Below, piece after piece: positions 1-64,000 of a stretch of DNA of 64,000 bases. Source of the DNA: a virus. Within the stretch, counting starts at the first letter, position 1, and every line of letters begins with the position of its first letter. The stretch spans positions 96,001 through 160,000 of the IMG/VR virus record IMGVR_UViG_3300024054_000008; one strand, written 5' to 3'. Under the pieces are notes generated by a model that saw only the letters and a list, made by a program, of their open reading frames with translations, was not told where the DNA came from and did not search any database. The position numbers were made by a program, and so were the translations under genes.

Positions 1-9
1 GAACCATTT

Positions 10-1332
10 TTGTGTAAATGTGGAAAAACAAAACTTTTAAGACCTTATGCAGTGTTTCACTTACACCAGAAAATTTGCGGATCATGTTCAATTAAAGACA
101 AACAATGGTGGGGCACAACAAAGTTCGGAAAAGTTAAAGCATTATATCCAGAAAAAATTGCGAACAAGAAACCAAAAAGCAACGACATGGGTTGGTTTAT
201 TTGTGATTGTGGACAAAAATTTACGAGAAAAATTTGCATTGTGACAAATGGCAGAAACCAATCTTGCGGAAAATGTAGAAAAGTCTCTGGAAGTTGGTTC
301 TTCTTAAATAAAGAAAATTTAGAAAAATTAAAATTTCCATTAAAGAAAGAAAATTTTCCGAAAGGTGGCCCGATACCATTATCAGATATAAAATCTAAGA
401 GCAAAAAAACATTGTTTGAATGTTGGTTATGCAAAAGACGTTATGAATGCGTTGTAACGGACATAATACGAGGAGTTTCATTATCATGCGGATGTTCTTC
501 AGGATCAATATCAAAAATGAATTTTGAGGTAAATTCATTTTTAAATTCGATCGGAGTCAATTCAGAACTCGAATATGATTTAAACAAATTAAAATATGAC
601 ATTGCAATTCCAACAAAAAAATTGCTCATAGAAATGCACGGACTAAAATGGCATTCGGAACAAGAATCAAAATCAAGAGATGCGTTAAAATTCAATAATG
701 CAATAAAAAATAATAACGAATTAATCGTAATATATGAAGACGAATGGGCAAACAAAAATTTGATATTTAAAAATATAATATCTAATCGTCTTGGAATAAA
801 AAACATTAAAACAGCAAGAGCAAACAAATGCTCAATATTACAAATTGACAACAAAACAATCAATGCATTTTATGAAAAATTTCATTATATAGGTCCAACC
901 AACTCAAAATATAATTACGGTGCTTTCTTAGATAATGAGTTGGTGGCAGCAATGTCATTTAGGAAACCAACAAGACCAACAAATGCAGAATTTGAACTAT
1001 CACGGATGGCCGGCGATTTTGATATAAAAATTCATGGTATATGGAGTAAATTATTAAGAAAATTCATACAAGACCAAAATCCGAATTCAATAGTAACATA
1101 TTCGGACAATCGATTGTTTTCTGGCAAAACTTACCAAAAAATTGGGTTTAAATTAGACGGACACATAAAACCAGATTATTATTGGGTGTTAAATATGAAA
1201 AGATTCAATAAGTCAGCTCTAAGAAAACCAAAAAACACAACAATTACAGAAACTCAATTAAGAACCTCACAAGGATATAGAAAAATTTGGGATTACGGTA
1301 AAACCAGATGGTTGTGGAAAAAGGAGCTATAA
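10..1332 (+). CDS. Hef-like free-standing homing endonuclease (Cys-rich repeats, Vsr-like nuclease and acetyltransferase-like C-terminal region); may be truncated at the window edge
   Basis: CxxC repeats; YDIAIPTKKLLIEMHGLKWH and IVIYEDEW nuclease motifs; ELSRMA...GIWSKL and YSDNRLFSGKTYQKIGF C-terminal motifs typical of phage Hef-like proteins. Confidence 0.7.
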   Translation: MCKCGKTKLLRPYAVFHLHQKICGSCSIKDKQWWGTTKFGKVKALYPEKIANKKPKSNDMGWFICDCGQKFTRKICIVTNGRNQSCGKCRKVSGSWFFLNKENLEKLKFPLKKENFPKGGPIPLSDIKSKSKKTLFECWLCKRRYECVVTDIIRGVSLSCGCSSGSISKMNFEVNSFLNSIGVNSELEYDLNKLKYDIAIPTKKLLIEMHGLKWHSEQESKSRDALKFNNAIKNNNELIVIYEDEWANKNLIFKNIISNRLGIKNIKTARANKCSILQIDNKTINAFYEKFHYIGPTNSKYNYGAFLDNELVAAMSFRKPTRPTNAEFELSRMAGDFDIKIHGIWSKLLRKFIQDQNPNSIVTYSDNRLFSGKTYQKIGFKLDGHIKPDYYWVLNMKRFNKSALRKPKNTTITETQLRTSQGYRKIWDYGKTRWLWKKEL

Positions 1333-1334
1333 GT

Positions 1335-2687
1335 ATGAACAAAATAGAAGTATTTTGTTTGATGGATGAACACGGTAAGTTCCTTGAACCAGCGATACAA
1401 GCAACAACTCTTGCTAAATATTCAAGATCATCAGAATCTGCAAAAGAAATAGTCAAATCAATATCATTGGAATCGGCTGAAAAATTTCAAGAAAAATGGG
1501 TTGTTGAATATGGTCACAACTCTGTTGCAGAATTGGCGTGCATACCAGTTTGCTTTGAAAATGTATCAATAATAGCATCTAAATTCATAGAATCTTGGCA
1601 AAGACCAGGCTTTTCAGAAAAGAGCACAAGGTATCAAAAATTTAGTATAGACAATTTTGTTACTCCGCCGGGTTGTTCAGACACAATGAAAAGATTCGTT
1701 AAAAAATTTTACGATACATATGAATCTTTACATTCAAAAATGCTAAAACGATGTGCAAAACTAATGGGTTATAATTCAAATGATGAAAAAATTCTGTTAA
1801 AGAATTCTGTTAAAGCAAGAACTTTCGATAATCTAAGATATTTGCTTCCAGCCGGCACTGGAACAAATCTAGCAGCTGTAATCAACATGAGAGATGCAAG
1901 AAATTTGATAACAAGTATGAAAGGACACCAAAATTCTGAATTTAGAGAAATAGGTGATAAAACACAACACGCAATAGAAAAAATATGCCCGGTTCTATTA
2001 CGACACACAGAACCAGACAATTACTCATTAGACACAAAACATCTTGGTGATATAAGTACAAAATTCAAAATAACAAATCCAAATTGGTATGTTGATTTTT
2101 ATGAATCATTTTGTTCGAAAAATGAAAACAGTGAAGAAACACAGAAAAGATTTATGAAGTCAATAAAAGATGTATATGGCATGGATTTTGATACATTTTC
2201 AAAATTCATGGAAGCAAGACCTGAACATAAAGAGATACCAGACTTATTTAAAACGATAAGAATAGCATTCGACATAATGACAGATTATGGATCATTCAGA
2301 GATTTACAAAGACACAGGCGATGTGAACAATTCATAGAACCATTAACTATAAATTATGGTTACATAATACCAGATGACATGTCTGGAACAGATATTGAAG
2401 AATCATATGTACAAGCTATGGAATCGATTAATTCGTATGGCGATGACAAAATTTTACATAGTCAATATTATCAATATATGATACCACTTGGTTATTTACA
2501 TAGGTCAGTCTTTGTTATGGATTTAAAAGAACTATATTACATAGTTGAATTAAGAACAAAACCGCACGGGCATCAATCTTATCGAAAAGTAGCATACGAG
2601 ATGTATGAACTAGCAAAAAACAAATATCCATTATTAATGCAGTGGTGCAGAGCGACACACCCAAGCATAGTTGGTGAACACCTTTGA
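1335..2687 (+). CDS. thyX: FAD-dependent thymidylate synthase with two tandem Thy1 domains
   Basis: EYGHNSVAE, SEKSTRYQ and DYGSFRDLQRHR motifs; AAGGAG Shine-Dalgarno (SD) before ATG 1335. Confidence 0.9.
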   Translation: MNKIEVFCLMDEHGKFLEPAIQATTLAKYSRSSESAKEIVKSISLESAEKFQEKWVVEYGHNSVAELACIPVCFENVSIIASKFIESWQRPGFSEKSTRYQKFSIDNFVTPPGCSDTMKRFVKKFYDTYESLHSKMLKRCAKLMGYNSNDEKILLKNSVKARTFDNLRYLLPAGTGTNLAAVINMRDARNLITSMKGHQNSEFREIGDKTQHAIEKICPVLLRHTEPDNYSLDTKHLGDISTKFKITNPNWYVDFYESFCSKNENSEETQKRFMKSIKDVYGMDFDTFSKFMEARPEHKEIPDLFKTIRIAFDIMTDYGSFRDLQRHRRCEQFIEPLTINYGYIIPDDMSGTDIEESYVQAMESINSYGDDKILHSQYYQYMIPLGYLHRSVFVMDLKELYYIVELRTKPHGHQSYRKVAYEMYELAKNKYPLLMQWCRATHPSIVGEHL

Positions 2688-2702
2688 ATGTAATTTCAAT
2701 TT

Positions 2703-3056
2703 ATGGATCTAAGTCAACTAATTTGGCCAGTCAGAAAAGCACTTTTAGACAGAAGAGAGGTTCTTCAAAAAGAGCTAGATCAAATTAACATGCTATTAGA
2801 AACGGCTGGCATTGTTTCCAACGGTGAAATCAAAACTAGTAAAAGAATTAAACACAAAATATCAATAGTAGAAGCAGTTCTAAAATATATTAAGAGTAAC
2901 CAAGGGTGCTCAATGAGCCAGATAATAGAAGGCATTGAAAAAATTAGGCCGGGAACTCCTCGTGGTAGTGTAGCACCACAAGTGGCAAAACTTAAAAAAG
3001 ATAAATTGATAACATCAAAGGGTAAAATTAAAAACTTCAAATACTTTGCTAAATAA
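2703..3056 (+). CDS. winged-helix DNA-binding protein
   Basis: C-terminal HTH-like segment (IVEAVLKYIKSNQGCSMSQII...SVAPQVAKLKKDKLI). Confidence 0.5.
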   Translation: MDLSQLIWPVRKALLDRREVLQKELDQINMLLETAGIVSNGEIKTSKRIKHKISIVEAVLKYIKSNQGCSMSQIIEGIEKIRPGTPRGSVAPQVAKLKKDKLITSKGKIKNFKYFAK

Positions 3057-3260
3057 TTGACAAAGTAACGTTTTGAATGTAAGATGGTGTTGAAAATGAC
3101 TTTCCAATAGGTTCAAAGAATAATTAATTACGTGAGTTGCTGCCAGACCAAGGCAAAGAACAACTCACAGTTTCTCTATTTAAAGAAACTCAGCGTAGAT
3201 TATGCAATGCTGAGTATATCAAGATTAATAAATATTATAAGCAAAAAGAAGGATAAAAAG

Positions 3261-4478
3261 ATGCAAAAAAGCGAATTTGTATTCAACGATATGACGCCTG
3301 AGTTGCAGGCGTACATTGACCATGAAGAAAACTATTTGAAATCATATACCAAAAGCGGCAAAGATAAAGATTTCTACAAGAAGTACAAAGAAAAATCGGA
3401 AGAGTTATTAAAGTCAGTTCAAGATGGATTGTTGGTCGAATACAAACAAGCGCGGAAAGCTTGGATGTGTAGAGACGAAATAAAGACGAACGAAAAATGC
3501 TATGAAAGTCCGTCTAAGAAATACAAACTTGTAATAACTTGGCATAAAACAGGAGAAAATTCGTGGAACTACACAAAGGGAAAAATTTATAAGAACGACG
3601 AGTTAATAACAGAGATATTACGAAATTATAGTTCTTTCCCGTTTTTGTTCATAGAGGGACATCAAAAAGGCGATTTTCTTGTATGCGGTGAAGATTATCA
3701 GGGGCAAACAATAGTTGAGTTGTCAACCGGAAAATATAGAAGCAATTCATCGAATGGAGCCGATGAAGGTTACGGATTCTGTTGGGCTGAGTATAAATTT
3801 GACGAAAAAAGCAACATTCTGACGGTATGCGGATGCCACTGGGCATGCCCATACGAATTTCGGTTTTTCGATTTTTCTGACCCAATGTCAGGTTGGCCAG
3901 AAATTGAATTAGATGAAACGGTTAACGAGGCAATCTATGAAGATAATGAATGGCCATTAATAGATGGCGAAACAATTAAAACATTTAACACAAATGAAGA
4001 AAATGATGAAAATGATGAACAAACAAAACAATCAATAAAAACGTTTAAACGAGAAAACAACAAATTAATATTAATTGACGAATGGATGTCAGATTCTGAA
4101 AAAGAACGACGTAAACATTTAGAAAAAACTAACCACGAATTTGAATTTTGGAAAAATGAGTTTAGATCATCAGATCCATTGTATTTAGTATATAAATCAA
4201 AACTAAAAGAAAAATGGTTGAATCCATCAGGTCATGAATCAATTGGCATAACTTATGATGGTTGGTGTCAAAATTTCAAGAAACAAGAACGTAGATGGTG
4301 TAGACGTATACACGAAGATGAACACAATACGTTTGATTTAGAATGGGCGGTTGAATCTGGTCCAGTAAAACTCGTTGTGTATAAAGATGGAAAACACATA
4401 GAAGACAAATTTTTCGATCATACACCAGACGGAATTAATAAAGCATTTGATTCAGCACAGTTAATAATTAGAGGGTAA
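3261..4478 (+). CDS. hypothetical protein
   Basis: long ORF; AAGGA SD before ATG 3261. Confidence 0.6.
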   Translation: MQKSEFVFNDMTPELQAYIDHEENYLKSYTKSGKDKDFYKKYKEKSEELLKSVQDGLLVEYKQARKAWMCRDEIKTNEKCYESPSKKYKLVITWHKTGENSWNYTKGKIYKNDELITEILRNYSSFPFLFIEGHQKGDFLVCGEDYQGQTIVELSTGKYRSNSSNGADEGYGFCWAEYKFDEKSNILTVCGCHWACPYEFRFFDFSDPMSGWPEIELDETVNEAIYEDNEWPLIDGETIKTFNTNEENDENDEQTKQSIKTFKRENNKLILIDEWMSDSEKERRKHLEKTNHEFEFWKNEFRSSDPLYLVYKSKLKEKWLNPSGHESIGITYDGWCQNFKKQERRWCRRIHEDEHNTFDLEWAVESGPVKLVVYKDGKHIEDKFFDHTPDGINKAFDSAQLIIRG

Positions 4479-4479
4479 C

Positions 4480-4950
4480 ATGTCAATTTCTGAAGAAATA
4501 ACAAAGACAGAAAAAGAAGCCGCTGCTAAATTAGAGGAGATCGAACATCTTAAAAAATTAGAAAAAAATTTTCCAGACATAAAAAAACACATTGGTCGCT
4601 GGAACAAAGTAGCTTATTATTCTAAAACCATAAACGAAAAAGCTGACAGATTCGATAAGAGGTACAACTGCGGCTGCTGCAATGACTCACCGCTAGAAAT
4701 CTGGCCGTACTTAGAAACAGAGTTTGGAAAAATTTACACAGACCCACCAGTTTTTCGAGTAGGAGAAAAACATTGGATAAGTGGAAGTGTACCTTATAAG
4801 AATTGGGAAAAAAATTTGATAGAAGCCGGTATACAAGAATCAGTTATAGGTGCGATACAAATGCATTTTGAATATTCAAATAAAGAAAGATTAAAAATGG
4901 CAGAGGATGCAAACGAAACACAGAGAGGATCAAACGACGATGACTACTAA
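4480..4950 (+). CDS. hypothetical protein
   Basis: 156 aa ORF tightly packed in the operon, with CGCC motif. Confidence 0.55.
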   Translation: MSISEEITKTEKEAAAKLEEIEHLKKLEKNFPDIKKHIGRWNKVAYYSKTINEKADRFDKRYNCGCCNDSPLEIWPYLETEFGKIYTDPPVFRVGEKHWISGSVPYKNWEKNLIEAGIQESVIGAIQMHFEYSNKERLKMAEDANETQRGSNDDDY

Positions 4951-5716
4951 TGGACAAAACAGAACCTTAAAACTCCATCAAATATTGGCCGTTGACAACA
5001 GCACAAGAACACAAATACAAAAAGATCTGACAGAACTGTATCATTTGTTGCAAAAAACACAACTTTTGTCAGGTCTTTCTAGAACGTATGAACCAACAAA
5101 AGAAAATGGTGAACAATTAACACCAGAAGAGACATTGCTACAAGTCAGAACCCCAGACATAATAAGAAAGACTTCTGACATACTAGTGAATTTGTATGAC
5201 ACAGTCTCAACACGTGATTTCGCAAATTGCGATGCAAAAGCTGATGTTATATTGGAAGACGGATCTATCTTGATAAAAGATGCTCCTGCAACCTTTCTTC
5301 TTTGGCTTGAAAAGAAATTGGATGACGTACACACGTTAGTTTCAAATTTACCAGTTCTTCCAGCCGACACAGAATGGGTCTTTGACGAAGCTCAAAATTG
5401 TTACAAAAATAAAAATGCTGTTAAAACTGCAAAAACCGAGAAAGTCTTTTATCCATTAGTTTTATTTGAAGGAAATGACAAACACCCACCACAAGTCTCA
5501 GAAAAATCAAGAGAAGAAGTGATCGGATATTGGACAACAATAAAATATTCTGGATCTTTAGAGGCAAAAGAAGTAGCAAAAATAAAAAATAGAGTTGAAA
5601 AACTACAAAAGGCGGTAAAATTTGCAAGAGAAAAAGCAAATTCAGTTGATGCACCAAAAATAGAGGTGGGCAAGAAAATCATGGATTACATTTTCAGGGA
5701 ATACCTGCAAGTGTAA
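4940..5716 (+). CDS. conserved uncharacterised helical protein (LHQILAV...DFANCDAKAD...FLLWLEKKL...VEKLQKAVKFAREKAN family, recalled from Actinobacteria and phages)
   Basis: GAGAGGA SD before ATG 4940; sequence recognised from memory as a widespread hypothetical family (possibly DUF7873, unverified). Confidence 0.65.
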   Translation: MTTNGQNRTLKLHQILAVDNSTRTQIQKDLTELYHLLQKTQLLSGLSRTYEPTKENGEQLTPEETLLQVRTPDIIRKTSDILVNLYDTVSTRDFANCDAKADVILEDGSILIKDAPATFLLWLEKKLDDVHTLVSNLPVLPADTEWVFDEAQNCYKNKNAVKTAKTEKVFYPLVLFEGNDKHPPQVSEKSREEVIGYWTTIKYSGSLEAKEVAKIKNRVEKLQKAVKFAREKANSVDAPKIEVGKKIMDYIFREYLQV

Positions 5717-5717
5717 T

Positions 5718-5909
5718 CTGAAGACTAGGGTATAAGATAAGAATCAGAATAAAGATCAGAGAAGCATCTTGATGTGGGAGAGATCCCTGTGCATGTTCGA
5801 ATCGTGCCCTCCACGCCAAACAAAAACATTCTGTGGAGGTAGCCCAACTGGCAAGAGGCACATCAAGGTGTGGAAAAGATAAAGCTGATACCCTAAGATA
5901 AGAAAACAG
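5718..5909 (+). ncRNA. circularly permuted tRNA-like RNA 1 (YrlA/Y-RNA-like architecture)
   Basis: order is 3' half then 5' half: variable hairpin GGGA-GAGA-TCCC, T arm GCATG-TTCGAAT-CGTGC 5791-5807, CCTCCAC-G-CCA 5808-5818, 14-nt linker, GTGGAGG 5833-5839, D arm; CATCTTGATGTG 5765-5776 pairs with CACATCAAGGTG 5859-5870; no anticodon loop. Confidence 0.75.
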
Positions 5910-5929
5910 CACACGTGCCTAATCGACCA

Positions 5930-6155
5930 GGAGAGAAACAAATTGACGTATGCTGGTTCAAGTCCAGCGGCCCTGGCAATGGATATAACCAAAGTGCATT
6001 TTGCGCAACCAGCTGCATGCCCAACAGACCAGCAGTGGGCACAGGACAGATAGTCCGAGTCCCGTGTGGTTTCTGGTTGCGTAAATCACGGTTATGCCCG
6101 TTGCCAGGGCCTCGTCTAAAGGCAGGACGCGTCTCTCTCAGAGATAAAGCTCTCC
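5930..6155 (+). ncRNA. circularly permuted tRNA-like RNA 2 with a large structured insert extending the acceptor stem
   Basis: T arm GCTGG-TTCAAGT-CCAGC 5952-5968; 22-bp stem 5969-5990/6090-6111; D arm GTCTAAAGGCAGGAC; GACG 5945-5948 pairs with CGTC 6130-6133; inner 13-bp stem 6000-6012/6073-6085. Confidence 0.7.
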
Positions 6156-6203
6156 AAACCGTTGTAGATGCGTTAAAAAGTGTAGAGATAACATCTCTGA
6201 ACT

Positions 6204-6243
6204 GGGGCCGAGGTGAGGCTTTTATCCTCGGCCCTGGTTTTGT
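6204..6243 (+). terminator. intrinsic terminator-like hairpin
   Basis: GGGCCGAGG/CCTCGGCCC stem followed by TGGTTTTGTATTT. Confidence 0.6.
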
Positions 6244-6252
6244 ATTTAACAT

Positions 6253-6326
6253 CCAGGGTTAGCTCAGTCGGCAGAGCTGGGGATTCTAGATCCCTGAAAG
6301 CGCGGGTTCGAACCCCGCACCCTGGG
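6253..6326 (+). tRNA. tRNA with CUA anticodon (amber suppressor type); amino acid identity unknown; CCA not encoded
   Basis: acceptor CCAGGGT/ACCCTGG, D arm GCTC/GAGC, anticodon arm GGGGA-TTCTAGA-TCCCT, T arm GCGGG-TTCGAAC-CCCGC, G73. Confidence 0.85.
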
Positions 6327-6366
6327 CTATTTTGAAAATACATTTTATTTTATTGTAATATAATTT

Positions 6367-6633
6367 ATGAGATCGATCGACAGATCGCCAAATGGCGCTG
6401 AGATTGTAAACAAAGCCAGAAGCAGCCTGTGTGTTTTTGTTCCGGAACAAAAAGTAGAAGCCTGCGGGAAGCAGGCTACTCACTTTTACATTTTCGACAA
6501 GAAATGGCCTTTATGTTATTGCAATGAACATGATAAAGATAAAATTACCGACGAAGAAAATTACATAGCGCCCAATAGAATGGAACCTTGTTCAAAAGAA
6601 GACTTCGACGCTGCAATTTTTCTGAATTACTAA
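6367..6633 (+). CDS. hypothetical Cys-containing protein, probably leaderless
   Basis: TG-TAATAT 5 nt upstream of ATG; no SD. Confidence 0.5.
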   Translation: MRSIDRSPNGAEIVNKARSSLCVFVPEQKVEACGKQATHFYIFDKKWPLCYCNEHDKDKITDEENYIAPNRMEPCSKEDFDAAIFLNY

Positions 6634-6634
6634 A

Positions 6635-6856
6635 ATGAGAAAATACGGACCAAAACACGAAATTATAGGGGAAGCTTTAATTAGACTAGGTGATGGATTT
6701 AGTTATATACATGAGATTTTATCTTGCGGCCATTACGTTCTAACCAAAACGGATGGTGAAGGTCTTTATGCTGTAAAATCGAGGTGTTGTAAGCAATGTA
6801 GAGACAGAAAACCTGTAATCTCACCAGGAAAAATAATAAATGTCACAAGATTTTGA
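6635..6856 (+). CDS. hypothetical protein
   Basis: operon-packed ORF with CGH...CCxxC. Confidence 0.5.
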   Translation: MRKYGPKHEIIGEALIRLGDGFSYIHEILSCGHYVLTKTDGEGLYAVKSRCCKQCRDRKPVISPGKIINVTRF

Positions 6857-7082
6857 ACAAATGGGCACGTGGACAAGATTCATAATCGGATTTACAGATT
6901 TGCACGTATGCCCAAATTCTGGAAAAATATTAACAAGCCCAAAGTCAGATGACAAAGTTTTGTGCAGTTGTGGCATAGTAAATCCAAGGAACAGCACAGA
7001 ACCAAGAAATTTGCACACAAAATTGTTCTTGGAAACTGCAACAGTAGATGAATTTCTAACACAGGAGTTAATCAATGACTAA
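6840..7082 (+). CDS. hypothetical zinc-binding protein
   Basis: CPNSG...DDKVLCSCG motif; overlapping operon. Confidence 0.5.
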   Translation: MSQDFEQMGTWTRFIIGFTDLHVCPNSGKILTSPKSDDKVLCSCGIVNPRNSTEPRNLHTKLFLETATVDEFLTQELIND

Positions 7083-7437
7083 AATCAAATTTGCTGGGGT
7101 AGCTGCAGTTGACTCTGGTCAGTTAATGGTGATTGATCCGTGTTATTGTAAATATTGGGAAGACAAAAGAGCAAAAAGATTGGATGAAAAATTTGGTATA
7201 GAAAGAGAGAAACACCCAGATTTAGAATATGGAATAGCCTGCAAGAAAAATCAATTAAAATTTTCAAACGGAAATCTGGCTGCAGTTGTCGTCAAAACAT
7301 CTGGTGATGGGTTCTATCCAGTATTAGTCGAGTATGACGATGACAGCGGCGAACCAACAGCTATCAAAATAGCATTAAATATAAGTATCGAAGAAGCAAA
7401 AAACATTGAAAAAACTAATGAACTGATTGGCTCCTAA
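7075..7437 (+). CDS. hypothetical protein, DUF4241-like
   Basis: VDSGQLMVIDPCY and SGDGFYPV motifs. Confidence 0.45.
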   Translation: MTKIKFAGVAAVDSGQLMVIDPCYCKYWEDKRAKRLDEKFGIEREKHPDLEYGIACKKNQLKFSNGNLAAVVVKTSGDGFYPVLVEYDDDSGEPTAIKIALNISIEEAKNIEKTNELIGS

Positions 7438-7787
7438 ACTTTCGGATCAAACGATTTTGGGTATAACATGTCATATTGCCACGGAACATTTTCTCTAGCA
7501 TGTATTATGGGTGGGGAGAATATTTTTGTCAATTTGAAATTGATTATGTTTGAACAATCGTCAAATTCAGGAATTTCTGCAATTGTCAAACATGGACCAT
7601 TTTTTTCAGACAATTTTTTGCTTTCATCAGATAGAATTGATTGATCTACAGGATCCCTACCATAACCACCAATAAGTCTGCATTTTGCCAATTTATTATT
7701 TACGATTAGTGGGCTCGATCCAGATTTGGGACAGTATTCACTAACTTGACATTTAGAACATATAATTTCAAGTACTTGTGACGGCAT
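7434..7787 (-). CDS. hypothetical protein
   Basis: ORF with CSKC...CPKSG. Confidence 0.5.
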   Translation of the reverse strand: MPSQVLEIICSKCQVSEYCPKSGSSPLIVNNKLAKCRLIGGYGRDPVDQSILSDESKKLSEKNGPCLTIAEIPEFDDCSNIINFKLTKIFSPPIIHARENVPWQYDMLYPKSFDPKV

Positions 7788-7799
7788 TGATAACAATAC

Positions 7800-8207
7800 T
7801 CAACCTTCAATTATGTTTTGAATTGATTTTGCAGATTGATCTGCTAAAATTGGATAATGTTTAGGGTCATTACCCAACACAAAATAAAATTTGAACTTTA
7901 TATTGCCCATCTGTTCAATACCGACAGTATCTATATTACATAATGAGTAAAGATCATCACGTGTTATATTCGATATACGGCCAAAACAAACAAGCTCATA
8001 CGCCATTCTACTTAAACGGAACAATTCCAAAAAATAAATATTTGGTTTATCGAACATTTCTCTACGAGCAACCTTTTGAATATGTGAATATATCTTGTTT
8101 ACAAAATATTCTTTATCCAATTTGTGTGGAATAATAGTTAATAATCCATCTCTAACAAAAAATTCCCATGTCTTATTGTAGTGAGTCGAAGTATAATCAT
8201 GATTCAT
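7800..8207 (-). CDS. hypothetical protein with the shared C-terminal motif (IQNIIEG)
   Basis: leaderless promoter pattern fixes the start at 8207. Confidence 0.55.
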   Translation of the reverse strand: MNHDYTSTHYNKTWEFFVRDGLLTIIPHKLDKEYFVNKIYSHIQKVARREMFDKPNIYFLELFRLSRMAYELVCFGRISNITRDDLYSLCNIDTVGIEQMGNIKFKFYFVLGNDPKHYPILADQSAKSIQNIIEG

Positions 8208-8246
8208 AAACAATATTACATAAAAATTAATGTTATTTACATAAAA

Positions 8247-8999
8247 TTATCCTAGTTTATCATAATTAGGAGCAACCGTTTTTGTTTCTTCAATTTTCAG
8301 CTTAGCTTCTTTAAGTATATCATTTATATCTTTTCTCCTCATAAATTTAATTATATCTTTTACTGGGTCATCAGTTCTTTGAGATACGCTTATATCACCA
8401 CCAATAACTTCTAAGTTATAATCCCAAATAAGCGTATCAATTAATATCTCAGCTTCAAACTGGTCACCTATATCAACATTAATTTGGAGTGGGTTAACCT
8501 CAAACACGTCCCACCCTTTATCCTTCATACGTTTCTTCAGACCTTCAATGGTTGTTTTTTCGAATTCGTTCTGACGTTTAGCTACTCTATTTGCACAAAC
8601 ATCAAGAAACGCAAAAAGAGTCAAAGAAACGGCGAGACGACGAAGTATTTTTACTGAATTATTGTCTATCAAACCAGAAGCTATTTGTCTCAATATTTTC
8701 GAAACCGTCTTTGGTTTCAAAGACGTCATTTTAGTAAGAAATTCTTCACCAACTCCAGTCCCAATAAACTCAACAAGAGTCCGGAGCGGATCATGGGTTA
8801 TTTCTTCTATTGAATCAGATGCGTCATCTTTAGCATTAACTTTAACTTCGTATAATACTTCATCTGGGATAATGGTTAACTTAATTACACCACGGTATGT
8901 AGCAACAATCTTACCTGTTTCTTTGTCATCTTCAAGAATTTTGAAATTCTTGTCATTCAAAAAATCGAAAACAAACTTTGGTGGTGTTAAATTTGGCAT
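8247..8999 (-). CDS. hypothetical protein with internal ILRQIAS module
   Basis: 250 aa ORF. Confidence 0.55.
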   Translation of the reverse strand: MPNLTPPKFVFDFLNDKNFKILEDDKETGKIVATYRGVIKLTIIPDEVLYEVKVNAKDDASDSIEEITHDPLRTLVEFIGTGVGEEFLTKMTSLKPKTVSKILRQIASGLIDNNSVKILRRLAVSLTLFAFLDVCANRVAKRQNEFEKTTIEGLKKRMKDKGWDVFEVNPLQINVDIGDQFEAEILIDTLIWDYNLEVIGGDISVSQRTDDPVKDIIKFMRRKDINDILKEAKLKIEETKTVAPNYDKLG

Positions 9000-9028
9000 A
9001 TTAACATTTTATATTTTGTAACAAAAAT

Positions 9029-9742
9029 CTATTCAATTGAATTACTATTAATAGTTTGTTCAGGAACTCCGAACCCAAATACATAAGAAACTACCTTTTC
9101 GACCTGATAATGCAAACATGGTACGTCAAAATTATTGTCTATGATGAAATTGAATTCAGAGTCAGGTATTGTCGATTGCTCAATTTCAGATCTATGATCA
9201 AATGGTGGTTTTTGTATTGAAGGTCTCTTGATTCTAATTAAGACCGGAATAAATTTATCAGATTTAAATACCAACGGGCGCTTTATGTCATGCCAGTGTC
9301 TAAAGTCAGAAAAAACAGTTATTACTGGAGAACTTATTGGGTAACAAATGTTTTCTTGACTAGAAATTAAACCAACTATCTTTGAATAACTGTATTTAAA
9401 TACATAATCGTCTTTAAATATATCAACATCGGCTATGTCCATTGCAATTGATAGACCTTTGTCAATCCAAGTATATGAATACATGTCTTGCATAATCCTC
9501 ATATACTCCTGTAGAATATGCCTTGGTGTTAGTCCGTACCTTGAGTCTAATTTGTTTCTGTTCTCAGACGGGCCAAACATTTGATCAACTGTAAATTGAT
9601 ATAAATCCATCACGTGACGTTTTGCTACGTCTGCCAATCCTATGTGGATGGCATTATGTTTTTCAACCAAAGGTTTTACACATTCATCTTTGCCAACTCC
9701 GGAATAACCAGAAAAGGCAAACATGTAATGTTTTGGAATCAT
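9029..9742 (-). CDS. deoxynucleoside monophosphate kinase
   Basis: FSGYSGVGKD P-loop, GLADVAK, TPRHILQ and SDFRH motifs typical of T4 gp1-like kinases. Confidence 0.75.
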   Translation of the reverse strand: MIPKHYMFAFSGYSGVGKDECVKPLVEKHNAIHIGLADVAKRHVMDLYQFTVDQMFGPSENRNKLDSRYGLTPRHILQEYMRIMQDMYSYTWIDKGLSIAMDIADVDIFKDDYVFKYSYSKIVGLISSQENICYPISSPVITVFSDFRHWHDIKRPLVFKSDKFIPVLIRIKRPSIQKPPFDHRSEIEQSTIPDSEFNFIIDNNFDVPCLHYQVEKVVSYVFGFGVPEQTINSNSIE

Positions 9743-10242
9743 CCAAAACATTACATCAATTCAATACTGATGTACAAACTAACTTTGATGTTGTCGAATT
9801 TTCAATCTCAAATATTATAGCTTCATCCTCATTCCAATGGGTTTGCATAAAATTGCTTTCATCTTGGAAAGAATTCCAACAACACAAACAAACTATTGCA
9901 TAATTCATATCTTGGCTACAAGTTAGCCATCTGACAGTACAATTTTTGTCACAAAAATCACAATCACCAGTTTCTGGGTTCCAAAGTATTTGAACCATCC
10001 AACAAAATTGTTTGAATAAAGAGCGACCGAATTGATGAAACATTTATGCAATTATTTTGACTTTAATCCTTTTTCAATTAAATCAACTAAAGTTTTCATG
10101 CCAGTCGCTAAGTCAGACTCATTCAATTTAAAATTTCCTATAGACGAATTCCTTCTTTTGAATTCGTTAGACACGGAATCCAACAATTCCATTAATTCTT
10201 GATCGGACATATCTTTGAGTGATTTTAAAAGTAAACCATCGA

Positions 10243-10641
10243 TCATGATTTTATTATACAATGTGAATAGTGTTCTTCGATCGCCTTTAATGCTTCATCA
10301 AAGCTCATTTTACCTGAGATGTTTTGCTCTTCTAGTAAAGAGCAAAACCATCTGTGCCTTAATAATTTATCAAGACCCTCAACATCAAATTCATTTAAAT
10401 TAAATTTACCATCTTGAAATTGGCTGAAACACTTATTTACAACTATCTCAGCAATTTTAATTTCTGGAAGAGCATGCCAATTCGAATCGTAATCGTGGAT
10501 AACGTTGTCGATAGTAGTACCATCGATTATTTTGATTGTTCTAATACGTCGAGAAGAATTAAACGATAACCTAATACTTAAATATCCGGACGGCCCTTTA
10601 TCATCAGAATTTATCTTGTTTATATCATAATCGAATACCAT
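10243..10641 (-). CDS. hypothetical protein
   Basis: ORF with TAAAAT box 5 nt before ATG 10641. Confidence 0.5.
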   Translation of the reverse strand: MVFDYDINKINSDDKGPSGYLSIRLSFNSSRRIRTIKIIDGTTIDNVIHDYDSNWHALPEIKIAEIVVNKCFSQFQDGKFNLNEFDVEGLDKLLRHRWFCSLLEEQNISGKMSFDEALKAIEEHYSHCIIKS

Positions 10642-10679
10642 ATAACATTTTACGACAAACAAACAAAGATTTCCAAATA

Positions 10680-11864
10680 TTATGCAGCATGAACTTCAGT
10701 ATGACCAACCGGCCTATTACAAGTCGGGCATTTTGGAATCAATTCTAACTGATTGTTCAGATCATCTTCTTGACTTGAAATCACTTTAAGTTCATTCGTA
10801 AGATTGTCCACAATTGTTTTTATGTCAGTAATTGACGAATTTAACATTGAACCGCGTTTGATATTACTTATGTCAAAATTAATGTTTGGCAATTTTATGG
10901 ATTTTGCTGATTCAAGTTTCGATATTATCGTCTTCAATGACTCAGTTGACTTCAATTTATTTAATTTAGAATAAATATTGAATTCAGCAATAGGCGGATC
11001 TGATATTGATATATTTGAACCATCAATAATGGAAAGTACGTGTTTAGCTTTTGATTCTAAAGCAGCCCAATATTTTACTAATTCTTTTAGTTCAAAAAAC
11101 TTATTAGAAATTTCATCTGAAGATGGTATCTCATTATCATATTGTTTAAGTTTTATTATTAAATTAGCCTTAGAATTGATCTGTTCATAGTATTTTTCAC
11201 CATCCAGTATTCTATTTTCGTATAACTTGATTGATTCAGCCTGCTCTAATAATTCATCATAGATTTGGCCAACTTCATCAAGACTGGAAAGACCGTCCAA
11301 TTTTGATTTCAAATTATTCAAATCTTCTTGTTTTAATTTGACTTTATCAAGGTTTTTCTTCTTTCTTCTCAAACTTATGGTTATTGCATCTTGTAAAACA
11401 TTTAACCTTGATATATCAGATATGAATTCCGTAACGGCTGGCCCAGAATCATTTAACAAGAATATTGGGTCAAATTGCGAAGCATGCCACGGATAAACAT
11501 CTTTGGAACCAACTTTAACGGACCCATAACCAAAATCTTTCAACTCCTGAAGTTGAGCTTGCCCAATTTTTTCATACTTTTTACCATTTAAATTGTATGT
11601 CCCAGAATATTTGTCGCCCTTTTCCCATACAAATTCAAGGCCATCGGTTTTAAATTCAACAGAACAAAATTTTTCGTCTGACCGAACCATTCCAACAACA
11701 GAAGAATTTTTTAAAGATGACGATATGGCTCTTATTATTGCCGTTTTGCCTATGTTTGAGCTGCCTGTAATACACGTAAAACCATATATTTCGAACTCAA
11801 GTTCTTCTATTGATTGGAAAGATTTTATTTTAATGTTTATTGGTTTAAGGTTTGAATCTGACAT
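10680..11864 (-). CDS. sbcC: SbcC/Rad50-like ATPase, N-terminal half only, ending at the zinc hook
   Basis: IKIKSFQS, Walker A GSSNIGKT, SQFDPIFLL, coiled coil, terminal CPTC; no Walker B. Confidence 0.65.
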   Translation of the reverse strand: MSDSNLKPINIKIKSFQSIEELEFEIYGFTCITGSSNIGKTAIIRAISSSLKNSSVVGMVRSDEKFCSVEFKTDGLEFVWEKGDKYSGTYNLNGKKYEKIGQAQLQELKDFGYGSVKVGSKDVYPWHASQFDPIFLLNDSGPAVTEFISDISRLNVLQDAITISLRRKKKNLDKVKLKQEDLNNLKSKLDGLSSLDEVGQIYDELLEQAESIKLYENRILDGEKYYEQINSKANLIIKLKQYDNEIPSSDEISNKFFELKELVKYWAALESKAKHVLSIIDGSNISISDPPIAEFNIYSKLNKLKSTESLKTIISKLESAKSIKLPNINFDISNIKRGSMLNSSITDIKTIVDNLTNELKVISSQEDDLNNQLELIPKCPTCNRPVGHTEVHAA

Positions 11865-11865
11865 A

Positions 11866-13221
11866 TTAAATGTCCACTGTTACAGACGCTACACCAACGC
11901 TGTCATCAAGTTCCGCTAATTCGTTTGCATCAGCTTCAATTTCATCAGGCAAATCACCATCCAAATAAACGTCATTATCATCATCCATACTCTTGAATTC
12001 AGCACCTTCAACTAGATTAGCAAGTTCTTCATCATCAATTTGCCTAAACCCTTGCAAAATTCTTTCTGTGCAAATGCTTTTGAAATCTTCGAAAACATCT
12101 GGTTCCTTGACCAGAGATATCCTAAATCTCTCTATACCTTTAGCACTTATCAATTTTCCAGTCGACGAAGATTTAAATGAGTACTCTATGCTTTTTTCAG
12201 AATTTTTTTTATCTTTATCATCTTTATCATCTTTATCTTTATCTTTTTTCTTTTTGCCAGAGGTATTTACTATGTTATAAGCTTCGGCTACATTCATTAA
12301 CGTTCTCAATTCATCAATCCCAACTCCATATCTAATCGTTATTAATCCTGAATGCCCCTGCCTAGCGTCAATTTTGTTTTTATACATTCTGCATTCAATA
12401 TCAGTTGCTATCTGAACATCTTCATGTTTATTCAATAGTGGGTTGAAAAGTTTAGCTTTTGTAGCCATTTTTGGTTTTAGCCACATTCTAATTGACGCCC
12501 AAAATTTTAATGCGTTTCCACCAGTCGTACTCTTTGTTGATTCCTCAGTATAGCCGACTGAGCCGATTTTGTCTCTGGTTTGATTTGTAAATATAACACA
12601 AGTCTTTGTTCTAGCTATAATTTGTTGCAATTTTGGCATCCACGCTGACATCAACCTCGGTACTTCGGCTATTCCTTGCTTTTCTTTAGGATTCGACGGA
12701 TCACGGTGTATGTCTCTCCTAGACACAAGACCAGCAACTGAATCTATTACAATAATGTCAATACCCTGCAAAGCAGCGGCGGTAACAATTGCTTCAGTCT
12801 CTTCAAAAGTATGTGGCGAAGCTCTTACAGCTTTACCATCACCACCAAGCTCTGGCGATCTAAAATCTACACCAAGTTTCATAGCATAATGGTCTTTTAC
12901 GGCGCATTCAAGATCAACGTATAAACCGCACCCACCAATTGCCAAAGCCTGAGCCATAGCGGTTAAAGCAACTGTAGTTTTGCCGGAACTCTCTCTACCA
13001 ATAATTTCAGAAATTGATCCTTTCGGCCAACCAGGACAAACAAATGAACCATTTGCTAATCGGCTACCACCAATCAGCAAATTCAACATTGTGCTTCCAG
13101 TATTTATATAACCAACTTCGAATGACGGGTTTATAATTATATCTTTCAATTCCATACGCTTCTCGACATTTCCGAGAAACCTGGCTAACTTAGGATGCAA
13201 TTTTATCTGAGATTTTGCCAT
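11866..13221 (-). CDS. recA: RecA recombinase with low-complexity insert and acidic tail
   Basis: INTGSTMLN, GRESSGKTT, VIDSVAGL, FTNQTRDKIG, TTGGNALKFWASIR. Confidence 0.95.
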   Translation of the reverse strand: MAKSQIKLHPKLARFLGNVEKRMELKDIIINPSFEVGYINTGSTMLNLLIGGSRLANGSFVCPGWPKGSISEIIGRESSGKTTVALTAMAQALAIGGCGLYVDLECAVKDHYAMKLGVDFRSPELGGDGKAVRASPHTFEETEAIVTAAALQGIDIIVIDSVAGLVSRRDIHRDPSNPKEKQGIAEVPRLMSAWMPKLQQIIARTKTCVIFTNQTRDKIGSVGYTEESTKSTTGGNALKFWASIRMWLKPKMATKAKLFNPLLNKHEDVQIATDIECRMYKNKIDARQGHSGLITIRYGVGIDELRTLMNVAEAYNIVNTSGKKKKDKDKDDKDDKDKKNSEKSIEYSFKSSSTGKLISAKGIERFRISLVKEPDVFEDFKSICTERILQGFRQIDDEELANLVEGAEFKSMDDDNDVYLDGDLPDEIEADANELAELDDSVGVASVTVDI

Positions 13222-13251
13222 TCTAATCTCATTTACAATCAAATCAGAAAA

Positions 13252-13989
13252 TTAAACACCAATTTCAGCTTCTTCATTCAGTTCCAAAAATTTAAGCAGA
13301 TTTTTGTTTATATCTCTTTTATCAGGCAAATTCACACTACCAATTGGAACTGAACTGAATCTAAAAAATCTACTATTTTCCCTAAAAATATGTGCTATAC
13401 GCTTCATTAATTTTTTACCGGACGGCAACTTTCTATTCTTAGAACGTTCTAGAAACACAATAGATTCTGAAGGTGTTAAATCGCTTGGTTGTATAACATT
13501 ATCAGCCAACATTATCATTCTAGAAGTGAACTTAGCACAAACGTAAGCATCAGCTTCATTATTATTTATTAGTTTTGGGTCGTTCGTGTCAAATGACACG
13601 AATTTTTGCATATCAAGTTTGTTCATCTTGCCTTTTCTTTTTGAAGGGTCGATCTTGGCAAGTAACTTTAAGGTTTCGGGGTCAAACAATACACAATCTT
13701 TTCTGTGTTCAAACACAGATTCTAAACTGAACATCATAAGACCAAAATGAGTCTCAGAAAACGGACCGCCTGAATAAGCCGGACTTTCTATACCGACAGC
13801 ATCAACGTTGTATTTTATAATTAAATCATTTACCATTGATCTAAAGTGGATGAATCTCGCAACTGGAACAGTTGAAGTTAATGTTCCTTCATATCCACTG
13901 GCAATTCTTCTCCTGTTTGGTTTGGCAGAAGAATCAAAGATCGCAAAGCCAAACGCGCGTAAACTTGGATCTAACCCTAATGTTAACAT
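13252..13989 (-). CDS. ruvC: RuvC-like Holliday junction resolvase
   Basis: LGLDPSL, VGIESP and NEADA catalytic motifs; next to recA. Confidence 0.7.
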   Translation of the reverse strand: MLTLGLDPSLRAFGFAIFDSSAKPNRRRIASGYEGTLTSTVPVARFIHFRSMVNDLIIKYNVDAVGIESPAYSGGPFSETHFGLMMFSLESVFEHRKDCVLFDPETLKLLAKIDPSKRKGKMNKLDMQKFVSFDTNDPKLINNNEADAYVCAKFTSRMIMLADNVIQPSDLTPSESIVFLERSKNRKLPSGKKLMKRIAHIFRENSRFFRFSSVPIGSVNLPDKRDINKNLLKFLELNEEAEIGV

Positions 13990-13995
13990 GTTGAT

Positions 13996-14024
13996 GCCCG
14001 GAGCAAGGTGATCTTGCTCCGGGC
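13996..14024. terminator. 12-bp GC-rich hairpin between the SSB-like gene and ruvC
   Basis: GCCCGGAGCAAG/CTTGCTCCGGGC; no U tract on the coding (minus) strand, so possibly a processing or stability site. Confidence 0.4.
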
Positions 14025-14039
14025 GTTATCTTTTATTCA

Positions 14040-14897
14040 TCAATCATTTAACAAAGCACTATATGATTGAAGTTGCGGTGCGTCTTCTTGCTTAGGTTGT
14101 GAAGAACCGCCTCCAAGTCTCTCTATGAGATTTTCTTTCTTCATGGCAAAACCAAGATGATCAGGTGTGTATTTCCTGGCTCTCAAACCTTGGTCCAAAA
14201 CCCACTGTCTAATTTCTGGATCGACGTCTTCACGAGCCCAATACGCAGAAGCAAGCTTCGAAATCATTTGCTTTTGATACTTTGCATCACCATCTAACGA
14301 AACTTTCAAATCTATGACTTCTTGCTTGTCTTCGCGAGCCGTTTTGTAAGCAACTTCAACTTGCTTATATTTTTTCCAATTCAAACGCCAAACATAAAAG
14401 TTAATTTGCTTTTTACGTTTAAACGTCTCAACGTCAACTGCAAAATCTTCGTCGACAGGATATGTCATAATTGCTACCGCAACTGTCTGATCTGCATCTT
14501 CCAATTGCCGACAACAAATTTCGGGTTTGACAAGCGTGGTTCCGCTGTATTCGCTCAAACAACGAATAAAACCAACACCATCACCGAAATGTGTGAAAGC
14601 CACAGAAAACTTTGGCTTTGTTATATTAAGCCTATCTGCATCTGTCAGTTCATTAGGTTTTTTGTTTAACTTTTCAGCCAAATTCTTGTCAATTTTGTCT
14701 ATAAATTCAGCTTTTTCCTTGTCGGTTAAAGCTGAACCTTTTTCTTTAGTTTTATCAGCCAAAATCGATTCGTGAAATGTTTTGAATGAAACAACTGAAA
14801 CTCTATGGGTTTCATTTTTGTTTTGAACAAATTTTTCTATGCCAGTCTGCTTAATAACCTTGCCGTCATCAAATCCGAAATCCATTATATCACTCAT
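14040..14897 (-). CDS. putative single-stranded DNA-binding protein
   Basis: located in the recombination operon; gp32-like layout and size; weak recognition. Confidence 0.4.
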   Translation of the reverse strand: MSDIMDFGFDDGKVIKQTGIEKFVQNKNETHRVSVVSFKTFHESILADKTKEKGSALTDKEKAEFIDKIDKNLAEKLNKKPNELTDADRLNITKPKFSVAFTHFGDGVGFIRCLSEYSGTTLVKPEICCRQLEDADQTVAVAIMTYPVDEDFAVDVETFKRKKQINFYVWRLNWKKYKQVEVAYKTAREDKQEVIDLKVSLDGDAKYQKQMISKLASAYWAREDVDPEIRQWVLDQGLRARKYTPDHLGFAMKKENLIERLGGGSSQPKQEDAPQLQSYSALLND

Positions 14898-14993
14898 TTT
14901 GCCCTTACCTTGCTAGTACATTTACTTTGCACATAGACCCATTTTTCGGGTCTGCAACACTTTACATCAATAATTAAACAATAGCTAGTAATT

Positions 14994-15767
14994 TCAATCT
15001 TCCAAAAGCGAACGATAGTTTATGTTGTTTGTAGGTTGAATCTCTGGTAATTTCTGTTCATCTTGATTGTTTTGTGTTTTAGATGTGTTAATCAACTGTG
15101 ATGTTCTGTTATAGAATGCGGATAATTGAGACAAATGAACTTTGTCTATTGGTTCAGGTATGTCTTCAGGCCTAGATTTTGGATCCAATAAATCAGTTGG
15201 ATCAATCTTCGCTATAGTAACAACTGGTGGCAAACCACCAGGAACAGTCCCATCTTTATTCACACTTGGAGGGATATATGAACCATCAAATGGATTAAGC
15301 TCTTCTTTTACCATTTGTCTTTGCAATCTTATGTCATTGTTGGTACTTCTCAAATGATCATATTTATGTTTGATTATTTTAACAGTTTCTTCCAAATCAA
15401 GAAGTTCTAATTTTTTCTCATTTAAATTTTTATGCTCAACAGAGAGCTTATAAATTACCATAGCTTCGCGATCTCGTATGTTTGGCATACGACGTACGCT
15501 TTCATCATCGGCCAAAAGCCTTTTACTTTTGAAATCAATATCAAGTTCTAATTCTTTAACTTCTAATTTTAAATTTCTCTCTTTTTGTCTGACTAAACCA
15601 AGATAATATTGAACTCGATTTAAATAATTTCTACATGAACTCAAAATTTTGTGTAAGTATTTACTTTGTAGATGCGGCTGTGTAGGGTCTGGTTCAATTC
15701 CAACTTCGTAAGTTGAAATTTCATTTAGTATCTGCTCCAATCTTTCTGATGACAAATCATCAATCAT
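14994..15767 (-). CDS. coiled-coil protein (possible recombination mediator)
   Basis: heptad-rich sequence; recombination operon context. Confidence 0.4.
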   Translation of the reverse strand: MIDDLSSERLEQILNEISTYEVGIEPDPTQPHLQSKYLHKILSSCRNYLNRVQYYLGLVRQKERNLKLEVKELELDIDFKSKRLLADDESVRRMPNIRDREAMVIYKLSVEHKNLNEKKLELLDLEETVKIIKHKYDHLRSTNNDIRLQRQMVKEELNPFDGSYIPPSVNKDGTVPGGLPPVVTIAKIDPTDLLDPKSRPEDIPEPIDKVHLSQLSAFYNRTSQLINTSKTQNNQDEQKLPEIQPTNNINYRSLLED

Positions 15768-15773
15768 GGCGTT

Positions 15774-16070
15774 TTACTTTTCGCTAACATCGAACGTTTT
15801 GTTAAAATGAGAAGACATTTGTTCAAAATTATCCTTCATAATTTTAATGCGTTCATTTGCTTGATCTATAGTCAATGCTCCTCTCATGAGAGCGTCATAA
15901 ACAGCAGAGACAGAAACTCTATAACTCAAATTTAATTGAGTTTTTGGTATTTCATCAATTTCGATTGACGGATCGATCTCAATTGTAGCAGAAACAAAAT
16001 GTGAAGTTCTTTCGCCAGATTTATGAAGATCGATAGCATAAGAAGATGAAATACTTGTAACTTTGTTCAT
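15774..16070 (-). CDS. hypothetical protein
   Basis: TG-TAATAT 6 nt before ATG. Confidence 0.5.
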   Translation of the reverse strand: MNKVTSISSSYAIDLHKSGERTSHFVSATIEIDPSIEIDEIPKTQLNLSYRVSVSAVYDALMRGALTIDQANERIKIMKDNFEQMSSHFNKTFDVSEK

Positions 16071-16079
16071 TTTAACATA

Positions 16080-17264
16080 TTACATTCGTTTATCTGTCGA
16101 TTCTTGAACAGCCTCAATTGCTAACTTAGACATACTTAATTTAACCATATTCTTTATGTCTTCTTTAAATGAATCAGAAATTATTACGTCTCTACATGCT
16201 AAAAGAGCTGATATAGTCTTATCATCAACATTGCCAGTTTGATTTATGCCATTAATTTGTTGAAAAAGCAAAATAGCAAGTTTTGTCTTTCCACCAAGTA
16301 CACCATCATCACGTTTTGGACCAAGGTCAAAACCAAGTTTAAGCAAAATCTGCTGGACCTCTTTAGTATCAATAAATTTATCCTCACCAATGTTATTTGA
16401 CCAATTTTTTAAGTCGGACGAAAAATCAATCAGATTTATACCATATAATTTTTCAATGACAGGTCTAATTTTATCATATCGGCCAGGATATATAGTTATA
16501 CCAGGCCCAAATGTTAACTCTTTAAGAATAAAAATAAACCAATCAATACTCCAAGCTTGATATGGATTATTTTTTACACCAACCTCAAGATGTTTATTTG
16601 CAATTGTCGGGTTATTGGCTGCAAAACTCAAATATGCAGCTTTAAATGCTCTACCAATGTTTGAATCTGGAGCTTGGTTTATTAATCCTTTGGCAAATGG
16701 CAAACAAAACCACGACAAACGCTTCGCCGTAAATTTTAATTGTTCTTTTTTAGCAATTTCATTTTCGAAAATAGAAGCAATACTGATTACCCATTGCTTT
16801 GCATATTCGGTCGAATCATCATCCCATGTTCCTACTTTCCCAGTACTATTTAATAAGAACATCTGACGCTGTTCTTCCAAACGATCAACTTCGCCACGAA
16901 CATCGTTAAAGAAAAACCTGCATCTTGATTTTTGGTTTTTCTTGAATGACAAATTTATAGTTGAACATAAATCATCAACCGGTTTTATTAATTGTCTATC
17001 TATATCAACCAATTGGCACAACATGTCACTGACAGAATATTGACCAGATTCAATCCACTGAATTATGCCAGTCGAACAAATTCCAGAATCATACATGTTA
17101 ACGGCGTTAAACGAACCACCTTCTGTAGCTGTAATAACAGCTATTATTTTTTCATCTTCAGACGGATTATCAGAAAGTATAAATTTACCGTTTTGGTTGC
17201 CTAAAAAATATGGACCTTCATACTGAAGGTAGCCGCCCCACTTAATATCTGTTTTGGATATCAT
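16080..17264 (-). CDS. lysozyme-like peptidoglycan hydrolase with C-terminal PG-binding domain
   Basis: ATEGG...NMYD...STGIIQW lysozyme-like motif; VQQILLKLGF...DGVLGGKTKLAILLFQ...G PG_binding_1 motif. Confidence 0.65.
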   Translation of the reverse strand: MISKTDIKWGGYLQYEGPYFLGNQNGKFILSDNPSEDEKIIAVITATEGGSFNAVNMYDSGICSTGIIQWIESGQYSVSDMLCQLVDIDRQLIKPVDDLCSTINLSFKKNQKSRCRFFFNDVRGEVDRLEEQRQMFLLNSTGKVGTWDDDSTEYAKQWVISIASIFENEIAKKEQLKFTAKRLSWFCLPFAKGLINQAPDSNIGRAFKAAYLSFAANNPTIANKHLEVGVKNNPYQAWSIDWFIFILKELTFGPGITIYPGRYDKIRPVIEKLYGINLIDFSSDLKNWSNNIGEDKFIDTKEVQQILLKLGFDLGPKRDDGVLGGKTKLAILLFQQINGINQTGNVDDKTISALLACRDVIISDSFKEDIKNMVKLSMSKLAIEAVQESTDKRM

Positions 17265-17301
17265 GGCGTACTATACCATGATATCCAAAACATAACATGA
17301 C

Positions 17302-17664
17302 CTAAGCTCTACTATCCATTATTCTTGATGCATAGTTACGTGATCTAGGAATTCTCTTTTTTGGTTCAACAACACCATTGTTTAGTTTAACAAATACTTT
17401 TCTTTTGTCTGCTGCTCCAACACCTTGAAATACGTGCTGAATAGCCTTTATCATCTTTCCTTGCCTACCAATTACTTTTGCCAAATCTTCTGGGTGAACA
17501 GATATAGTTAATATCGTATCTGGACCATTTATTTTTTCGTCAATGTCTATGTTTTTCGGATGAGCAGTTAGAGCTTGAAGCAACTCAAAAAGCAACTCTT
17601 TATCTTCAAGCGGAGTATAGTCAGATTCATCTTTGTCGGATTGTCTTATTACCTCTACCATTTT
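17302..17664 (-). CDS. khpA: KhpA-like single KH-domain RNA-binding protein
   Basis: ISVHPEDLAKVIGRQGKMIKAIQ (GxxG KH loop); GAGG SD before ATG 17664. Confidence 0.75.
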   Translation of the reverse strand, partial: KMVEVIRQSDKDESDYTPLEDKELLFELLQALTAHPKNIDIDEKINGPDTILTISVHPEDLAKVIGRQGKMIKAIQHVFQGVGAADKRKVFVKLNNGVVEPKKRIPRSRNYASRIMDSRA

Positions 17665-17925
17665 GTCCTCGTATCGTTGATGCAAACTTATCAAGGCAGG
17701 ATTCTACCTGTTGCAATCGGTAAATTCTGGTTATTCATCAATACTAATTCACCAGAATTTACATTCAAAGTATCTGGATAAGATTTAACCACTTCAAAAC
17801 ACTTGTTCAAGTTAGTCCTTTTGAGCAATAATCTAAACCTTTGTGATCTATGTAAAACAATAAATGAGAACGTGTCACTGATCGGCTGATTAATTAACCA
17901 GGTTAACTTTACAATGTTTGCCATG

Positions 17926-18147
17926 TCAATGTAATGAATTACACTTATGCAAAATACACCCATGGATAGAGTTTTCTATAAGAAAATTCATCAGATCCTG
18001 CAGGTCAGGGTTTGTAGCAACAACCGTTCCTATCATTGGCATATTTAAATCGTGGTTAATTATAGCATTTTCTAAAGCTACCCATTTACCCGGATGTTTA
18101 AAACATATTTCTTTCCACGACTCCGTTTTTTGTGGACCAAAACACAT
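17926..18147 (-). CDS. DUF5678-like small protein
   Basis: KHPGKWVAL...VVATNPDL motif. Confidence 0.5.
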   Translation of the reverse strand: MCFGPQKTESWKEICFKHPGKWVALENAIINHDLNMPMIGTVVATNPDLQDLMNFLIENSIHGCILHKCNSLH

Positions 18148-18180
18148 AACGCATCTAATTTTGCCGTTATCATAAAAAAG

Positions 18181-18591
18181 TCAGTTGTCTTTTTCAATTT
18201 TATTAAAAATTTCGCTTACTTTGTTGACTTGGTCTAAAGCTTTCTTCAAAACAATCTCAGCATTTCCTTCATCTGGTCCATAGCATCCTATCAATGAATC
18301 TAATTTTACCAGATTTCCAGTTGTTGGATGAACCGGAACCAAATTTGGCAACGCCTTGTCAAATAAATGTTGTATCGGAATGTTGTCTGAACCATTTAAA
18401 GATTCAGGAGAAGTTGGGCTAAGACCAGTTTGAAACATGCCCCATTCTTTTATTTGGAAAATAATTACCTGCGGCTTTCCATCAATTACCTCAAGGTAAG
18501 CACAATGCCATCCAGGGATGGCCTGCAATTTGGCTGCGATAGGAAGACTAGAAACAGACTTTAAATAGTTTTTTATTGAATCAATATCCAT
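18181..18591 (-). CDS. hypothetical protein
   Basis: leaderless promoter pattern before ATG 18591. Confidence 0.5.
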   Translation of the reverse strand: MDIDSIKNYLKSVSSLPIAAKLQAIPGWHCAYLEVIDGKPQVIIFQIKEWGMFQTGLSPTSPESLNGSDNIPIQHLFDKALPNLVPVHPTTGNLVKLDSLIGCYGPDEGNAEIVLKKALDQVNKVSEIFNKIEKDN

Positions 18592-18728
18592 GTTAAACAT
18601 TACAATGAATAAAGATAAAGATAAAGATTTTCACCATCTATTAGACATATTAATACCATTGTTTATTTATGGAACGTTGGCATTTATTTTAATAGATGGT
18701 GAATTAAAACTAATTAAAAACAAAGTAA

Positions 18729-19013
18729 CTAAGATTCAACAACGTCTTCACAATATATTAAATCACGACAAAAATGACAAATCGGAAACCTAAATTTAAA
18801 TTTACTTGTAGTAAACCACGCTGGTCTATAAAACTCAACATCAACAACGTTTTCCAAGTCTGCTGTATTAAATTTCCAATCCAAATCGCTGTGTTTAGCT
18901 GCTAAATCGCGCAATATTTCTACTATGGTCGAAAATCTATCGGCATAAATTTTTATGTTAGCAACATCTCTATTTAATAACTCGTCATAAAAATCTCTAA
19001 TTATGTTGTTCAT
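18729..19013 (-). CDS. hypothetical protein with the shared C-terminal motif (EDVVES)
   Basis: ORF track; C-terminal motif. Confidence 0.55.
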   Translation of the reverse strand: MNNIIRDFYDELLNRDVANIKIYADRFSTIVEILRDLAAKHSDLDWKFNTADLENVVDVEFYRPAWFTTSKFKFRFPICHFCRDLIYCEDVVES

Positions 19014-19293
19014 AATTTAGAACGTAAGTTAAGCAACTCATTCTCGGCTAATATCGCACGAGATTTCCATTGATCGCGCTCCAGTTTAAGCTTTCGTACA
19101 AACAAACGCACACGAGTTGACTCAAGCTGCCCAGTAAATCCAATGTCAAGTTCATTCAATACTAATTGAAGCTCGTGTAAACGGTTGCCGACCAAATTTG
19201 ATTCACCAGTGTCTAAATTAAAACCACAATTTGAACAAACTGAAGACATGTAGTATATTACAATGAGGAAAATTTTATAAACCTTAAACATAA

Positions 19294-19758
19294 ATGGGCA
19301 AACTAAAACACATAGCAAATAACATAGCAAAAACAGCAAATCAACCAATTGAGTTAAAAGGTCCGTTCAAAAAATGGAAGCCTCTATCATTTGGAGGAAG
19401 CTTACATACAGTCGTAGAACAAATAGACATATCAGGAAAACCATATTTTGATTCAATGCAAGAATTAATGAATGTGCCAGAAGAAGACATACGTGAAAAT
19501 CAAACTCACGAATTTATTGTTGATATTGATTGGTTTTATGACAAACCAGATAAAAGCGTTGGGTGGGTGGGAGGCTATGAAATTCAAGGCTATGAAATAT
19601 TAGCTATAGACGAATTAGAAATACTAAACAAAGAAGACTCAAAAATATTAGAGAAAGCGCTAAGTAAAGCTATTTATAGTAAACAAAACGAATTAGCAGA
19701 TGAAGCTAGGAAAAAAGATGAAGAAAATTTTGATGTTCCGGACGATTTTTACTATTGA
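19294..19758 (+). CDS. hypothetical acidic protein with IANNIA N-terminal module
   Basis: ORF track. Confidence 0.5.
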   Translation: MGKLKHIANNIAKTANQPIELKGPFKKWKPLSFGGSLHTVVEQIDISGKPYFDSMQELMNVPEEDIRENQTHEFIVDIDWFYDKPDKSVGWVGGYEIQGYEILAIDELEILNKEDSKILEKALSKAIYSKQNELADEARKKDEENFDVPDDFYY

Positions 19759-20558
19759 TTCAAAACTGCAAGTTCAAAATGCATGCCGTCCAACCTGTCC
19801 CACCAACCTCCCCAATAAAACCCATTGTCGGCGGCAATTGAAACCAACTCTCTGACTGACCCTTTCTTACCAACTAAAGCAGGAGTCATTCTAAGACCGT
19901 TCCACGGAGCATTTATATCGAATGCGGTCCCGTACGCATGATTAGACAAAACTGACCTTGAACCGCGTACAAATCTAGGAACCCACATTCCTGACCAAGT
20001 AATAACGAGATCAAGCAGTCCTTCTTTTTCCCAAGCCTTCCAAAGTTTTATCATCGGATCAACCACAAGTTTATGAACACTTATAACAGATGAAGTTTTA
20101 CCAACAAGTTGGTTGTTTTGATAAATACCTGGTATTTTTGATAACTGTGGGATTTCAACCCTTACTATGTTATTTTTTGTCCAATCATTTGTTATAATTA
20201 TTGCTTCTGGATCAGAAACAGCATTTGCTGATTTGTATTCTATATGTCCAAACATTTTTTCACGATCGGCATAGTTTAAAGATGAAAAATTTGGTTTTGG
20301 CGGCCAATTAGCCCCAGATTTGTCTAAGTTATTATCATCTAAAATTTTAAACCCAAGCATTAAAGCTTTTCCAAGTGTTTCTCCACCAACTTCACCATCA
20401 TCACCTAAATTGTTTTCACGTTGGAAATCTTTGGTGGCGTCTTTAGTTGCCTGATCAAAATTACCATCAACCTCCAACCAATAAAACCCAAGACCCCTGA
20501 GAAATTCTTCCCAAACTAGAACGTCATCGCCAACACACCCAACACGAAGAACTCTCAT
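19752..20558 (-). CDS. endolysin: N-terminal PG-binding domain plus M15-family peptidase
   Basis: DGNFDQATKDATKDFQRENNL PG-binding motif; SNHAYGTAFDIN and DGMHFE zinc-peptidase motifs. Confidence 0.85.
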   Translation of the reverse strand: MRVLRVGCVGDDVLVWEEFLRGLGFYWLEVDGNFDQATKDATKDFQRENNLGDDGEVGGETLGKALMLGFKILDDNNLDKSGANWPPKPNFSSLNYADREKMFGHIEYKSANAVSDPEAIIITNDWTKNNIVRVEIPQLSKIPGIYQNNQLVGKTSSVISVHKLVVDPMIKLWKAWEKEGLLDLVITWSGMWVPRFVRGSRSVLSNHAYGTAFDINAPWNGLRMTPALVGKKGSVRELVSIAADNGFYWGGWWDRLDGMHFELAVLNQ

Positions 20559-21352
20559 TTATCATCTCCATATATTGTTGTTTCTGGAAGAACCACAATG
20601 TTTGTCTCAAGTTGAGGAACGCCTGGCTGTCTGAACACAGACATTACGCCTTGATGGCTAGCTAATTCAGCAAGTTCTTTACTTTTTAATATATTTTGTA
20701 GTTTTTCTTCATTGTCATTAACAACACATGCATTTAGAACCAAAACACAATTTTGTGAATAATCAACATGATGCATATCATGAGCTGTCCCACGACCTTG
20801 TATAACCCTATAATACATGCCAGTTATGGGATCTTTTGTTAAAGACGCACAGACTTCACCCTTTATTCCATGAAAATCATTACCAGTAAAATGCCACCCA
20901 TAATTAACTGCACGATTAGGCTTCTGTGACAAAATTTGGTCAATGCACCAATGTTTTCCTACGGTTGATACAAGTTCATGACCGGTATAATTTGATTGTT
21001 TTGACAACAAATTATCAATTGCCTGGCTTTGTTCTACCATAATTTTAGTAGACGCTGTTATTGACCTAGTAATTGGGGTTATTCTAATTTGAGCCTGATC
21101 AAATATTAAATCAGCTAATTTAGCCGTTAGAAGTGATGCTCCAACTATATCAGCTATTTGTTGTTCAAGATGAGCTGAGACATTTACACGTATACCATCT
21201 ATTTTTAATGCATCAGATGAAACCCAAAATTTTGCTTTATGTTGACCAACAACTGAAACAATAGGAACCCACTCAATCTGATAGTTACCATCCTTCACAC
21301 ATTGTAAAATATAAGATTCGCGTTCTTCTATAGACTCAGGAAATTGAATCAT
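20555..21352 (-). CDS. hypothetical protein
   Basis: 265 aa ORF coupled to the endolysin gene. Confidence 0.55.
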   Translation of the reverse strand: MIQFPESIEERESYILQCVKDGNYQIEWVPIVSVVGQHKAKFWVSSDALKIDGIRVNVSAHLEQQIADIVGASLLTAKLADLIFDQAQIRITPITRSITASTKIMVEQSQAIDNLLSKQSNYTGHELVSTVGKHWCIDQILSQKPNRAVNYGWHFTGNDFHGIKGEVCASLTKDPITGMYYRVIQGRGTAHDMHHVDYSQNCVLVLNACVVNDNEEKLQNILKSKELAELASHQGVMSVFRQPGVPQLETNIVVLPETTIYGDDK

Positions 21353-21579
21353 CTTAAAAATAATACGAATCAGGAACTTAACATGTTTTGGGCTAGAAAA
21401 ATAAAAGAAGACAAGACACCTTGGAGATGGACGTTAAGACGCAAAGACGGGTCAGTATTGGCATTTGCTACTGAACCAATACAACTAAAATCTCTCTTCG
21501 ACAAAAAGACTTTGATAGAAGGAAGCGAGATTTACGATAAAAAACTTGACAAAATAATCAAAAGCCTGGATGATATCAA

Positions 21580-22017
21580 ATGAACCAAAATATTGTAAAA
21601 TCTTTAGAACCGGAATTCGAGTTAAAAGAAAGAACGTCTGGTTCTGTACTACATAGACCGGCACCAGGAAAAACAAAATATGAAATAAGGATCGAAACCA
21701 ATGTCTGGACAACAGATAATGAAATCATACACAGAAGACATTCAAAATTAATTGGGATAGTATTTGTGGGTAATAACGCTGAAATAGCATTCACAAAATC
21801 AGCGAATAAAAAACAATCAACCAAACCAAAAATCTTTAGAATTTATAAAGTTTTTACTTCAAAGAAGTCAAAACAAGCAATTGATCATGCTGAAAACATG
21901 ATCTGCGAATGCATAGCACCAAGAAATCTGTTGGAAATAAAACGGGCAAAACTGGGAGAAAAAATGTTCAAATTTATAAACGAACAATTAGCTGTAATCG
22001 ACGTCATCGAATCTTAA
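21580..22017 (+). CDS. hypothetical protein with the shared C-terminal motif (IDVIES)
   Basis: ORF track. Confidence 0.55.
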   Translation: MNQNIVKSLEPEFELKERTSGSVLHRPAPGKTKYEIRIETNVWTTDNEIIHRRHSKLIGIVFVGNNAEIAFTKSANKKQSTKPKIFRIYKVFTSKKSKQAIDHAENMICECIAPRNLLEIKRAKLGEKMFKFINEQLAVIDVIES

Positions 22018-22126
22018 TTCTTGGATGAAATGATCAACATCTAAGTCAAAACTAAATTTTGACAAAAAATCACAAGAGACTGATATTTCATACCAATCTT
22101 TGGAAGAAATACCGTCTAGTTTATAA

Positions 22127-22414
22127 TCAAACTTTTGCGGCACGTCCAAGAGCTTCATAATTTTTCTTAAACTCTGCTTCATTACCAGATTCAAACGCAT
22201 CATTCATTTTTTCAAGCAAACCCCTAACCATATCTTGGCCAGGCTTTGACTGTGGAAGAGCTGTCTGCTCTTGACTTTCTTCAACACTGCATTCATCAAG
22301 AGCGACCAAGATGCGCTTTATGTCATTCACTACTAAATTACGGTCTGGTTTTTTAGAACTTTCAACAGCGGAAGCTATATTGTTCAATGCCTTAACAACT
22401 TCTGATGGTTTCAT
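22127..22414 (-). CDS. hypothetical protein with LNNIAS...PDRNLV N-terminal module
   Basis: module similar to the N-terminus of 29904-30863. Confidence 0.55.
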   Translation of the reverse strand: MKPSEVVKALNNIASAVESSKKPDRNLVVNDIKRILVALDECSVEESQEQTALPQSKPGQDMVRGLLEKMNDAFESGNEAEFKKNYEALGRAAKV

Positions 22415-22441
22415 TTGTCATAACGTTCAATAAAAACCGTA

Positions 22442-22978
22442 TTATGATATAATTATATATTCGGTCATAAGTTCATTTATTTTTTGTTTATCTTCAACAC
22501 ACCATAAAAGCGGGTCTGGAATTTTGGCCAGCTCTTCAAGCATCTGATAAAATCTTGAGTTAAAAACCATTTTGTGACCATTCAAATATTTTATGAACTC
22601 GATAAACGAATCCATGACATGATCCGGGTAATCATTACAAAATTTGGTACTATACCGATTGCACATAAATCTAGATATCAATTCATTAAGATAATATACA
22701 AACGGAGAATCGAGATTAAAATCAGCCGATAGGCGAGTTCTTAACATTTTATCTTTCAATATTACCGAATAGAGTTCCGTGTCATTAAATATAAATCTAT
22801 ATATAGATTTGCATTCAATATTCTCAACATGCAATAATCCGCCAAATTTCATATCAAAAAATGATTGTAAAGACCTTTTGACATTTTCAGTACTTGGTTT
22901 ATTTTTAAATACTACAAGACATCTTGTACCTTTCGGTTCGAGATGCGAAATAAACATATTTCTATTAAGTTTGGACAC
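22442..22978 (-). CDS. hypothetical protein
   Basis: ORF track. Confidence 0.5.
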   Translation of the reverse strand: MSKLNRNMFISHLEPKGTRCLVVFKNKPSTENVKRSLQSFFDMKFGGLLHVENIECKSIYRFIFNDTELYSVILKDKMLRTRLSADFNLDSPFVYYLNELISRFMCNRYSTKFCNDYPDHVMDSFIEFIKYLNGHKMVFNSRFYQMLEELAKIPDPLLWCVEDKQKINELMTEYIIIS

Positions 22979-23019
22979 AACCTAATGTAAATTACAATTA
23001 TTAAGATTTACGGACAAAA

Positions 23020-23493
23020 ATGAATTTGCCGCCTGGACCATGGGACAACGAACCTGATAAGTTAGAATTTGAATTTGATGGAGTACCATGTAGAATAACA
23101 CGTAATGACAGTTTCGGCAATCTTTGCGGATACGCAGCTCTAACAGAATACCATCCATACTTCAAGTGCGGGTACAACAATATACATTATAACGTACACG
23201 GTGGACTCACATTTTGTGGCTTCCAACATTCAGAAAATTCATTGTGGTGGATAGGATTCGATTGTGCACATAGCGATGATGTTATTCCAAGTTTTGACAA
23301 AATAAATTTTAAAGACGCGACTTATAAGACTATAGATTTTGTAAAATCTGAATTAACGAAATTGGTGAAACAAATAAATGAAGAATTGTGTATTGCGTGT
23401 TTGCACAAATATTCAGAACATCAAAACGGAATATGCTCCCATGAATGTGAATGCGCAAAGCTATTAAAAACAAGACAGGTCATAACAGGATGA
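23020..23493 (+). CDS. conserved phage hypothetical protein
   Basis: GPWDNEPD, GNLCGY, VHGGLTF and WWIGFDCAH motifs of a common phage family. Confidence 0.65.
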   Translation: MNLPPGPWDNEPDKLEFEFDGVPCRITRNDSFGNLCGYAALTEYHPYFKCGYNNIHYNVHGGLTFCGFQHSENSLWWIGFDCAHSDDVIPSFDKINFKDATYKTIDFVKSELTKLVKQINEELCIACLHKYSEHQNGICSHECECAKLLKTRQVITG

Positions 23494-23728
23494 AAAGAAT
23501 AAATGTTGATGGCGTTTTAGCTAAATTTCACGAGCGAGCCGTTGAGTTTATTTATGAAAATTCTTTGGTTGCTGACATGATTGACGACAAACCATCAAAT
23601 GTAAGAAATTGATCCGGGTAAAGTTGCGATTTTGTGGTCAACAGTTTACAATGTTAATGAACATGAACTAATCAGATCAAATTCATGGGAAAAGATTTTG
23701 GGGTTATTGAGTGGTTCTAAGGGCTGAA
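23490..23728 (+). pseudogene. apparently frameshifted small gene
   Basis: MKRINVDG...PSNV continues in another frame as EIDPGKVAILWSTVY...GSKG after one extra base near 23606. Confidence 0.3.
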
Positions 23729-24195
23729 TGAAATGAAATCAAAACGCGGAAAAAACGAATCGATAATACAAATATGTAATGATTTAGATTTATATACATC
23801 ATGCATATACCTACCAGATATTCCGAATGCAAAATTAATAGACTTTGACTTTTTAGGACATGCGTACAAGCTAACAGTTGAAATAAGCGAAAACAAATTT
23901 CAAGATTTCATCCTAGAACCACATAAATGTTTGGGAACTTTATGTGAAAAAGTTAAAAATTATTTAAGAATCAACAACTAACTTTGCCTTACATTCATCT
24001 TCTTCACACTCTTCAAGTGGTTGATCCTTTATGATTTTCATTTTTACACAATCTAAATGCTAAATCATTTAATTCTTCAAGTATTTTTTTTGTCTTCTTC
24101 GACCATAATTGAATGTTTAAGTTGATTTACGATTTTCTTATCCCAATCATTATTCCGATCAATAGTCATAGCCGTCTAATTGCCATTTTATTAAA

Positions 24196-25143
24196 ATGGC
24201 GTATAGTTACAATACCAATAATACACCAGCTACTGGATCAGTATCTATATATACATTTAAAGAATTGCTAAAAACAGCTGGGTGGACTGTCATGAGTTCA
24301 AGTGATGGAACCACTTATAATTCATCTGGTGATCAAATAACATCAGGGTCATCAGGTGCTAACGGCATGGCTAACAACTCTGCTTGGTTTCGAATACGCA
24401 TGCCATCAACAGACGGGGTTACACGTGAATACACTTTTCAGAGGGGGACAACAAATGTGGCTTGGCGCATAAAATATAGTTATTCAGCTGGATTCACGGG
24501 CGGATCACCAGGAGCAACACAAACTCCATCAGCAACAGATGAACAGACATTATTTGGTGGCGGAACAGACGCGGCACCAAGCTTTTCAACATTGTTTGGA
24601 ACTGATGCTGGGTATAGGTTTAACGTAATAGCCGGCGGATCAGCAGAAGGGTATGTGTTCTTCGCTTTTGGATTCCCGAATGGCGGCGGTACTCCAACTA
24701 ATTATATGTTTATTGAACGAATGTCAACAGGCTCATTTCCGACATCAAACGTAGAACCGTATGTTATGAAATTTGCTAATAGTTCGCCAACTGTTTCAGA
24801 GATAACGTCAACTACAATTGGTCCAAAAGGCTGGCTGGCAAAAGGGCTGGCTGGTGAGGGGTTCGTGTTTATACCAGCTGACAGTATGACGGATAACACT
24901 TCAACAATGCAAAAAGCATTAGGAGCAAATTCGTATACAGGAATTGATGATTTGCTTCCAATCTTATATGCACGACGTTCTGCATTAGGGGCTCCGTCGG
25001 GTTATATGGGTATAGGATCAATGTTAAGATATCCAAGCACAACTAGAACGACTGGTGATACATATACAATTAGTTCAACTAGAGATCGTATTGTAGTTGG
25101 AGACGTGGTCGTTCCTTGGGACGGTTCAACACCAACAATATAA
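24196..25143 (+). CDS. Gly/Ser/Thr-rich putative virion or tail protein, paralog 1
   Basis: beta-rich composition; strong similarity to 25432-26403. Confidence 0.55.
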   Translation: MAYSYNTNNTPATGSVSIYTFKELLKTAGWTVMSSSDGTTYNSSGDQITSGSSGANGMANNSAWFRIRMPSTDGVTREYTFQRGTTNVAWRIKYSYSAGFTGGSPGATQTPSATDEQTLFGGGTDAAPSFSTLFGTDAGYRFNVIAGGSAEGYVFFAFGFPNGGGTPTNYMFIERMSTGSFPTSNVEPYVMKFANSSPTVSEITSTTIGPKGWLAKGLAGEGFVFIPADSMTDNTSTMQKALGANSYTGIDDLLPILYARRSALGAPSGYMGIGSMLRYPSTTRTTGDTYTISSTRDRIVVGDVVVPWDGSTPTI

Positions 25144-25145
25144 CA

Positions 25146-25432
25146 TGGCAACCGCTGTTTCAGGCTCAAATTATTCATCACCAACGTCTTTGTTGGCAAC
25201 AATAGGACCAGTTCCTGGTGATGATTTGAAGTTTGGTGGAAGAGTTGCTGTTAAATATTTTCGTATGAGAGCCGTTGACGCGAACGCAGCAACATCACCG
25301 CCGACATACAGAACGTGGACAGTAAAAAACGACCCAGACTACACAGGTGCACAATATACAGGACAATATAGTGGAGCATCACCAAACTTAACGTCAATAG
25401 TAATACAAGATACAATAGAAGTTGAAGAGTAA
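25146..25432 (+). CDS. small putative virion protein between the paralogs
   Basis: ATG at 25146; tightly packed. Confidence 0.5.
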
Positions 25433-26403
25433 TGGCCTATATTTTTGATCATAATTTATCACCATCGACAGGTTCTATTGTAGTTTACCGTTTAAAGCAA
25501 TTGCTAAAAACAGCTGGGTGGACCGTCATGAGTTCAAGTGATGGAACCACTTATAATTCATCTGGTGATCAAATAACATCGGGAAGTTCTGGGTCCGGAG
25601 GTTATGGTAACAACTCTGCTTGGTTTCGAATACGCATGCCGTTAATGGACGGGGTTACACGCGAATTCATTTTTCAACGTGGCTTGGGAACTGACACTAG
25701 CCTAAGAATGAAATATAGTTATTCAGCTGGGTTCACAGGCGGATCACCAAGCGCCACACAAACCCCAAGCGCCACAGACGAACAATACGTTACTGGTGGC
25801 GGAACAGACGCGGCACCAAGCTTCGCTGCATTATTTGCAGCAAATGGAACATATAAAGCTAACATTATAGCAGGCGGAGAAAACGAAGGGTACGTGTTTG
25901 TAGTACTGACTCCAGCCAACTCAAACACAACTGTATCATCTACTACTTGGTATTTAGAACGAATGCAGGCAAACACTTATCCGCAATCAGACCCAGACCC
26001 ATATGTAATGGGCGGCAACGCAACAAATCCAACTTCATCAAACATATCATCTGCAACATCTATAATAAAAGGTTGGCTTGGGAAAGGAACATCTATACAA
26101 GGTTTTGTTAGTATAGCACCAGGATTTCCATCTGACACAACAACAACGTTTGTAAACAATTTAGGGTTAAATGCAAACACAAGACAAGAAGACCTGCTTC
26201 CTATGATTTATGCCAGGAGATCAGCTTTAGGGTCTCCTGCCGGGTATAAAGGAATTGGGTCTATGTTGAGATGGAATAGTTATTTTCACGGATCATCAGG
26301 ATCAATGTCAATAACTAAAGTCATATCAATAAACTCAACGAATGATTACATCATTGTGGGTGATTTAGTTGCACCGTGGAATGGGTCTACGCCAATAACT
26401 TAA
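25432..26403 (+). CDS. Gly/Ser/Thr-rich putative virion or tail protein, paralog 2
   Basis: 80-nt block 25501-25580 matches 24265-24344 except for one base. Confidence 0.55.
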   Translation: MAYIFDHNLSPSTGSIVVYRLKQLLKTAGWTVMSSSDGTTYNSSGDQITSGSSGSGGYGNNSAWFRIRMPLMDGVTREFIFQRGLGTDTSLRMKYSYSAGFTGGSPSATQTPSATDEQYVTGGGTDAAPSFAALFAANGTYKANIIAGGENEGYVFVVLTPANSNTTVSSTTWYLERMQANTYPQSDPDPYVMGGNATNPTSSNISSATSIIKGWLGKGTSIQGFVSIAPGFPSDTTTTFVNNLGLNANTRQEDLLPMIYARRSALGSPAGYKGIGSMLRWNSYFHGSSGSMSITKVISINSTNDYIIVGDLVAPWNGSTPIT

Positions 26404-26609
26404 CCTTCTACAACTTCTTTAACTGCTTCATCAACACAAATTTCTTTTATGTTCGAGCTATTTAAAGATTCAGATGGCTTATCTGTCATAAAGTCTACGA
26501 ATCCGTTATAAATTTTATTGTCACCATATTCTTCAATTTGGTAATTTTTACAGTCAAATTCTTTCTTAGATGGTACATAAATTGGTGTTTTTAATTTTGA
26601 TCCATCCAT
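26400..26609 (-). CDS. hypothetical protein with the shared C-terminal motif (KEVVEG)
   Basis: ORF track. Confidence 0.5.
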   Translation of the reverse strand: MDGSKLKTPIYVPSKKEFDCKNYQIEEYGDNKIYNGFVDFMTDKPSESLNSSNIKEICVDEAVKEVVEG

Positions 26610-26621
26610 AATAACTATACC

Positions 26622-26810
26622 TCAAGATTCGACCACATCTTTTGCGTGGTCTTCACGTTCGAGCTGAATTTGAACAGCATTACTCATTAGATACTTATTT
26701 AAAGTTATTGGGTCAATCCAAAACCAATCATCTTTTTTCCATCCACGAGATTCAAGAAAACTAATATCGTTGCATTTAGCTTTCCAAGCTTCGTACATTG
26801 CATCACTCAT
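26622..26810 (-). CDS. hypothetical protein with the shared C-terminal motif (KDVVES)
   Basis: ORF track. Confidence 0.55.
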   Translation of the reverse strand: MSDAMYEAWKAKCNDISFLESRGWKKDDWFWIDPITLNKYLMSNAVQIQLEREDHAKDVVES

Positions 26811-26828
26811 GTTGTATTTTACAACATG
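26808..26828. promoter_or_regulatory. palindromic back-to-back leaderless promoters
   Basis: CATGTTGTA-TTT-TACAACATG; each strand reads TG-TAnnnT-N5-ATG. Confidence 0.55.
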
Positions 26829-27185
26829 ACGTTTGATCTTCAGAGTTTACAACTTAGAACATCATGGGCAAAGTCCACATCAGAAAGACTTGTACGTGGG
26901 GTACAAGAATTTAAAACTGACGCACGCATGAGCGAAAGATTGAAACAAAGGAAATGTCTAGCATGTTTTTATTTAAGAGGGCCTTCCGTAGCCGGCCAAG
27001 CTTTTACTGAATGGACATGTTTAGGTTGTAGCAAAACTGATATGCACTCCTGCACAGCCGTGCCAATGCTGTGCAATGAGTGTTCAGATAAATTCGGGGC
27101 CTGTGATAAATGTGGCTCAGATTTAGATTTAAAGATTAGGAAAGAATTGATTAGAAAACGTAAAGTTGATAATGTTAAACGTTAA
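26826..27185 (+). CDS. hypothetical zinc-finger protein
   Basis: four CxxC pairs. Confidence 0.55.
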   Translation: MTFDLQSLQLRTSWAKSTSERLVRGVQEFKTDARMSERLKQRKCLACFYLRGPSVAGQAFTEWTCLGCSKTDMHSCTAVPMLCNECSDKFGACDKCGSDLDLKIRKELIRKRKVDNVKR

Positions 27186-27367
27186 AATAATTGGATACTC
27201 AGAAACAAAAGATGTCGAAAAAGTCTATAGTCCTTATTCAGAAAAAATCATAGAACTAAATCCGCAAAATGATACTTACAGAGCAACATTATGTTTAGAA
27301 CTACCAAATGGTAAAAAATTGAAAGTCAAAATAACAAAAGAAGAACTAAACGAAGTAATTTCATTGT

Positions 27368-27784
27368 TCAACCAAGAACAACTTCATGAGTCGCAATAAA
27401 ATCAAAAGAATCTTCCATGAATTTAGAATAAAAAATTTCATCAAAAATAACTCTTCTATTTGTTATTTCAGCGATTTCAGATGCTAAAATGTCTGAATAG
27501 GCGTTTTGACTAACTTTGCCATTATAATTTATAAACAAAACTTTGCGATCTTTGATTTCAGCAACAGACAATTTCTTGATCTCATAAAATTCTATTTCAT
27601 GTACATCAGATTTAACAACAATTATTTCAAATTTATTTGTCAAAACCAAAACTAAACAAATCGAGAGATCTGAATAAACAGGTAGATCTCTGCGTAACAT
27701 TATTTTAGGAATTATCATGGAACGTTTAAATCCATCTGTACTAATTTCTTCATATGCGAAAAAACCAATTTTTTTGTCATTCAT
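27368..27784 (-). CDS. hypothetical protein with the shared C-terminal motif (HEVVLG)
   Basis: ORF track. Confidence 0.5.
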   Translation of the reverse strand: MNDKKIGFFAYEEISTDGFKRSMIIPKIMLRRDLPVYSDLSICLVLVLTNKFEIIVVKSDVHEIEFYEIKKLSVAEIKDRKVLFINYNGKVSQNAYSDILASEIAEITNRRVIFDEIFYSKFMEDSFDFIATHEVVLG

Positions 27785-28110
27785 GATTCTAAAACCGATA
27801 TTGTTTTTAGATAGTCTTCTGAGATGTCTTCTATCGGGATGAACATTGTGTCTACGGCAAGGTTAGTCATACGACCGACGCTTTCATGTTTTTTAATTGG
27901 TCTACTAGAAACTGCAGCATAATGCGGCATCAAATTATAAATGCAATCTGAACAAATAACTTTTATGTTACCATCAACTGAATGGAAAAAATCCAACAAA
28001 GACTTTGAATACATTACATGAGAAGGCTTAGAATTATTAGTATGCCAAGCACTTCGTATACAGCCGAACGACACATCCCCATATTTGATACAAAACTCTT
28101 CGAGAGTCAT
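27781..28110 (-). CDS. hypothetical protein of the LxEFxxKYG paralog family, with the shared C-terminal motif (ISVLES)
   Basis: similar to 44842-45177 and 45394-45729. Confidence 0.55.
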   Translation of the reverse strand: MTLEEFCIKYGDVSFGCIRSAWHTNNSKPSHVMYSKSLLDFFHSVDGNIKVICSDCIYNLMPHYAAVSSRPIKKHESVGRMTNLAVDTMFIPIEDISEDYLKTISVLES

Positions 28111-28145
28111 AAGAAAATATACAAACAAGAAATGTAATTTACGAT

Positions 28146-28505
28146 ATGGGCGTACCGAGAAGTGGTAGAAAAATAACTGTTGATAGTGTTCAATTCAAAT
28201 GGAAATTAGCGTGTAAATGGGAACGTTCTGTTTGGAACGGTGACAATGAAGATAGACTTGGTGGCGTGCTTTTGATTTGGGTTGACAATGATAACATGAG
28301 AAACATTTGTAAATTAAAAATTAGTTGGAAACGTGATTTTTCAGTAACACCAGAAGTAGTGTCAATAATTATAAAACAAGCTGTAAAATCTGGATGGGAT
28401 ATAAAAAGACCGAAGAATCAATTTAATTTTAAAGAAATCAAAGTTGAAGATATGGAAACAAAAATGAAAGACTTGATGAAAACAAAAGAACTTTTAGAAT
28501 TGTGA
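28146..28505 (+). CDS. hypothetical protein
   Basis: GRKITVDSVQFKW...VTPEVVSIIIKQAVKSGW; leaderless pattern. Confidence 0.55.
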   Translation: MGVPRSGRKITVDSVQFKWKLACKWERSVWNGDNEDRLGGVLLIWVDNDNMRNICKLKISWKRDFSVTPEVVSIIIKQAVKSGWDIKRPKNQFNFKEIKVEDMETKMKDLMKTKELLEL

Positions 28506-28580
28506 ATTCTTTTCTATTTCGATAAGTATTTTCAACAATTCACGTCCATGTTGTTGAGAATTACGTAGTAATTCATTCAA

Positions 28581-28616
28581 TTGTGAGATCGTATTTGGTT
28601 GTGAGATCGTATTTGG
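28581..28616. repeat. perfect 18-bp tandem duplication inside ORF 28494-28724
   Basis: TTGTGAGATCGTATTTGG x2, encoding PNTISQPNTISQ. Confidence 0.85.
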
Positions 28617-28720
28617 GTATGCCTCAGATCTTATTCGCTTACTAAAATTTTCAATTTCAAGTTTTGCGTGATCAAGAGCGTCTAAAATTCTCTGTTGATT
28701 TTCTATTGTTCTATATGAAG

Positions 28721-29176
28721 TCATTCGCTTACTATTTCGTGAGTTTTAATGACATCAAATACATCTTTTAAAAATTGCTTAATGACATTTAATACATCAT
28801 GATCAAATTCAAATTTAATAGAACTCTTTGTTATTTCAAGAATACATTGAGCTAACATGTGTTCCGGAGAGTATTTATCAGACAGCCTCATATATGTTGG
28901 TTTACTATTAAACGAAATAAAATCGTCTAATACTTTAGCTACAGGAATTACAGAATCAAAATTAACATCAGCAAAGACAGCCTCTATTATAAAATCATCT
29001 TGTTTATTTAATCTCAAAAACACACCATTTATATTATCACTTTGTAATAATATAAATGGTTTTGACATACTCATTCCGGTAACACCAGAAAAAACTGATC
29101 TACTTGGACCGCTTGGACCGATTGGACCCCTTGGACCCAAGGGGCTCATTGCACCAAATATTGGGTTATTTTTCAT
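28721..29176 (-). CDS. hypothetical protein with short G-P-x repeat and the shared C-terminal motif (HEIVSE)
   Basis: ORF track. Confidence 0.5.
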   Translation of the reverse strand: MKNNPIFGAMSPLGPRGPIGPSGPSRSVFSGVTGMSMSKPFILLQSDNINGVFLRLNKQDDFIIEAVFADVNFDSVIPVAKVLDDFISFNSKPTYMRLSDKYSPEHMLAQCILEITKSSIKFEFDHDVLNVIKQFLKDVFDVIKTHEIVSE

Positions 29177-29197
29177 GATTATTTATTTTACATCCTA

Positions 29198-29593
29198 TTA
29201 AGAAAAAATTCTTTGAGTCAAAACGATTGAGGTTGCTTCTTCTTTATCAATTTCACGCCAAACGAACGGAACGTCAAATCTCGGGCTACGTTTATTACAT
29301 GAACCACATTTAACAGTAACTGAGGATAAAGTTGAGAACGAAACGTAAAAATGCAGTGCCAAATTCTCGCAATGTGAAAAGCCAACCTTTTCACCGTTTT
29401 CCCAAAGAGAGCCGCAGATGAAAATTGGATTTCCTGCTTCATCAAATTGATTTGCATACGGGTTAAGAATTGTTTTATTGGATTTTGAATTCGAATTCGA
29501 ACGAGTGAATTTCCAAGTTAAAGAAAAAAGAAAAATTAATAAAACTGATAAAATTGGCCAAGTCAAAATTATAGTTAACTGAAGGTTTGTCAT
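29198..29593 (-). CDS. hypothetical membrane-anchored protein
   Basis: N-terminal hydrophobic helix. Confidence 0.5.
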   Translation of the reverse strand: MTNLQLTIILTWPILSVLLIFLFSLTWKFTRSNSNSKSNKTILNPYANQFDEAGNPIFICGSLWENGEKVGFSHCENLALHFYVSFSTLSSVTVKCGSCNKRSPRFDVPFVWREIDKEEATSIVLTQRIFS

Positions 29594-29903
29594 TCTTAAT
29601 CTAAAACGATGTCACGAGTTTTCAAAAAATTTATTGCGTCAGAAACAAAGTTTTGTATTTTATCTGACCTAGGTTGACCTGGTCTAAACAAAATTTCTAA
29701 ATCTGGACCGATAACTTCACAAATTATACGAGCGTAAGTTTCACCTGGAATTGATATGTGAAATTGATAGACTCTAGAATCTATTGTATGAGAATTTAAA
29801 GAGCGTAATTCAAGAATTCCAAAACGCTCAGTTCTGGAAAAACGTTTCTCAAAAATATAATTAAATTTTGGCTTTCTCACGAAAAAAGTTACGCCGAAGA
29901 AAT

Positions 29904-30863
29904 TTAAATTTTCAAGAGATAACGCTGCGCGGCGCGTTGTGAAGTTGTTGCTAAAACTGGCGGAACGCCTTGAACGGCCTTTAGACCGTTTGACTTCAGG
30001 GCGTCAGCAATGTCCTTATTTGTCATTTTCGGATTGTTTTTCCTGATTTCCTTTATATCATCAAACGTATATCTAGCTGGTGTTCCAAAATATTCATGAT
30101 GTTTTAAGAAATCTTCAATTGATTTATGTTTTCTCTTTATGAGTGTTTCTTCAAGCTTTAGAGGATCAATTTCCCGTTCTTCTTCAGTTTCCTCAACTTC
30201 TTCTAAAACCGGACCGCCTTTGCCTGTGCTACGTTCAGAAAAAATCTTCGATGAAAGAGCTTTGGCAGCGTTTATAACGTCATGCAAACCCTTCACAACG
30301 TCTGATGGTTTATCAAACTTGAAATTAAGAATATTTTCCCCTTCGTCTATTTCAAACTCAGCATTAAATGGTCCGGCCGTAGCCCCAGTTTGTTTACCGC
30401 TAGGCAGCAAAGGAGAAGAAGACTTATGATACCACCTAAATGTGATCTCACAAGGAACTGCAATGTCTTTGTGACTTTGGTTACCGCCTTGCTCCAGCCA
30501 ACTTTGATATTGGCTACTTGATTCTTCTGGTGCTTCTGATTCAATTAAGTGATAGCCAGTGACGAGAATATCGCCTGGAACGCCGGATGAGTCAAAATCG
30601 CTTGGTCTTATGCCGAAAGAAAAATATGTGCCCTTGAAACGACGAACGCCAAGATCGCTCGGAACGTCTGTTTTGGCTTCTAGAAAAACGTCTGAGATTG
30701 ACTTCAATGCTTCAACGGCTGCTTCGGATAACTTTCTAGCCAGCCCTCTTTCAGTTGCTAGTCGAAATGACCAGAGTGACGCTAAAACGAAATTTCTGTT
30801 TGGATTTTGCGAAGTTTCAAGATATGAGGCGAGTTGAATCAGAGATGATGTGAGTGATTTCAT
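29904..30863 (-). CDS. hypothetical protein with LIQLAS...PNRNFV N-terminal module
   Basis: 319 aa ORF. Confidence 0.55.
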   Translation of the reverse strand: MKSLTSSLIQLASYLETSQNPNRNFVLASLWSFRLATERGLARKLSEAAVEALKSISDVFLEAKTDVPSDLGVRRFKGTYFSFGIRPSDFDSSGVPGDILVTGYHLIESEAPEESSSQYQSWLEQGGNQSHKDIAVPCEITFRWYHKSSSPLLPSGKQTGATAGPFNAEFEIDEGENILNFKFDKPSDVVKGLHDVINAAKALSSKIFSERSTGKGGPVLEEVEETEEEREIDPLKLEETLIKRKHKSIEDFLKHHEYFGTPARYTFDDIKEIRKNNPKMTNKDIADALKSNGLKAVQGVPPVLATTSQRAAQRYLLKI

Positions 30864-30881
30864 TTTTAAAATGAAATGATA

Positions 30882-31493
30882 TTAACGGCGGAAAAGAAAA
30901 TGAACGCTGCGATTTGAAATTTGGATTGAAAGCGGTGTGAAATGTTGAAAAGACGAAACGAGACATGAAACGGTGTGATGACGAAAAATTGAAATGTCTG
31001 CGTTCAAAAAATTTGACTGGAGGTGAAAAACGAAATTTGAAACGTGACCGGACGCCTCGAAAAAACGTTTATTTTCGAATGTGTAAGAAGAAAATTTCCA
31101 ACGCGGCTTGATGAACGTGTTGAAAACGAGCTTTCCGCCGGGTTTTATGACGGATGCTAAAACTGGTGAAAGTTTAACTGGGTTGAGATAACCGATGGAC
31201 TGACGGATGACGCAAAGGTCGAACTGTGAGAGGTTTTCAAATGTTGACGGGTTATGAACGTCGCCTTTGACTTGAAAAACGCGCGTGTCTGTGCAACGAG
31301 GCGAAAGATCGACGAGAGTGGGGCGGGACGCGTTTCTGCGGAGCGCTTCTAGTGAGACGGCGCCCGTGCCACCGCAAAGATCGAGAAGAGATTGTGACGG
31401 ATCGAACGAAGCGAAGTCAAGAAGGGCGCCCGGGTTGGAAAGCCAACGGGAGTAAAGAGAGCTGTATTTTGGGGTTGTTGCGTTAAATGCCAA
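30882..31493 (-). CDS. class I SAM-dependent methyltransferase
   Basis: LLDLCGGTGAVS motif I, LVDLS, FDLCV, VIKPGGKLVF. Confidence 0.8.
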   Translation of the reverse strand: MAFNATTPKYSSLYSRWLSNPGALLDFASFDPSQSLLDLCGGTGAVSLEALRRNASRPTLVDLSPRCTDTRVFQVKGDVHNPSTFENLSQFDLCVIRQSIGYLNPVKLSPVLASVIKPGGKLVFNTFIKPRWKFSSYTFENKRFFEASGHVSNFVFHLQSNFLNADISIFRHHTVSCLVSSFQHFTPLSIQISNRSVHFLFRR

Positions 31494-32532
31494 GAATGTT
31501 TCCTGATTGGTCTAAAAAGGCGATGAAACCGTGAGAAGCGATGTTGAACGGTGGGCTGGTGTTTCGAAAGGTGTCGCGAAGCGTGCCGGGCGGGGCGTAA
31601 GGGAGCGTGTTGACGTTCGGAAGAAACTCATGAAGGTGAAGGGCTGCGATGGCGTTTGGATGTTCGGATAAAACGGAAGCTAAAAGAGGGGCGTTCATGG
31701 TTGCCTTTCCGGTGTCTGTATAAATGGTTCTTTTTTGATGATTGACGTGAACTAAAACGCAGTTGGAAGAAAGAATGTCGATTGTTTTCTTTCTTGGCGT
31801 CATTAAAAAGAAATTTGGTTGGGTTGGAACGCGAATTGCTATTGAACCGAAAACTTTGTTGTTTTTTAAAAACCTGTGCCTGAATTTGTCTAGAAATTTA
31901 TTTATCAAAATTTCCGATTCAAAATTTGGATTTCTGTGAAGAACGCCTTGGATTGTGGTGAAATGAACGTCGGTTAGGATTTCTGTTAAGGCGTTGAAAA
32001 GTTGATCGAAGGCGTTTTCAAACGTTAAAACGGCGCCGTCCGGGAAAACGAGAAATTTGGTTTTGAGGTTTGAAAGGTCGTTTGCGACGACGGCGCTTGC
32101 GCGACTGCGTTCAATGAGATGCTGAGCTTTTTCAATGGTTGATTCTGGGGTTTCCTGCGAAGTTAATTTGCAACCTATGACGCAAAGTTTCGGATTGATT
32201 TTTCGAATTTCGTCGATGACGTAAGGAGTTCGAACGAGCTTGACGTTAACGTGATCGAGGTCGGTTGGCATTTTGCCGTTAAAAATGACTTCTGGCATGT
32301 AGTTGATGACGGCTGCGGCCATGACGGCGCCGTTCAAGGTTGGAACTTGGTTTAAGACGAAGTTTTTATAGGATTCAATGTCTAGATTTTCGGCTAAGAC
32401 GACTTCGTGGCCGAGTGATTTCAAGTGGTTGTGAAATGATTTTGCCCAAAGGCCACGTGCGCGGTTCGTGAAGATTTTATTGTCGTCAAGTTTTGCGAAA
32501 ACTGGGCCGGCAGTTACGAGAAACTTTCCCAT
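31483..32532 (-). CDS. CoaB/DFP-like (phosphopantothenoylcysteine synthetase) domain fused to a class II aldolase/adducin-like domain
   Basis: LVTAGPV...LDD, AAVINY, IGCKL and VVANDL (CoaB); GSIAIR, TPRKK, ATMNAPL, LHLHE and SHGFI (aldolase II-like). Confidence 0.65.
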   Translation of the reverse strand: MGKFLVTAGPVFAKLDDNKIFTNRARGLWAKSFHNHLKSLGHEVVLAENLDIESYKNFVLNQVPTLNGAVMAAAVINYMPEVIFNGKMPTDLDHVNVKLVRTPYVIDEIRKINPKLCVIGCKLTSQETPESTIEKAQHLIERSRASAVVANDLSNLKTKFLVFPDGAVLTFENAFDQLFNALTEILTDVHFTTIQGVLHRNPNFESEILINKFLDKFRHRFLKNNKVFGSIAIRVPTQPNFFLMTPRKKTIDILSSNCVLVHVNHQKRTIYTDTGKATMNAPLLASVLSEHPNAIAALHLHEFLPNVNTLPYAPPGTLRDTFRNTSPPFNIASHGFIAFLDQSGNILGI

Positions 32533-32545
32533 AAAAATGTGTACA

Positions 32546-33214
32546 TTTCAGATAAATTGATTTCCTGTAATTAAGCACAAGTACAGCCAGACCTGATCCA
32601 AAGCGGTGTACATATACCGGGTTAGTGCCCGTCGGGGGCTTCGTTCATGGAATTGCGTCTGACTGGTTTTCAATGTCTTGCCTGCCGCGCTCTACATCTT
32701 CTCGCCGGTCTTGGCGTTCACGATCTCGACTGTGTCGAAAACCATAATGGAGTCCGACTCGCCTCCTTGATGGTAAGCGTCGTATCCCTCTTTCTGCAGG
32801 CGCTCGAAAAACCCGTCGTTGACGGCTTTCCGCATCCCCTCATAGCTGTAGTACTCATGGAACTCGTCCTCGGTCGGCTCGTACGGATTCTTCACGTTTA
32901 TCCAGCAGGTTAGGACCTCACCCTGCTGCTTTTTCCCTGTGTACAGGTCGTCGACCCATCCCTCCTCTCCTGAGAACCAAACTCCGGACGCTGGGCGCCG
33001 GAACTTGGTGACTCCCTTCGTCGGGGTCCCGTGGTACACGGGGTACGGGATCTTGGATCCTGAGAACGGGTTCGGGACGAGATCCTTGCCTTGGTTTGCG
33101 GAGACCAGACGTGCGGCGATTGATGGTAAGCGCATAAATGCAACGCAACATAACAAAGTTAGTGGACGAAATGCGTTTTCTGTCTTCTTTTTCAGATAAA
33201 TTGATTTCCTGTAA
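32546..33214. repeat. 25-bp perfect direct repeats (32546-32570 and 33190-33214) flanking a GC-rich one-gene module
   Basis: TTTCAGATAAATTGATTTCCTGTAA twice. Confidence 0.85.
32692..33135 (-). CDS. ADP-ribosyltransferase-fold protein (polyvalent-protein type)
   Basis: VYHGT, GVWFS, WINVKNPY, GYDA and IMVFD pattern. Confidence 0.5.
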   Translation of the reverse strand: MRLPSIAARLVSANQGKDLVPNPFSGSKIPYPVYHGTPTKGVTKFRRPASGVWFSGEEGWVDDLYTGKKQQGEVLTCWINVKNPYEPTEDEFHEYYSYEGMRKAVNDGFFERLQKEGYDAYHQGGESDSIMVFDTVEIVNAKTGEKM

Positions 33215-33222
33215 ATTGATGT

Positions 33223-33735
33223 GTGAAATTTGTTGTTTTAAGTCGAGCTGGAATTGAAAGTTTTGAACCGCTAAATGTTATGCATATTATTATTAGCGTT
33301 TCGACGCCAAATTATTACTATGGACCTGAAAAGTTGCCGAAAAATGGGTTTACGCTTGGGATTTTGAGGTTGTCGTTTCATGAACGGTATGACATTGAAG
33401 CAATTGACGAAGCGAGTGTTAAATATTGTGAAAAGTCAAAAAAGTTGATTGAAGCTAAAGAAGCGTTTTCGGAGGAAACTGCGAAAACTGTGTTAGATTT
33501 TGTCAGAAATTATAAGGACAAGGAAATTGAAACTATCATAATTCATTGTGACGCTGGGTTGGCAAGATCGCCGGCTATGGCGGCCGGACTGGCAAACACG
33601 ATGTTCAAAAATGAAGAAAATGTTTTTTACGCAAGGCGTTATATGGAAGATGGGCTGTGTGTTTTTAACCCGTTAGAGTGGAAAAGACATGAAGCTTGTT
33701 TCAAATTTATCAATGAGGCGTATGATGAAACGTGA
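33223..33735 (+). CDS. dual-specificity/tyrosine protein phosphatase-like protein
   Basis: IIIHCDAGLARS CX5R active-site loop. Confidence 0.75.
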   Translation: MKFVVLSRAGIESFEPLNVMHIIISVSTPNYYYGPEKLPKNGFTLGILRLSFHERYDIEAIDEASVKYCEKSKKLIEAKEAFSEETAKTVLDFVRNYKDKEIETIIIHCDAGLARSPAMAAGLANTMFKNEENVFYARRYMEDGLCVFNPLEWKRHEACFKFINEAYDET

Positions 33736-34163
33736 ACGCGATGTTACTGAAGAGGGCTGGCACCGAATGGTGGTTAGTGTGATTTTAGGTTGGCCAATTC
33801 ACTGGTGTGAAGGTTGTGGAGCTGTTGTTGTCAAAGATGAAGTTTCCAAGAGTCCGCGGGATCAATATCAAGGCTTGATTGTGAAACTTGGCAGCTCAGA
33901 AAGAAAGACATGAAATGGTGGCTAAAAGCTACGGGGTTTGGTTGGTTTCATGCCCGAAGAAATCGAAGCGGAAAGCTGTTCAATTTTAAGAAAGAATCTT
34001 TGGTGGTTGATACGGGCCGAAGAAGAAATTGATTCAGCTGGTGGAAGATGCGTTTCAATTATGAAAACTGTAAATGAAGCCGAAGGATTGGCAGCCTCTT
34101 TAGAGGGATTGGGTGTGAGGCAGAGCCGGAGAAATTGCGGAATGGCCTTGATAAACTGTGGAA

Positions 34164-34641
34164 GGGACCCAAAAGACGTATATATCTATTAAAATTTCGT
34201 CTCAAAAAAAGTTATATGTCAAGAAAAAACTTACAAACTGTCAAAAAAGTTTTTATCAAGTTCGACTGTTCCGCCCTCAAGAGGATAATAATTTGGGGGC
34301 GCAGAATAAATCAAATGTTGAATCAGCGATTTGGCACTTACATTCTTTCCGAAGGCCTCAACAATAAAATCGTTCTTAGAGAGAAACTCTAAATCGCCGT
34401 CGCTAGTTCTGGTCTTTACAATGGTGGATTTACCTGGAGCATCAACACGCCATGTTTGTTGAACTCGATTTTGATGTCCGACGGATGACTTTTGAAGGGT
34501 GACTATAATTGTTTCTTCGCTTGCCGCCAAATGACGAACGGCTGCTCTCTTTGCTATTTCACTCATAATTGTGCTTCTTGATAAGAATTACAACGGGACC
34601 CGAAAAGACGTATGTATCATTGAAATTTTCTCACTAAAAAA
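34164..34641. repeat. imperfect ~46-bp direct repeats (34164-34210, 34595-34641) around ORF 34231-34566
   Basis: GGGACCC(G)AAAAGACGTAT...AAATTT...AAAAA in both. Confidence 0.6.
34231..34566 (-). CDS. hypothetical protein with IAKRAAVRHLAA N-terminus
   Basis: ORF track. Confidence 0.5.
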   Translation of the reverse strand: MSEIAKRAAVRHLAASEETIIVTLQKSSVGHQNRVQQTWRVDAPGKSTIVKTRTSDGDLEFLSKNDFIVEAFGKNVSAKSLIQHLIYSAPPNYYPLEGGTVELDKNFFDSL

Positions 34642-35124
34642 TTTTAAAGTTGGTCTCATATCATGAAGTTGGAGATTCGTTTATTGCATCTCTATCCAAT
34701 ACTATGAGTCTTTGAGTGATTTTTGAATTTATTTGATTTACTTTAATGAAAATTTGTTCAGTATGTTTAGAACCCAAAAGAAGAAAAAAGAACGTGGGGA
34801 TCGGACCACCCACTTCGCGTCCGGAGAACCTGTCTCTCCTGCACGCATGCGGTTTCTCCTATAAAAAGGATTACATCGAGATCTACTCCATTTACCCTAT
34901 ACTATATGCCATATACTATCCCCCATACTATCTAATACATACCATCTAGTGCCATTTCCCGGTGTTTCACGTGGAACGCTGACGCACCGCGTCATTTCGG
35001 AAATCCGGGCGGGTCCGGCGTATCTGGTTTTGGGCGCGACGCGGCGAGCGGCGCGGCGCCCGCCGGGATGGGCCCGGCGGAGATCGCGCGGCTCGCGGCG
35101 TATCGCCTCTCGGAGGTTGAGACA

Positions 35125-35487
35125 ATGACCAATTCCAACAACTACCCCTTCCTGTCCAAGGCCCAGATCGTCGCCAAGCTGGAGAGCGAGCCCGACTTCG
35201 TCAAGCAGGCCTGCCTCATCCTGACCTCGCGCCAGACCGAGGACGAGCTGGCCTCCCACGACACCAAGTGGAAGAACCGCCGCGGCTGGATGTCCTCGCA
35301 CGCCCACTTCGGCACCGCCTGCGCCGAGAAGATCGCCCGCGACGAGGAGCTGACCGACGCCGAGCTGGCGAAGCTCACCGGGATGGTCTGCAAGTACCGC
35401 AAGCAGCTCGCGGCCCACTTCCGCGCCGAGGCCCTGGAGGCCAACCCCGACCTGGCCGACGCCGGCAAGATCTTCGGGGTCTGCTGA
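35125..35487 (+). CDS. very GC-rich hypothetical early protein, paralog of 50665-51027
   Basis: MTNSNNYPFL...RQT.DE...KNRRGWMSSHA shared; GGAGGT SD. Confidence 0.7.
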   Translation: MTNSNNYPFLSKAQIVAKLESEPDFVKQACLILTSRQTEDELASHDTKWKNRRGWMSSHAHFGTACAEKIARDEELTDAELAKLTGMVCKYRKQLAAHFRAEALEANPDLADAGKIFGVC

Positions 35488-36007
35488 GATCGTGACCCGA
35501 CCCCCCGGGCTGGCGCAGGCTGGCCCGGGGGCTCTGGCATGCCATACCTCTGAAGCAGACACAACAGGCGTCGTACCTCGAAAGTCTGCACACTGGCACC
35601 TCGCTGGCTCATCCTCTGGGCTCAGCGTCAGCTATATTTGCGAGCCATCCGGCTAACTCGACGCGGTCCGACCGTACCATGTCCGGTCCGAAGGCCGGTT
35701 TCACAGGCGTACCTCCGAGAGGCGATGCTGGCTCATCCGCCGCGGTTACCTCGAAGGTCTGGCACCTAGGTTTGAATCTACCACGCCTCTTGGCTCACCG
35801 GCTCACGCCTCACGCCTCTTGGGGCCAGGCTTCAGGAAATGCCAGGCTCACGAGCCTAGGCGCGCGACAACCCATGGCATATCTGCTTCAAAGGTATGCC
35901 ATATGCTTGCAAAAGGTATCTTCTGAATACTCTTTCAAAGAATTATCTGAAAGAATCTTCTTTTAGGTGATCCGTTTAAAAACAAACTGTTTAAAATAAG
36001 AATTTAA

Positions 36008-36032
36008 GGCGAAGGTATGACATACCTTCGCC
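36008..36032. repeat. perfect 12-1-12 inverted repeat in a long intergenic region
   Basis: GGCGAAGGTATG-A-CATACCTTCGCC. Confidence 0.85.
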
Positions 36033-36175
36033 AAATGTGTATGTAATATTTCTTTTAAAATTATCATATAACTTGTAGATGTCTGAATTATTTGCTCCTT
36101 TGGTTGTTCCACATCTACAAGGAGATGACTTTGTTGAACGGTTCTTTATTTTTGATCATAAATATATAACATATT

Positions 36176-36727
36176 TCAGCAATTTACCAGGTATTCTGTC
36201 TTAATTTCTCTGATAATTTGGTCCAAATCCTCATCCGTGATGAGGTGAGAAGCATCTCTCCTCAAAATCGAACAGATTCCTTCCCTGAGTTGCTTCAGCA
36301 GGCCGGCCCGCGTGTTTTCTTCCCACTCCTTGAGAAGAGTTTCGCGATCGATTTTGAGATTGTCACGATAAATCTTGCCAGCTTTGATTATTTCTTTTGC
36401 CTTAGCATTCAAGGCCTCAAGAACAATCATAGGCTGTGCTCTGTAGTCAAAGTATTCTTCGTGAATTCTGTCTGAATAATATGAGAAAAAAACAGTTGTC
36501 AGTGCTTCTGAATACAGGTTGTATTCAATCTTATCTGACACAGCATCGACTTCGAAGTCGACCAAATAGCTGGTATTCTCTGAGCGGTTGTGAAAGAAAA
36601 TTTCAACAACAACTTCGCCTCGGTCGTCCACTGAAATGAAATGTGAAAATGTGAAGTTGAAGTCTTGTATGGCTTCGGCGATCTTTGAAATTGTGTCGTC
36701 TTCGTATGGGATTACAGAATTAGACAT
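36176..36727 (-). CDS. hypothetical protein
   Basis: 183 aa ORF. Confidence 0.5.
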   Translation of the reverse strand: MSNSVIPYEDDTISKIAEAIQDFNFTFSHFISVDDRGEVVVEIFFHNRSENTSYLVDFEVDAVSDKIEYNLYSEALTTVFFSYYSDRIHEEYFDYRAQPMIVLEALNAKAKEIIKAGKIYRDNLKIDRETLLKEWEENTRAGLLKQLREGICSILRRDASHLITDEDLDQIIREIKTEYLVNC

Positions 36728-37017
36728 GGTATATACCTCTTCGATGTATGCCAGACCTCAGAAATGTATCAGTAGTCTGGCTCGATCGGTTCGTCCACGT
36801 CGTTTTGGTCGTAGCCCGTCAAAATCTCGGGCCTGTACCGCGAGAGCTTCTCTTTTCGACAGTTGTCGCAAACGCGACAGAGCGGAATGCCCCGCGCATC
36901 ACGCTCCCACCACGACGGCTCGGTTGAGACGGTTCCGCCAACGCATTGATGTTCACGCGCCATACGCAGCCTCCACGGCCCAATACGCGCGAAATCTGAC
37001 AATTTGCGCTGACTAAG

Positions 37018-37341
37018 TCAAATTTCGAGCAATTCCCCAGTTTCCTGTTCTTGTTGTAGAACTTCGATGTGATGGCTGAAAACCTCAGATATTGAAACTG
37101 CTAGTTCTTTGCCACAATTAAGTTTCTCGTGAATATAAGTCCAATCTAGGTAACGAGTGGTGCCATGAACCAGCAAACATTTATGAAAATTCACAACAGA
37201 AACAATGAGTTCGTGGCCTTCTGGCGATTTACGCGACATTGTGATTTCGACAATCAGTCGCGTACCATTGCCAGGACTGTAGTAGTACCGACAGGTCCTA
37301 GTTTGGAAAGATGTACCATATATTTTGGCAATATCAATCAA
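37018..37341 (-). CDS. hypothetical protein
   Basis: YYYSPGNGTR motif; ORF track. Confidence 0.5.
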   Translation of the reverse strand: MIDIAKIYGTSFQTRTCRYYYSPGNGTRLIVEITMSRKSPEGHELIVSVVNFHKCLLVHGTTRYLDWTYIHEKLNCGKELAVSISEVFSHHIEVLQQEQETGELLEI

Positions 37342-37405
37342 TTTATTTGAATATCCGCTCGGAGTCCCATGTTTGGGGCAACGCTCGAACCACGGCGGTG
37401 TCCAA

Positions 37406-37666
37406 TCACCGGGACAGCTTCTTCGCGCACGGATCGCAGACCGTGATGTTGATGGGGCGACACGATGAACTCTCGCACGAGGCGTAGCAGAAGCTGTCGC
37501 CGCACGGCCCCATGTAGTTCTTGGTGTAGACTTCGCGGCGGCGCGTGGAGGCGTGACGCTTCTTGCACTTCTGACACGTGTGTGTGAAGTCCAACTTCAA
37601 ACGAACCGGCTTCGGCTTCGGCTTCGGCTTCGGCTTCGGCTTCGGCTTCGGCTGTTTTTTCGTCAT
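37406..37666 (-). CDS. hypothetical zinc-binding protein with poly-(Lys-Pro) tract
   Basis: KPKPKP... then CQKC, CGDSFC and CDPC. Confidence 0.5.
   Translation of the reverse strand: MTKKQPKPKPKPKPKPKPKPVRLKLDFTHTCQKCKKRHASTRRREVYTKNYMGPCGDSFCYASCESSSCRPINITVCDPCAKKLSR
37607..37653. repeat. hexanucleotide microsatellite (CGGCTT)x7 plus a partial unit
   Basis: directly visible. Confidence 0.9.
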
Positions 37667-37669
37667 GGC

Positions 37670-38107
37670 TTAGCCCTTCAAAACCTCTTCGGCTTTCTTG
37701 TTGTTTTTCACGTACTTTTTTACAACTTGGCCGTTCTTCTTCCACCACTCGGTGGCAAGAACCAGGTCGCCCAGAGTCTTCAAGTACGGGCCGTAACTAG
37801 TGTCGTCAGGTCTAAACTCAGCAAGAACGAAGGCCCCAAAACTTCCCTGGCAGGCCAGTTCCTGTGCCTGTTTCCACAACGGGTGGTGGAACACCGACTC
37901 ACTGTAGCCGTCACGGTGGTTTGAGAACCAAACCCCGAGGTTTGTCGAACTGACACTTTTTGGACAACAGTCTTCGGCCCGAACGCGTGTGAGTTGTTCT
38001 TCCACGTAGGCCAAGCCTTCGCGCTCGACCCACCAGTCAAACAACTTCCGCGTCAGGCCGCTTCCGAAACCTTCGGCTTTTGAAAGTCCAAAGTAACCCA
38101 CGCTCAC
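37670..38107 (-). CDS. hypothetical protein
   Basis: GTG start after GGAGGT and the CGTA leader motif. Confidence 0.55.
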   Translation of the reverse strand: MSVGYFGLSKAEGFGSGLTRKLFDWWVEREGLAYVEEQLTRVRAEDCCPKSVSSTNLGVWFSNHRDGYSESVFHHPLWKQAQELACQGSFGAFVLAEFRPDDTSYGPYLKTLGDLVLATEWWKKNGQVVKKYVKNNKKAEEVLKG

Positions 38108-38207
38108 CTCCGGCGCTCGGTACGGCCGAGCCGTGCTAGCTTCCGGTCAAGGAGGGGCCCCGGGAAGGAGAAGATGGGCCTCTCCTTCCCGGGGCTTTGT
38201 TGCGCGG

Positions 38208-38555
38208 TCACGAACCAGGGCAGTGCAGGTACACTCCCTGGAAGGTCTTGAGGTTTTCCGGGTCTCCGGTGAACCCGATGACCCGGTACTCACCGTCCTT
38301 GCACGGAGCGGGGGTCTTCTTGGTCTTGACGACCGGCTTGGCCATCTTACCCACGATGCGAACCTCGGGAAGCTCCACGACCACTTCGGAGGCCACGACG
38401 ATGGGTTTCGCCTTCGGCAGGGCAGGAAGGCTGGCGAGCTGAGCCGGCTTGGGGCTCGTGAAGGCCATCGGGTTGGCCTGCATGTAGACGGCCGTTCCTG
38501 CCAGGGCGGTGGCCGGGATGAGAAGCAGAACCGATGCGATCAACTTTCCGTTCAT
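38208..38555 (-). CDS. exported or membrane-anchored hypothetical protein
   Basis: signal-peptide-like N-terminus MNGKLIASVLLLIPATALA. Confidence 0.55.
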   Translation of the reverse strand: MNGKLIASVLLLIPATALAGTAVYMQANPMAFTSPKPAQLASLPALPKAKPIVVASEVVVELPEVRIVGKMAKPVVKTKKTPAPCKDGEYRVIGFTGDPENLKTFQGVYLHCPGS

Positions 38556-38616
38556 GGCGCGTACCTCCACCAGTCGGTACGCGCCATGAACGCTGATCTG
38601 CGCTTGGCAGATCAGC
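38549..38616 (-). promoter_or_regulatory. 17-bp hairpin sequestering the SD and AUG of 38208-38555, preceded by a 10-bp hairpin
   Basis: 38549-38565 pairs with 38576-38592; GCTGATCTGC/GCAGATCAGC 38592-38616. Confidence 0.65.
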
Positions 38617-38894
38617 CCGCGAGCTGGCTCACTCTTCGGAAACCGAGATCCGGAACCGCCGGACCTTTCCCTTGTGCCACTTACCGTGGCCGTCCTGCAC
38701 CCAGGACGTCATCGTGACGGTCCCGTCCTTCAGGGTCCTCCCATCCCACTCGACACCTCCCTCAGTGAGGAGCCAGTCCCCGCGCGCCTCACACATCTCT
38801 CGGACAATCCCAGCCCTAATCTGCGACGCAAGCTTCATGACGCGTACCTCCGCCAGCTGGCACGTCAGCCGTTTGGTTGTTTTCGGTTGGCGGG

Positions 38895-39314
38895 TCAGTC
38901 TTCCATGTCGCCTTCTTCGGCTTCGAACGCGTACCCGTCTCGGTAGAGATAGTTGTGTTCGTACCCGGTGAACTCTTCTTGGTACAGGTGGGCAAGGACC
39001 GTGCACATCGTGTCCTGGAATAGGGCCCACCTGTAACCTTCTGCCTTCTTCTTGTCGACGACGTCACCATTTCGCATGAGCACTCCGTCTTCGGACAGTT
39101 CCCACACGACCCGACCTGGGGTGATTTGCACCATGCCGTCTTTGATGCCACCCCACGTCTCTTCCTCGGTCACTCGGAACGAGATCTTGCGATGATCGGC
39201 TGACAAGACCTCGTACGTTCGCCGCACGGACGCACTGGGGTGAACCGGCTTGATGTGACAGTATTCCTTGACCGATTTGACCTGGACCCCAACAATCTTC
39301 TTTGAATTGCGCAT
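38895..39314 (-). CDS. hypothetical protein
   Basis: GGAGGT SD and CGTA leader motif. Confidence 0.55.
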   Translation of the reverse strand: MRNSKKIVGVQVKSVKEYCHIKPVHPSASVRRTYEVLSADHRKISFRVTEEETWGGIKDGMVQITPGRVVWELSEDGVLMRNGDVVDKKKAEGYRWALFQDTMCTVLAHLYQEEFTGYEHNYLYRDGYAFEAEEGDMED

Positions 39315-39360
39315 GCACAACCTCCACCGGCCGATACGCTGACCAGCCAGTTGTTTTCGG

Positions 39361-39432
39361 TGGGCGGGACAGGTTTCGAACCTGCGACATCCGGCTTGTA
39401 AGGCCAGCGCTCTGCCGCTGAGCTACCCGCCC
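39361..39432 (-). tRNA. tRNA-Val(TAC)
   Basis: complete cloverleaf; anticodon loop CTTACAA; CCA not encoded. Confidence 0.92.
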
Positions 39433-39487
39433 AATTTTGGAACCTTATGGAAGGCTTCCAGGGCTACACCGTTACTGTATCATGAAA

Positions 39488-39726
39488 TGGCGGCCGACGC
39501 CCGACTCTCCCACGGAGCGTTCCACGGGTTAGGTTGCCCGCAGTCAGCTTTTCGCTTTCGCTTTATGCTAACTGCCTTTTACCGCTGGCCGGCCCCATCA
39601 AAACTGGATGCTTTTGTGGTCTTGGACACCGCAACGATCCGTCCTTGTGGTCAGACGAGCCAGGCACGGCCAAAGATTACGTCTTCGTCAACTTGCGCAC
39701 AACCTCCAATGTCCGATACGTCGGCC
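39488..39726 (-). ncRNA. candidate structured ncRNA of unknown class ending in GCCA
   Basis: closing stem GGCCGACG/CGTCGGCC-G-CCA; 9-bp GCAGTTAGC/GCTGACTGC hairpin containing GC-GAAA-GC; AGGTTG/CAACCT pairing; no credible ORF on this strand. Confidence 0.5.
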
Positions 39727-40046
39727 GTTTGGTTGTTTTCGGTGGACGAGACAGTTTGTCTGACCTGCGACACTTTCATGACTACACTGGCCAACCTACT
39801 TCATCGAGAAAATCAGTTTTTTCTTGATTATCTGTCCTCAGACTTTCTTCAACATCGGCTTCATGTTCGATTGGCAGGTCGAGAAGTTTGAGGCAAACAA
39901 AAGCCCTGGCAGCTGCTCTCATGTGGAATTCGTCTGGGTCACCCTTTGGGCCACCTGTCGCATCAAGAATGAGCAGATTCAACATCTTACCAACATCACG
40001 GGCAGTCACATTGTCGTGTTTCACACTATGCTCCTATGACTGCGCT

Positions 40047-40151
40047 TGGTGGCGCGGCGGGAGTTGAACCCGCCCTGCAAGTTCACCTTTCACGTACTCA
40101 GTCGGCGAAAACCTTTCCGATCGAGATTCGCCGCCTTGCAGCCGAAGCCCC
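40047..40151 (-). ncRNA. tRNA-like element: T arm plus ACCA 3' end with an atypical upstream structure
   Basis: GCGGG-TTCAACT-CCCGC-CGCGCC-A-CCA; CTGCAAG/CTTGCAG and GGCGAA/TTCGCC stems. Confidence 0.4.
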
Positions 40152-40348
40152 GGACAGAAGATTTTACGCTCAGGAAGGTTCGACTTCCTCGATACTGAGT
40201 GTCTCACCTTTGACCCAAATGACATCTGGCAGGGCCCCTGTTTGTCCCTTCTCTACCAGACAAATCTCATACGCTACGCAGTCCACTTCACGAATATTCA
40301 AATCATCGGGAACGTTGGCTTCAAATTTCACAACTACGCGAACATGTT

Positions 40349-40675
40349 TCATCTCGACCACGATTCTTTGTATGGAAGACCCGTCAACCCGGCCTGGCTG
40401 GCAAAATCCGCCAGCTCTTCTGGCGTCAGAACATCGTGAATGTTCCACGTCATTTGGATGTTACCTTGGTTCTTGATGATTTCACGAACTGCATTACCAA
40501 TTGCCCAATGAGCATTTGGCCATCCTCGCCCCCATGTATCCGGATACTCTTGCATAATGCCAAGCGTCCGGTCGAGAACAGCCTTTTGACCAACGAGCCT
40601 GACCGCCTCATCCCAATACTTTAGACCACATCGACGGTCAACTAGCATGCGTTCACGAGTCATCTTTGCCATCAT
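40349..40675 (-). CDS. hypothetical protein
   Basis: ORF track; operon overlap. Confidence 0.5.
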   Translation of the reverse strand: MMAKMTRERMLVDRRCGLKYWDEAVRLVGQKAVLDRTLGIMQEYPDTWGRGWPNAHWAIGNAVREIIKNQGNIQMTWNIHDVLTPEELADFASQAGLTGLPYKESWSR

Positions 40676-40887
40676 TCACCTGAGCATTTTGAATTGCACT
40701 CCATCCCGCAATACCGGTGCCAATCAGTTTCGCAAGTTTCCTTCACGCAAGTGTCGAAACACTCAGCTTCGAGCTGTTCCTGCGTCTTGGGTGGTGGCGT
40801 ATATTCCCAAAATATGGCAACAGGTTTGGGCGCTGGCTGCCTAGCGCAACCAACGCCCAAAACTGCTGCGAAGAGAAGACGCTTCAT
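40672..40887 (-). CDS. small Cys-rich lipoprotein
   Basis: MKRLLFAAVLGVGC lipobox-like N-terminus; six further Cys. Confidence 0.55.
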   Translation of the reverse strand: MKRLLFAAVLGVGCARQPAPKPVAIFWEYTPPPKTQEQLEAECFDTCVKETCETDWHRYCGMECNSKCSGE

Positions 40888-41317
40888 CGGTTCGTCAACA
40901 GGTCGTGCAGAGCCTCGCCTGCCGCTACGCGCTTCTCAGCTTCAGTTACGAAGCTTGAGCATTTCCCAGGTTGACCCGGATACGGGTCGGTTTTGAACCG
41001 ACCCTTCCGGTCGCGCTTGCTCACTTCAGCATCCCATTTGCAACGGTCGTCGGCAGACTCGATCTCTGCACGACAACCGTAACAGCAACCAGTGCCGCTG
41101 TGGTGGGAAGCTTCGTTGTGTCCGCAAGCGCAGATCACTTTTCACCAAGCGCAGCGCATTCCTGGCCCGGTCTCGTTGAGTTGACTGCGATAGCAGTCCA
41201 CGAGCGTTCCAGCGGGCTCACCCCACGGCGAGCCCCTAGTGAGACGGACGGTAACGTGGTCGTTTTGCGGGTCGTTTGCGAAATACGCGACCCTGACCAC
41301 AATGCCGTCGTACACTT

Positions 41318-41515
41318 TCACGCGCCTTCCTTCGGCTTCGGCTCGTTGACGGTGAACTTGACGTACACCGGGGCTTCCGTCTCTCCCTCGGACGGGACGT
41401 TGACGATGCAGACGAGCTGGAAGAGACCGAGGCGGATCGAGAACGTGATGATCTCGGCTCCGACCTTGTTCTCCTTCAGGCGACCGGTGACGACGATCTG
41501 GGGGTCGATGTTCAT
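41318..41515 (-). CDS. GC-rich small protein, paralog of 58433-58621
   Basis: DPQI...IRLG.FQLVCI.N.P.EG..EAPVYVKF shared. Confidence 0.7.
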   Translation of the reverse strand: MNIDPQIVVTGRLKENKVGAEIITFSIRLGLFQLVCIVNVPSEGETEAPVYVKFTVNEPKPKEGA

Positions 41516-42731
41516 GACAGTTGTTCCTTCTCTCAGTTTGGGTTCAAGTGGGCTGAATCGCCCACCAATCTGTACGCTGGCCGACGGCGACTTTCCGGTT
41601 GTTGGATGCGGCTGTCAGACCTATGACCTCCTTACTCGGCCTGCTCTTTCAGAAGCTCCTTGCCGTGACGACGAATGGCCCTGGAAGTCTGGCGCTTGGC
41701 CCACTTCTTGGCGGTCCAGGTCGTGGAGTAAGTGTCGAGATGACCGTCTCGGAAGACGTAGCAAACCTCCGAGGTGTAGCGACCACGGCTCCAAGAGGTG
41801 AGGTATTCGTCAACCCACTCTTTGGTGTCAGAGGTCACCGTCGAAACCTTGAGAAAAGGGGTGGAACGGACAGTGCGGCTCATGTGGCTGAGTACTCCGG
41901 ACGCAGCGCGGCTTCCGTTAATTAGATCATATTCAAAAATTCTTACATTGACCGGAGCTGACAGCGCGGCGCACGTACCGAGTGTGGAGGTTGCGCATGA
42001 TCACGTTGAGTTTCTCCACTCTTGCCCGCACGTCGCAGCAGCACCGCATCGTCTACCAGATCGTCAGCGGTCGAAGCCAGCCGCTGAACGTTGGCGCCGA
42101 CGTTCTTGCCAAGCCGCACCACGGCAAGTTCGAGGTTCTGGAAGTGGAGCCTCTGACGCTTGCGGGGCAGCTCTTCTTGAGCTTGCTCAAGGCCGGCGGA
42201 TGACAGTCTTCAAAGAAACCGACCCGTTGCTCCCAACGGAAACGCTCTCGTTCGAGAAGTACGTGAAGTTCGTGCATCGGCTGGAGTACCAGCGCGAGTT
42301 CTTCAAAAATGCGAAACTCAAAGCGGAAACACGAGCGCGAAAGAACCAGGCTCGAACGGCGTCGAGAAGCCGAGCATAAGCTCGAAGCCAAGACACACGA
42401 CCGAATGGAAATCATACATTTCAAAGGTTGTGTTTACCGGGTGTTCCGGTTCACGGACGGCACGTTCGGTTTCAAGCGAGCCGGTCGTTGGCTGTGGTAC
42501 ACGAACAGCACGACCGCAGCACTCCGTTCAAAAGCTAAGAAGCATTTCGACAACGACGACATCAGAGAACTTTTGGACGCATGATCCGCCGACCGGAAAC
42601 CGAACAGCGGCGTACGTACAGGAGACAACAGCGGGCCCGACCCCCGACCGAAGTAGGAGGCAGCAACGTGAAAAACAAAAGCTTGGGTGAAGACGTGCGG
42701 GTTGCGCCCGCGAGATAGCAACGGCACGCAG

Positions 42732-42760
42732 GCCCCCGTATCCCCCTTGGATACGGGGGC
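42732..42760. terminator. 12-bp GC-rich hairpin
   Basis: GCCCCCGTATCC/GGATACGGGGGC. Confidence 0.4.
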
Positions 42761-43197
42761 TCATGCGTATCTACCACCAAACGGAGGCGTGTGACGGGTT
42801 GTCGTATCCTGGCCCGGAGGTGCGCGATGGTTTTCCCTGAGTATTCTTCGATCGAGTCCTTTGTGGAGTTCTGCTTGGACGACGACGTCACCGAGTTCTC
42901 GCATGAAGATTTGGTAGAACTCAACCGATATCTCCACATCCCTATTCACAAATTGAGGGAGATGCTCGAAACCTACGGCATGAGCTTGAAAGAACGACAG
43001 GTGCCTCGACAGGTTCGTGGCTTTAGAACAAGTTCACATGACCGCTGGTTCGGACCAGGGTCTTGCAAGACCCACGGCGGGTCGGCATTTGGCCAAATGA
43101 TGGTCTCAAAATACGGATCAAAAGACACGCCGTTTGGCTGATCTTTGCTAGACCGGAACTGGGCGTTTGTGACCTCCAGATTTCCGAATTGTTCAGA

Positions 43198-43875
43198 TTA
43201 CAACTCACCCAATTGACGGACGAGCTGTTCTTTCAAGAGCTTCTTTTTAAATCCGGGTCGCTTCTTCTCTAGCATTGGAAGAAGTTCGTTGCGAACCCAA
43301 ACCCGTAGGTATTTTGGATCACTATTGGATGGGTCTGTGGCATATGGCACAGACCATCGCTTCAGATATCGCATGATTTCTTCACGCGTGACATTGAGCA
43401 AAGGCCGGAAAACCGGAATTTCGTTCACCGGTGTGTGAAGCCGTCTAATTGTTTTCAGATTTCCTTCTCGGATAAGCCCGATGAGAAGATTCTCTGCCTT
43501 GTCATCTTCAGTGTGCGCGGTAACAATTACCGCGTGAGAAAGGCCTCGGGCCGCGGTTCTCAACGCTTCGTAACGGGCCTCACGCGCACGTGCCTGCAAG
43601 TTCGGACCTTTGGCAACTTTGATTTTCACGCGACGGAACGGAACACCAATTGACTTGGCCAAGTTCTCGGCCAAGTCAAGCTCCTCGTTAGCTTCAGGTC
43701 GCAAACCATGATTGACACCAACGGCAATACATCTAGATGGTCCAACAATATGTGGTATAGATTTGAGCAAACACTGAGAATCAGGACCGCCACTAACCGC
43801 AAGCACGAAAGTCTGGTGCTTTAGTTCCCAAGGCAATGCTAGAAGCGCATCTTTGATTTTGTTATTGATGCTCAT
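43198..43875 (-). CDS. tilS: tRNA(Ile)-lysidine synthetase, minimal form with the catalytic domain only
   Basis: AVSGGPDS PP-loop, VNHGLR, REARYEAL, AHTEDD, RPLL and DPSN...LRVWVR. Confidence 0.9.
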   Translation of the reverse strand: MSINNKIKDALLALPWELKHQTFVLAVSGGPDSQCLLKSIPHIVGPSRCIAVGVNHGLRPEANEELDLAENLAKSIGVPFRRVKIKVAKGPNLQARAREARYEALRTAARGLSHAVIVTAHTEDDKAENLLIGLIREGNLKTIRRLHTPVNEIPVFRPLLNVTREEIMRYLKRWSVPYATDPSNSDPKYLRVWVRNELLPMLEKKRPGFKKKLLKEQLVRQLGEL

Positions 43876-43877
43876 TA

Positions 43878-44300
43878 TCAGTCCACAATGAGACTCCAAG
43901 CGATGACCTGTTCGTCATCTGGAGTCGTCACAACTTCGATCCTGAAGTTGTCGCCAAATTCGTTGTTTGGAACGAACCTACGCAACCAACATCTTTCGGC
44001 TTGTTTGGTATCTGACGCAGTTTTCTTGAGCAAATCATCGTCGCACCAACCGGCAACGTCAGTGAGCCAGCCAAACTCAACCGGTTGGTTATTCTTGTAA
44101 TCGTACTTTGTACAAAGAAGACCTGGCCATTCTTCCTTGAGGCGCTCTTTGCTTTCACGCTTCCACTGTTTGGTGTCACACCAATCATCCCAATGAATGA
44201 CTGTGTTTTCGACGAACGCGCTGTTCAAATAGTTTTTGATTTCGGGCGTGTTGATCCACCCAGCCATCAACTCACGAAGTTTCTCAGTCGAGAGTTTCAT
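43878..44300 (-). CDS. hypothetical protein
   Basis: ORF track. Confidence 0.5.
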   Translation of the reverse strand: MKLSTEKLRELMAGWINTPEIKNYLNSAFVENTVIHWDDWCDTKQWKRESKERLKEEWPGLLCTKYDYKNNQPVEFGWLTDVAGWCDDDLLKKTASDTKQAERCWLRRFVPNNEFGDNFRIEVVTTPDDEQVIAWSLIVD

Positions 44301-44581
44301 TTGAGCGCATCCTCTATTGCTTGGAGAAGTTCGAACGCCGGTTTTGCCTTGGATTCTGTTTCGAACCCGTCTGGGAGATTGAAATCGATTTCGTTGTCAT
44401 CACCAGAGACGTCAATTGTGACGCCGCGATTGTTTTCGAAATCTTCGATGACAGATTCGGTCTTTTCAAGCACCTCATCGTACGACAAATTATAATTGAA
44501 ATCCGAAGTCAACGTTCTTCGAACATCATTTTCATCGTCATTGAGATAGGTCACGATGAGTTTCATGTTTCCTCTGTACGT

Positions 44582-44845
44582 TCAGGATTCCAGGACTTCC
44601 TGCGTGTAGTCTTCACTGTGATCATTGTAACAAAGTTTGTATTCGAAAACGGGCGGAAAGTCGTGGATTGGGCCGCCGTCTGAGACGTCGACCATCTCAT
44701 AAACTCGATCTGGAAACTCTTTGTCAGTCACCAGAGTTTCGTATGGTACTCGATCTACCCTGAGACCGAGTTTCTCCATCAAGTCCCAAACTTTCTGGAG
44801 CTTCACCATCGTTGGATGGTTGTCTCTCAACCGCATACGCTTCAT
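44582..44845 (-). CDS. hypothetical protein with the shared C-terminal motif (QEVLES)
   Basis: ORF track. Confidence 0.55.
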   Translation of the reverse strand: MKRMRLRDNHPTMVKLQKVWDLMEKLGLRVDRVPYETLVTDKEFPDRVYEMVDVSDGGPIHDFPPVFEYKLCYNDHSEDYTQEVLES

Positions 44846-45177
44846 TGGTCTCCATCCAGTTTGGAGATTTTCACGAACTTGGTGTTCTTTGCAAAGTCAG
44901 CTATCGCCGTCCAGGGTTTTTTAAATGGCCGAGTTGCAACGCGGTCCGGCTTGCCACTTTGTGCGAGATTGGAAAACGACGAGTAAACCCTTGGGTAACA
45001 TTCGGAACAAATGCCCAAAACGCTCCCATTTTTAAAACATTTCAGTTTTCCATCAAGAAACAACACGTAAACTGAATCGTCCAAACGGTGGCCCTGGTTT
45101 GCCCGGACGTTGGTTGTCATGCACGGGCAGAGAAGTACGACTTGACCGTATTTGGCCACAAACTCATTGAGATTCAT
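44842..45177 (-). CDS. LxEFxxKYG paralog family protein
   Basis: MNLNEFVAKYGQVVLLC...CSEC. Confidence 0.55.
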   Translation of the reverse strand: MNLNEFVAKYGQVVLLCPCMTTNVRANQGHRLDDSVYVLFLDGKLKCFKNGSVLGICSECYPRVYSSFSNLAQSGKPDRVATRPFKKPWTAIADFAKNTKFVKISKLDGDQ

Positions 45178-45393
45178 GTGTGTGCCCCATCAGTTCTGAG
45201 CGCTTCTTTCTCTTCGAGACGCTTGGCTCTCCGGTTCAGGTACTTCTTGATGCGCCGTGTGACTTTGCTCGGCCCGTGGGGAAAGAGACGGCTGGACACG
45301 GTCCCACCATCCTCGAAATTGGCAATCTTCTTGTAATTGCTCATGTATCCACCTATGTTCAGTACGTCCGGAGCGGGCCGAGCTTCGTTTTAT

Positions 45394-45729
45394 CTAAGAT
45401 GCAAAAATTGACAACGTCTTCAAAAAATCTTCAGTCAGATCGCAAATTGGAACAAACATCGTGTCACGTGAATATTCATGTACGACTAGTTTATTGCGTG
45501 CTGCTACTCTGTCAACTGCTACTCTGTCAAATAGCGACTTCATTTTTGGCATACACAGAAGACAAACAGCTTTCACGCAACCATCTTTAGTCAATTGGAT
45601 TTCACCCTTTGATGTGTGAACGAGAATGAAAATATCGTTGTTAATCTCATGATGTGAAATCACGAGTTGTGTTTTAGAACACACCAATTCGACTTTTCCG
45701 AACTTGGCCTCGAATTCATTAAGTTTCAT
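45394..45729 (-). CDS. LxEFxxKYG paralog family protein
   Basis: MKLNEFEAKFGKVELVC...CLLC. Confidence 0.55.
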   Translation of the reverse strand: MKLNEFEAKFGKVELVCSKTQLVISHHEINNDIFILVHTSKGEIQLTKDGCVKAVCLLCMPKMKSLFDRVAVDRVAARNKLVVHEYSRDTMFVPICDLTEDFLKTLSIFAS

Positions 45730-45950
45730 GCTTCGAGCATCTCCGAAACATCATTTAGTTTATTGGCTTCGCAGCAGGCCTCCAAGTAAGTGTACAGAGA
45801 ACCAACCACGTACTCGCTGGATGTAAGAAGATGACCTTCGATGACTGGTCTGTGATGACCAGATCGGTCAACGACCACGTACCAGCACTTCTTTGGTATG
45901 TAGGGCTTTGTCCTAATAGGAACGTTTCCTATCATTCTTGCACAACATTG

Positions 45951-46034
45951 TGGGCCAGGTGGGACTCGAACCCACAAACCCGAGGGTGGTAGTTTATGAG
46001 ACTACTGCGTTTGAACCTGTTCCGCCACTGGCCC
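45951..46034 (-). tRNA. tRNA with CAT anticodon and long variable arm, probably Ile2 (lysidine)
   Basis: acceptor GGGCCAG/CTGGCCC with C4-G69 and C5-G68, A73; loop CTCATAA; 13-nt variable arm; tilS nearby. Confidence 0.8.
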
Positions 46035-46063
46035 ATTAGACTATACAGTTAACACGCTATGGT

Positions 46064-46363
46064 TTACGCATTCAGCACTTGATTTGCTTTGAACTCCGCC
46101 CAAGTCACTTCCTTGACTTTCTGGTCGAAAATCAAGAAGACTCTGTCGCTCGTGACACTTGGTGAGTCTAAAACTTTTCCAGTAATGAATTCAACGCCAG
46201 GTTTAAGCCATGAAGCGTCGTAAACTTTCTGAGCCGTTTCTTCTGAAATCTCAGCGACTTTGTACCAACGCCAAATCGACCCAGGCAGATGATCTTTTTT
46301 AAGATTTAAGACGATGTGAAAGCTTACCTTTGGTTTCGGTTGTGTCACTCGCGCCTCTGGCAA
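46064..46363 (-). CDS. hypothetical protein inside the tRNA array (ends NQVLNA)
   Basis: ORF track. Confidence 0.45.
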   Translation of the reverse strand: MPEARVTQPKPKVSFHIVLNLKKDHLPGSIWRWYKVAEISEETAQKVYDASWLKPGVEFITGKVLDSPSVTSDRVFLIFDQKVKEVTWAEFKANQVLNA

Positions 46364-46406
46364 TGGTACGTCGGGCCGGGCTCGGTTTGCGTTTGTCGGA
46401 AATTTG

Positions 46407-46477
46407 TTGGGGCACTAGGATTCGAACCTAGATTCGAGGCTCCAAAGGCCTCTGTTCTGCCATTGAACTATGCCCCA
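46407..46477 (-). tRNA. tRNA-Gln(TTG)
   Basis: TGGGGCA/TGCCCCA acceptor; loop CTTTGGA. Confidence 0.9.
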
Positions 46478-46482
46478 AATTG

Positions 46483-46557
46483 TCGGAGTGGAGGGATTTG
46501 AACCCACGGTCCTCTCGGACCCAAACCGAGCGCTCTGCCAGACTGAGCTACACTCCG
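46483..46557 (-). tRNA. tRNA-Pro(TGG)
   Basis: CGGAGTG/CACTCCG acceptor; loop TTTGGGT. Confidence 0.92.
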
Positions 46558-46561
46558 ATAG

Positions 46562-46633
46562 AGCCCTATAGCGGACTTGCGCCGCTCTCTGAGGTTTACA
46601 AAACCACTGCATCGCTATCTATGCTTATAGGGC
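46562..46633 (-). tRNA. tRNA-Thr(TGT), atypical T loop
   Basis: GCCCTAT/ATAGGGC acceptor; loop TTTGTAA; T loop CGCAAGT. Confidence 0.8.
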
Positions 46634-46637
46634 TTAG

Positions 46638-46710
46638 CACCCCCAGAGAGATTCGAACTCCCGACCAAAAGGTTAGAAACCTTCTGCTCTTTCCACTGAG
46701 CTATGGGGGC
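46638..46710 (-). tRNA. tRNA-Arg(TCT)
   Basis: GCCCCCA/TGGGGGT acceptor; loop TTTCTAA. Confidence 0.92.
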
Positions 46711-46772
46711 AAACTGAAGCGGGCGCCACCCGCGTGCTGTAGTCGACACACCTCCTTTCAGTTCATTAGAGT

Positions 46773-47459
46773 TTAAGAATCTTTTTTATCTTTGACTATC
46801 TTATCCAGTGCTTCATTTTCAGTTTCTGACAAGAATTTGCGAACTTCGCTCAAATCAGGTTTCGATTTGAGCCAAATACTCAAAATGTCCGGAGCGTCTT
46901 TTGCTTCGCGGCTTGGATTGTTTACCAAGGCCTGGACTTTGAGCCCAATCAGCGCGGCTGCTGAAACTACCGGGACTTTATGCCCGAGAACCATGTGCTC
47001 TTCAGCTGTTGACAATGCCAATTGTTTGAGTGGGTCAGTTGCGGTCAACAATTCGACTTGGCCGTTCTTTCGATGGTCGATAGTCAGGACTGTCCCAGTG
47101 CTTGATTTTGCTTTGTAAAAAGCAAATTTTTCCATGTATCGTGGGTCGCTGAGTTTGTCAGACGGTGGCAACTCTGAGACCAGAACGTCAATGTCGTCGG
47201 TGTTACGGATTACGCCATGAATAATCAATGCAACAGCGCCAATAACAGCAAAATCAATTTGATTGTCCTTCAAAAGATTTGACAAACCAGACATCACAGA
47301 TGATTCTGGGACTGAACCATGTAAAGAACGACCACGAAGTTCGTGCACAGCTTCAATGATTTCGTCAGCTTCTTTTTCGTGTCCATAGTCGTCAGCAATC
47401 TTGTGAGCAATCCGCACAAGGTTTTGCATCAACTCTGAGCTGTTTCTGAATTCAGTCAC
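46773..47459 (-). CDS. nucleotidyltransferase (AbiEii/DUF6036-like fold) embedded in the tRNA array
   Basis: FAVIGAVAL...RNTDDIDVLV (GG-like...DxD), LIGLK and KDAPDI motifs. Confidence 0.7.
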   Translation of the reverse strand: MTEFRNSSELMQNLVRIAHKIADDYGHEKEADEIIEAVHELRGRSLHGSVPESSVMSGLSNLLKDNQIDFAVIGAVALIIHGVIRNTDDIDVLVSELPPSDKLSDPRYMEKFAFYKAKSSTGTVLTIDHRKNGQVELLTATDPLKQLALSTAEEHMVLGHKVPVVSAAALIGLKVQALVNNPSREAKDAPDILSIWLKSKPDLSEVRKFLSETENEALDKIVKDKKDS

Positions 47460-47474
47460 GTCGAACTCATTTTG

Positions 47475-47559
47475 CGGAGAATGAGGGATTCGAACCCCCG
47501 GTACGTTGCCGTACGGCGGTTTTCAAAACCGCTGCCTTAGACCACTCGGCCAATTCTCC
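47475..47559 (-). tRNA. tRNA-Ser(TGA)
   Basis: GGAGAAT/ATTCTCC acceptor; long variable arm; loop TTTGAAA; G73. Confidence 0.92.
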
Positions 47560-47560
47560 G

Positions 47561-47632
47561 TGACCCCAGCGAGAATCGAACTCGCCTTTACGGGATGAAA
47601 ACCCGTTGTCCTGACCGATAGACGATGGGGCC
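47561..47632 (-). tRNA. tRNA-Glu(TTC)
   Basis: GGCCCCA/TGGGGTC acceptor; loop TTTTCAT. Confidence 0.9.
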
Positions 47633-47639
47633 GTGTATA

Positions 47640-48494
47640 TCATTTTATTTTGTAATTCTTATATTTTACGTTCGTGGTTATGGTCTTTTGATTTTTAACT
47701 TCTGAAAATGGAATCAACCACATATCCTCATTAAAACTCACAAGACAAACAAAATCGCATTCAGAATCAGCATACTTAATTCGTCGAACACCTTTTGTGT
47801 TAGTCCTAACCCTTTGAATGGAGAAAACAAAGTGGCCTTTTGGTTTGTGTGTTGATGTTTTGATTTGCACTTTTTTAAAATCACCAATAACTGGTGACGA
47901 AACCAACAAATCGAATGACGACCCTAACTCCGGTGAGAGAACTGTTGCACCACTTAGTATAAATATGTATTTAACATAATATTCAGCAGCTTTCCTGAAA
48001 AGCTGATGGTCTTTATTAAGATCATAACTGTGTTGCAACTTTGGCAATAAATGGAAATTTTTATCGCGTTTCAAACCGAGTTTCCTAAATCTTTTGAAAA
48101 CTGAAGCCTGATGCTTTACTCCGAGTTTTGAGGCTATTAACCTCGCACCCAAACCAGTTTCCCACAATTTCTTTATTTCTGAGTCTAATTCTCTTGGTCG
48201 GCCCTGAGGGACTTGAACCCTCACGCCTTTCGGCGAAGGATTTTCTTCACCACTTTGACTTTCGTCAACCACCGATTGGTGTTGTGGTCCGGACTGTATC
48301 ATCGCCCTCGTCTTTACGTTAGGGCGCCCCGAGCGCGAGTCTCTGAACCTTCCCCCGTTCTGGGGGCTCGGCTGCTGATTGCCCAATCCGACTTGTTTTT
48401 TGCCTTCACGCTTCCCGTTCCCAGGTACGTTGTGGCCAGGTCGGCTATTAGGGGTTTCCAGCAATTTCCGGGGTTCCATTCTGTGGTTTCTCAC
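47640..48494 (-). CDS. HTH plus PD-(D/E)XK homing endonuclease (I-Ssp6803I-like); start codon uncertain because the frame extends through the tRNA-Leu exon and intron
   Basis: FDLLV...KKVQIKTS and Y...CDFV motifs; N-terminal HTH LGARLIASKLG. Confidence 0.7.
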   Translation of the reverse strand: MRNHRMEPRKLLETPNSRPGHNVPGNGKREGKKQVGLGNQQPSPQNGGRFRDSRSGRPNVKTRAMIQSGPQHQSVVDESQSGEENPSPKGVRVQVPQGRPRELDSEIKKLWETGLGARLIASKLGVKHQASVFKRFRKLGLKRDKNFHLLPKLQHSYDLNKDHQLFRKAAEYYVKYIFILSGATVLSPELGSSFDLLVSSPVIGDFKKVQIKTSTHKPKGHFVFSIQRVRTNTKGVRRIKYADSECDFVCLVSFNEDMWLIPFSEVKNQKTITTNVKYKNYKIK

Positions 48495-48545
48495 AGACGG
48501 TTCAATTTGTTAAATCCTCTGCGTCTGCCATTCCGCCAAGGGCCG
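48195..48545 (-). tRNA. tRNA-Leu(TAA) interrupted by a group I intron; CCA encoded
   Basis: 5' exon 48545-48512 and 3' exon 48244-48195 reconstitute the loop TTTAAAA; acceptor CGGCCCT/AGGGCCG. Confidence 0.85.
48245..48511 (-). mobile_element. group I intron (267 nt) between tRNA positions 34 and 35
   Basis: core elements AAATTGCTGGAAAC, AATCAGCAGC, TTCAGAGACT and GATACAGTCC; terminal G. Confidence 0.85.
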
Positions 48546-48600
48546 TTATGTCTTCTGTTATCTTAAGATTACGCTAAGGAAGCAGTCGCTTACAAGCCTT

Positions 48601-48792
48601 TCAGCTCTCGAACGGGTCGACCGACGTCCCGTCTCGTCGGAGCTTCCACTCGAACAGGACCAGCTCGTGGTTGTCGTTGTCCGCATCCCAGTCCTCGTAG
48701 TTCTGGGCGGTCTCCTTCGCCACTTCGATCGCCTGGCGCTTGCTGAGCCCCTCGTGGTGCATGAGGGAAAGAACGTGCTCGTCAGTGTTCAT
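48601..48792 (-). CDS. GC-rich small hypothetical protein
   Basis: GGAGGT SD and CGTA-like leader. Confidence 0.5.
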   Translation of the reverse strand: MNTDEHVLSLMHHEGLSKRQAIEVAKETAQNYEDWDADNDNHELVLFEWKLRRDGTSVDPFES

Positions 48793-48854
48793 GCGCAACC
48801 TCCAACCGTCGGTACACGCCAGACGACCAGAGCTGCGTTGATTAGATCATCTTG

Positions 48855-49169
48855 TGGGAGATCTGGGGTTCGAACCCAGGACCTTAGGATTACCTACCGC
48901 ACCGTCTTTCAACGGCTGCTTTTGCATTGCGGTCTGGACCATATCATCACCTTCGACTTCACGTTAAGGTGTCTCGCGTATGGCCTCTGAGGACTCTCTC
49001 CATTCGGAGGTTGCCTGCTGATTGCCCACGTATCTCAAAGATTGTTACGTCTTCACGTACTTTGAGCTTTAGGGTGTTCCAGCATACAGCGAGATTTTCT
49101 GGCTTCGTATTTCTACGAAGTGATTCCATTTTGAAAATCCTCTGCTCTAACCGGCTGAGCTAATCTCCC
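48855..49169 (-). tRNA. tRNA-Lys(TTT) interrupted by a group I intron; Thr(TGT) is the alternative splice reading
   Basis: GGGAGAT/ATCTCCC acceptor, Lys-like body with G2-C71 and A73; exons TTTT and TAA give loop TTTTTAA. Confidence 0.75.
48893..49133 (-). mobile_element. group I intron (about 241 nt), probably between positions 35 and 36
   Basis: P1 GATTTT/GGAATC with U-G pair; core GTATGCTGGAAC, AATCAGCAGG, CTCAGAGGCCATA and GATATGGTCC. Confidence 0.8.
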
Positions 49170-49175
49170 TTTAGT

Positions 49176-49442
49176 TTACGATTCTACCACTTCTTGTGCT
49201 TTGTTGAGCTCCATCCTTAGCTTCAACCCCTCCAAATGTCCATCAACGATGATGGCGCCGGTCGCAGGAAATGAATTAACGATGTAGTCACCTTCTTTTA
49301 GGTGAAACGTGTCATCCGGTTCCGGCCTTCGTACAACACAAACGCAGTTATTTTCTTTCACCCAGGTTTCGTTATCATACAACGGTTGCATTTCCCACCG
49401 TTGGGACTTCAGATTGAAGTAGACCAAATGGCGTATCACCAA
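49176..49442 (-). CDS. hypothetical protein with the shared C-terminal motif (QEVVES)
   Basis: ORF track. Confidence 0.55.
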   Translation of the reverse strand: MVIRHLVYFNLKSQRWEMQPLYDNETWVKENNCVCVVRRPEPDDTFHLKEGDYIVNSFPATGAIIVDGHLEGLKLRMELNKAQEVVES

Positions 49443-49573
49443 GCTTGCGCCTCGTCTTTACGCCAGGTCTTGCGGCTCTTGCGTTTCAGACGACGATCTT
49501 TCATCGGCCCGCCCTTCTTTCGGGTGAGCATGGCGAGAACAATGGTTGAACGAACACGAACAATCTGAGCCAT
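49436..49573 (-). CDS. 45-aa basic peptide (MAQIVRVR...RKKGGPMKDRRLKRK...), below the ORF-track cutoff
   Basis: GGAGG SD and CGTA leader upstream. Confidence 0.5.
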   Translation of the reverse strand: MAQIVRVRSTIVLAMLTRKKGGPMKDRRLKRKSRKTWRKDEAQAW

Positions 49574-50664
49574 TTGCCGCCTCCAATGCTCAGTACGAGC
49601 GGCAGTCAACAATTTACACCGTCCGGGTTAGTCACGGAAGATCCGACATCGATTCCGTCCCAAGCATACTCAAGAACTGGTGACCTCCAGAACCGCCAGG
49701 AGCTGTTCTGCATCTTCGCGACTCAACATCCCCTTATGGGTGACGCGTGGTCTCGGAGGGTCCGGAGGAGCAAGCATTGGCACATGCTTAGAGCATACAC
49801 GGATAAGATCCATACCACCGGACCGTGACCTCGTGGCGATGGTGACAGTATCATGAGAGCAGTCTCCGTACCGCCTAAGGTAACATCTGATTTCGGTCAC
49901 GCTATCCTCCGTCTAGGTTTCCTTTGGAAGCATTTCTACCTTGATCGTAAGCAAAATCATTCGCTCCCATTCGTGCTCGCAATCACCGCAGTAGAAAGAA
50001 TGGCTCATAGGTTCGTTTGCAAGCGGATAGCTCAAATATGAGTCTGAGAGATCGTATTTGACAAGCGCCCCGCAATTTGGGCACTTATCTTCCAGAGAAA
50101 ATCCGGGAACGTAGAACCGCTTGACGTCAATTTCCATCGCAAACCTCAGCGCGGATTTCCCGCTTGCCGGCTTGACGAACCTTGGTTTCGATTGCCTTCT
50201 CCAGGGCGTTTGCAGCACGGACGGTCATCCGTGTACCATGACGGCGTACACAATACTTTGCGTATGATTCTTGACCAGTTGCCTTCTTGCCGACCTTCAT
50301 GTCTGTCTCCAGCTTTGGTACGTCCGCGCCAGCGTAGCTTACGCTTGTTGTGTCGTATCGGCCAGTGGAGGCGTGCAATGTCCGCTGAGAAATATTTTGA
50401 TAAGCACATCCACCACGCTGCCCAGCGTCTTGGTTTCGGACAAGACTTTGAAAACGTCGTAAATCATCTTGTGACGTTGGTCGGAACTTACGAGACCGCT
50501 CATCTCATCGCAAAGGCAGCCCAGGTCTATCTTGCTTGGGAAATCACTTCGGAAAACCACCAGCCTGAGTCCGGCCGGTCGTAAGTCGGCCGTCAGGCGG
50601 CGTATCTGCTGTTGGGCGACGGACGGCGCGGTGCCGCCCCGGTCCCACTCTGAGAGAACCACCC

Positions 50665-51027
50665 ATGACCAACTCGAACAACTACCCCTTCCTGACCAAG
50701 TCCCAGCTCAAGGACCGCATCTCGTCCGACGACGAGTTCGTGGCAGCTTGCGTCCTCGTGATGCAGTCCCGCCAGACCGACGACGAGCAGGAGGTTCGCG
50801 AGACCCGCTGGAAGAACCGCCGCGGCTGGATGTCCTCGCACGCCGTCCGCGGCGGCAAGCTCGCCTCAAAGATCGAGTCCGGTGAGGCCCTCTCCGAAGA
50901 GGAGCTGGACCAGGCTCGCAAGATGCTGCTCTCGTACAGCAAGCAGTTGGCGAGCCACTTCCGGGCACTGGCCATCGAGGCCAACCCGGCCCTCAAAGAC
51001 GCCGGGTCCGTCTTCGGCGTCTGCTGA
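50665..51027 (+). CDS. very GC-rich hypothetical early protein, paralog of 35125-35487
   Basis: high protein similarity along the full length. Confidence 0.7.
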   Translation: MTNSNNYPFLTKSQLKDRISSDDEFVAACVLVMQSRQTDDEQEVRETRWKNRRGWMSSHAVRGGKLASKIESGEALSEEELDQARKMLLSYSKQLASHFRALAIEANPALKDAGSVFGVC

Positions 51028-51090
51028 GAAATCAGCGCGGCCGGCCTGGCGCAAGTCAGGCCGGCCGCGCTGTACCGTCTCGGGTCGGAG

Positions 51091-51492
51091 GTGCGCGTGC
51101 GCATTTTGATTCTGGACGACAATCCGGAACGCCACAAAGTGTTCGCCGGGGTCCTCAAAAGAGAGGTCCTGGTTCACGTGTTTGTTGCGGCCCTGCAATC
51201 GCAGGAGCCGTTCGATTTGGTGTATTTGGACCATGATCTTGGCGATTTCGCCGCGGCTGACACGTACGACGACTACGGCGACGGCATGTACTCAGGCGGA
51301 AGCAAACGCGAGTACACGGGTGCCGATGTCGCATGGTTCATTGCGCGCAAGCTCGACCAAAGCAAGTGGCCGACTCGCATAATCATTCATTCCTGGAACC
51401 CCGACGGTGCCCGCCGCATGAGAGATACGCTCCAGGACGCTGGACTTTCATGCGTTTGCCAACCATTTGGTGAGTCGTTCACATTTGGCTAA
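51091..51492 (+). CDS. cyclic-phosphate-processing receiver-domain protein
   Basis: ILILDD, LVYLDHDLG, TGADVA and IHSWNPDGARRM motifs. Confidence 0.65.
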   Translation: MRVRILILDDNPERHKVFAGVLKREVLVHVFVAALQSQEPFDLVYLDHDLGDFAAADTYDDYGDGMYSGGSKREYTGADVAWFIARKLDQSKWPTRIIIHSWNPDGARRMRDTLQDAGLSCVCQPFGESFTFG

Positions 51493-51504
51493 TATGGTTC
51501 AAAA

Positions 51505-52224
51505 ATGCGTCTTAGGATAATGAGTGATCTCCATCTAGAATTTCATAAAGATGGTGGAGAGTGTTTTGTTAATAGCCTTGAGACAGAAGGAACGGACATT
51601 CTTATTTTGGCCGGTGACATTTGCATGCACCAACAGTTAGACGTTGTTTTGACGTCGTTTTGTAAGAAATTTCCGAAGGTGGTGTATACACTCGGAAACC
51701 ATGAATATTATAGGTCTTCCAGATATAAAGTCTGTAAGACGATGAAGAATGTTTGTGAAAAAAACGACAATTTAATTTGGCTTGAGGCCTCGAGCAAAAT
51801 TATAGACGGCGTAAAATTTGTTGGCGGAACGCTTTGGTTCAAAGAAGCGCCGATGGCCCCAAAGTGGTCGCTCAGTGATTTCAGTGAAATTGAAAACTTT
51901 GAATCTTGGGTCTACGATTTGAACCGCGAAACAACTCGAAAAATTGAAGACGAAATTGACGGCAATTGTGTCGTTGTCACCCATCATCTACCGAGTTTCA
52001 AATCAGTCCATGAAGCTTACAAACGAAGCCAATTAAATCCATTCTTCGTTTGCGACTTGGAGCCAATGATCAAGCATTTCAAACCCAAACTTTGGATTCA
52101 TGGACACACCCATGTTTCGATGTGGTACAACATTGGACCAACTCAGGTCATTTGCAATCCGTTTGGGTACATGAGAAGAGAAGAAAATCCGAATTTCAAT
52201 GAAAATCTAACTGTGGAAATCTAG
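51505..52224 (+). CDS. calcineurin-like metallophosphoesterase
   Basis: SDLH, LAGDI, GNHEYY, THH and HGHTH motifs. Confidence 0.85.
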   Translation: MRLRIMSDLHLEFHKDGGECFVNSLETEGTDILILAGDICMHQQLDVVLTSFCKKFPKVVYTLGNHEYYRSSRYKVCKTMKNVCEKNDNLIWLEASSKIIDGVKFVGGTLWFKEAPMAPKWSLSDFSEIENFESWVYDLNRETTRKIEDEIDGNCVVVTHHLPSFKSVHEAYKRSQLNPFFVCDLEPMIKHFKPKLWIHGHTHVSMWYNIGPTQVICNPFGYMRREENPNFNENLTVEI

Positions 52225-52254
52225 GCTTTTGTTGTTGTAATCTAGATAAGACTT

Positions 52255-52310
52255 GCGCGCCCCGAATGGTTCGCCCCCCCCCCTCCGGACCATTCGGGGC
52301 GCGTCTTTAT
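52255..52310. terminator. bidirectional terminator-like hairpin with poly-C loop between convergent genes
   Basis: CGCGCCCCGAATGGT/ACCATTCGGGGCGCG; T-rich flanks. Confidence 0.65.
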
Positions 52311-52345
52311 TATCACATATATATTTCAACAATATGTGTGGTACA

Positions 52346-53095
52346 TCAGCCAGTCATGACAGACTTTGTGGCCGCAAAGTCGATGGCTTGCTGAATCACG
52401 TCGTCATTGATCAATTCTAGGAGCCTTGGGTTGCGATTGAAATAGGCGGCCATGTCACCAATACTAAGTCGGTCCTTAGCCTTGTTCAGAGCAACCATCA
52501 ATTCCCGTGATGGTGGGTTTGCAGCTGATTCTTCGCAAATTCTGACAAAAACCCGACCGAGATTATCAGAACAAATGGCACCTGTAGCTTTGTAATATTC
52601 GACAATCAATGATAATTCTTTGAGTTCCAAGTCACCGCTAAGCCACTTGGCAAAAGTCTGAATGACGCGTAGTCTAGTTTTATCAGCGTCAGTTACGTAT
52701 TTCTTTTCTTGCTTTTCTTTGTGTTTTCTGATGATTCCTTCTTTTTGAGAATCAAATTTTTCCATCAATTCACGAATATCGTTGATAAGTTTTTCTTTTC
52801 TTTCTAGATAAACTTTGGCATTGAGCTTGACGTTAAAATAATAACTGCTTTCTAATTTTTCACTATTGTTACAGTGAAGTATTTCCTGGCCTGGCAACAA
52901 AACAATTGGATACACAAAGTTGGTGATTTTCCCGTATTTATCTGATGACGACGTCAAGCGGTTGCTACTCGTTCCAACAGTCGAAATCATAACTCCCTTA
53001 ACCAGCCCTTGTTCCCAAGCAGGAAGATTGCTAAACTCCAGAAATTCTTCATCAGAGAATTCTGGGAATTCTTCACGCTTGTAAAGCTCAGTCAT
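52346..53095 (-). CDS. hypothetical protein with the shared C-terminal motif (KSVMTG)
   Basis: 249 aa ORF. Confidence 0.55.
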   Translation of the reverse strand: MTELYKREEFPEFSDEEFLEFSNLPAWEQGLVKGVMISTVGTSSNRLTSSSDKYGKITNFVYPIVLLPGQEILHCNNSEKLESSYYFNVKLNAKVYLERKEKLINDIRELMEKFDSQKEGIIRKHKEKQEKKYVTDADKTRLRVIQTFAKWLSGDLELKELSLIVEYYKATGAICSDNLGRVFVRICEESAANPPSRELMVALNKAKDRLSIGDMAAYFNRNPRLLELINDDVIQQAIDFAATKSVMTG

Positions 53096-53412
53096 GGCTC
53101 ACCCGTGCAAGATTTCACACGTTGAAATCAAGTCTTGCAGCATCGCGTCTACTTCCTCCTCTGATTTGTTGAAAACCAACACGTGACCCTTCGGGATGTA
53201 GACCTCTAGGATTGTCCAATCACCAGACAAAGACCCAATCCAGCTCAAATCTGCAAGAAAGCTACAGAAAATCTTGCCAAAACCTTGGATTTTGTTAGAA
53301 AGACCGACAACAGGCAAGTTTTCTTTTGTATAAACAATCGATGCGAGACGGCTCGCATCAACCTTGAACAGAGGCTTACGATACTTATCAGACAGCTTTT
53401 GTGAAAAGACGA

Positions 53413-53784
53413 TCACGACTCCACAAGCTCCTGAGTCTCTTCTTGGTTTTGCTCTTCTTCGTAAAAGAGTCCTTCCCAAACGTCATTCATTTTTTGTTCG
53501 AAAAGCTTGGTCGCAACTACAGAAAGGGCCTGCATGAAGGTGTCCCAGCTTCCGTCCATCTCTTCGAAGTCTTGATCTGGCGGGTCCCAATAAGTTCCAG
53601 CATGATAAGTCGTAACCCCAATCCTGAAAACTTCTTCTCCATCTTTTTCGGCCTTGAAAATCGAGAAAGAATCAATTTCAACCGAGCTGACATCAAGGTC
53701 AGAAGACAACTCGATTTTGAATTTTTCCTCTCCAAAGAGAGCCGAAAAGAATTTCGTTGCAAGTTGCAGGTCGTATTGGTTCAC
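53413..53784 (-). CDS. hypothetical acidic protein with the shared C-terminal motif (QELVES)
   Basis: YHAGTYWDPPD motif. Confidence 0.55.
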   Translation of the reverse strand: MNQYDLQLATKFFSALFGEEKFKIELSSDLDVSSVEIDSFSIFKAEKDGEEVFRIGVTTYHAGTYWDPPDQDFEEMDGSWDTFMQALSVVATKLFEQKMNDVWEGLFYEEEQNQEETQELVES

Positions 53785-53945
53785 AGTACACCTTCTTCAG
53801 GTGAATTGGTGGGCACACAGCTGGGAGTTTACAGTTCCGGACCTATAAACCGTCATAGCCACGTGAAATCACGCACGCTAAGACCCAAAGGCGTGCCCAA
53901 CAACAAATACGCACGGGCACAACCGGCTTCCGTTGATTGGGAGAC

Positions 53946-54422
53946 TCACCAATTAGTTTGTACCAATTCTCGTGCCCACCACAGGTTGTCTTTACGGTTC
54001 CAATTCCAATCACCATTTTCGGCAGATTTTCTCAGCCGTTCTAAAAATCGCTCAATCGAAAGACCGTAGCCATTTCTGTACGTTGCATAACTCCTAAATT
54101 TAATAACACCATTAGCAAACCAGACGTCGATTCGTTGCGCACGGGCTATTTTTTCATCGTCAACAAGGCCGTTTACAACCTCTTCAGCCTTTTGCTCATC
54201 GTCTAATCTAAGAGACAACTTGTTCTTAACCGATTCGGTAAATTGCTCCCAACAGTTTTGGATTTCTTCAGCTGTTGGTTCTAAGTTTGCATCAAATCTG
54301 GCGTAAAGATATTCACAGTTGGAGTCAGGGTGATCATCAGATTCAACGTGAAATTCAACCCGTAATTTGAATTTCTCACTCTTTGGTTCATAGTTCGATG
54401 TCACGCCAACTCCGTACGACAT
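53946..54422 (-). CDS. hypothetical protein
   Basis: ORF track. Confidence 0.5.
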   Translation of the reverse strand: MSYGVGVTSNYEPKSEKFKLRVEFHVESDDHPDSNCEYLYARFDANLEPTAEEIQNCWEQFTESVKNKLSLRLDDEQKAEEVVNGLVDDEKIARAQRIDVWFANGVIKFRSYATYRNGYGLSIERFLERLRKSAENGDWNWNRKDNLWWARELVQTNW

Positions 54423-54673
54423 CCCAGTTCAGGCTTACCGTTTCGAGTGAATTTATGAAATCTTTTGCTTCTTGCTTTCCAAGATCTTTTACAAGTTCGC
54501 GCGTTGTCATGTGGTTGTGAATTTGAGCCTCTTCATCCCAAACCCATAGACCATAATCAACTTTTTCGACAACAACTTTCACGTCGGCGTCTGGACAGCG
54601 CCGATTCAACTCATTGGCAATCGCATCCTTAATCCAATCGCCGGACCGAGCGTCATTTGCTACGACGCTCAAG

Positions 54674-54901
54674 TCAGGAACAAGTGCAGTCGTGGTCGGA
54701 CCCTGCTCCTTCACCACACGAAAGACAGCAGGACCGTTTGACTTGCCTGCAGACGGTACGACAAGCTTCCGGATCTTTTGCATTTATACATCTGCCTGAA
54801 CAGAACACGCAGGTTCTGTAACAGGCGTCTCGTTTCTTATGATTTTCAGGCGGTCCAGCCAATGGGACCACAAACAAAAATACAAGAAACAAAAATCTCA
54901 T
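54674..54901 (-). CDS. small secreted Cys-rich protein
   Basis: hydrophobic signal MRFLFLVFLFVVPLA; about 11 Cys in 50 residues. Confidence 0.55.
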   Translation of the reverse strand: MRFLFLVFLFVVPLAGPPENHKKRDACYRTCVFCSGRCINAKDPEACRTVCRQVKRSCCLSCGEGAGSDHDCTCS

Positions 54902-55363
54902 TTTTCCGGATCAAGGATTGAAATAGCCCTTTGGACGGCCGAATACGCCCGAACCTCGACGTATTCTTGAGCATCCGTATCTGCGCTGTTTGAAAGCTTG
55001 TCGGCTTCGTGATGTTCCAAAGCTTTCTTGGAAAGACTCAAAGCTTCACGAATTTGAAATAGCTCTTGAGGAGTCAAAATGACTTGCATGTTTCATTCTC
55101 CTAGAGATAATCCGAGACTGGCGTGACGTGGTGGTTTGGGTACATTTCTTGGTATTTCTTGACATCCTCTTCGGATGCCTCCCGTGCCATCACCTGGAAC
55201 TCTGGTTTGGTGAACATCACGACCATGTCGTAGACTTCCTGAACCGATTCTGCGCCACTGAACATCGCAACGGAACCGTCTCTACCACCAACTTCTACGT
55301 AGACGAACATGTGCGACCTCCACAACCTGTACGCCGAGCTCTGCCCGACTTGCGGTTGTCAGA

Positions 55364-55840
55364 TCAAAGTTCAATCCGGGTGTTGAAGGTTTCCTCCAGC
55401 CAACTGTTATTGAGTTCTTGACTTGGTCGCACATAGGTGACGTACGCGTCACTTTGTTCTGAAAGATCCCTCTTGCAAGAAGGGCATGGTCCTGGTTCGT
55501 AAATGCTATAAACACAGTTGAAATCATGACTGTGCCAGCCATTTCTGCCGCAATGTTTACAGTGATATCGCTTTGTTACGTCAACCTTCACACCCGGAGA
55601 AACAACCCTGTCATAATCAAACGATGACATGAATGAATCTGGGATTTTGAACTTTCCAGCACGTGTGATACTAGCCCATTCCAGCTGACGAGAACCGCAT
55701 TTCGGAAATACGTCGAAATGACCCTTTGGTGTACACCGCTTTTGGTCGATATCCCGTGCGAACGGATGCCAGTCTGAAAGACCAACACTGTCTGGACAGT
55801 AGACAACTTCATCGTTTTTATCGATAATCATCGACATCAC
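55364..55840 (-). CDS. hypothetical zinc-binding protein
   Basis: CKHCG and CPSC motifs. Confidence 0.5.
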   Translation of the reverse strand: MMSMIIDKNDEVVYCPDSVGLSDWHPFARDIDQKRCTPKGHFDVFPKCGSRQLEWASITRAGKFKIPDSFMSSFDYDRVVSPGVKVDVTKRYHCKHCGRNGWHSHDFNCVYSIYEPGPCPSCKRDLSEQSDAYVTYVRPSQELNNSWLEETFNTRIEL

Positions 55841-56736
55841 TTGCCTGCCTTTCGCGGCAGAGCTTTCTTGGAGAGCTTAAGTTTTTCCAACGCTTGTTTG
55901 AACTCGGCTTGAACCTCTTCGCTGACCTTGAGTTCGTCCTTCTCGAAGATGCTGAGCAGCTCCATGGCTTCTTTGCAATCACCGAACTGAATCTTCTCGA
56001 CGATTCGGCGGGTTGTCTCTTCGAGAGCCATTGCACGTTCTACGTGCGTGATCACACTTTTCAGAATCGCATCACTCAATCCGGGCAGGCCTTTGTAGAG
56101 GGCTGCATCGATGTCACGATTCAGCAAGACGCCTTCTTTGCCGATCTCGTTGAGTTGGTGCGCCAAGTCTGACCGCTTCTTTTCACGGTCTTTGACCATT
56201 TTTCGGAAATCGCCAATGGTCATCTTCTGATCGACCTCGGAAAGGGAAATCTTTCCGCTGAGTTCGTCGAGCTTCTCGACGAGAGACTGACCTTTAACCT
56301 TGAGCTTCTCTACCAATTCAATCTTATCGGCAATCTCCTTGTCGATGATACGGACCGCTTTGCTCAACTGAGGAAGCTCTGTCAAAACTTTTGCGGCACG
56401 TTCTTGTGCGATCTTCTGCAGATCGGCGGTTCCACGACCAAAGTTATGGCCGTGGCTTTCAATGTCAACAAACACATCACCGTATCGCCGAACCGAAAAA
56501 CCATTGAATTGACGGTCCAACCTAGAGATGTGGAGGTTGCTGACGAACTTGCGACGGTGGGCCGTTTCAGCAATATAACGAGCCGTCATTTGCATGATGT
56601 ATTGCGCAGCACGCGAGCGCTTTTCGAAAAGATCCGAAAAATCTTTGCGCTTCTCATGACTCCACGTTGTCATGTCGGCCTGATTGACTGTGCTGAGCAG
56701 ATCTTTCTTGTCGAAATCCAACATATCGTCGGCCAT
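55837..56736 (-). CDS. hypothetical coiled-coil protein
   Basis: GGAGGT SD and CGTA leader; helical composition. Confidence 0.6.
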   Translation of the reverse strand: MADDMLDFDKKDLLSTVNQADMTTWSHEKRKDFSDLFEKRSRAAQYIMQMTARYIAETAHRRKFVSNLHISRLDRQFNGFSVRRYGDVFVDIESHGHNFGRGTADLQKIAQERAAKVLTELPQLSKAVRIIDKEIADKIELVEKLKVKGQSLVEKLDELSGKISLSEVDQKMTIGDFRKMVKDREKKRSDLAHQLNEIGKEGVLLNRDIDAALYKGLPGLSDAILKSVITHVERAMALEETTRRIVEKIQFGDCKEAMELLSIFEKDELKVSEEVQAEFKQALEKLKLSKKALPRKAGK

Positions 56737-57547
56737 TAGTACCTCCACCGCTGGTACGCATCGCCAGGTGCTAGTTCCAGTCAGCGATAAATTTTGTCAA
56801 CTTGAACTTCACGTACTTCAAAACTTACACCAGATTCGAGCTTTGGTGCCAGTAAACAAAGTATATCATTCACGGTTTTCTTCTTGTAAACCTCAGTTCT
56901 CCCATCAACCGTGACTAAAATTTGATTTTTACGATTCGTCCGCAAGCCCAACCTTCTTTCTGTAGTCTTTCCAGGCCTCGAAGCATTCTTCGGGTGTTAG
57001 ATTAGCACGTACTTCAAACGCTGTTCCGCGTTTACTTGCAAACACCCTCCAATTTTCGCCCTCCCAAATCCAATTTCTGGCCGAACCAGTCCAAGTGAAC
57101 TTTTGCCTTCCCAATCGTGATTTGTGGAATTTAACAGCACCATCTTTGTTGGAGGCCATGTGCATCTGCATGGTTTGGTCTCTATATGTTTTGAATTCCG
57201 TATCAGATAACACTCGAACATCGATCAAATTGATCATTGGCGTACTTTCCCATTCGAATTGATTCATGATTTGATCAACTCCTCTGTCAGGTATTGATCT
57301 GTTTTCGACTCTGCATATTTTTTGGCTTTTTGAAGCAATGCTGCCAATCCGCAACCTTCATCAAAAAAGTCTTTAACAGCTATTTGCTTAAAAGGGCTGA
57401 ACACGTTTACACGAAGATAATTCGGCTTTCTAAAATGACGTATATTTGCAGCTAAATACCGTGTATTTTTCAGATCGGAGCAGAAAGCATAACATTTTAT
57501 GTCATCGTCGTATGTTTTTTGTTTATTAGACTTCCAAATAAGTTGTT

Positions 57548-57931
57548 TCATGCTTCCAAAACCTGCTTTGCCTGCATCTGTGCAAGCCACTCTCGTCCAC
57601 GATCTTCGGCCGCAGCAATCCGCTCCAAAATGCGAATCAGGACGTCTTTGGTCGTTCCAACTCGCAAAATACGAGGGAATTTACCAATCCCAACGATTCG
57701 CCCGTCTGCGCGTTCGTAAACGGTGCAGACCTTGATGGCGTCCTGGCCACATTTCCGAACTGATGGGTTACCGACTGCAATACTTGTATACACTTTCACA
57801 ATCACGCGGTTACAGTGTGCCTGTGGCTTCTCGTACACCACTTCGTTTCCGTAGATTGTGCGCTGGAAACCTTTGAGTTGGAGCAGACGCTCGATGTCTT
57901 CAGAAGAAACCTGGACGTAAAGAGCCATATT
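57548..57931 (-). CDS. hypothetical protein with the shared C-terminal motif (KQVLEA)
   Basis: VKVYTSI...GQDAIKV motif. Confidence 0.55.
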   Translation of the reverse strand, partial: NMALYVQVSSEDIERLLQLKGFQRTIYGNEVVYEKPQAHCNRVIVKVYTSIAVGNPSVRKCGQDAIKVCTVYERADGRIVGIGKFPRILRVGTTKDVLIRILERIAAAEDRGREWLAQMQAKQVLEA

Positions 57932-58432
57932 CTTCTCCTTACCGGCCAATACGGCGAGCGGCAGCCGATTTCGCTTAATTAATGTACGCGCAAACGAAAA
58001 CGACGGATATTCGTGTGTATCTTGTTAGTGTCTAAACGTACAAACGACCAACCCAAGTGTTGCGTCTGTCGCGGATTGGCTGAATTTGTACAGACTAACG
58101 AATTTATTAATCATAACCTGTACAAATACTTGTGTAAATCTTGCGTGCTAAATTCCGAAATTGTGTACTATATTACAATATTGATGAATATTATACCAAA
58201 TGCTTACTTGACAGTTAATACGACATAAATTTAACTTGTATGGTTAGCATATTTGGCAGATATAATATGTCTCCAAAATCTGTTGGTTGTAAATTCCAAC
58301 GTTATCACAGTAGGTAATTAGATGACTGAATACGAAAAGCAAGAAGAGTATCAGGACAACGAATACGACGAGGGTGATTCGGACAACGGAAACAGGCGCC
58401 AGCCACGCGTACCGATGCGTGGAGGTGAGACA

Positions 58433-58621
58433 ATGACCGATCCGCAAATCATCACAACGGCAACTCTCAAAACCAACAAGGCCGGAGGCGAACTTTTGAC
58501 GTTCACCATTCGCCTCGGGTTTTTCCAGCTCGTCTGCATCGCCAACATCCCGGAGGAGGGACAAGACGAGGCCCCGGTCTACGTCAAGTTCAAGGTCTCG
58601 ACTCCACGAGAACGAACCTGA
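58433..58621 (+). CDS. GC-rich small protein, paralog of 41318-41515
   Basis: GGAGGT SD and CGTA leader. Confidence 0.7.
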   Translation: MTDPQIITTATLKTNKAGGELLTFTIRLGFFQLVCIANIPEEGQDEAPVYVKFKVSTPRERT

Positions 58622-58629
58622 GAAACCTA

Positions 58630-58667
58630 CTGTGGGGACTCCAGGATCAACCCTGGAGTCCCCACAG
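58630..58667. repeat. perfect 16-bp hairpin without a U tract
   Basis: CTGTGGGGACTCCAGG/CCTGGAGTCCCCACAG. Confidence 0.8.
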
Positions 58668-58997
58668 GAGTATTTGGAATGGCAAAGCCTTTAAAGCCAA
58701 TTTCTCAAATTGAACCTAAAATTGACACTTTTGTAAAATTGGCTGAATCGTCTAAAAAGACTCTTGCTTTCAGTTCGTTTAGATTTAATGGGAAAATATT
58801 CAAGATTTACTATTATAAATTTGCAAAGAACCTGTCAATTCACACGGAAAAAATCGCATATTCAAAAAATGCGTGGACTTGGACCAAAAAACAAGAATTC
58901 AAAGATGTCGAAGTTACGAGTTTAAAATTTATGATTATGAATCATGTTTACGAAATATTTAAGAATGAATACGAACAAGATACAAAGGAGATCATAG

Positions 58998-59546
58998 ATG
59001 CTTGACTGCATTATCACAGTCAAAGGCAACGGAGTTGGTAAATACGGTCGTTCAAAGAAAGACAGAACCGGCTATGTCTCTGAATTTTGTGTTGATAACA
59101 CATTTTTTTATAGAGCAATTTTCAAACATTTGAAGGAATGTAATAAATGCGACCCGAATGATGTTCTAAAAACACTCTTGTTTCGTCGCAAAGACGGGCT
59201 TGTAACCGGGAGCCTGGCGGAACTTGCAGTAAAATACAAAAGAAATTTCCAATCAACTGATTGGCTCCTTGTCGAAGAGTACATCTGTAGATGTATAGAT
59301 AGCCGTGTCATCCTCAAATATTTGAATAACTTCGAATATGAACAAATCCCGAACTTTTATCGTAAATTCCATTCTTTCGGCCCTCAAAGATTTTCGGGGC
59401 TTAAAATGGATCGATTGGATATAGAATCTGAACAGGTATTTGTATTCATAAAGCTTTATATTCAATATTGTACAGTCACGACTTTACCAGAAAGCAATGA
59501 TGAACTAATGGAATTGATTAAAACTTCTGAAGTTCTCGAAAGCTGA
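58998..59546 (+). CDS. hypothetical protein with the shared C-terminal motif (SEVLES)
   Basis: ORF track. Confidence 0.55.
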   Translation: MLDCIITVKGNGVGKYGRSKKDRTGYVSEFCVDNTFFYRAIFKHLKECNKCDPNDVLKTLLFRRKDGLVTGSLAELAVKYKRNFQSTDWLLVEEYICRCIDSRVILKYLNNFEYEQIPNFYRKFHSFGPQRFSGLKMDRLDIESEQVFVFIKLYIQYCTVTTLPESNDELMELIKTSEVLES

Positions 59547-59598
59547 CCTAGCCGGTGTAAGCTGGGACAGCGCTAGCGTACCGCGCACGGAGGTCCGC

Positions 59599-60630
59599 AT
59601 GCCTTTGACCATCGGTGAAACGAAACTTGTTCAAGGCTCGGCACGAGAGCCCTACAAAGTCAAAAACTGTGACGGCACGATCTTTTCCTGCACCTGTCCG
59701 GGGTGGAGGAATTCCCCAGGGTCAGTCGACCAGAAAACGTGCAAACACACGAAGCCAGAAAAACTGGCTTACATGACAGCAATTGGTGCGCCAATTCCGG
59801 CGGTCACAGCGGTTCCGGTTGCAAAGCCTGCAACGAAGAAATCAGTTTCCAAAGCCTCAATTGAGTCGTCAGAAGCACCTGTTCTTTTGGCACAGGCCTG
59901 GGAATCAAACATCGACCCAGATGGCTGGTGGATGTCCATCAAAATGGACGGAATAAGGGCATTTTTCAATGGAAAAGATTTCATCTCCAGACTTGGCAAC
60001 AAATTTGAGGTTCCTGATTGGTTTAAATCTGGTTTACCAGATGTCCCACTTGATGGTGAATTATGGATTGGTAGAAAATCTTTCCAAGAAACTGTCAGCA
60101 TTGTAAAGCGAAAAGACCAATCAGGTGATTGGTCCAAGATAAAATTTATGGTTTTTGATGCACCAACATTAAACAAACCGTTCGAACAGAGATTGCAAGA
60201 TCTTCAAAATCTGATCTCAAATGCAAATTATGCTCAGTATGTTGAGCACACCAAATGCACTGGTCGTGACCATCTGCAGCAAGAATTGCAGAAAGTAACG
60301 CTTCTTGGTGATGAAGGATTAATGTTAAGGAAACCAAATTCTATGTACGAAGTTGGTAGAAGTTCAACTCTTTTAAAAGTTAAAATTTTTCACGACGAAG
60401 AAGCACTTGTTATTGGTCATTCGCCAGGCAAAGGAAAACACAAAGGAAAATTGGGCGCACTGATTTGTTCTTTAAATGATATTCAATTCAATGTTGGATC
60501 TGGGTTTACTGATGAACAAAGATTAAATCCACCACCGATCGGTTCAAAGATCGTATTTGCATATCAAGAAAAAACCAAAGACAATGTTCCACGTTTCCCG
60601 GTGTTTCTTAGAACGTTTATTGAAATGTAA
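59599..60630 (+). CDS. ATP-dependent DNA ligase with N-terminal SWIM-type zinc finger
   Basis: CTCPGW...TCKH; motif I IKMDG; DGELW, FMVFD, EGLMLR, LLKVK and PRFPVF. Confidence 0.9.
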   Translation: MPLTIGETKLVQGSAREPYKVKNCDGTIFSCTCPGWRNSPGSVDQKTCKHTKPEKLAYMTAIGAPIPAVTAVPVAKPATKKSVSKASIESSEAPVLLAQAWESNIDPDGWWMSIKMDGIRAFFNGKDFISRLGNKFEVPDWFKSGLPDVPLDGELWIGRKSFQETVSIVKRKDQSGDWSKIKFMVFDAPTLNKPFEQRLQDLQNLISNANYAQYVEHTKCTGRDHLQQELQKVTLLGDEGLMLRKPNSMYEVGRSSTLLKVKIFHDEEALVIGHSPGKGKHKGKLGALICSLNDIQFNVGSGFTDEQRLNPPPIGSKIVFAYQEKTKDNVPRFPVFLRTFIEM

Positions 60631-60637
60631 AGGTGGA

Positions 60638-61501
60638 ATGGACATAGTGAAGAATGTTATATATGGGTCTTTATTAGGCGATGCATCGATATCAAAAGAC
60701 AAAACAACGTTTAAATTCAAAGTTGCCCACTCCGAAAAACAACTTGAATACGTGAAATGGAAAGCAAAAATTTTGGGGACAAAGAAACTTTTCAATAGGA
60801 AAAGTGGCTATGGGTCAAACATATTTGGGATAAATTATTATAATTTAGAACTTCTTGATGAAGTTTATAATAACTGTATTAAAAACAACAGAAAGACAGT
60901 CACAAACGAATGGCTAATGAATTTGGACGAATTGGCTTTAGCAATTTGGTATCAAGATGATGGTTCTTGGAGTAAATGCGGAAACTTAAGAAATGGTGAA
61001 AATCAGCAACGACGTTCTTCTTTTTCAGTTTGTGGCTTTGATGAAAACTCAGTAACATTGTTATCAAATTGGCTTAAATCAAAATTTGGCTTAAAATCAA
61101 GACTAGTTTTAAGAAAATCTAAATACTGGATGTTGGAATTGTATCATACTTCTACAATTAAATTATGGAAAATAGTTGCTCCATATTTAGTTATAAAGAC
61201 TAAAATTGATCTTAAGGGATTAAAGATAAAATCTGGCAGAAAATCTTGGGTAAACATCCAAGAAATTGGTGAAATCGCAAGATTTCTAGAGAAAAATTTT
61301 AAACATCCAATCAAAAAAAGGGTGTTGAGACCAAATAAACATAGTAAAGCCTGCAGATTTCTAGAACTAAACGGTAAGGTGCATTCAATTAAAGAATGGG
61401 CGCAAATAACTGGATTAAAAAGACACGTAATAACAAAGCGGTTAAAACAAAGACTTCCAATGGAAGTCGTATTAGCTAAAAATGTAATCGACTACGAATG
61501 A
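60638..61501 (+). CDS. free-standing LAGLIDADG homing endonuclease with small C-terminal DNA-binding domain
   Basis: IYGSLLGDASI and LAIWYQDDGS motifs. Confidence 0.85.
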   Translation: MDIVKNVIYGSLLGDASISKDKTTFKFKVAHSEKQLEYVKWKAKILGTKKLFNRKSGYGSNIFGINYYNLELLDEVYNNCIKNNRKTVTNEWLMNLDELALAIWYQDDGSWSKCGNLRNGENQQRRSSFSVCGFDENSVTLLSNWLKSKFGLKSRLVLRKSKYWMLELYHTSTIKLWKIVAPYLVIKTKIDLKGLKIKSGRKSWVNIQEIGEIARFLEKNFKHPIKKRVLRPNKHSKACRFLELNGKVHSIKEWAQITGLKRHVITKRLKQRLPMEVVLAKNVIDYE

Positions 61502-61893
61502 GTTATCACGACATTCTCAAGCAAGTTGATGAGTTGTCAAGGTACAACCAAGAAGCATTGTTATCTTATCTCAGAAAGAAGTTTGAAAATATCAGAAGAG
61601 ATGAAAAATTTCAAAGAAGGGTTGCGAAAAACAACTTGGCAAAAGACGGCAAGTTGCGTCTACATGCCATTTGTAAATTGGCTGGGATAGAAGTGAACGA
61701 CCGGTGTACCCGTCCAGCAGGATATTATGGTTGGGCGAGTTTTTCCCCAATGTCAATAAACATTAGAATCACTATTGACGGCAAACGTTGCAAGATGGTC
61801 AGATTAGAACTTAAAAAAGACGATTCAGTTCTAGCCGACAAATTCAAAAAAATTGCTGACGAACTTACTGCTGAAGCGGTGGTTGAGTCATGA
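61498..61893 (+). CDS. hypothetical protein with the shared C-terminal motif (EAVVES)
   Basis: ORF track; stop overlaps the next start. Confidence 0.55.
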   Translation: MSYHDILKQVDELSRYNQEALLSYLRKKFENIRRDEKFQRRVAKNNLAKDGKLRLHAICKLAGIEVNDRCTRPAGYYGWASFSPMSINIRITIDGKRCKMVRLELKKDDSVLADKFKKIADELTAEAVVES

Positions 61894-62189
61894 CCAATGA
61901 GGAAGCAAAACAGATTATTGTTGAAACTGTTACAAGCCTTCAAGGTTGTAAAGCTACTGAGCTTGTATCAGACAAGCGGATGGTCGAAGTAGCAACGTTA
62001 ATCAACACTTTAGAACTATCTGCGTTAATCGATCAACTTGTTGAAGAAGGAAAATTGGTTGAAATCGAATATGAACTCAATCAACTTCATTACAGGACTA
62101 AAAGTTTTCTACTACCGGGCGATGTGAAAATTATTGGTAGTAAGAAATTCATACGTGAACTCACGACTGAAGATTTGGTTGAGTCATGA
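61890..62189 (+). CDS. winged-helix-like protein with the shared C-terminal motif (EDLVES)
   Basis: LIDQLVEEGKLVEIEY. Confidence 0.55.
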   Translation: MTNEEAKQIIVETVTSLQGCKATELVSDKRMVEVATLINTLELSALIDQLVEEGKLVEIEYELNQLHYRTKSFLLPGDVKIIGSKKFIRELTTEDLVES

Positions 62190-62572
62190 GAATTTACGGT
62201 GAAAAAGTTTACGAGGGAACCGTAGTCTTTTCTAGAGAGAACAAAACGTACGAAGGCGTAATTAGGCCGATAAACGTTCCGCAAGAACGCTATGTTACTG
62301 TGAATGGCCTTGAGTTAAATCCAAGGCATGATTTGAGGAATCATTCCCCAGATGGATTCAATTGGGGCTACAGTGGTTCTGGGCCAACACAACTGGCCCT
62401 AGCAATTTTAGCCGACCATTTGAACAACGATGAAGAGGTATTGAGTTTATATACAAAGTTCAGAGATATATTTGTTTCAAAGCTTGAAATGACGAAAGGT
62501 TGGACTGTTACGTCAAGCCAAATCCAACAGATTGTTGATTTGCTATCTACTGCAGATGTTGTAAATTCATAA
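62186..62572 (+). CDS. conserved hypothetical protein (NHSPDGFNWGYSGSGPTQLALAIL family) with the shared C-terminal motif (ADVVNS)
   Basis: motif recalled as DUF6166-like. Confidence 0.6.
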   Translation: MRIYGEKVYEGTVVFSRENKTYEGVIRPINVPQERYVTVNGLELNPRHDLRNHSPDGFNWGYSGSGPTQLALAILADHLNNDEEVLSLYTKFRDIFVSKLEMTKGWTVTSSQIQQIVDLLSTADVVNS

Positions 62573-63293
62573 GTATGGTCTGTCATGGACGTCGGAGATA
62601 TTGCCAACAAATTTGAGGATTTGGTAGTTTCTGAACAGATCCAGTGGCTGCCGCCGGATGTTAGTTCGCTCGATGTCTTTTCAAGATTAGTTATTGAAAC
62701 GTTCCTTGACACGCATAAATTGGCTTGGAGACTTGGTAACAAGAAAATTGGCCAGGCAATTGTTTTAAAGGTTGAAGATAATTACCTTCAATACCTTGAT
62801 GTCTTTCCAGAACAAATGAAGTTCATGTGGTGTACCAATATGCATCGGACAGGCGTCCATCCAGATGCTGCTATGAAATATTTGATTGAACGTGAATTTC
62901 CTGGAATGAAAATAGATGTACTTTCGGATGGGTCCGTAAAGATCAATGACAGACTGAGGCTTAAAGTAAAATGACAACGCAGGTTTCAGAAATCGAAGTT
63001 AACGCCATGCTGGCCATGCGCATATTTACAAATGCTTGGACACGTATGGAGTCTGAGGAAGACAAAGTTTCAGTCTTGATGGATGCGGCTAAAGAGCTTG
63101 AAACCATTCTACCGTTCAATGAATCAAACGAGGACGAACGTCAGGCGACTGAAATTATTCACCGGTTTATGGGCAAAGGCAAATCTAATCCGGAAATAAC
63201 ATTAAACAACCTACAGCATTTTGTTCATTCAATTTATTCTTCGCATTTGATGAAATTATCCACCAATTAAACTTCTTTTAGACAAGCCCTGGT

Positions 63294-63695
63294 ATGGCTA
63301 CCACGGCTACAGCAAATCTCTCGTTAACTTATTCACCACCTTCTGGGCCGGCAAACTCGGCCACTGCAACTTTCTCAGCTGCAGCCACTTCTAACGCCCA
63401 GAACGTTGGCGTTATTGATATTCCAGCCGCCACTGCACCATCAACGGTATTTGCCATACCGTTCGGTTCTGTTGCATCGGCCAAGGTTTTGATGATAATC
63501 AATAAGACCAATGACGAAATTGGAATTAGATTGAACGGACTTCCAGCAGATATTTTCCGAATATCTGCTGGTGGTTTCTTCGCCGTGAATATGCCAACGG
63601 ATCCGGCTGCAGACCCGATTTCAAGCGCGTCTATAACAATAATCAATGCAACTGTCTCATTGCAAAGCGTAAATTTCTTTGTATTCGGCGATTAA
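63294..63695 (+). CDS. putative structural (beta-rich) protein
   Basis: Ala/Ser/Thr-rich composition. Confidence 0.45.
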   Translation: MATTATANLSLTYSPPSGPANSATATFSAAATSNAQNVGVIDIPAATAPSTVFAIPFGSVASAKVLMIINKTNDEIGIRLNGLPADIFRISAGGFFAVNMPTDPAADPISSASITIINATVSLQSVNFFVFGD

Positions 63696-63698
63696 ATC

Positions 63699-64000
63699 TT
63701 GTCCAAAACATGGAAGTTTGGACAAAGAACAATGTTATATTAGAAGAAATGGTAAACTAGAATGTAAAGAATGTACTAAAAATAGGATTTCAAGGAATTA
63801 CAAAAACAATTACGAGGCAATAAACCAATTACGTAAATTAAAATACCTCAACGAAGATTACAGGGCACAAATTCTAAAAAGAATGACCAGGTTCTATGCA
63901 ACAAACACAGAATTAGTATCAAATAGAGTCCGTGCTCATAAATTAAATCTTAAAAAAGAAGTCCTTTCGCATTATTCTTTTGGAGAATTACCCACCAATA
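63699..64000 (+). CDS. partial HNH-type endonuclease running off the window edge (not in the ORF track)
   Basis: open frame CPKHG...CKEC...KLNLKKEVLSHYS; start not defined. Confidence 0.4.

Follow-up and report, generated by a model that had tools for sequence, protein, structure and literature searches.

The 182,739 bp (183-kb) contig of an uncultivated huge phage was scanned in full; the stretch described here (the window, 64,000 nucleotides) corresponds to its bases 96001–160000. In the window, 29 open reading frames (ORFs) that score at least 6 bits against a nine-column weight matrix, or that belong to the initial annotation, end in one C-terminal motif, the consensus of which in this phage is K-T-x-(E/D)-(V/I)-(V/I/L)-(E/D/N)-(S/G/A)-COOH. 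We call this motif the tag. All 23 ORFs of the initial annotation are present and end as it reported; its count of more than 20 was too low. The tagged ORFs and the borderline tails are as follows (window coordinates, strand, length, C-terminal end, weight-matrix score).

6840–7082, plus: possible tagged ORF of uncertain coding status, 80 aa, end LTQELIND, 7.1 bits, class "other"
7075–7437, plus: tagged ORF, 120 aa, end EKTNELIGS, 13.4 bits; outside the initial annotation
7800–8213, minus: tagged ORF, weak form, 137 aa, end SIQNIIEG, 6.6 bits; G001 homologue ends SVLDVVI
18729–19013, minus: tagged ORF, 94 aa, end YCEDVVES, 16.3 bits
21580–22017, plus: tagged ORF, 145 aa, end AVIDVIES, 13.6 bits; next gene convergent; G005 homologue ends CHNVMNN
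22442–22978, minus: borderline tail, 178 aa, end MTEYIIIS, 2.8 bits
23020–23493, plus: tagged ORF, 157 aa, end KTRQVITG, 15.0 bits
26400–26609, minus: tagged ORF, 69 aa, end AVKEVVEG, 16.3 bits; tail to tail (convergent) with gene 25432–26403
26622–26810, minus: tagged ORF, 62 aa, end HAKDVVES, 16.3 bits
27368–27784, minus: tagged ORF, 138 aa, end ATHEVVLG, 15.0 bits
27781–28128, minus: tagged ORF, 115 aa, end KTISVLES, 16.1 bits
28146–28505, plus: tagged ORF, 119 aa, end KTKELLEL, 11.6 bits; convergent with 28494–28724; outside the initial annotation
28721–29176, minus: tagged ORF, 151 aa, end KTHEIVSE, 7.0 bits
29596–29880, minus: tagged ORF, weak form, 94 aa, end KTRDIVLD, 4.4 bits
36176–36727, minus: borderline tail, 183 aa, end KTEYLVNC, 3.7 bits
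37670–38107, minus: tagged ORF in a GC-rich stretch, 145 aa, end KAEEVLKG, 15.7 bits; gene called on an independent assembly
42309–42584, plus: possible tagged ORF of uncertain coding status, 91 aa, end DIRELLDA, 6.6 bits, class "other"
44582–44845, minus: tagged ORF, 87 aa, end YTQEVLES, 16.7 bits; called on six other contigs; G001 orthologue ends HTQELLES
45726–45977, minus: tagged ORF, 83 aa (longest start), end DVSEMLEA, 7.8 bits; L161 homologue ends EVSNVMGS
46064–46363, minus: tagged ORF, 99 aa, end KANQVLNA, 13.4 bits; called on an independent assembly
49176–49442, minus: tagged ORF, 88 aa, end KAQEVVES, 18.9 bits; called on an independent assembly
49670–49900, minus: borderline tail, 76 aa, end AVLEVTSS, 5.9 bits; called on an independent assembly
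52346–53095, minus: tagged ORF, 249 aa, end ATKSVMTG, 13.8 bits
53099–53479, minus: tagged ORF, weak form, at most 126 aa (true start probably further in), end STCEILHG, 6.2 bits
53413–53784, minus: tagged ORF, 123 aa, end ETQELVES, 16.2 bits; masked in greedy calls by a long plus-strand ORF; G001 homologue ends NVQEVVEG
57264–57590, minus: tagged ORF, at most 108 aa, end LTEELIKS, 14.8 bits; outside the initial annotation
57548–57949, minus: tagged ORF, 133 aa, end QAKQVLEA, 16.1 bits; G007 orthologue (42% identity, alignment reaches the end) ends TVKKVMGA
58679–59005, plus: tagged ORF, 108 aa, end DTKEIIDA, 13.2 bits
58998–59546, plus: tagged ORF, consensus form, 182 aa, end KTSEVLES, 19.0 bits; homologues in M-dialect phages end RVSSVMNS and LTSEVMCS
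61498–61893, plus: tagged ORF, 131 aa, end TAEAVVES, 14.1 bits
61890–62189, plus: tagged ORF, 99 aa, end TTEDLVES, 15.6 bits
62186–62572, plus: tagged DUF6166-domain protein, 128 aa, end STADVVNS; Pfam DUF6166, E=1e-26; AlphaFold2 helix 110–127

Enrichment and peptide-level selection of the C-terminal motif

The ORF set comprised 276 greedy calls from the whole contig, with 439 shadow ORFs for comparison. A strict pattern ([TAS]x[EDQSN][VILM][VILM][EDNQ][SGA]-stop) closes 19 of the 276 ORFs (0.04 predicted from how often it occurs within these proteins), and a looser one ([EDQSNA][VILM][VILM]x[SGA]-stop) closes 37 (1.1 expected on the same basis). The comparison with shuffled C-termini, set beforehand as a check, bears out the enrichment: 2000 shuffles of the last 30 residues yielded a mean of 1.0 and a maximum of 6 matches on the contig (37 observed), and a mean of 0.45 and a maximum of 4 in the window alone (19 observed). 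At a cut-off of 6 bits or more, the weight matrix accepts 44 of the 276 called ORFs (about 0.3 expected), 2 of the 439 shadow ORFs and 0.11% of internal sequence windows. A motif-free test of the contig recovers T at −7, E at −5, V at −4, I at −3, E at −2 and S at −1 as enriched (p from 6e-4 to 5e-14). The motif is confirmed as real and far above chance, and roughly one-sixth of this huge phage's proteins carry it. We found no published description of such a tag in the literature.

The tail spans some 12–16 residues, is net acidic and poor in glycine, and is predicted to be helical. Proline is absent from the last 16 residues of the tagged tails but occurs there in 47% of untagged ORFs, and AlphaFold2 places the tail of the DUF6166 protein at the end of its helix 110–127; both support the earlier proposal that the tail follows an amphipathic helix.

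That tails differ in their codons, as the initial annotation had stated, holds: third codon positions carry 0.08–0.50 bits and second positions as much as 2.0 bits, the choice among synonymous codons in the tails is that of the genome, and the final serine is drawn from both codon families (AGY 5 times, TCN 18 times). As the third positions are uninformative and two serine families are used, the tag is selected at the level of the peptide and not of the DNA. Its position is fixed relative to the free C-terminus. The opposite reading, in which the motif is the protein-level trace of a ribosome-binding site or a translational-coupling signal that serves the following gene and lies within the end of the one before it, is suggested by the 17 of 37 tagged genes that overlap or abut the next start, and by the commonest stop, TGA, often lying inside TCATGA. 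However, 16 of the 37 have no adjacent same-strand gene downstream (10 convergent, 6 with a gap of more than 40 nt), so the motif is not a ribosome-binding site, and two tagged genes abut tail to tail. Furthermore, acidic and hydrophobic classes are kept across differing codons, and the motif is invariably in frame at a constant distance from the stop. The codon data, the convergent neighbours and this constant in-frame position refute a DNA-level artefact, to which we assign practically no probability.

Carriers of the tag and their turnover

When the last 12 residues of 56 loosely tagged proteins were removed, BLASTP retained one pair at E<1e-3; at this level of comparison the carriers indeed have no other similarity, and the tag has been added to mutually unrelated proteins. 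Nearly all are small, fast-turning-over accessory proteins encoded in early-type gene arrays (a class assigned from genome position alone); a few recognisable domains are also among the carriers. Tagged ORFs number 5 in bases 0–96 kb versus 34 in 96–183 kb, in small-gene arrays apart from the structural module, and structural genes seldom carry the tag. No promoter motif for the tagged genes emerged from a simple k-mer search.

The absence of the tag from recognisable enzymes, as first described, applies to RecA, ThyX, ligase and TilS in the window; genome-wide it fails, as a 750-aa RecD2-type helicase encoded outside the window ends in the tail. Together with the DUF6166 protein, this helicase also contradicts the view that carriers lack recognisable domains, and basic nucleic-acid-binding-like proteins are found among them as well. 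None of 119 DUF6166 homologues has the tail, and neither do the RecD2 counterparts in the related phages G001, G005 and G008; the data support the addition of the tag to horizontally acquired domains too.

A homologue in the nearest relative exists for 6 of 43 tagged ORFs versus 81 of 233 untagged ones, and the evidence supports retention of the tag in related phages despite this turnover of the tagged gene set. Orthologues that are 32% identical overall share 11 of their 14 last residues, the tail being better conserved than the body.

Encapsulins, bacterial microcompartments and T4 capsid targeting peptides provide a precedent for many unrelated proteins docking on one shell or scaffold partner through one short terminal, often helical, peptide. 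The tag could likewise load cargo for co-injection, whether into the capsid or into some other compartment built by the phage, and accessory, fast-evolving carriers are what would be expected of injected anti-defence factors. The motif is a different one, however, and the tagged genes lie away from the structural module; more than 40–70 distinct cargo proteins per virion would be unusual, neither a head protease nor a scaffold showed any connection to the tag, and this phage is not known to have a compartment. The T4 sequence, moreover, is N-terminal and removed by the head protease, while the tag is C-terminal. We consider cargo loading improbable.

Dialects of the tag in related huge phages

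The tag is present across related huge phages in lineage-specific dialects, TxEV[VIL]ES in this phage versus [VI]xx[VI]MES in relatives of 360–390 kb. In the complete relative G005, whose tagged small proteins lie in early-type arrays near the genome ends, a motif-free test recovers V/I at −7, K/R at −5, V/I at −4, M at −3, E at −2 and S at −1, with M at −3 counted 70 times (12.4 expected, p=6e-31) and S at −1 102 times (41 expected). The dialects of G002, G003 and G007 resemble that of G005, and more distant huge phages display further ones (..IKDIIE, ..NYxLLx). In about eight orthologous families compared between the two main dialects, −7 changes from T to V/I and −3 from V/I/L to M, each protein matching its own genome. 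That orthologues switch dialect together with the genome they belong to argues for a single reader co-evolving with the tag.

This concerted switching bears on whether a reader is needed at all. A self-contained helix end could stabilise small orphan proteins or shield their C-termini from exoproteolysis, having spread by convergence or by recombination of C-terminal modules. Polar or charged C-termini do stabilise proteins in E. coli, and the helix end modelled for the DUF6166 protein and the lack of proline and scarcity of glycine in the tail are in keeping with such a cap. A generic cap, however, would have no need for V at −4 (28 of 37 tagged ORFs) or M at −3 (43 of 43 in G005), nor would it be expected to switch dialect genome-wide in orthologues, and the lack of conservation in the tail DNA leaves spread by recombination unsupported. 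We regard a tail without a reader as improbable.

Candidate readers and the closest known systems

Considering (i) the selection on the peptide, (ii) the unrelated carriers, (iii) the retention of the tag, and (iv) the concerted dialects, the motif is probably a portable C-terminal address or docking tag, the carriers of which would share one common partner. This core of the original proposal of a phage-wide address tag is supported, whereas the Clp and PDZ readers named with it are not: neither ClpP nor a PDZ domain is encoded in five related genomes (one complete), and, to our knowledge, known C-terminal degrons and PDZ/Tsp ligands have non-polar ends, unlike the acid plus small polar residue of the tag.

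A degron read by host ClpXP, ClpAP, Lon or FtsH, or by a phage-directed adaptor, would let early accessory proteins be cleared together at a set time, with dialects that track hosts. There is firm precedent for shared C-terminal degrons in ssrA, and the tag does sit at the extreme C-terminus of many small early-array proteins near the G005 genome ends and does differ in dialect between lineages. Against this reading, which we deem unlikely, stand the missing ClpP, the acid plus Ser/Gly end, and the tags on the RecD2 helicase and the basic nucleic-acid-binding-like proteins. The XB tail of SspB (LRVVK-COOH), which docks on the ClpX N-domain, and ssrA resemble the tag in a hydrophobic pair near the free C-terminal end, which there tethers proteins to an AAA+ machine, but register and end residues differ and this phage encodes neither ClpX nor ClpP.

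One receptor serves many clients when the Pex5 TPR domain reads the peroxisomal targeting signal 1 (SKL-COOH) or TPR clamps read EEVD-COOH of Hsp70/Hsp90. Like these, the tag keeps a set position with respect to the free carboxylate, and some of its tails read TEEVVDS or TEDVVDG; unlike these eukaryotic signals, it is phage-borne, longer and predicted to be helical. The acidic or hydrophobic hub-docking tails of replication proteins (T7 gp2.5 and gp4 on the polymerase, T4 gp43, gp33 and gp55 on the gp45 clamp, SSB tails, the β-clamp motif QLxLF) are also short C-terminal peptides common to several phage proteins, with a known single reading site, but they belong to few DNA-handling proteins, whereas 15–20% of the proteome is tagged here, mostly orphans, and the tag has no terminal aromatic or hydrophobic residue. 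A separate second tail, SYxxLL, on two core proteins adjoining RecA fits the hub class better than the tag does.

As for a common partner of the tagged proteins, the likeliest candidate, offered as a guess of low probability, is the phage's own MoxR AAA+ ATPase with a DUF2201 protein. DUF2201 comprises a zincin HExxH domain and a VWA domain with a complete MIDAS site; HExxH..H and the MIDAS residues DxSxS..T..D are invariant in 101 homologues, and the C-terminal domain of the predicted model (pLDDT 88) matches ligand-binding VWA/I-domains. In G000, G001, G005, G007, G008 and L123 the pair is encoded within tagged clusters, and the complete distant relative G006 has neither tag nor pair. In this scheme, either the conserved −2 acid or the terminal carboxylate would coordinate the MIDAS metal, the hydrophobic −4/−3 pair would fit a groove beside it, MoxR would supply force, and the zincin might cut. 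However, DUF2201 and MoxR have a much wider distribution than the tag, and about 60 of 80 IMG/VR neighbourhoods of DUF2201, almost all below 33% identity to the DUF2201 of this phage, show no shared tails, so the presence of the pair does not suffice for a tag. Phylogeny confounds the co-occurrence of pair and tag, the position of the pair inside tagged clusters may only reflect its own early-gene status, and the poor fit of a predicted helical tail to a MIDAS, the ligands of which are usually loops or extended peptides, counts against it. The reader could alternatively be a host protein.

Kaur et al. (2020; PMC7159879) proposed that a vWA MIDAS captures an extended peptide for remodelling by MoxR, and assigned to zincin peptidases the processing of small, fast-diverging proteins whose C-terminal peptides (e.g. 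FxSxx-COOH) are conserved. The likeness is twofold: small, fast-diverging proteins whose sole conserved part is a C-terminal peptide, and a zincin peptidase, a MIDAS vWA protein and a MoxR ATPase in one neighbourhood. Here, in contrast, zincin and vWA are fused in DUF2201, carriers run to dozens per genome and include many full-size folded proteins, the motif differs, and neither a radical-SAM enzyme nor an AP-ATPase is present; the setting is a lytic huge phage and not a bacterial conflict system, for which processing is itself a proposal.

Whichever protein it is, a single common partner would grip every tagged protein by its tail through a pocket that co-evolves with the tag, and the tagged proteins of these phages would therefore meet a common fate, be it recruitment, remodelling, clipping or clearance.

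A C-terminal tail shared by unrelated proteins

The initial annotation listed 23 ORFs whose otherwise dissimilar products end in a common peptide. All of them exist and their translations end as described; they are among the 29 tagged ORFs that we find in the window, with a few borderline cases besides. The tail has the form K-T-x-(E/D)-(V/I)-(V/I/L)-(E/D/N)-(S/G/A)-COOH, the last residue being numbered −1. On the whole contig, a strict version of this pattern is matched by 19 of the 276 ORFs against 0.04 expected by chance, and a looser version by 37 ORFs against 1.1 expected. The enrichment persists against shuffled C-termini: when the last 30 residues are permuted, 2000 shuffles of the whole contig give a mean of 1.0 match and a maximum of 6 (37 observed), and the same procedure for the window alone gives a mean of 0.45 and a maximum of 4 (19 observed). 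A 9-column weight matrix with a threshold of at least 6 bits retrieves 44 of the 276 called ORFs and 2 of the 439 shadow ORFs, one of which is evidently a real gene, together with 0.11% of internal windows. In a motif-free test of C-termini, T at −7, E at −5, V at −4, I at −3, E at −2 and S at −1 are enriched. The observation of a shared C-terminal motif is confirmed and extended. No published description of the tail was found in the searchable literature.

The separation of called from shadow ORFs makes the tail a cheap annotation marker for telling real small genes from spurious ORFs. The contig is a GC mosaic (33–53%), and tagged genes occur in both AT-rich and GC-rich stretches of the window. 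Positions ~32000–57000 of the window are GC-rich (45–54% vs 33–38% elsewhere) and crowded with small minus-strand genes; longest-ORF calling yields spurious opposite-strand ORFs in this region, where the tag helps to pick the real small ones. Several tagged ORFs of the GC-rich region are called as genes by an independent gene caller in another assembly.

The signal extends beyond the seven residues described initially. Lysine is favored at −8, acidic residues at −10, −11 and −14, and hydrophobic residues at −9, −13 and −16. Proline is found in the last 16 residues of none of the 37 tails vs 47% of untagged ORFs; the tails also contain little glycine and have a net acidic character. In an AlphaFold2 model of the DUF6166 protein described below (61 homologues), the tail is the end of a helix spanning residues 110–127 (pLDDT ~80).

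The proposal that selection acts on the peptide and not on a DNA repeat is borne out by codon usage. Over the last eight codons of the 37 tagged genes, third positions carry 0.08–0.50 bits and second positions up to 2 bits, synonymous codon choice in the tails equals genome usage, and the terminal serine is encoded by both codon families (AGY in 5 genes, TCN in 18). In every case the motif shares the reading frame of the stop codon. A Shine-Dalgarno or translational-coupling element would require a same-strand start within ~15 nt downstream, which is not general: the downstream gene is convergent in 10 of the 37 cases, and a gap of more than 40 nt follows in 6. Two tagged genes (genome 17850–18209 (+) and 18210–18965 (−)) even abut tail to tail. 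Such an element would also conserve nucleotides independently of frame, which is contradicted by the uninformative third positions and the two serine codon families. Gene context and codon analysis thus exclude a ribosome-binding-site explanation.

Two peptide signals suggested initially differ from the tail in their last residues. An ssrA-like degron for ClpXP or Tsp has non-polar last residues (for example, LAA), whereas the tail ends in E/D/N followed by S/G/A; a PDZ ligand has a hydrophobic C-terminal residue, whereas the last residue here is S, G or A. Neither ClpP nor a PDZ domain was found as a phage-encoded reader, that is, a partner gripping the tail, in five related genomes, PDZ_2 being the one searched of the three PDZ Pfam models. 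Among general interpretations, that of an address or docking tag has the best support.

Carriers of the tail and their genome setting

The viral contig, of which the window covers bases 96001–160000, is 182,739 bp long and ~43% complete (CheckV). It encodes a terminase, a portal-containing protein of 1915 amino acids, a collagen-like fiber, ribonucleotide reductase, RecA, a RuvC-like resolvase, ThyX, two kinds of DNA ligase and a clamp-loader subunit, and eight tRNAs lie within the window. Among cultured phages, no close relative came up in searches at the DNA and protein levels; the terminase is 44% identical to that of the uncultured huge phage LR745208 and 28% identical to that of Tunturiibacter phage Tunturi_5. 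Three complete relatives found via RecA (G005, G007 and G008) are 362–393 kb long and have terminal repeats. The carriers and other genes discussed in this section are as follows (genome coordinates refer to the whole contig).

Window 6253–6327 (+): tRNA with anticodon CTA (amber suppressor; ARAGORN label Pyl)
Window 39359–47632: seven further tRNAs
Window 24196–25143 (+) and 25432–26403 (+): adjacent paralogues of ~320 amino acids each
Window 59599–60630 (+): ATP-dependent DNA ligase
Window 60557–61501 (+): LAGLIDADG homing endonuclease gene, directly following the ligase
Window 62186–62572: DUF6166 domain followed by the tail
Genome 46098–51845 (−) (L005:6098-11845:-): 1915-aa protein, its C-terminal part matching portal proteins
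Genome 73083–75335: RecD2-type helicase ending in KTEDVVDG
Genome 75345–76136 (−) and 76750–77826 (+): NAD-dependent DNA ligase split over two divergent genes

TAG is the rarest stop codon among the ORF calls. The ~320-aa paralogues, assigned to no family, have near-identical C-termini of a non-tag type (..VPWDGSTPTI and ..APWNGSTPIT). The portal fusion is unusually large, is 72–77% identical in relatives, and its N-terminal half weakly matches the large subunit of a glycyl-radical-type reductase. One half of the split ligase contains the adenylation and OB domains and the other the HhH and BRCT domains, the latter half adjoining the RecD2 helicase gene. The ATP-dependent ligase is called as 285 or 343 amino acids in near-identical strains from other samples, and the ligase/homing-endonuclease junction is therefore variable.

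The carriers are mutually unrelated, as had been claimed: once the tails are removed, BLASTP links a single pair among 56 loosely tagged proteins, and their Pfam domains are different or absent. This lack of general similarity outside the tail rules out a paralogous family sharing a C-terminal domain. Most carriers have no Pfam or PHROGs match, and a homologue search with a tagged 208-aa protein returned only the protein itself. As a group the carriers are highly diverse soluble proteins; zinc-ribbon-like, strongly basic and strongly acidic proteins are among them, and none has a membrane helix. The tail is present in none of the 119 listed homologues of the DUF6166 protein (from bacteria and metagenomes), and the RecD2 orthologues of the nearest relative, G001, and of G005 and G008 lack it. 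The tail is an add-on to unrelated proteins.

Tagged genes are unevenly distributed, with 5 ORFs in the structural half of the contig and 34 at 96–183 kb; in the complete relative G005 they are clustered towards the genome ends (14–110 kb and 303–389 kb). A peptide that loads cargo into a capsid or compartment, as encapsulin CLP and T4 CTS peptides do, would mark proteins that occur inside the particle and are encoded or expressed with the structural genes; tagged genes are rare in the structural half, and we regard such a role as possible though not probable. A k-mer search upstream of genes yielded no usable promoter motif. A homologue in G001 is found for 6 of 43 tagged ORFs, compared with 81 of 233 ORFs that lack the tag. 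In pairs of orthologues that both carry it, no other part is conserved as well as the tail (11 of 14 residues identical at 32% overall identity). The tag is retained while the set of cargo proteins is exchanged.

Dialects of the tail in related phages

Related genomes and loci carry the tail in lineage-specific forms, or dialects.

Dialects of the tail and the genomes (G) and other loci or contigs (L) that carry them
TxEV[VIL]ES: the contig under study (G000), G001, L132
[VI]-x-[KR]-[VI]-M-E-S: G005, G007, G002, G003, L123, L129, L130, L161
..[VI]K[DE]II[ET], ..II-x-x-II[EDN] and ..N[YW]x[LM][LM]x: loci with more distant DUF2201 proteins

In G005, methionine occupies −3 in 70 ORFs against 12.4 expected (p=6e-31) and serine occupies −1 in 102 ORFs. 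In G008 the enrichment is limited to methionine at −3 (22 vs 9.6 expected) and some twelve tails are of the VM/IM type; in the complete distant relative G006 the tag is absent. In about eight orthologous families, the dialect follows the genome in which the gene resides (KTSEVLES vs RVSSVMNS, QAKQVLEA vs TVKKVMGA, RTESVLSS vs RVEIVMKS, and KRTREVIDG vs KKVRKVMES). The switching of the same positions together on many unrelated proteins is predicted by a shared, co-evolving reader and not by a generic stabilizing cap.

A second, distinct tail, [ST/N]-Y-x-x-L-L-(K/E/D), follows a low-complexity linker at the end of two core proteins (window 14040–14897 (−) and 14994–15767 (−)), which belong to different families (15% identity) and adjoin the RuvC-like resolvase and RecA genes. 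It is kept in five of five related genomes and is unchanged by tag dialect. It resembles the tails by which SSB or clamp-binding proteins dock, here perhaps on a replisome or recombinase.

A candidate reader and its implications

Three genes beyond the window, the first two just outside it, encode proteins considered as readers.

Genome 164080–165213 (+) (L008:4080-5213:+): MoxR-type AAA+ ATPase, 377 amino acids
Genome 166420–167976 (+) (L008:6420-7976:+): DUF2201 protein, 518 amino acids, with a zincin HExxH domain and a VWA domain with a full MIDAS
Genome 171445–171846 (−): stand-alone BRCT protein

The MoxR/DUF2201 pair is embedded among tagged genes. It is present in G001, G005, G007, G008 and L123, the last of which carries the tail on ~22 of the ~40 ORFs around the pair, and it is absent from the untagged G006. 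Both HExxH..H and the complete MIDAS (DxSxS..T..D) are invariant in an alignment of 101 DUF2201 homologues. The AlphaFold2 model of DUF2201 is confident (pLDDT 88), and its C-terminal domain matches ligand-binding VWA/I-domains such as those of CMG2, TEM8 and integrin alpha-M, confirming the VWA fold. In such proteins an acidic side chain from the ligand completes the coordination of the MIDAS metal; in the complement convertase the C-terminal carboxylate of C3b does so.

DUF2201 is essentially uncharacterized in the published literature, and the closest described analogue is vWA-MoxR-linked peptide processing. Kaur et al. 2020 (PMC7159879) proposed that an extended peptide is captured by vWA and then remodeled by MoxR, and that zincin peptidases act on small proteins that diverge rapidly except for a conserved C-terminal peptide, which they process. 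As in those systems, a zincin metallopeptidase, a MIDAS-bearing vWA and a MoxR AAA+ ATPase are encoded together here, next to small, fast-diverging proteins in which conservation lies in the C-terminal peptide. Unlike in those systems, the motif is TxEVVES or VxxVMES, which belongs to none of the types described there (FxSxx, RxD, acidic run, FtsH-associated), and no radical-SAM or AP-ATPase partner is among the Pfam calls of the neighborhood.

The distribution of the pair is far broader than that of the tag: in IMG/VR, some 60 of 80 DUF2201 neighborhoods have no shared tails. Shared tails are limited to those of the 80 loci with ~33% identity or more, and none occur in the ~45 loci at 30% or less; the link between DUF2201 and the tag is thus specific to this clade. 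Furthermore, the co-occurrence of pair and tag is confounded by descent. We put the pair forward tentatively, as the strongest candidate reader but with a low probability.

MoxR itself ends in T-R-x-V-[IL]-K-[GS] followed by an additional lysine in G000 and G001, scoring 8.7 and 6.2 bits, respectively, at an offset of 1 (rank 2–3 of 530). The C-terminal helix is kept throughout the MoxR subfamily and is followed by four further residues in L123, and the resemblance is weak; we rejected this C-terminus as a tag-like element.

The stand-alone BRCT protein, a paralogue of the BRCT domain of the split NAD-dependent ligase, is conserved inside tagged clusters in G005, G008 and L123 and is a second, weaker candidate than the MoxR/DUF2201 pair. 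A host protein as the reader is fully possible.

In a more far-reaching reading, a C-terminal label of 7–16 residues would address proteins to a single phage-encoded AAA+ machine composed of MoxR and the zincin-VWA protein. The label would mark every accessory or host-takeover protein, the machine would recruit, remodel or remove the labeled proteins as a group, and tag and reader would co-evolve into mutually exclusive dialects. That this clade of huge phages runs such a proteome-wide sorting code, with a C-terminal label, one phage AAA+ machine and co-evolving dialects, is in our estimate quite unlikely.

A compact portable tag with its cognate reader could serve as a tool. If one partner does read the tag, a single peptide would open the "dark" accessory proteome of huge phages to experiment, providing a handle to pull down, localize or destabilize dozens of orphan proteins simultaneously and a route to the hub on which they converge. 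The tag would then be a rare virus-wide linear sorting signal in bacteria. Its dialects would show, as a natural experiment, how tag and reader co-evolve, and might limit phage-phage gene exchange. Under a sorting code of this kind, genes arriving from other phages could stay non-working until they acquire the local tag.

Follow-up and report, generated by a model that had tools for sequence, protein, structure and literature searches.

Within the tRNA cluster of bacteriophage T4 lie rnaC and rnaD, two genes whose role is unknown (PMC3014915) and whose expression has been demonstrated (PMC9697503). Their products, RnaC and RnaD, are the species 1 and 2 RNAs, entered as T4s001 and T4s002 in NC_000866.4. 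GOLLD and ROOL, also phage noncoding RNAs, are found near tRNA islands and are likewise of unknown function (PMC12286853). What CCA-type small RNAs do in phage tRNA clusters has been a question ever since T4 RnaC and RnaD. The locus described here lies in a 64,000-nucleotide stretch of viral DNA (the window), which belongs to a linear virus record of 182.7 kb (G000, ∼43% complete); all coordinates are window positions. We consider it fairly probable that 39671–39488 on the minus strand is the gene of a discrete, stable, nondecoding RNA of 184 nt with tRNA-like maturation. Such an RNA should not decode, because ARAGORN and Rfam detect no cloverleaf, T loop, or anticodon arm in the element.

The phage and its tRNA cluster

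This is an uncultured jumbo phage and, judging from gene relationships, probably has a host among the Polyangiales (Myxococcota). Its RecA-like protein groups it with uncultured phages of 360 to 440 kb (57–70% identity). The probable host follows from TilS, whose nearest named bacterial relatives are Labilithrix and Polyangiaceae, and from the phage tRNA-Val, which is 96 to 97% identical to the closest Polyangiales tRNA-Val genes and has the first trailer bases in common with them. In one Logan contig (L028:1–128), non-phage GC-rich DNA is joined upstream to position 2 of the phage tRNA-Val, and other assemblies of that region break within the tRNA; the join is probably a chimera through the near-identical host tRNA-Val, or may be a host–phage junction.

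Nine tRNAs form a minus-strand cluster, with the element at its distal end; two of the nine carry group I introns. The split tRNAs (48195–48545 and 48854–49169, minus strand) are interrupted by introns devoid of ORFs, and an endonuclease-like ORF follows the Leu tRNA in this group I intron tRNA region. An encoded CCA is found in tRNA-Leu only and is absent from the other eight minus-strand tRNAs, and no PolyA_pol-family CCA-adding enzyme was detected in the ∼43% complete record. A short TilS and an AbiEii/DUF6036-like nucleotidyltransferase (43198–43899 and 46773–47459, minus strand) are encoded in or near this largely CCA-less cluster, and a tRNA with a CUA anticodon (an amber suppressor or Pyl call) lies at a distance from it, at 6253–6327 on the plus strand. 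tRNA-Val(UAC) (39432–39359, minus strand, no encoded CCA) begins 55 nt downstream of the element on the same strand, as an initial annotation of this DNA had noted. No minus-strand ORF of at least 40 amino acids covers the element.

Bounds and fold of the candidate RNA

The proposed mature RNA (39671–39488, minus strand) comprises a terminal helix, a five-helix multibranch loop, and a G-CCA end, as delimited by folding and by conservation in a second strain, L108. The 5′ strand of the terminal helix H1 (15 nt, 39671–39657), which is preceded by a U-rich leader, pairs with the 3′ strand at 39507–39492 as 10 bp, a bulged U, and 5 bp, with pair probabilities of 0.93 to 1.0 in 184-nt folds of both strains. 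The discriminator G and encoded CCA (39491–39488) are retained in both. H2 (39650–39595) is a long irregular hairpin with a 7-nt loop, and its domain holds both copies of GACCACAA (39652–39645 and 39621–39614). It is the sole poorly determined part of the fold, with alternatives within 1.6 kcal/mol in the window strain and the long hairpin favored in L108 (P ∼0.65). H3 (39593–39581) is a 4-bp hairpin (P ∼0.75), and H4 (39575–39540) consists of a 9-bp stem (P ∼1.0 in both strains), an A-rich 5 × 5 internal loop, 2 bp, and a GAAA tetraloop. H5 (39539–39532), a marginal 2-bp hairpin with a GCAA tetraloop, appears in the minimum free energy (MFE) and centroid structures of L108 and is missing from the MFE structure of the window strain. 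H6 (39528–39509; 8 bp, P 0.72–0.9) ends one base before the 3′ strand of H1, in the position of a T arm, and has no T loop. The nested GAAA hairpin, the GCAA hairpin, and the repeated GACCACAA had all been picked out correctly in the initial annotation.

That annotation had proposed an RNA of ∼240 nt, closed by other partners. The 3′ heptamer followed by G-CCA is present at 39498–39488 and is complementary to 39726–39720, as had been claimed. An internal GGCCGGC, offered as a second partner, also exists, 2 nt from where it had been placed (at 39594–39588), but in none of the context folds does the corresponding 107-nt closing rise above P ∼0. What had been missed is a third and stronger partner, 39671–39657 with 39507–39492. 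This duplex is predicted at −28.5 kcal/mol as compared to −22.0 kcal/mol for the 239-nt start, and is the strongest NCCA-adjacent terminal duplex across the 182.7-kb record; among ∼360 kb of DNA from relatives, a single NCCA duplex of −28.0 kcal/mol occurs, and it lies in coding sequence. The 184-nt closing has a probability of 1.0 in the long context of L108 and 0.73 in a 450-nt context of the window strain. Because the 239-nt closing wins in one shorter context of the window strain (P 0.925), it is a real competitor, in that strain only.

Folding energy alone does not distinguish the element, because neighboring coding DNA folds as well or better. The folding z is −3.9 (window strain) and −4.0 (L108) for the 184 nt, −2.7 for the 239 nt, and −1.7 for a 105-nt form. 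Values of −4.1 or below occur in at least 15 of 279 windows between 37 and 50 kb, coding DNA included, an estimate that is noisy at 15 shuffles each, and coding DNA nearby reaches −5 to −7. Two minus-strand segments of coding and intergenic DNA with unusually long hairpins, 40700–41130 (z −6.9) and 38110–38330 (z −4.9), lie in an accessory region that is strongly self-complementary. Such neighbors lend weight to a rival explanation, in which the element is a decayed protein-coding cassette or neutral spacer that lost its start codon behind a duplicated leader, its fold being a by-product of hairpin-rich accessory DNA. We regard this explanation as rather unlikely.

A second tRNA-like RNA of ∼125 nt is predicted at 40171–40047 (minus strand), with a canonical T arm, a tmRNA-like 3′ end, and a partial Rfam match to tmRNA (E 5e-5); it lacks a tag frame. 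In L108 the body of this RNA shows 100% conservation (0 changes in 116, p = 0.0008). The L108 copy has an intact 6-bp acceptor-like helix and no CCA, and the window copy has ACCA and a disturbed helix.

Divergence between two strains

A metagenome scan yielded strain L108 (Ga0233425_10173473, ∼94% identical) as the single divergent homologue and nothing beyond it. Every further assembly of the locus carries the element without a change, giving two distinct sequences in total among those searched. Between L108 and the window strain, ORF92 differs at 11 of 121 positions, ORF80 at 14 of 239, the RNA at 3 of 184, the spacer at 3 of 55, and tRNA-Val at none of 73; the RNA changed less than the flanking ORFs (25/360; Fisher p = 0.004). 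Because the spacer, of equal length in both strains, diverged at about the background rate, this pattern is not that of one uniform recent recombination tract. By these substitution counts, the 184-nt unit is under strain-level purifying selection that is stronger than on the neighboring ORFs. A decayed cassette would be expected to change faster than intact ORFs, whereas the element diverged about four-fold slower.

The 5′ limit of this constraint coincides with the start of the predicted helix. In L108, positions 39720–39672 show a 7-nt deletion and many changes, with heavy divergence over the 30 nt directly upstream of 39671, and the two strains match again from just before that position. 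A constraint boundary at the start of a helix that stops exactly one base before the CCA is not what a decayed cassette would predict. One feature that had spoken for decay, a protein-like minus-strand frame with a single stop through the 5′ half of the element, is shifted by an insertion in L108. The sole substitution in a helix, T>C at 39504, converts G-U to G-C in the terminal helix and keeps the pairing; the other two are adjacent and both fall in H2. The initial annotation had named homologues and covariation as a check: one divergent strain was found, and the two sequences compared show no compensatory double change and one one-sided change. It had also allowed that plus-strand ORFs over the region might be the real genes. 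The plus-strand ORF of 134 amino acids is refuted by a frameshift that interrupts it in L108 after ∼52 codons, and a search of 12 related records gave no homologue of it.

A duplicated leader upstream of the element

The additional 55 nt at the 5′ end of the 239-nt form belong, from their similarity to other loci of the record, to a phage-wide gene leader and not to the RNA. Positions 39772–39697 are a copy of the tRNA-Val 3′ end and the leader following it (77.6% over 76 nt, local E 2.5e-10), and three such minus-strand copies (38901–38841, 39375–39315, and 39772–39697) make up a small cassette array. The copy before the element consists of a decayed tRNA-Val 3′ end (T arm and acceptor strand, 39772–39743), recognized by sequence similarity to tRNA-Val, and the duplicated gene leader (39742–39677), which contains a Shine-Dalgarno site (39707–39702) and a dead 7-codon mini-frame and lies outside the conserved unit. 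At this third cassette position L108 has an extra ORF of ∼45 amino acids and a 5′ fragment of tRNA-Val, and the window strain a 3′ fragment. Since the two fragments occupy one position, we infer an ancestral tandem duplication of tRNA-Val and leader that would have decayed differently in each strain, with the element in the cassette position behind it.

The leader core and its Shine-Dalgarno site occur in 20 copies in the record, arranged as a 7-nt motif, 4 nt, and an extended Shine-Dalgarno site (e.g., at 35099, 38581, 48816, 50354, and 58408), and in 19 of the 20 a start codon follows 4 to 8 nt later. The element's copy is the only one that has no usable start, opening instead onto the 7-codon frame. 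This observation favors the decayed cassette, as does the lack of homologues of the element elsewhere in the collections searched. The phage-wide leader, which relative G015 has as well, may serve as an enhancer of translation or as a binding site for a protein.

Because the 5′ heptamer and AGGTTG, both initially read as RNA structure, lie in leader and Shine-Dalgarno sequence shared with two paralogous copies, they are no evidence of RNA structure. We consider it very improbable that the RNA has 239 nt or that it switches between folds of 239 and 107 nt (or of 239 and 184 nt, with coupling to the Shine-Dalgarno site). The 239-nt closing is the MFE structure of the 239-nt sequence in both strains and dominates the one window-strain context, and its 9-nt 5′ strand is unchanged in L108. 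However, that strand is leader shared with a paralogue at 38870 that lacks such a partner, the deletion and many changes in L108 fall between it and 39671, the 107-nt closing of the initially proposed switch is never populated, and the Shine-Dalgarno site has no gene to control. Taking folds and strain comparison together, the best unit is 184 nt (39671–39488, minus strand) and not 239 or 107 nt.

Searches for homologues

Rfam, both at the gathering threshold and at E ≤ 10, returned no match to the element, in keeping with the initial view that it lacks a T loop and the signatures of RNase P, SRP, tmRNA, and introns; Rfam does detect two true group I introns in the window. A covariance model (R1) found no homologue in 23 RecA-related phage records or their tRNA regions, nor in TilS-related contigs or 151 Polyangiaceae genomes. 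Since this model was built from two near-identical sequences and is weak, these negatives mean “not found” and not “absent.” Exact-pattern scans of viral contigs for the hairpin, junction, and repeat motifs gave chance matches only, mostly in apparent coding DNA, and BLAST of phage and plasmid collections likewise gave chance matches only. A pattern scan of GTDB gave none, and a scan of relatives for NCCA-closed helices and for H4-like motifs gave no analogue. On these searches the putative RNA appears uncatalogued and so far confined to two strains of one uncultured phage, which limits its value as an example.

Structured elements of other kinds were seen in related phages. One related jumbo phage (L128:1465–1720; G006 ∼114750–115000) has two small structured non-tRNA elements between tRNAs, of which one has a UUCG-hairpin word in common with the window element at 40171–40047 and the other a GGAA hairpin reminiscent of SRP helix 8. 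Another (L191:12640–14860) encodes Ro60/TROVE, Ku, and a ligase beside TilS, with three repeated structured elements before Ro60 and a very long inverted repeat after it; at ∼9390–9710 the same contig has a tRNA containing a group I intron.

Proposed maturation and function

A tRNA-processed phage noncoding RNA, as suggested initially, stands as the best reading in view of purifying selection, a structure-preserving substitution, and no Rfam match. The element would be cotranscribed on the minus strand in the order ORF80, RNA, tRNA-Val, ORF139. In bacteria, RNase P recognizes a 3′ RCCA by pairing with it, and 4.5S and phage RNAs are among its substrates (PMC4264200). Processing of this sort, in which host RNase P would cut at G+1 by way of the terminal helix and RCCA, is consistent with the element's U-rich leader, G+1, and G-CCA. 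A further RNase P cut, at tRNA-Val, would free a 55-nt trailer, which exonucleases could trim back to the encoded CCA.

The position 55 nt before tRNA-Val, on the same strand and at equal spacing in both strains, would also suit a role in cis, within the tRNA-Val precursor or the polycistronic mRNA, where the structure would act as a processing signal, a nuclease barrier, or an attenuator and not as a free RNA. We judge this improbable, given that the unit is self-closed with a G-CCA end typical of an excised product, that no such leader precedes other tRNAs of the cluster or host tRNA-Val genes, and that Rfam yields no HDV-like/theta or T-box match.

If the free RNA exists, it may be a protected mimic of a tRNA end that titrates host proteins recognizing acceptor ends or a tRNA-like shape, candidates being tRNA-targeting defense nucleases or toxins and 3′-end enzymes, with the GNRA and A-rich hairpins as a scaffold for tertiary or protein contacts. 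This decoy function is put forward tentatively, with weak confidence that falls short of even. A bolder version, which we think has little chance of being right, would make it a phage RNA of a new class, marked by an acceptor-like helix extended to 15 bp, G-CCA, and no T loop, which is aminoacylated or CCA-cycled and which myxobacterial tRNA-targeting defense meets as a decoy. In H2, the loop of 7 nt has the sequence U-CCA-A, resembling the anticodon loop of tRNA-Trp, a match not unlikely by chance, and the discriminator is G, as it is in bacterial tRNA-Trp; TrpRS may recognize the RNA. The RNA lends itself to synthesis in vitro and to assays of aminoacylation or with RNase P and CCA enzymes.

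Comparison with known RNAs

The element shares with the tRNA-like domain of tmRNA (RF00023) a helix of 5′ and 3′ termini, an NCCA after it, and a hairpin immediately ahead of the 3′ strand. It differs from tmRNA in having no T loop, G3-U70 pair, A discriminator, tag frame, or Rfam match. Related phages carry true tmRNAs, and these show no similarity to the element above shuffles. A two-piece tmRNA formed with the upstream T-arm element was considered and rejected: that element contains both strands of its own long helix, and the 184-nt RNA has no matching acceptor strand. GOLLD and ROOL are several hundred to >800 nt long, pseudoknotted, and widespread, whereas the element is 184 nt, known from two strains, and without an Rfam match. 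With 4.5S SRP RNA it has in common a long terminal helix and the potential to be a non-tRNA substrate of RNase P. The 5 × 5 loop, 2 bp, and GNRA loop of H4 presumably correspond to SRP helix-8 geometry, but the element lacks the conserved bases of the SRP motif, folds as a multibranched structure and not as a rod, and has no Rfam SRP match.

Divergent membership in a described class (a retron msr-msd, a TnpB omega-RNA end, a Y RNA, a group I intron remnant, or SRP RNA) is largely refuted and exceedingly unlikely. Besides the likeness of H4, one may point to a long terminal repeat like that of a retron, immediately followed by G, to H6, which we take to resemble an IS605 end hairpin, and to short words in common with the local group I introns. 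Against these, the ∼43% complete record contains no reverse transcriptase (PF00078), no TnpB (PF07282), and no Ro60, and none adjoins the element, whose neighboring genes are short ORFs without a family. By Rfam (E ≤ 10), the element lacks the permuted tRNA-like domain with T loop of a bacterial Y RNA (YrlA). Rfam finds no P3-P7 core of a group I intron, and the local intron similarity does not rise above shuffles (109/500 and 125/500).

The closest parallel is with T4. RnaC, RnaD, and the putative RNA of the element have non-tRNA structured RNA genes of 120 to 190 nt, situated within a phage tRNA cluster and on the tRNA strand, and all have tRNA-like 3′ ends (ACCA at the rnaD locus, G-CCA here). 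RnaC has a canonical T arm, which the element lacks; the element has a 15-bp terminal helix and a five-helix junction. The T4 RNAs have been shown to be expressed, whereas the RNA of the element is a prediction from sequence. Sequence similarity to rnaC and rnaD was not found (64/300 and 234/300 shuffles score as high). Two traits of the RnaC/RnaD kind are seen in the sequence, namely a noncoding, non-tRNA gene on the tRNA strand of the cluster, with a terminal helix and an NCCA-type end. The element is probably a phage small RNA of this kind, folded in a new way and not homologous to the T4 RNAs. Were such RNAs to include a well-bounded case that lacks a T loop, the terminal helix and CCA, and not the tRNA elbow, would be the feature that they share.
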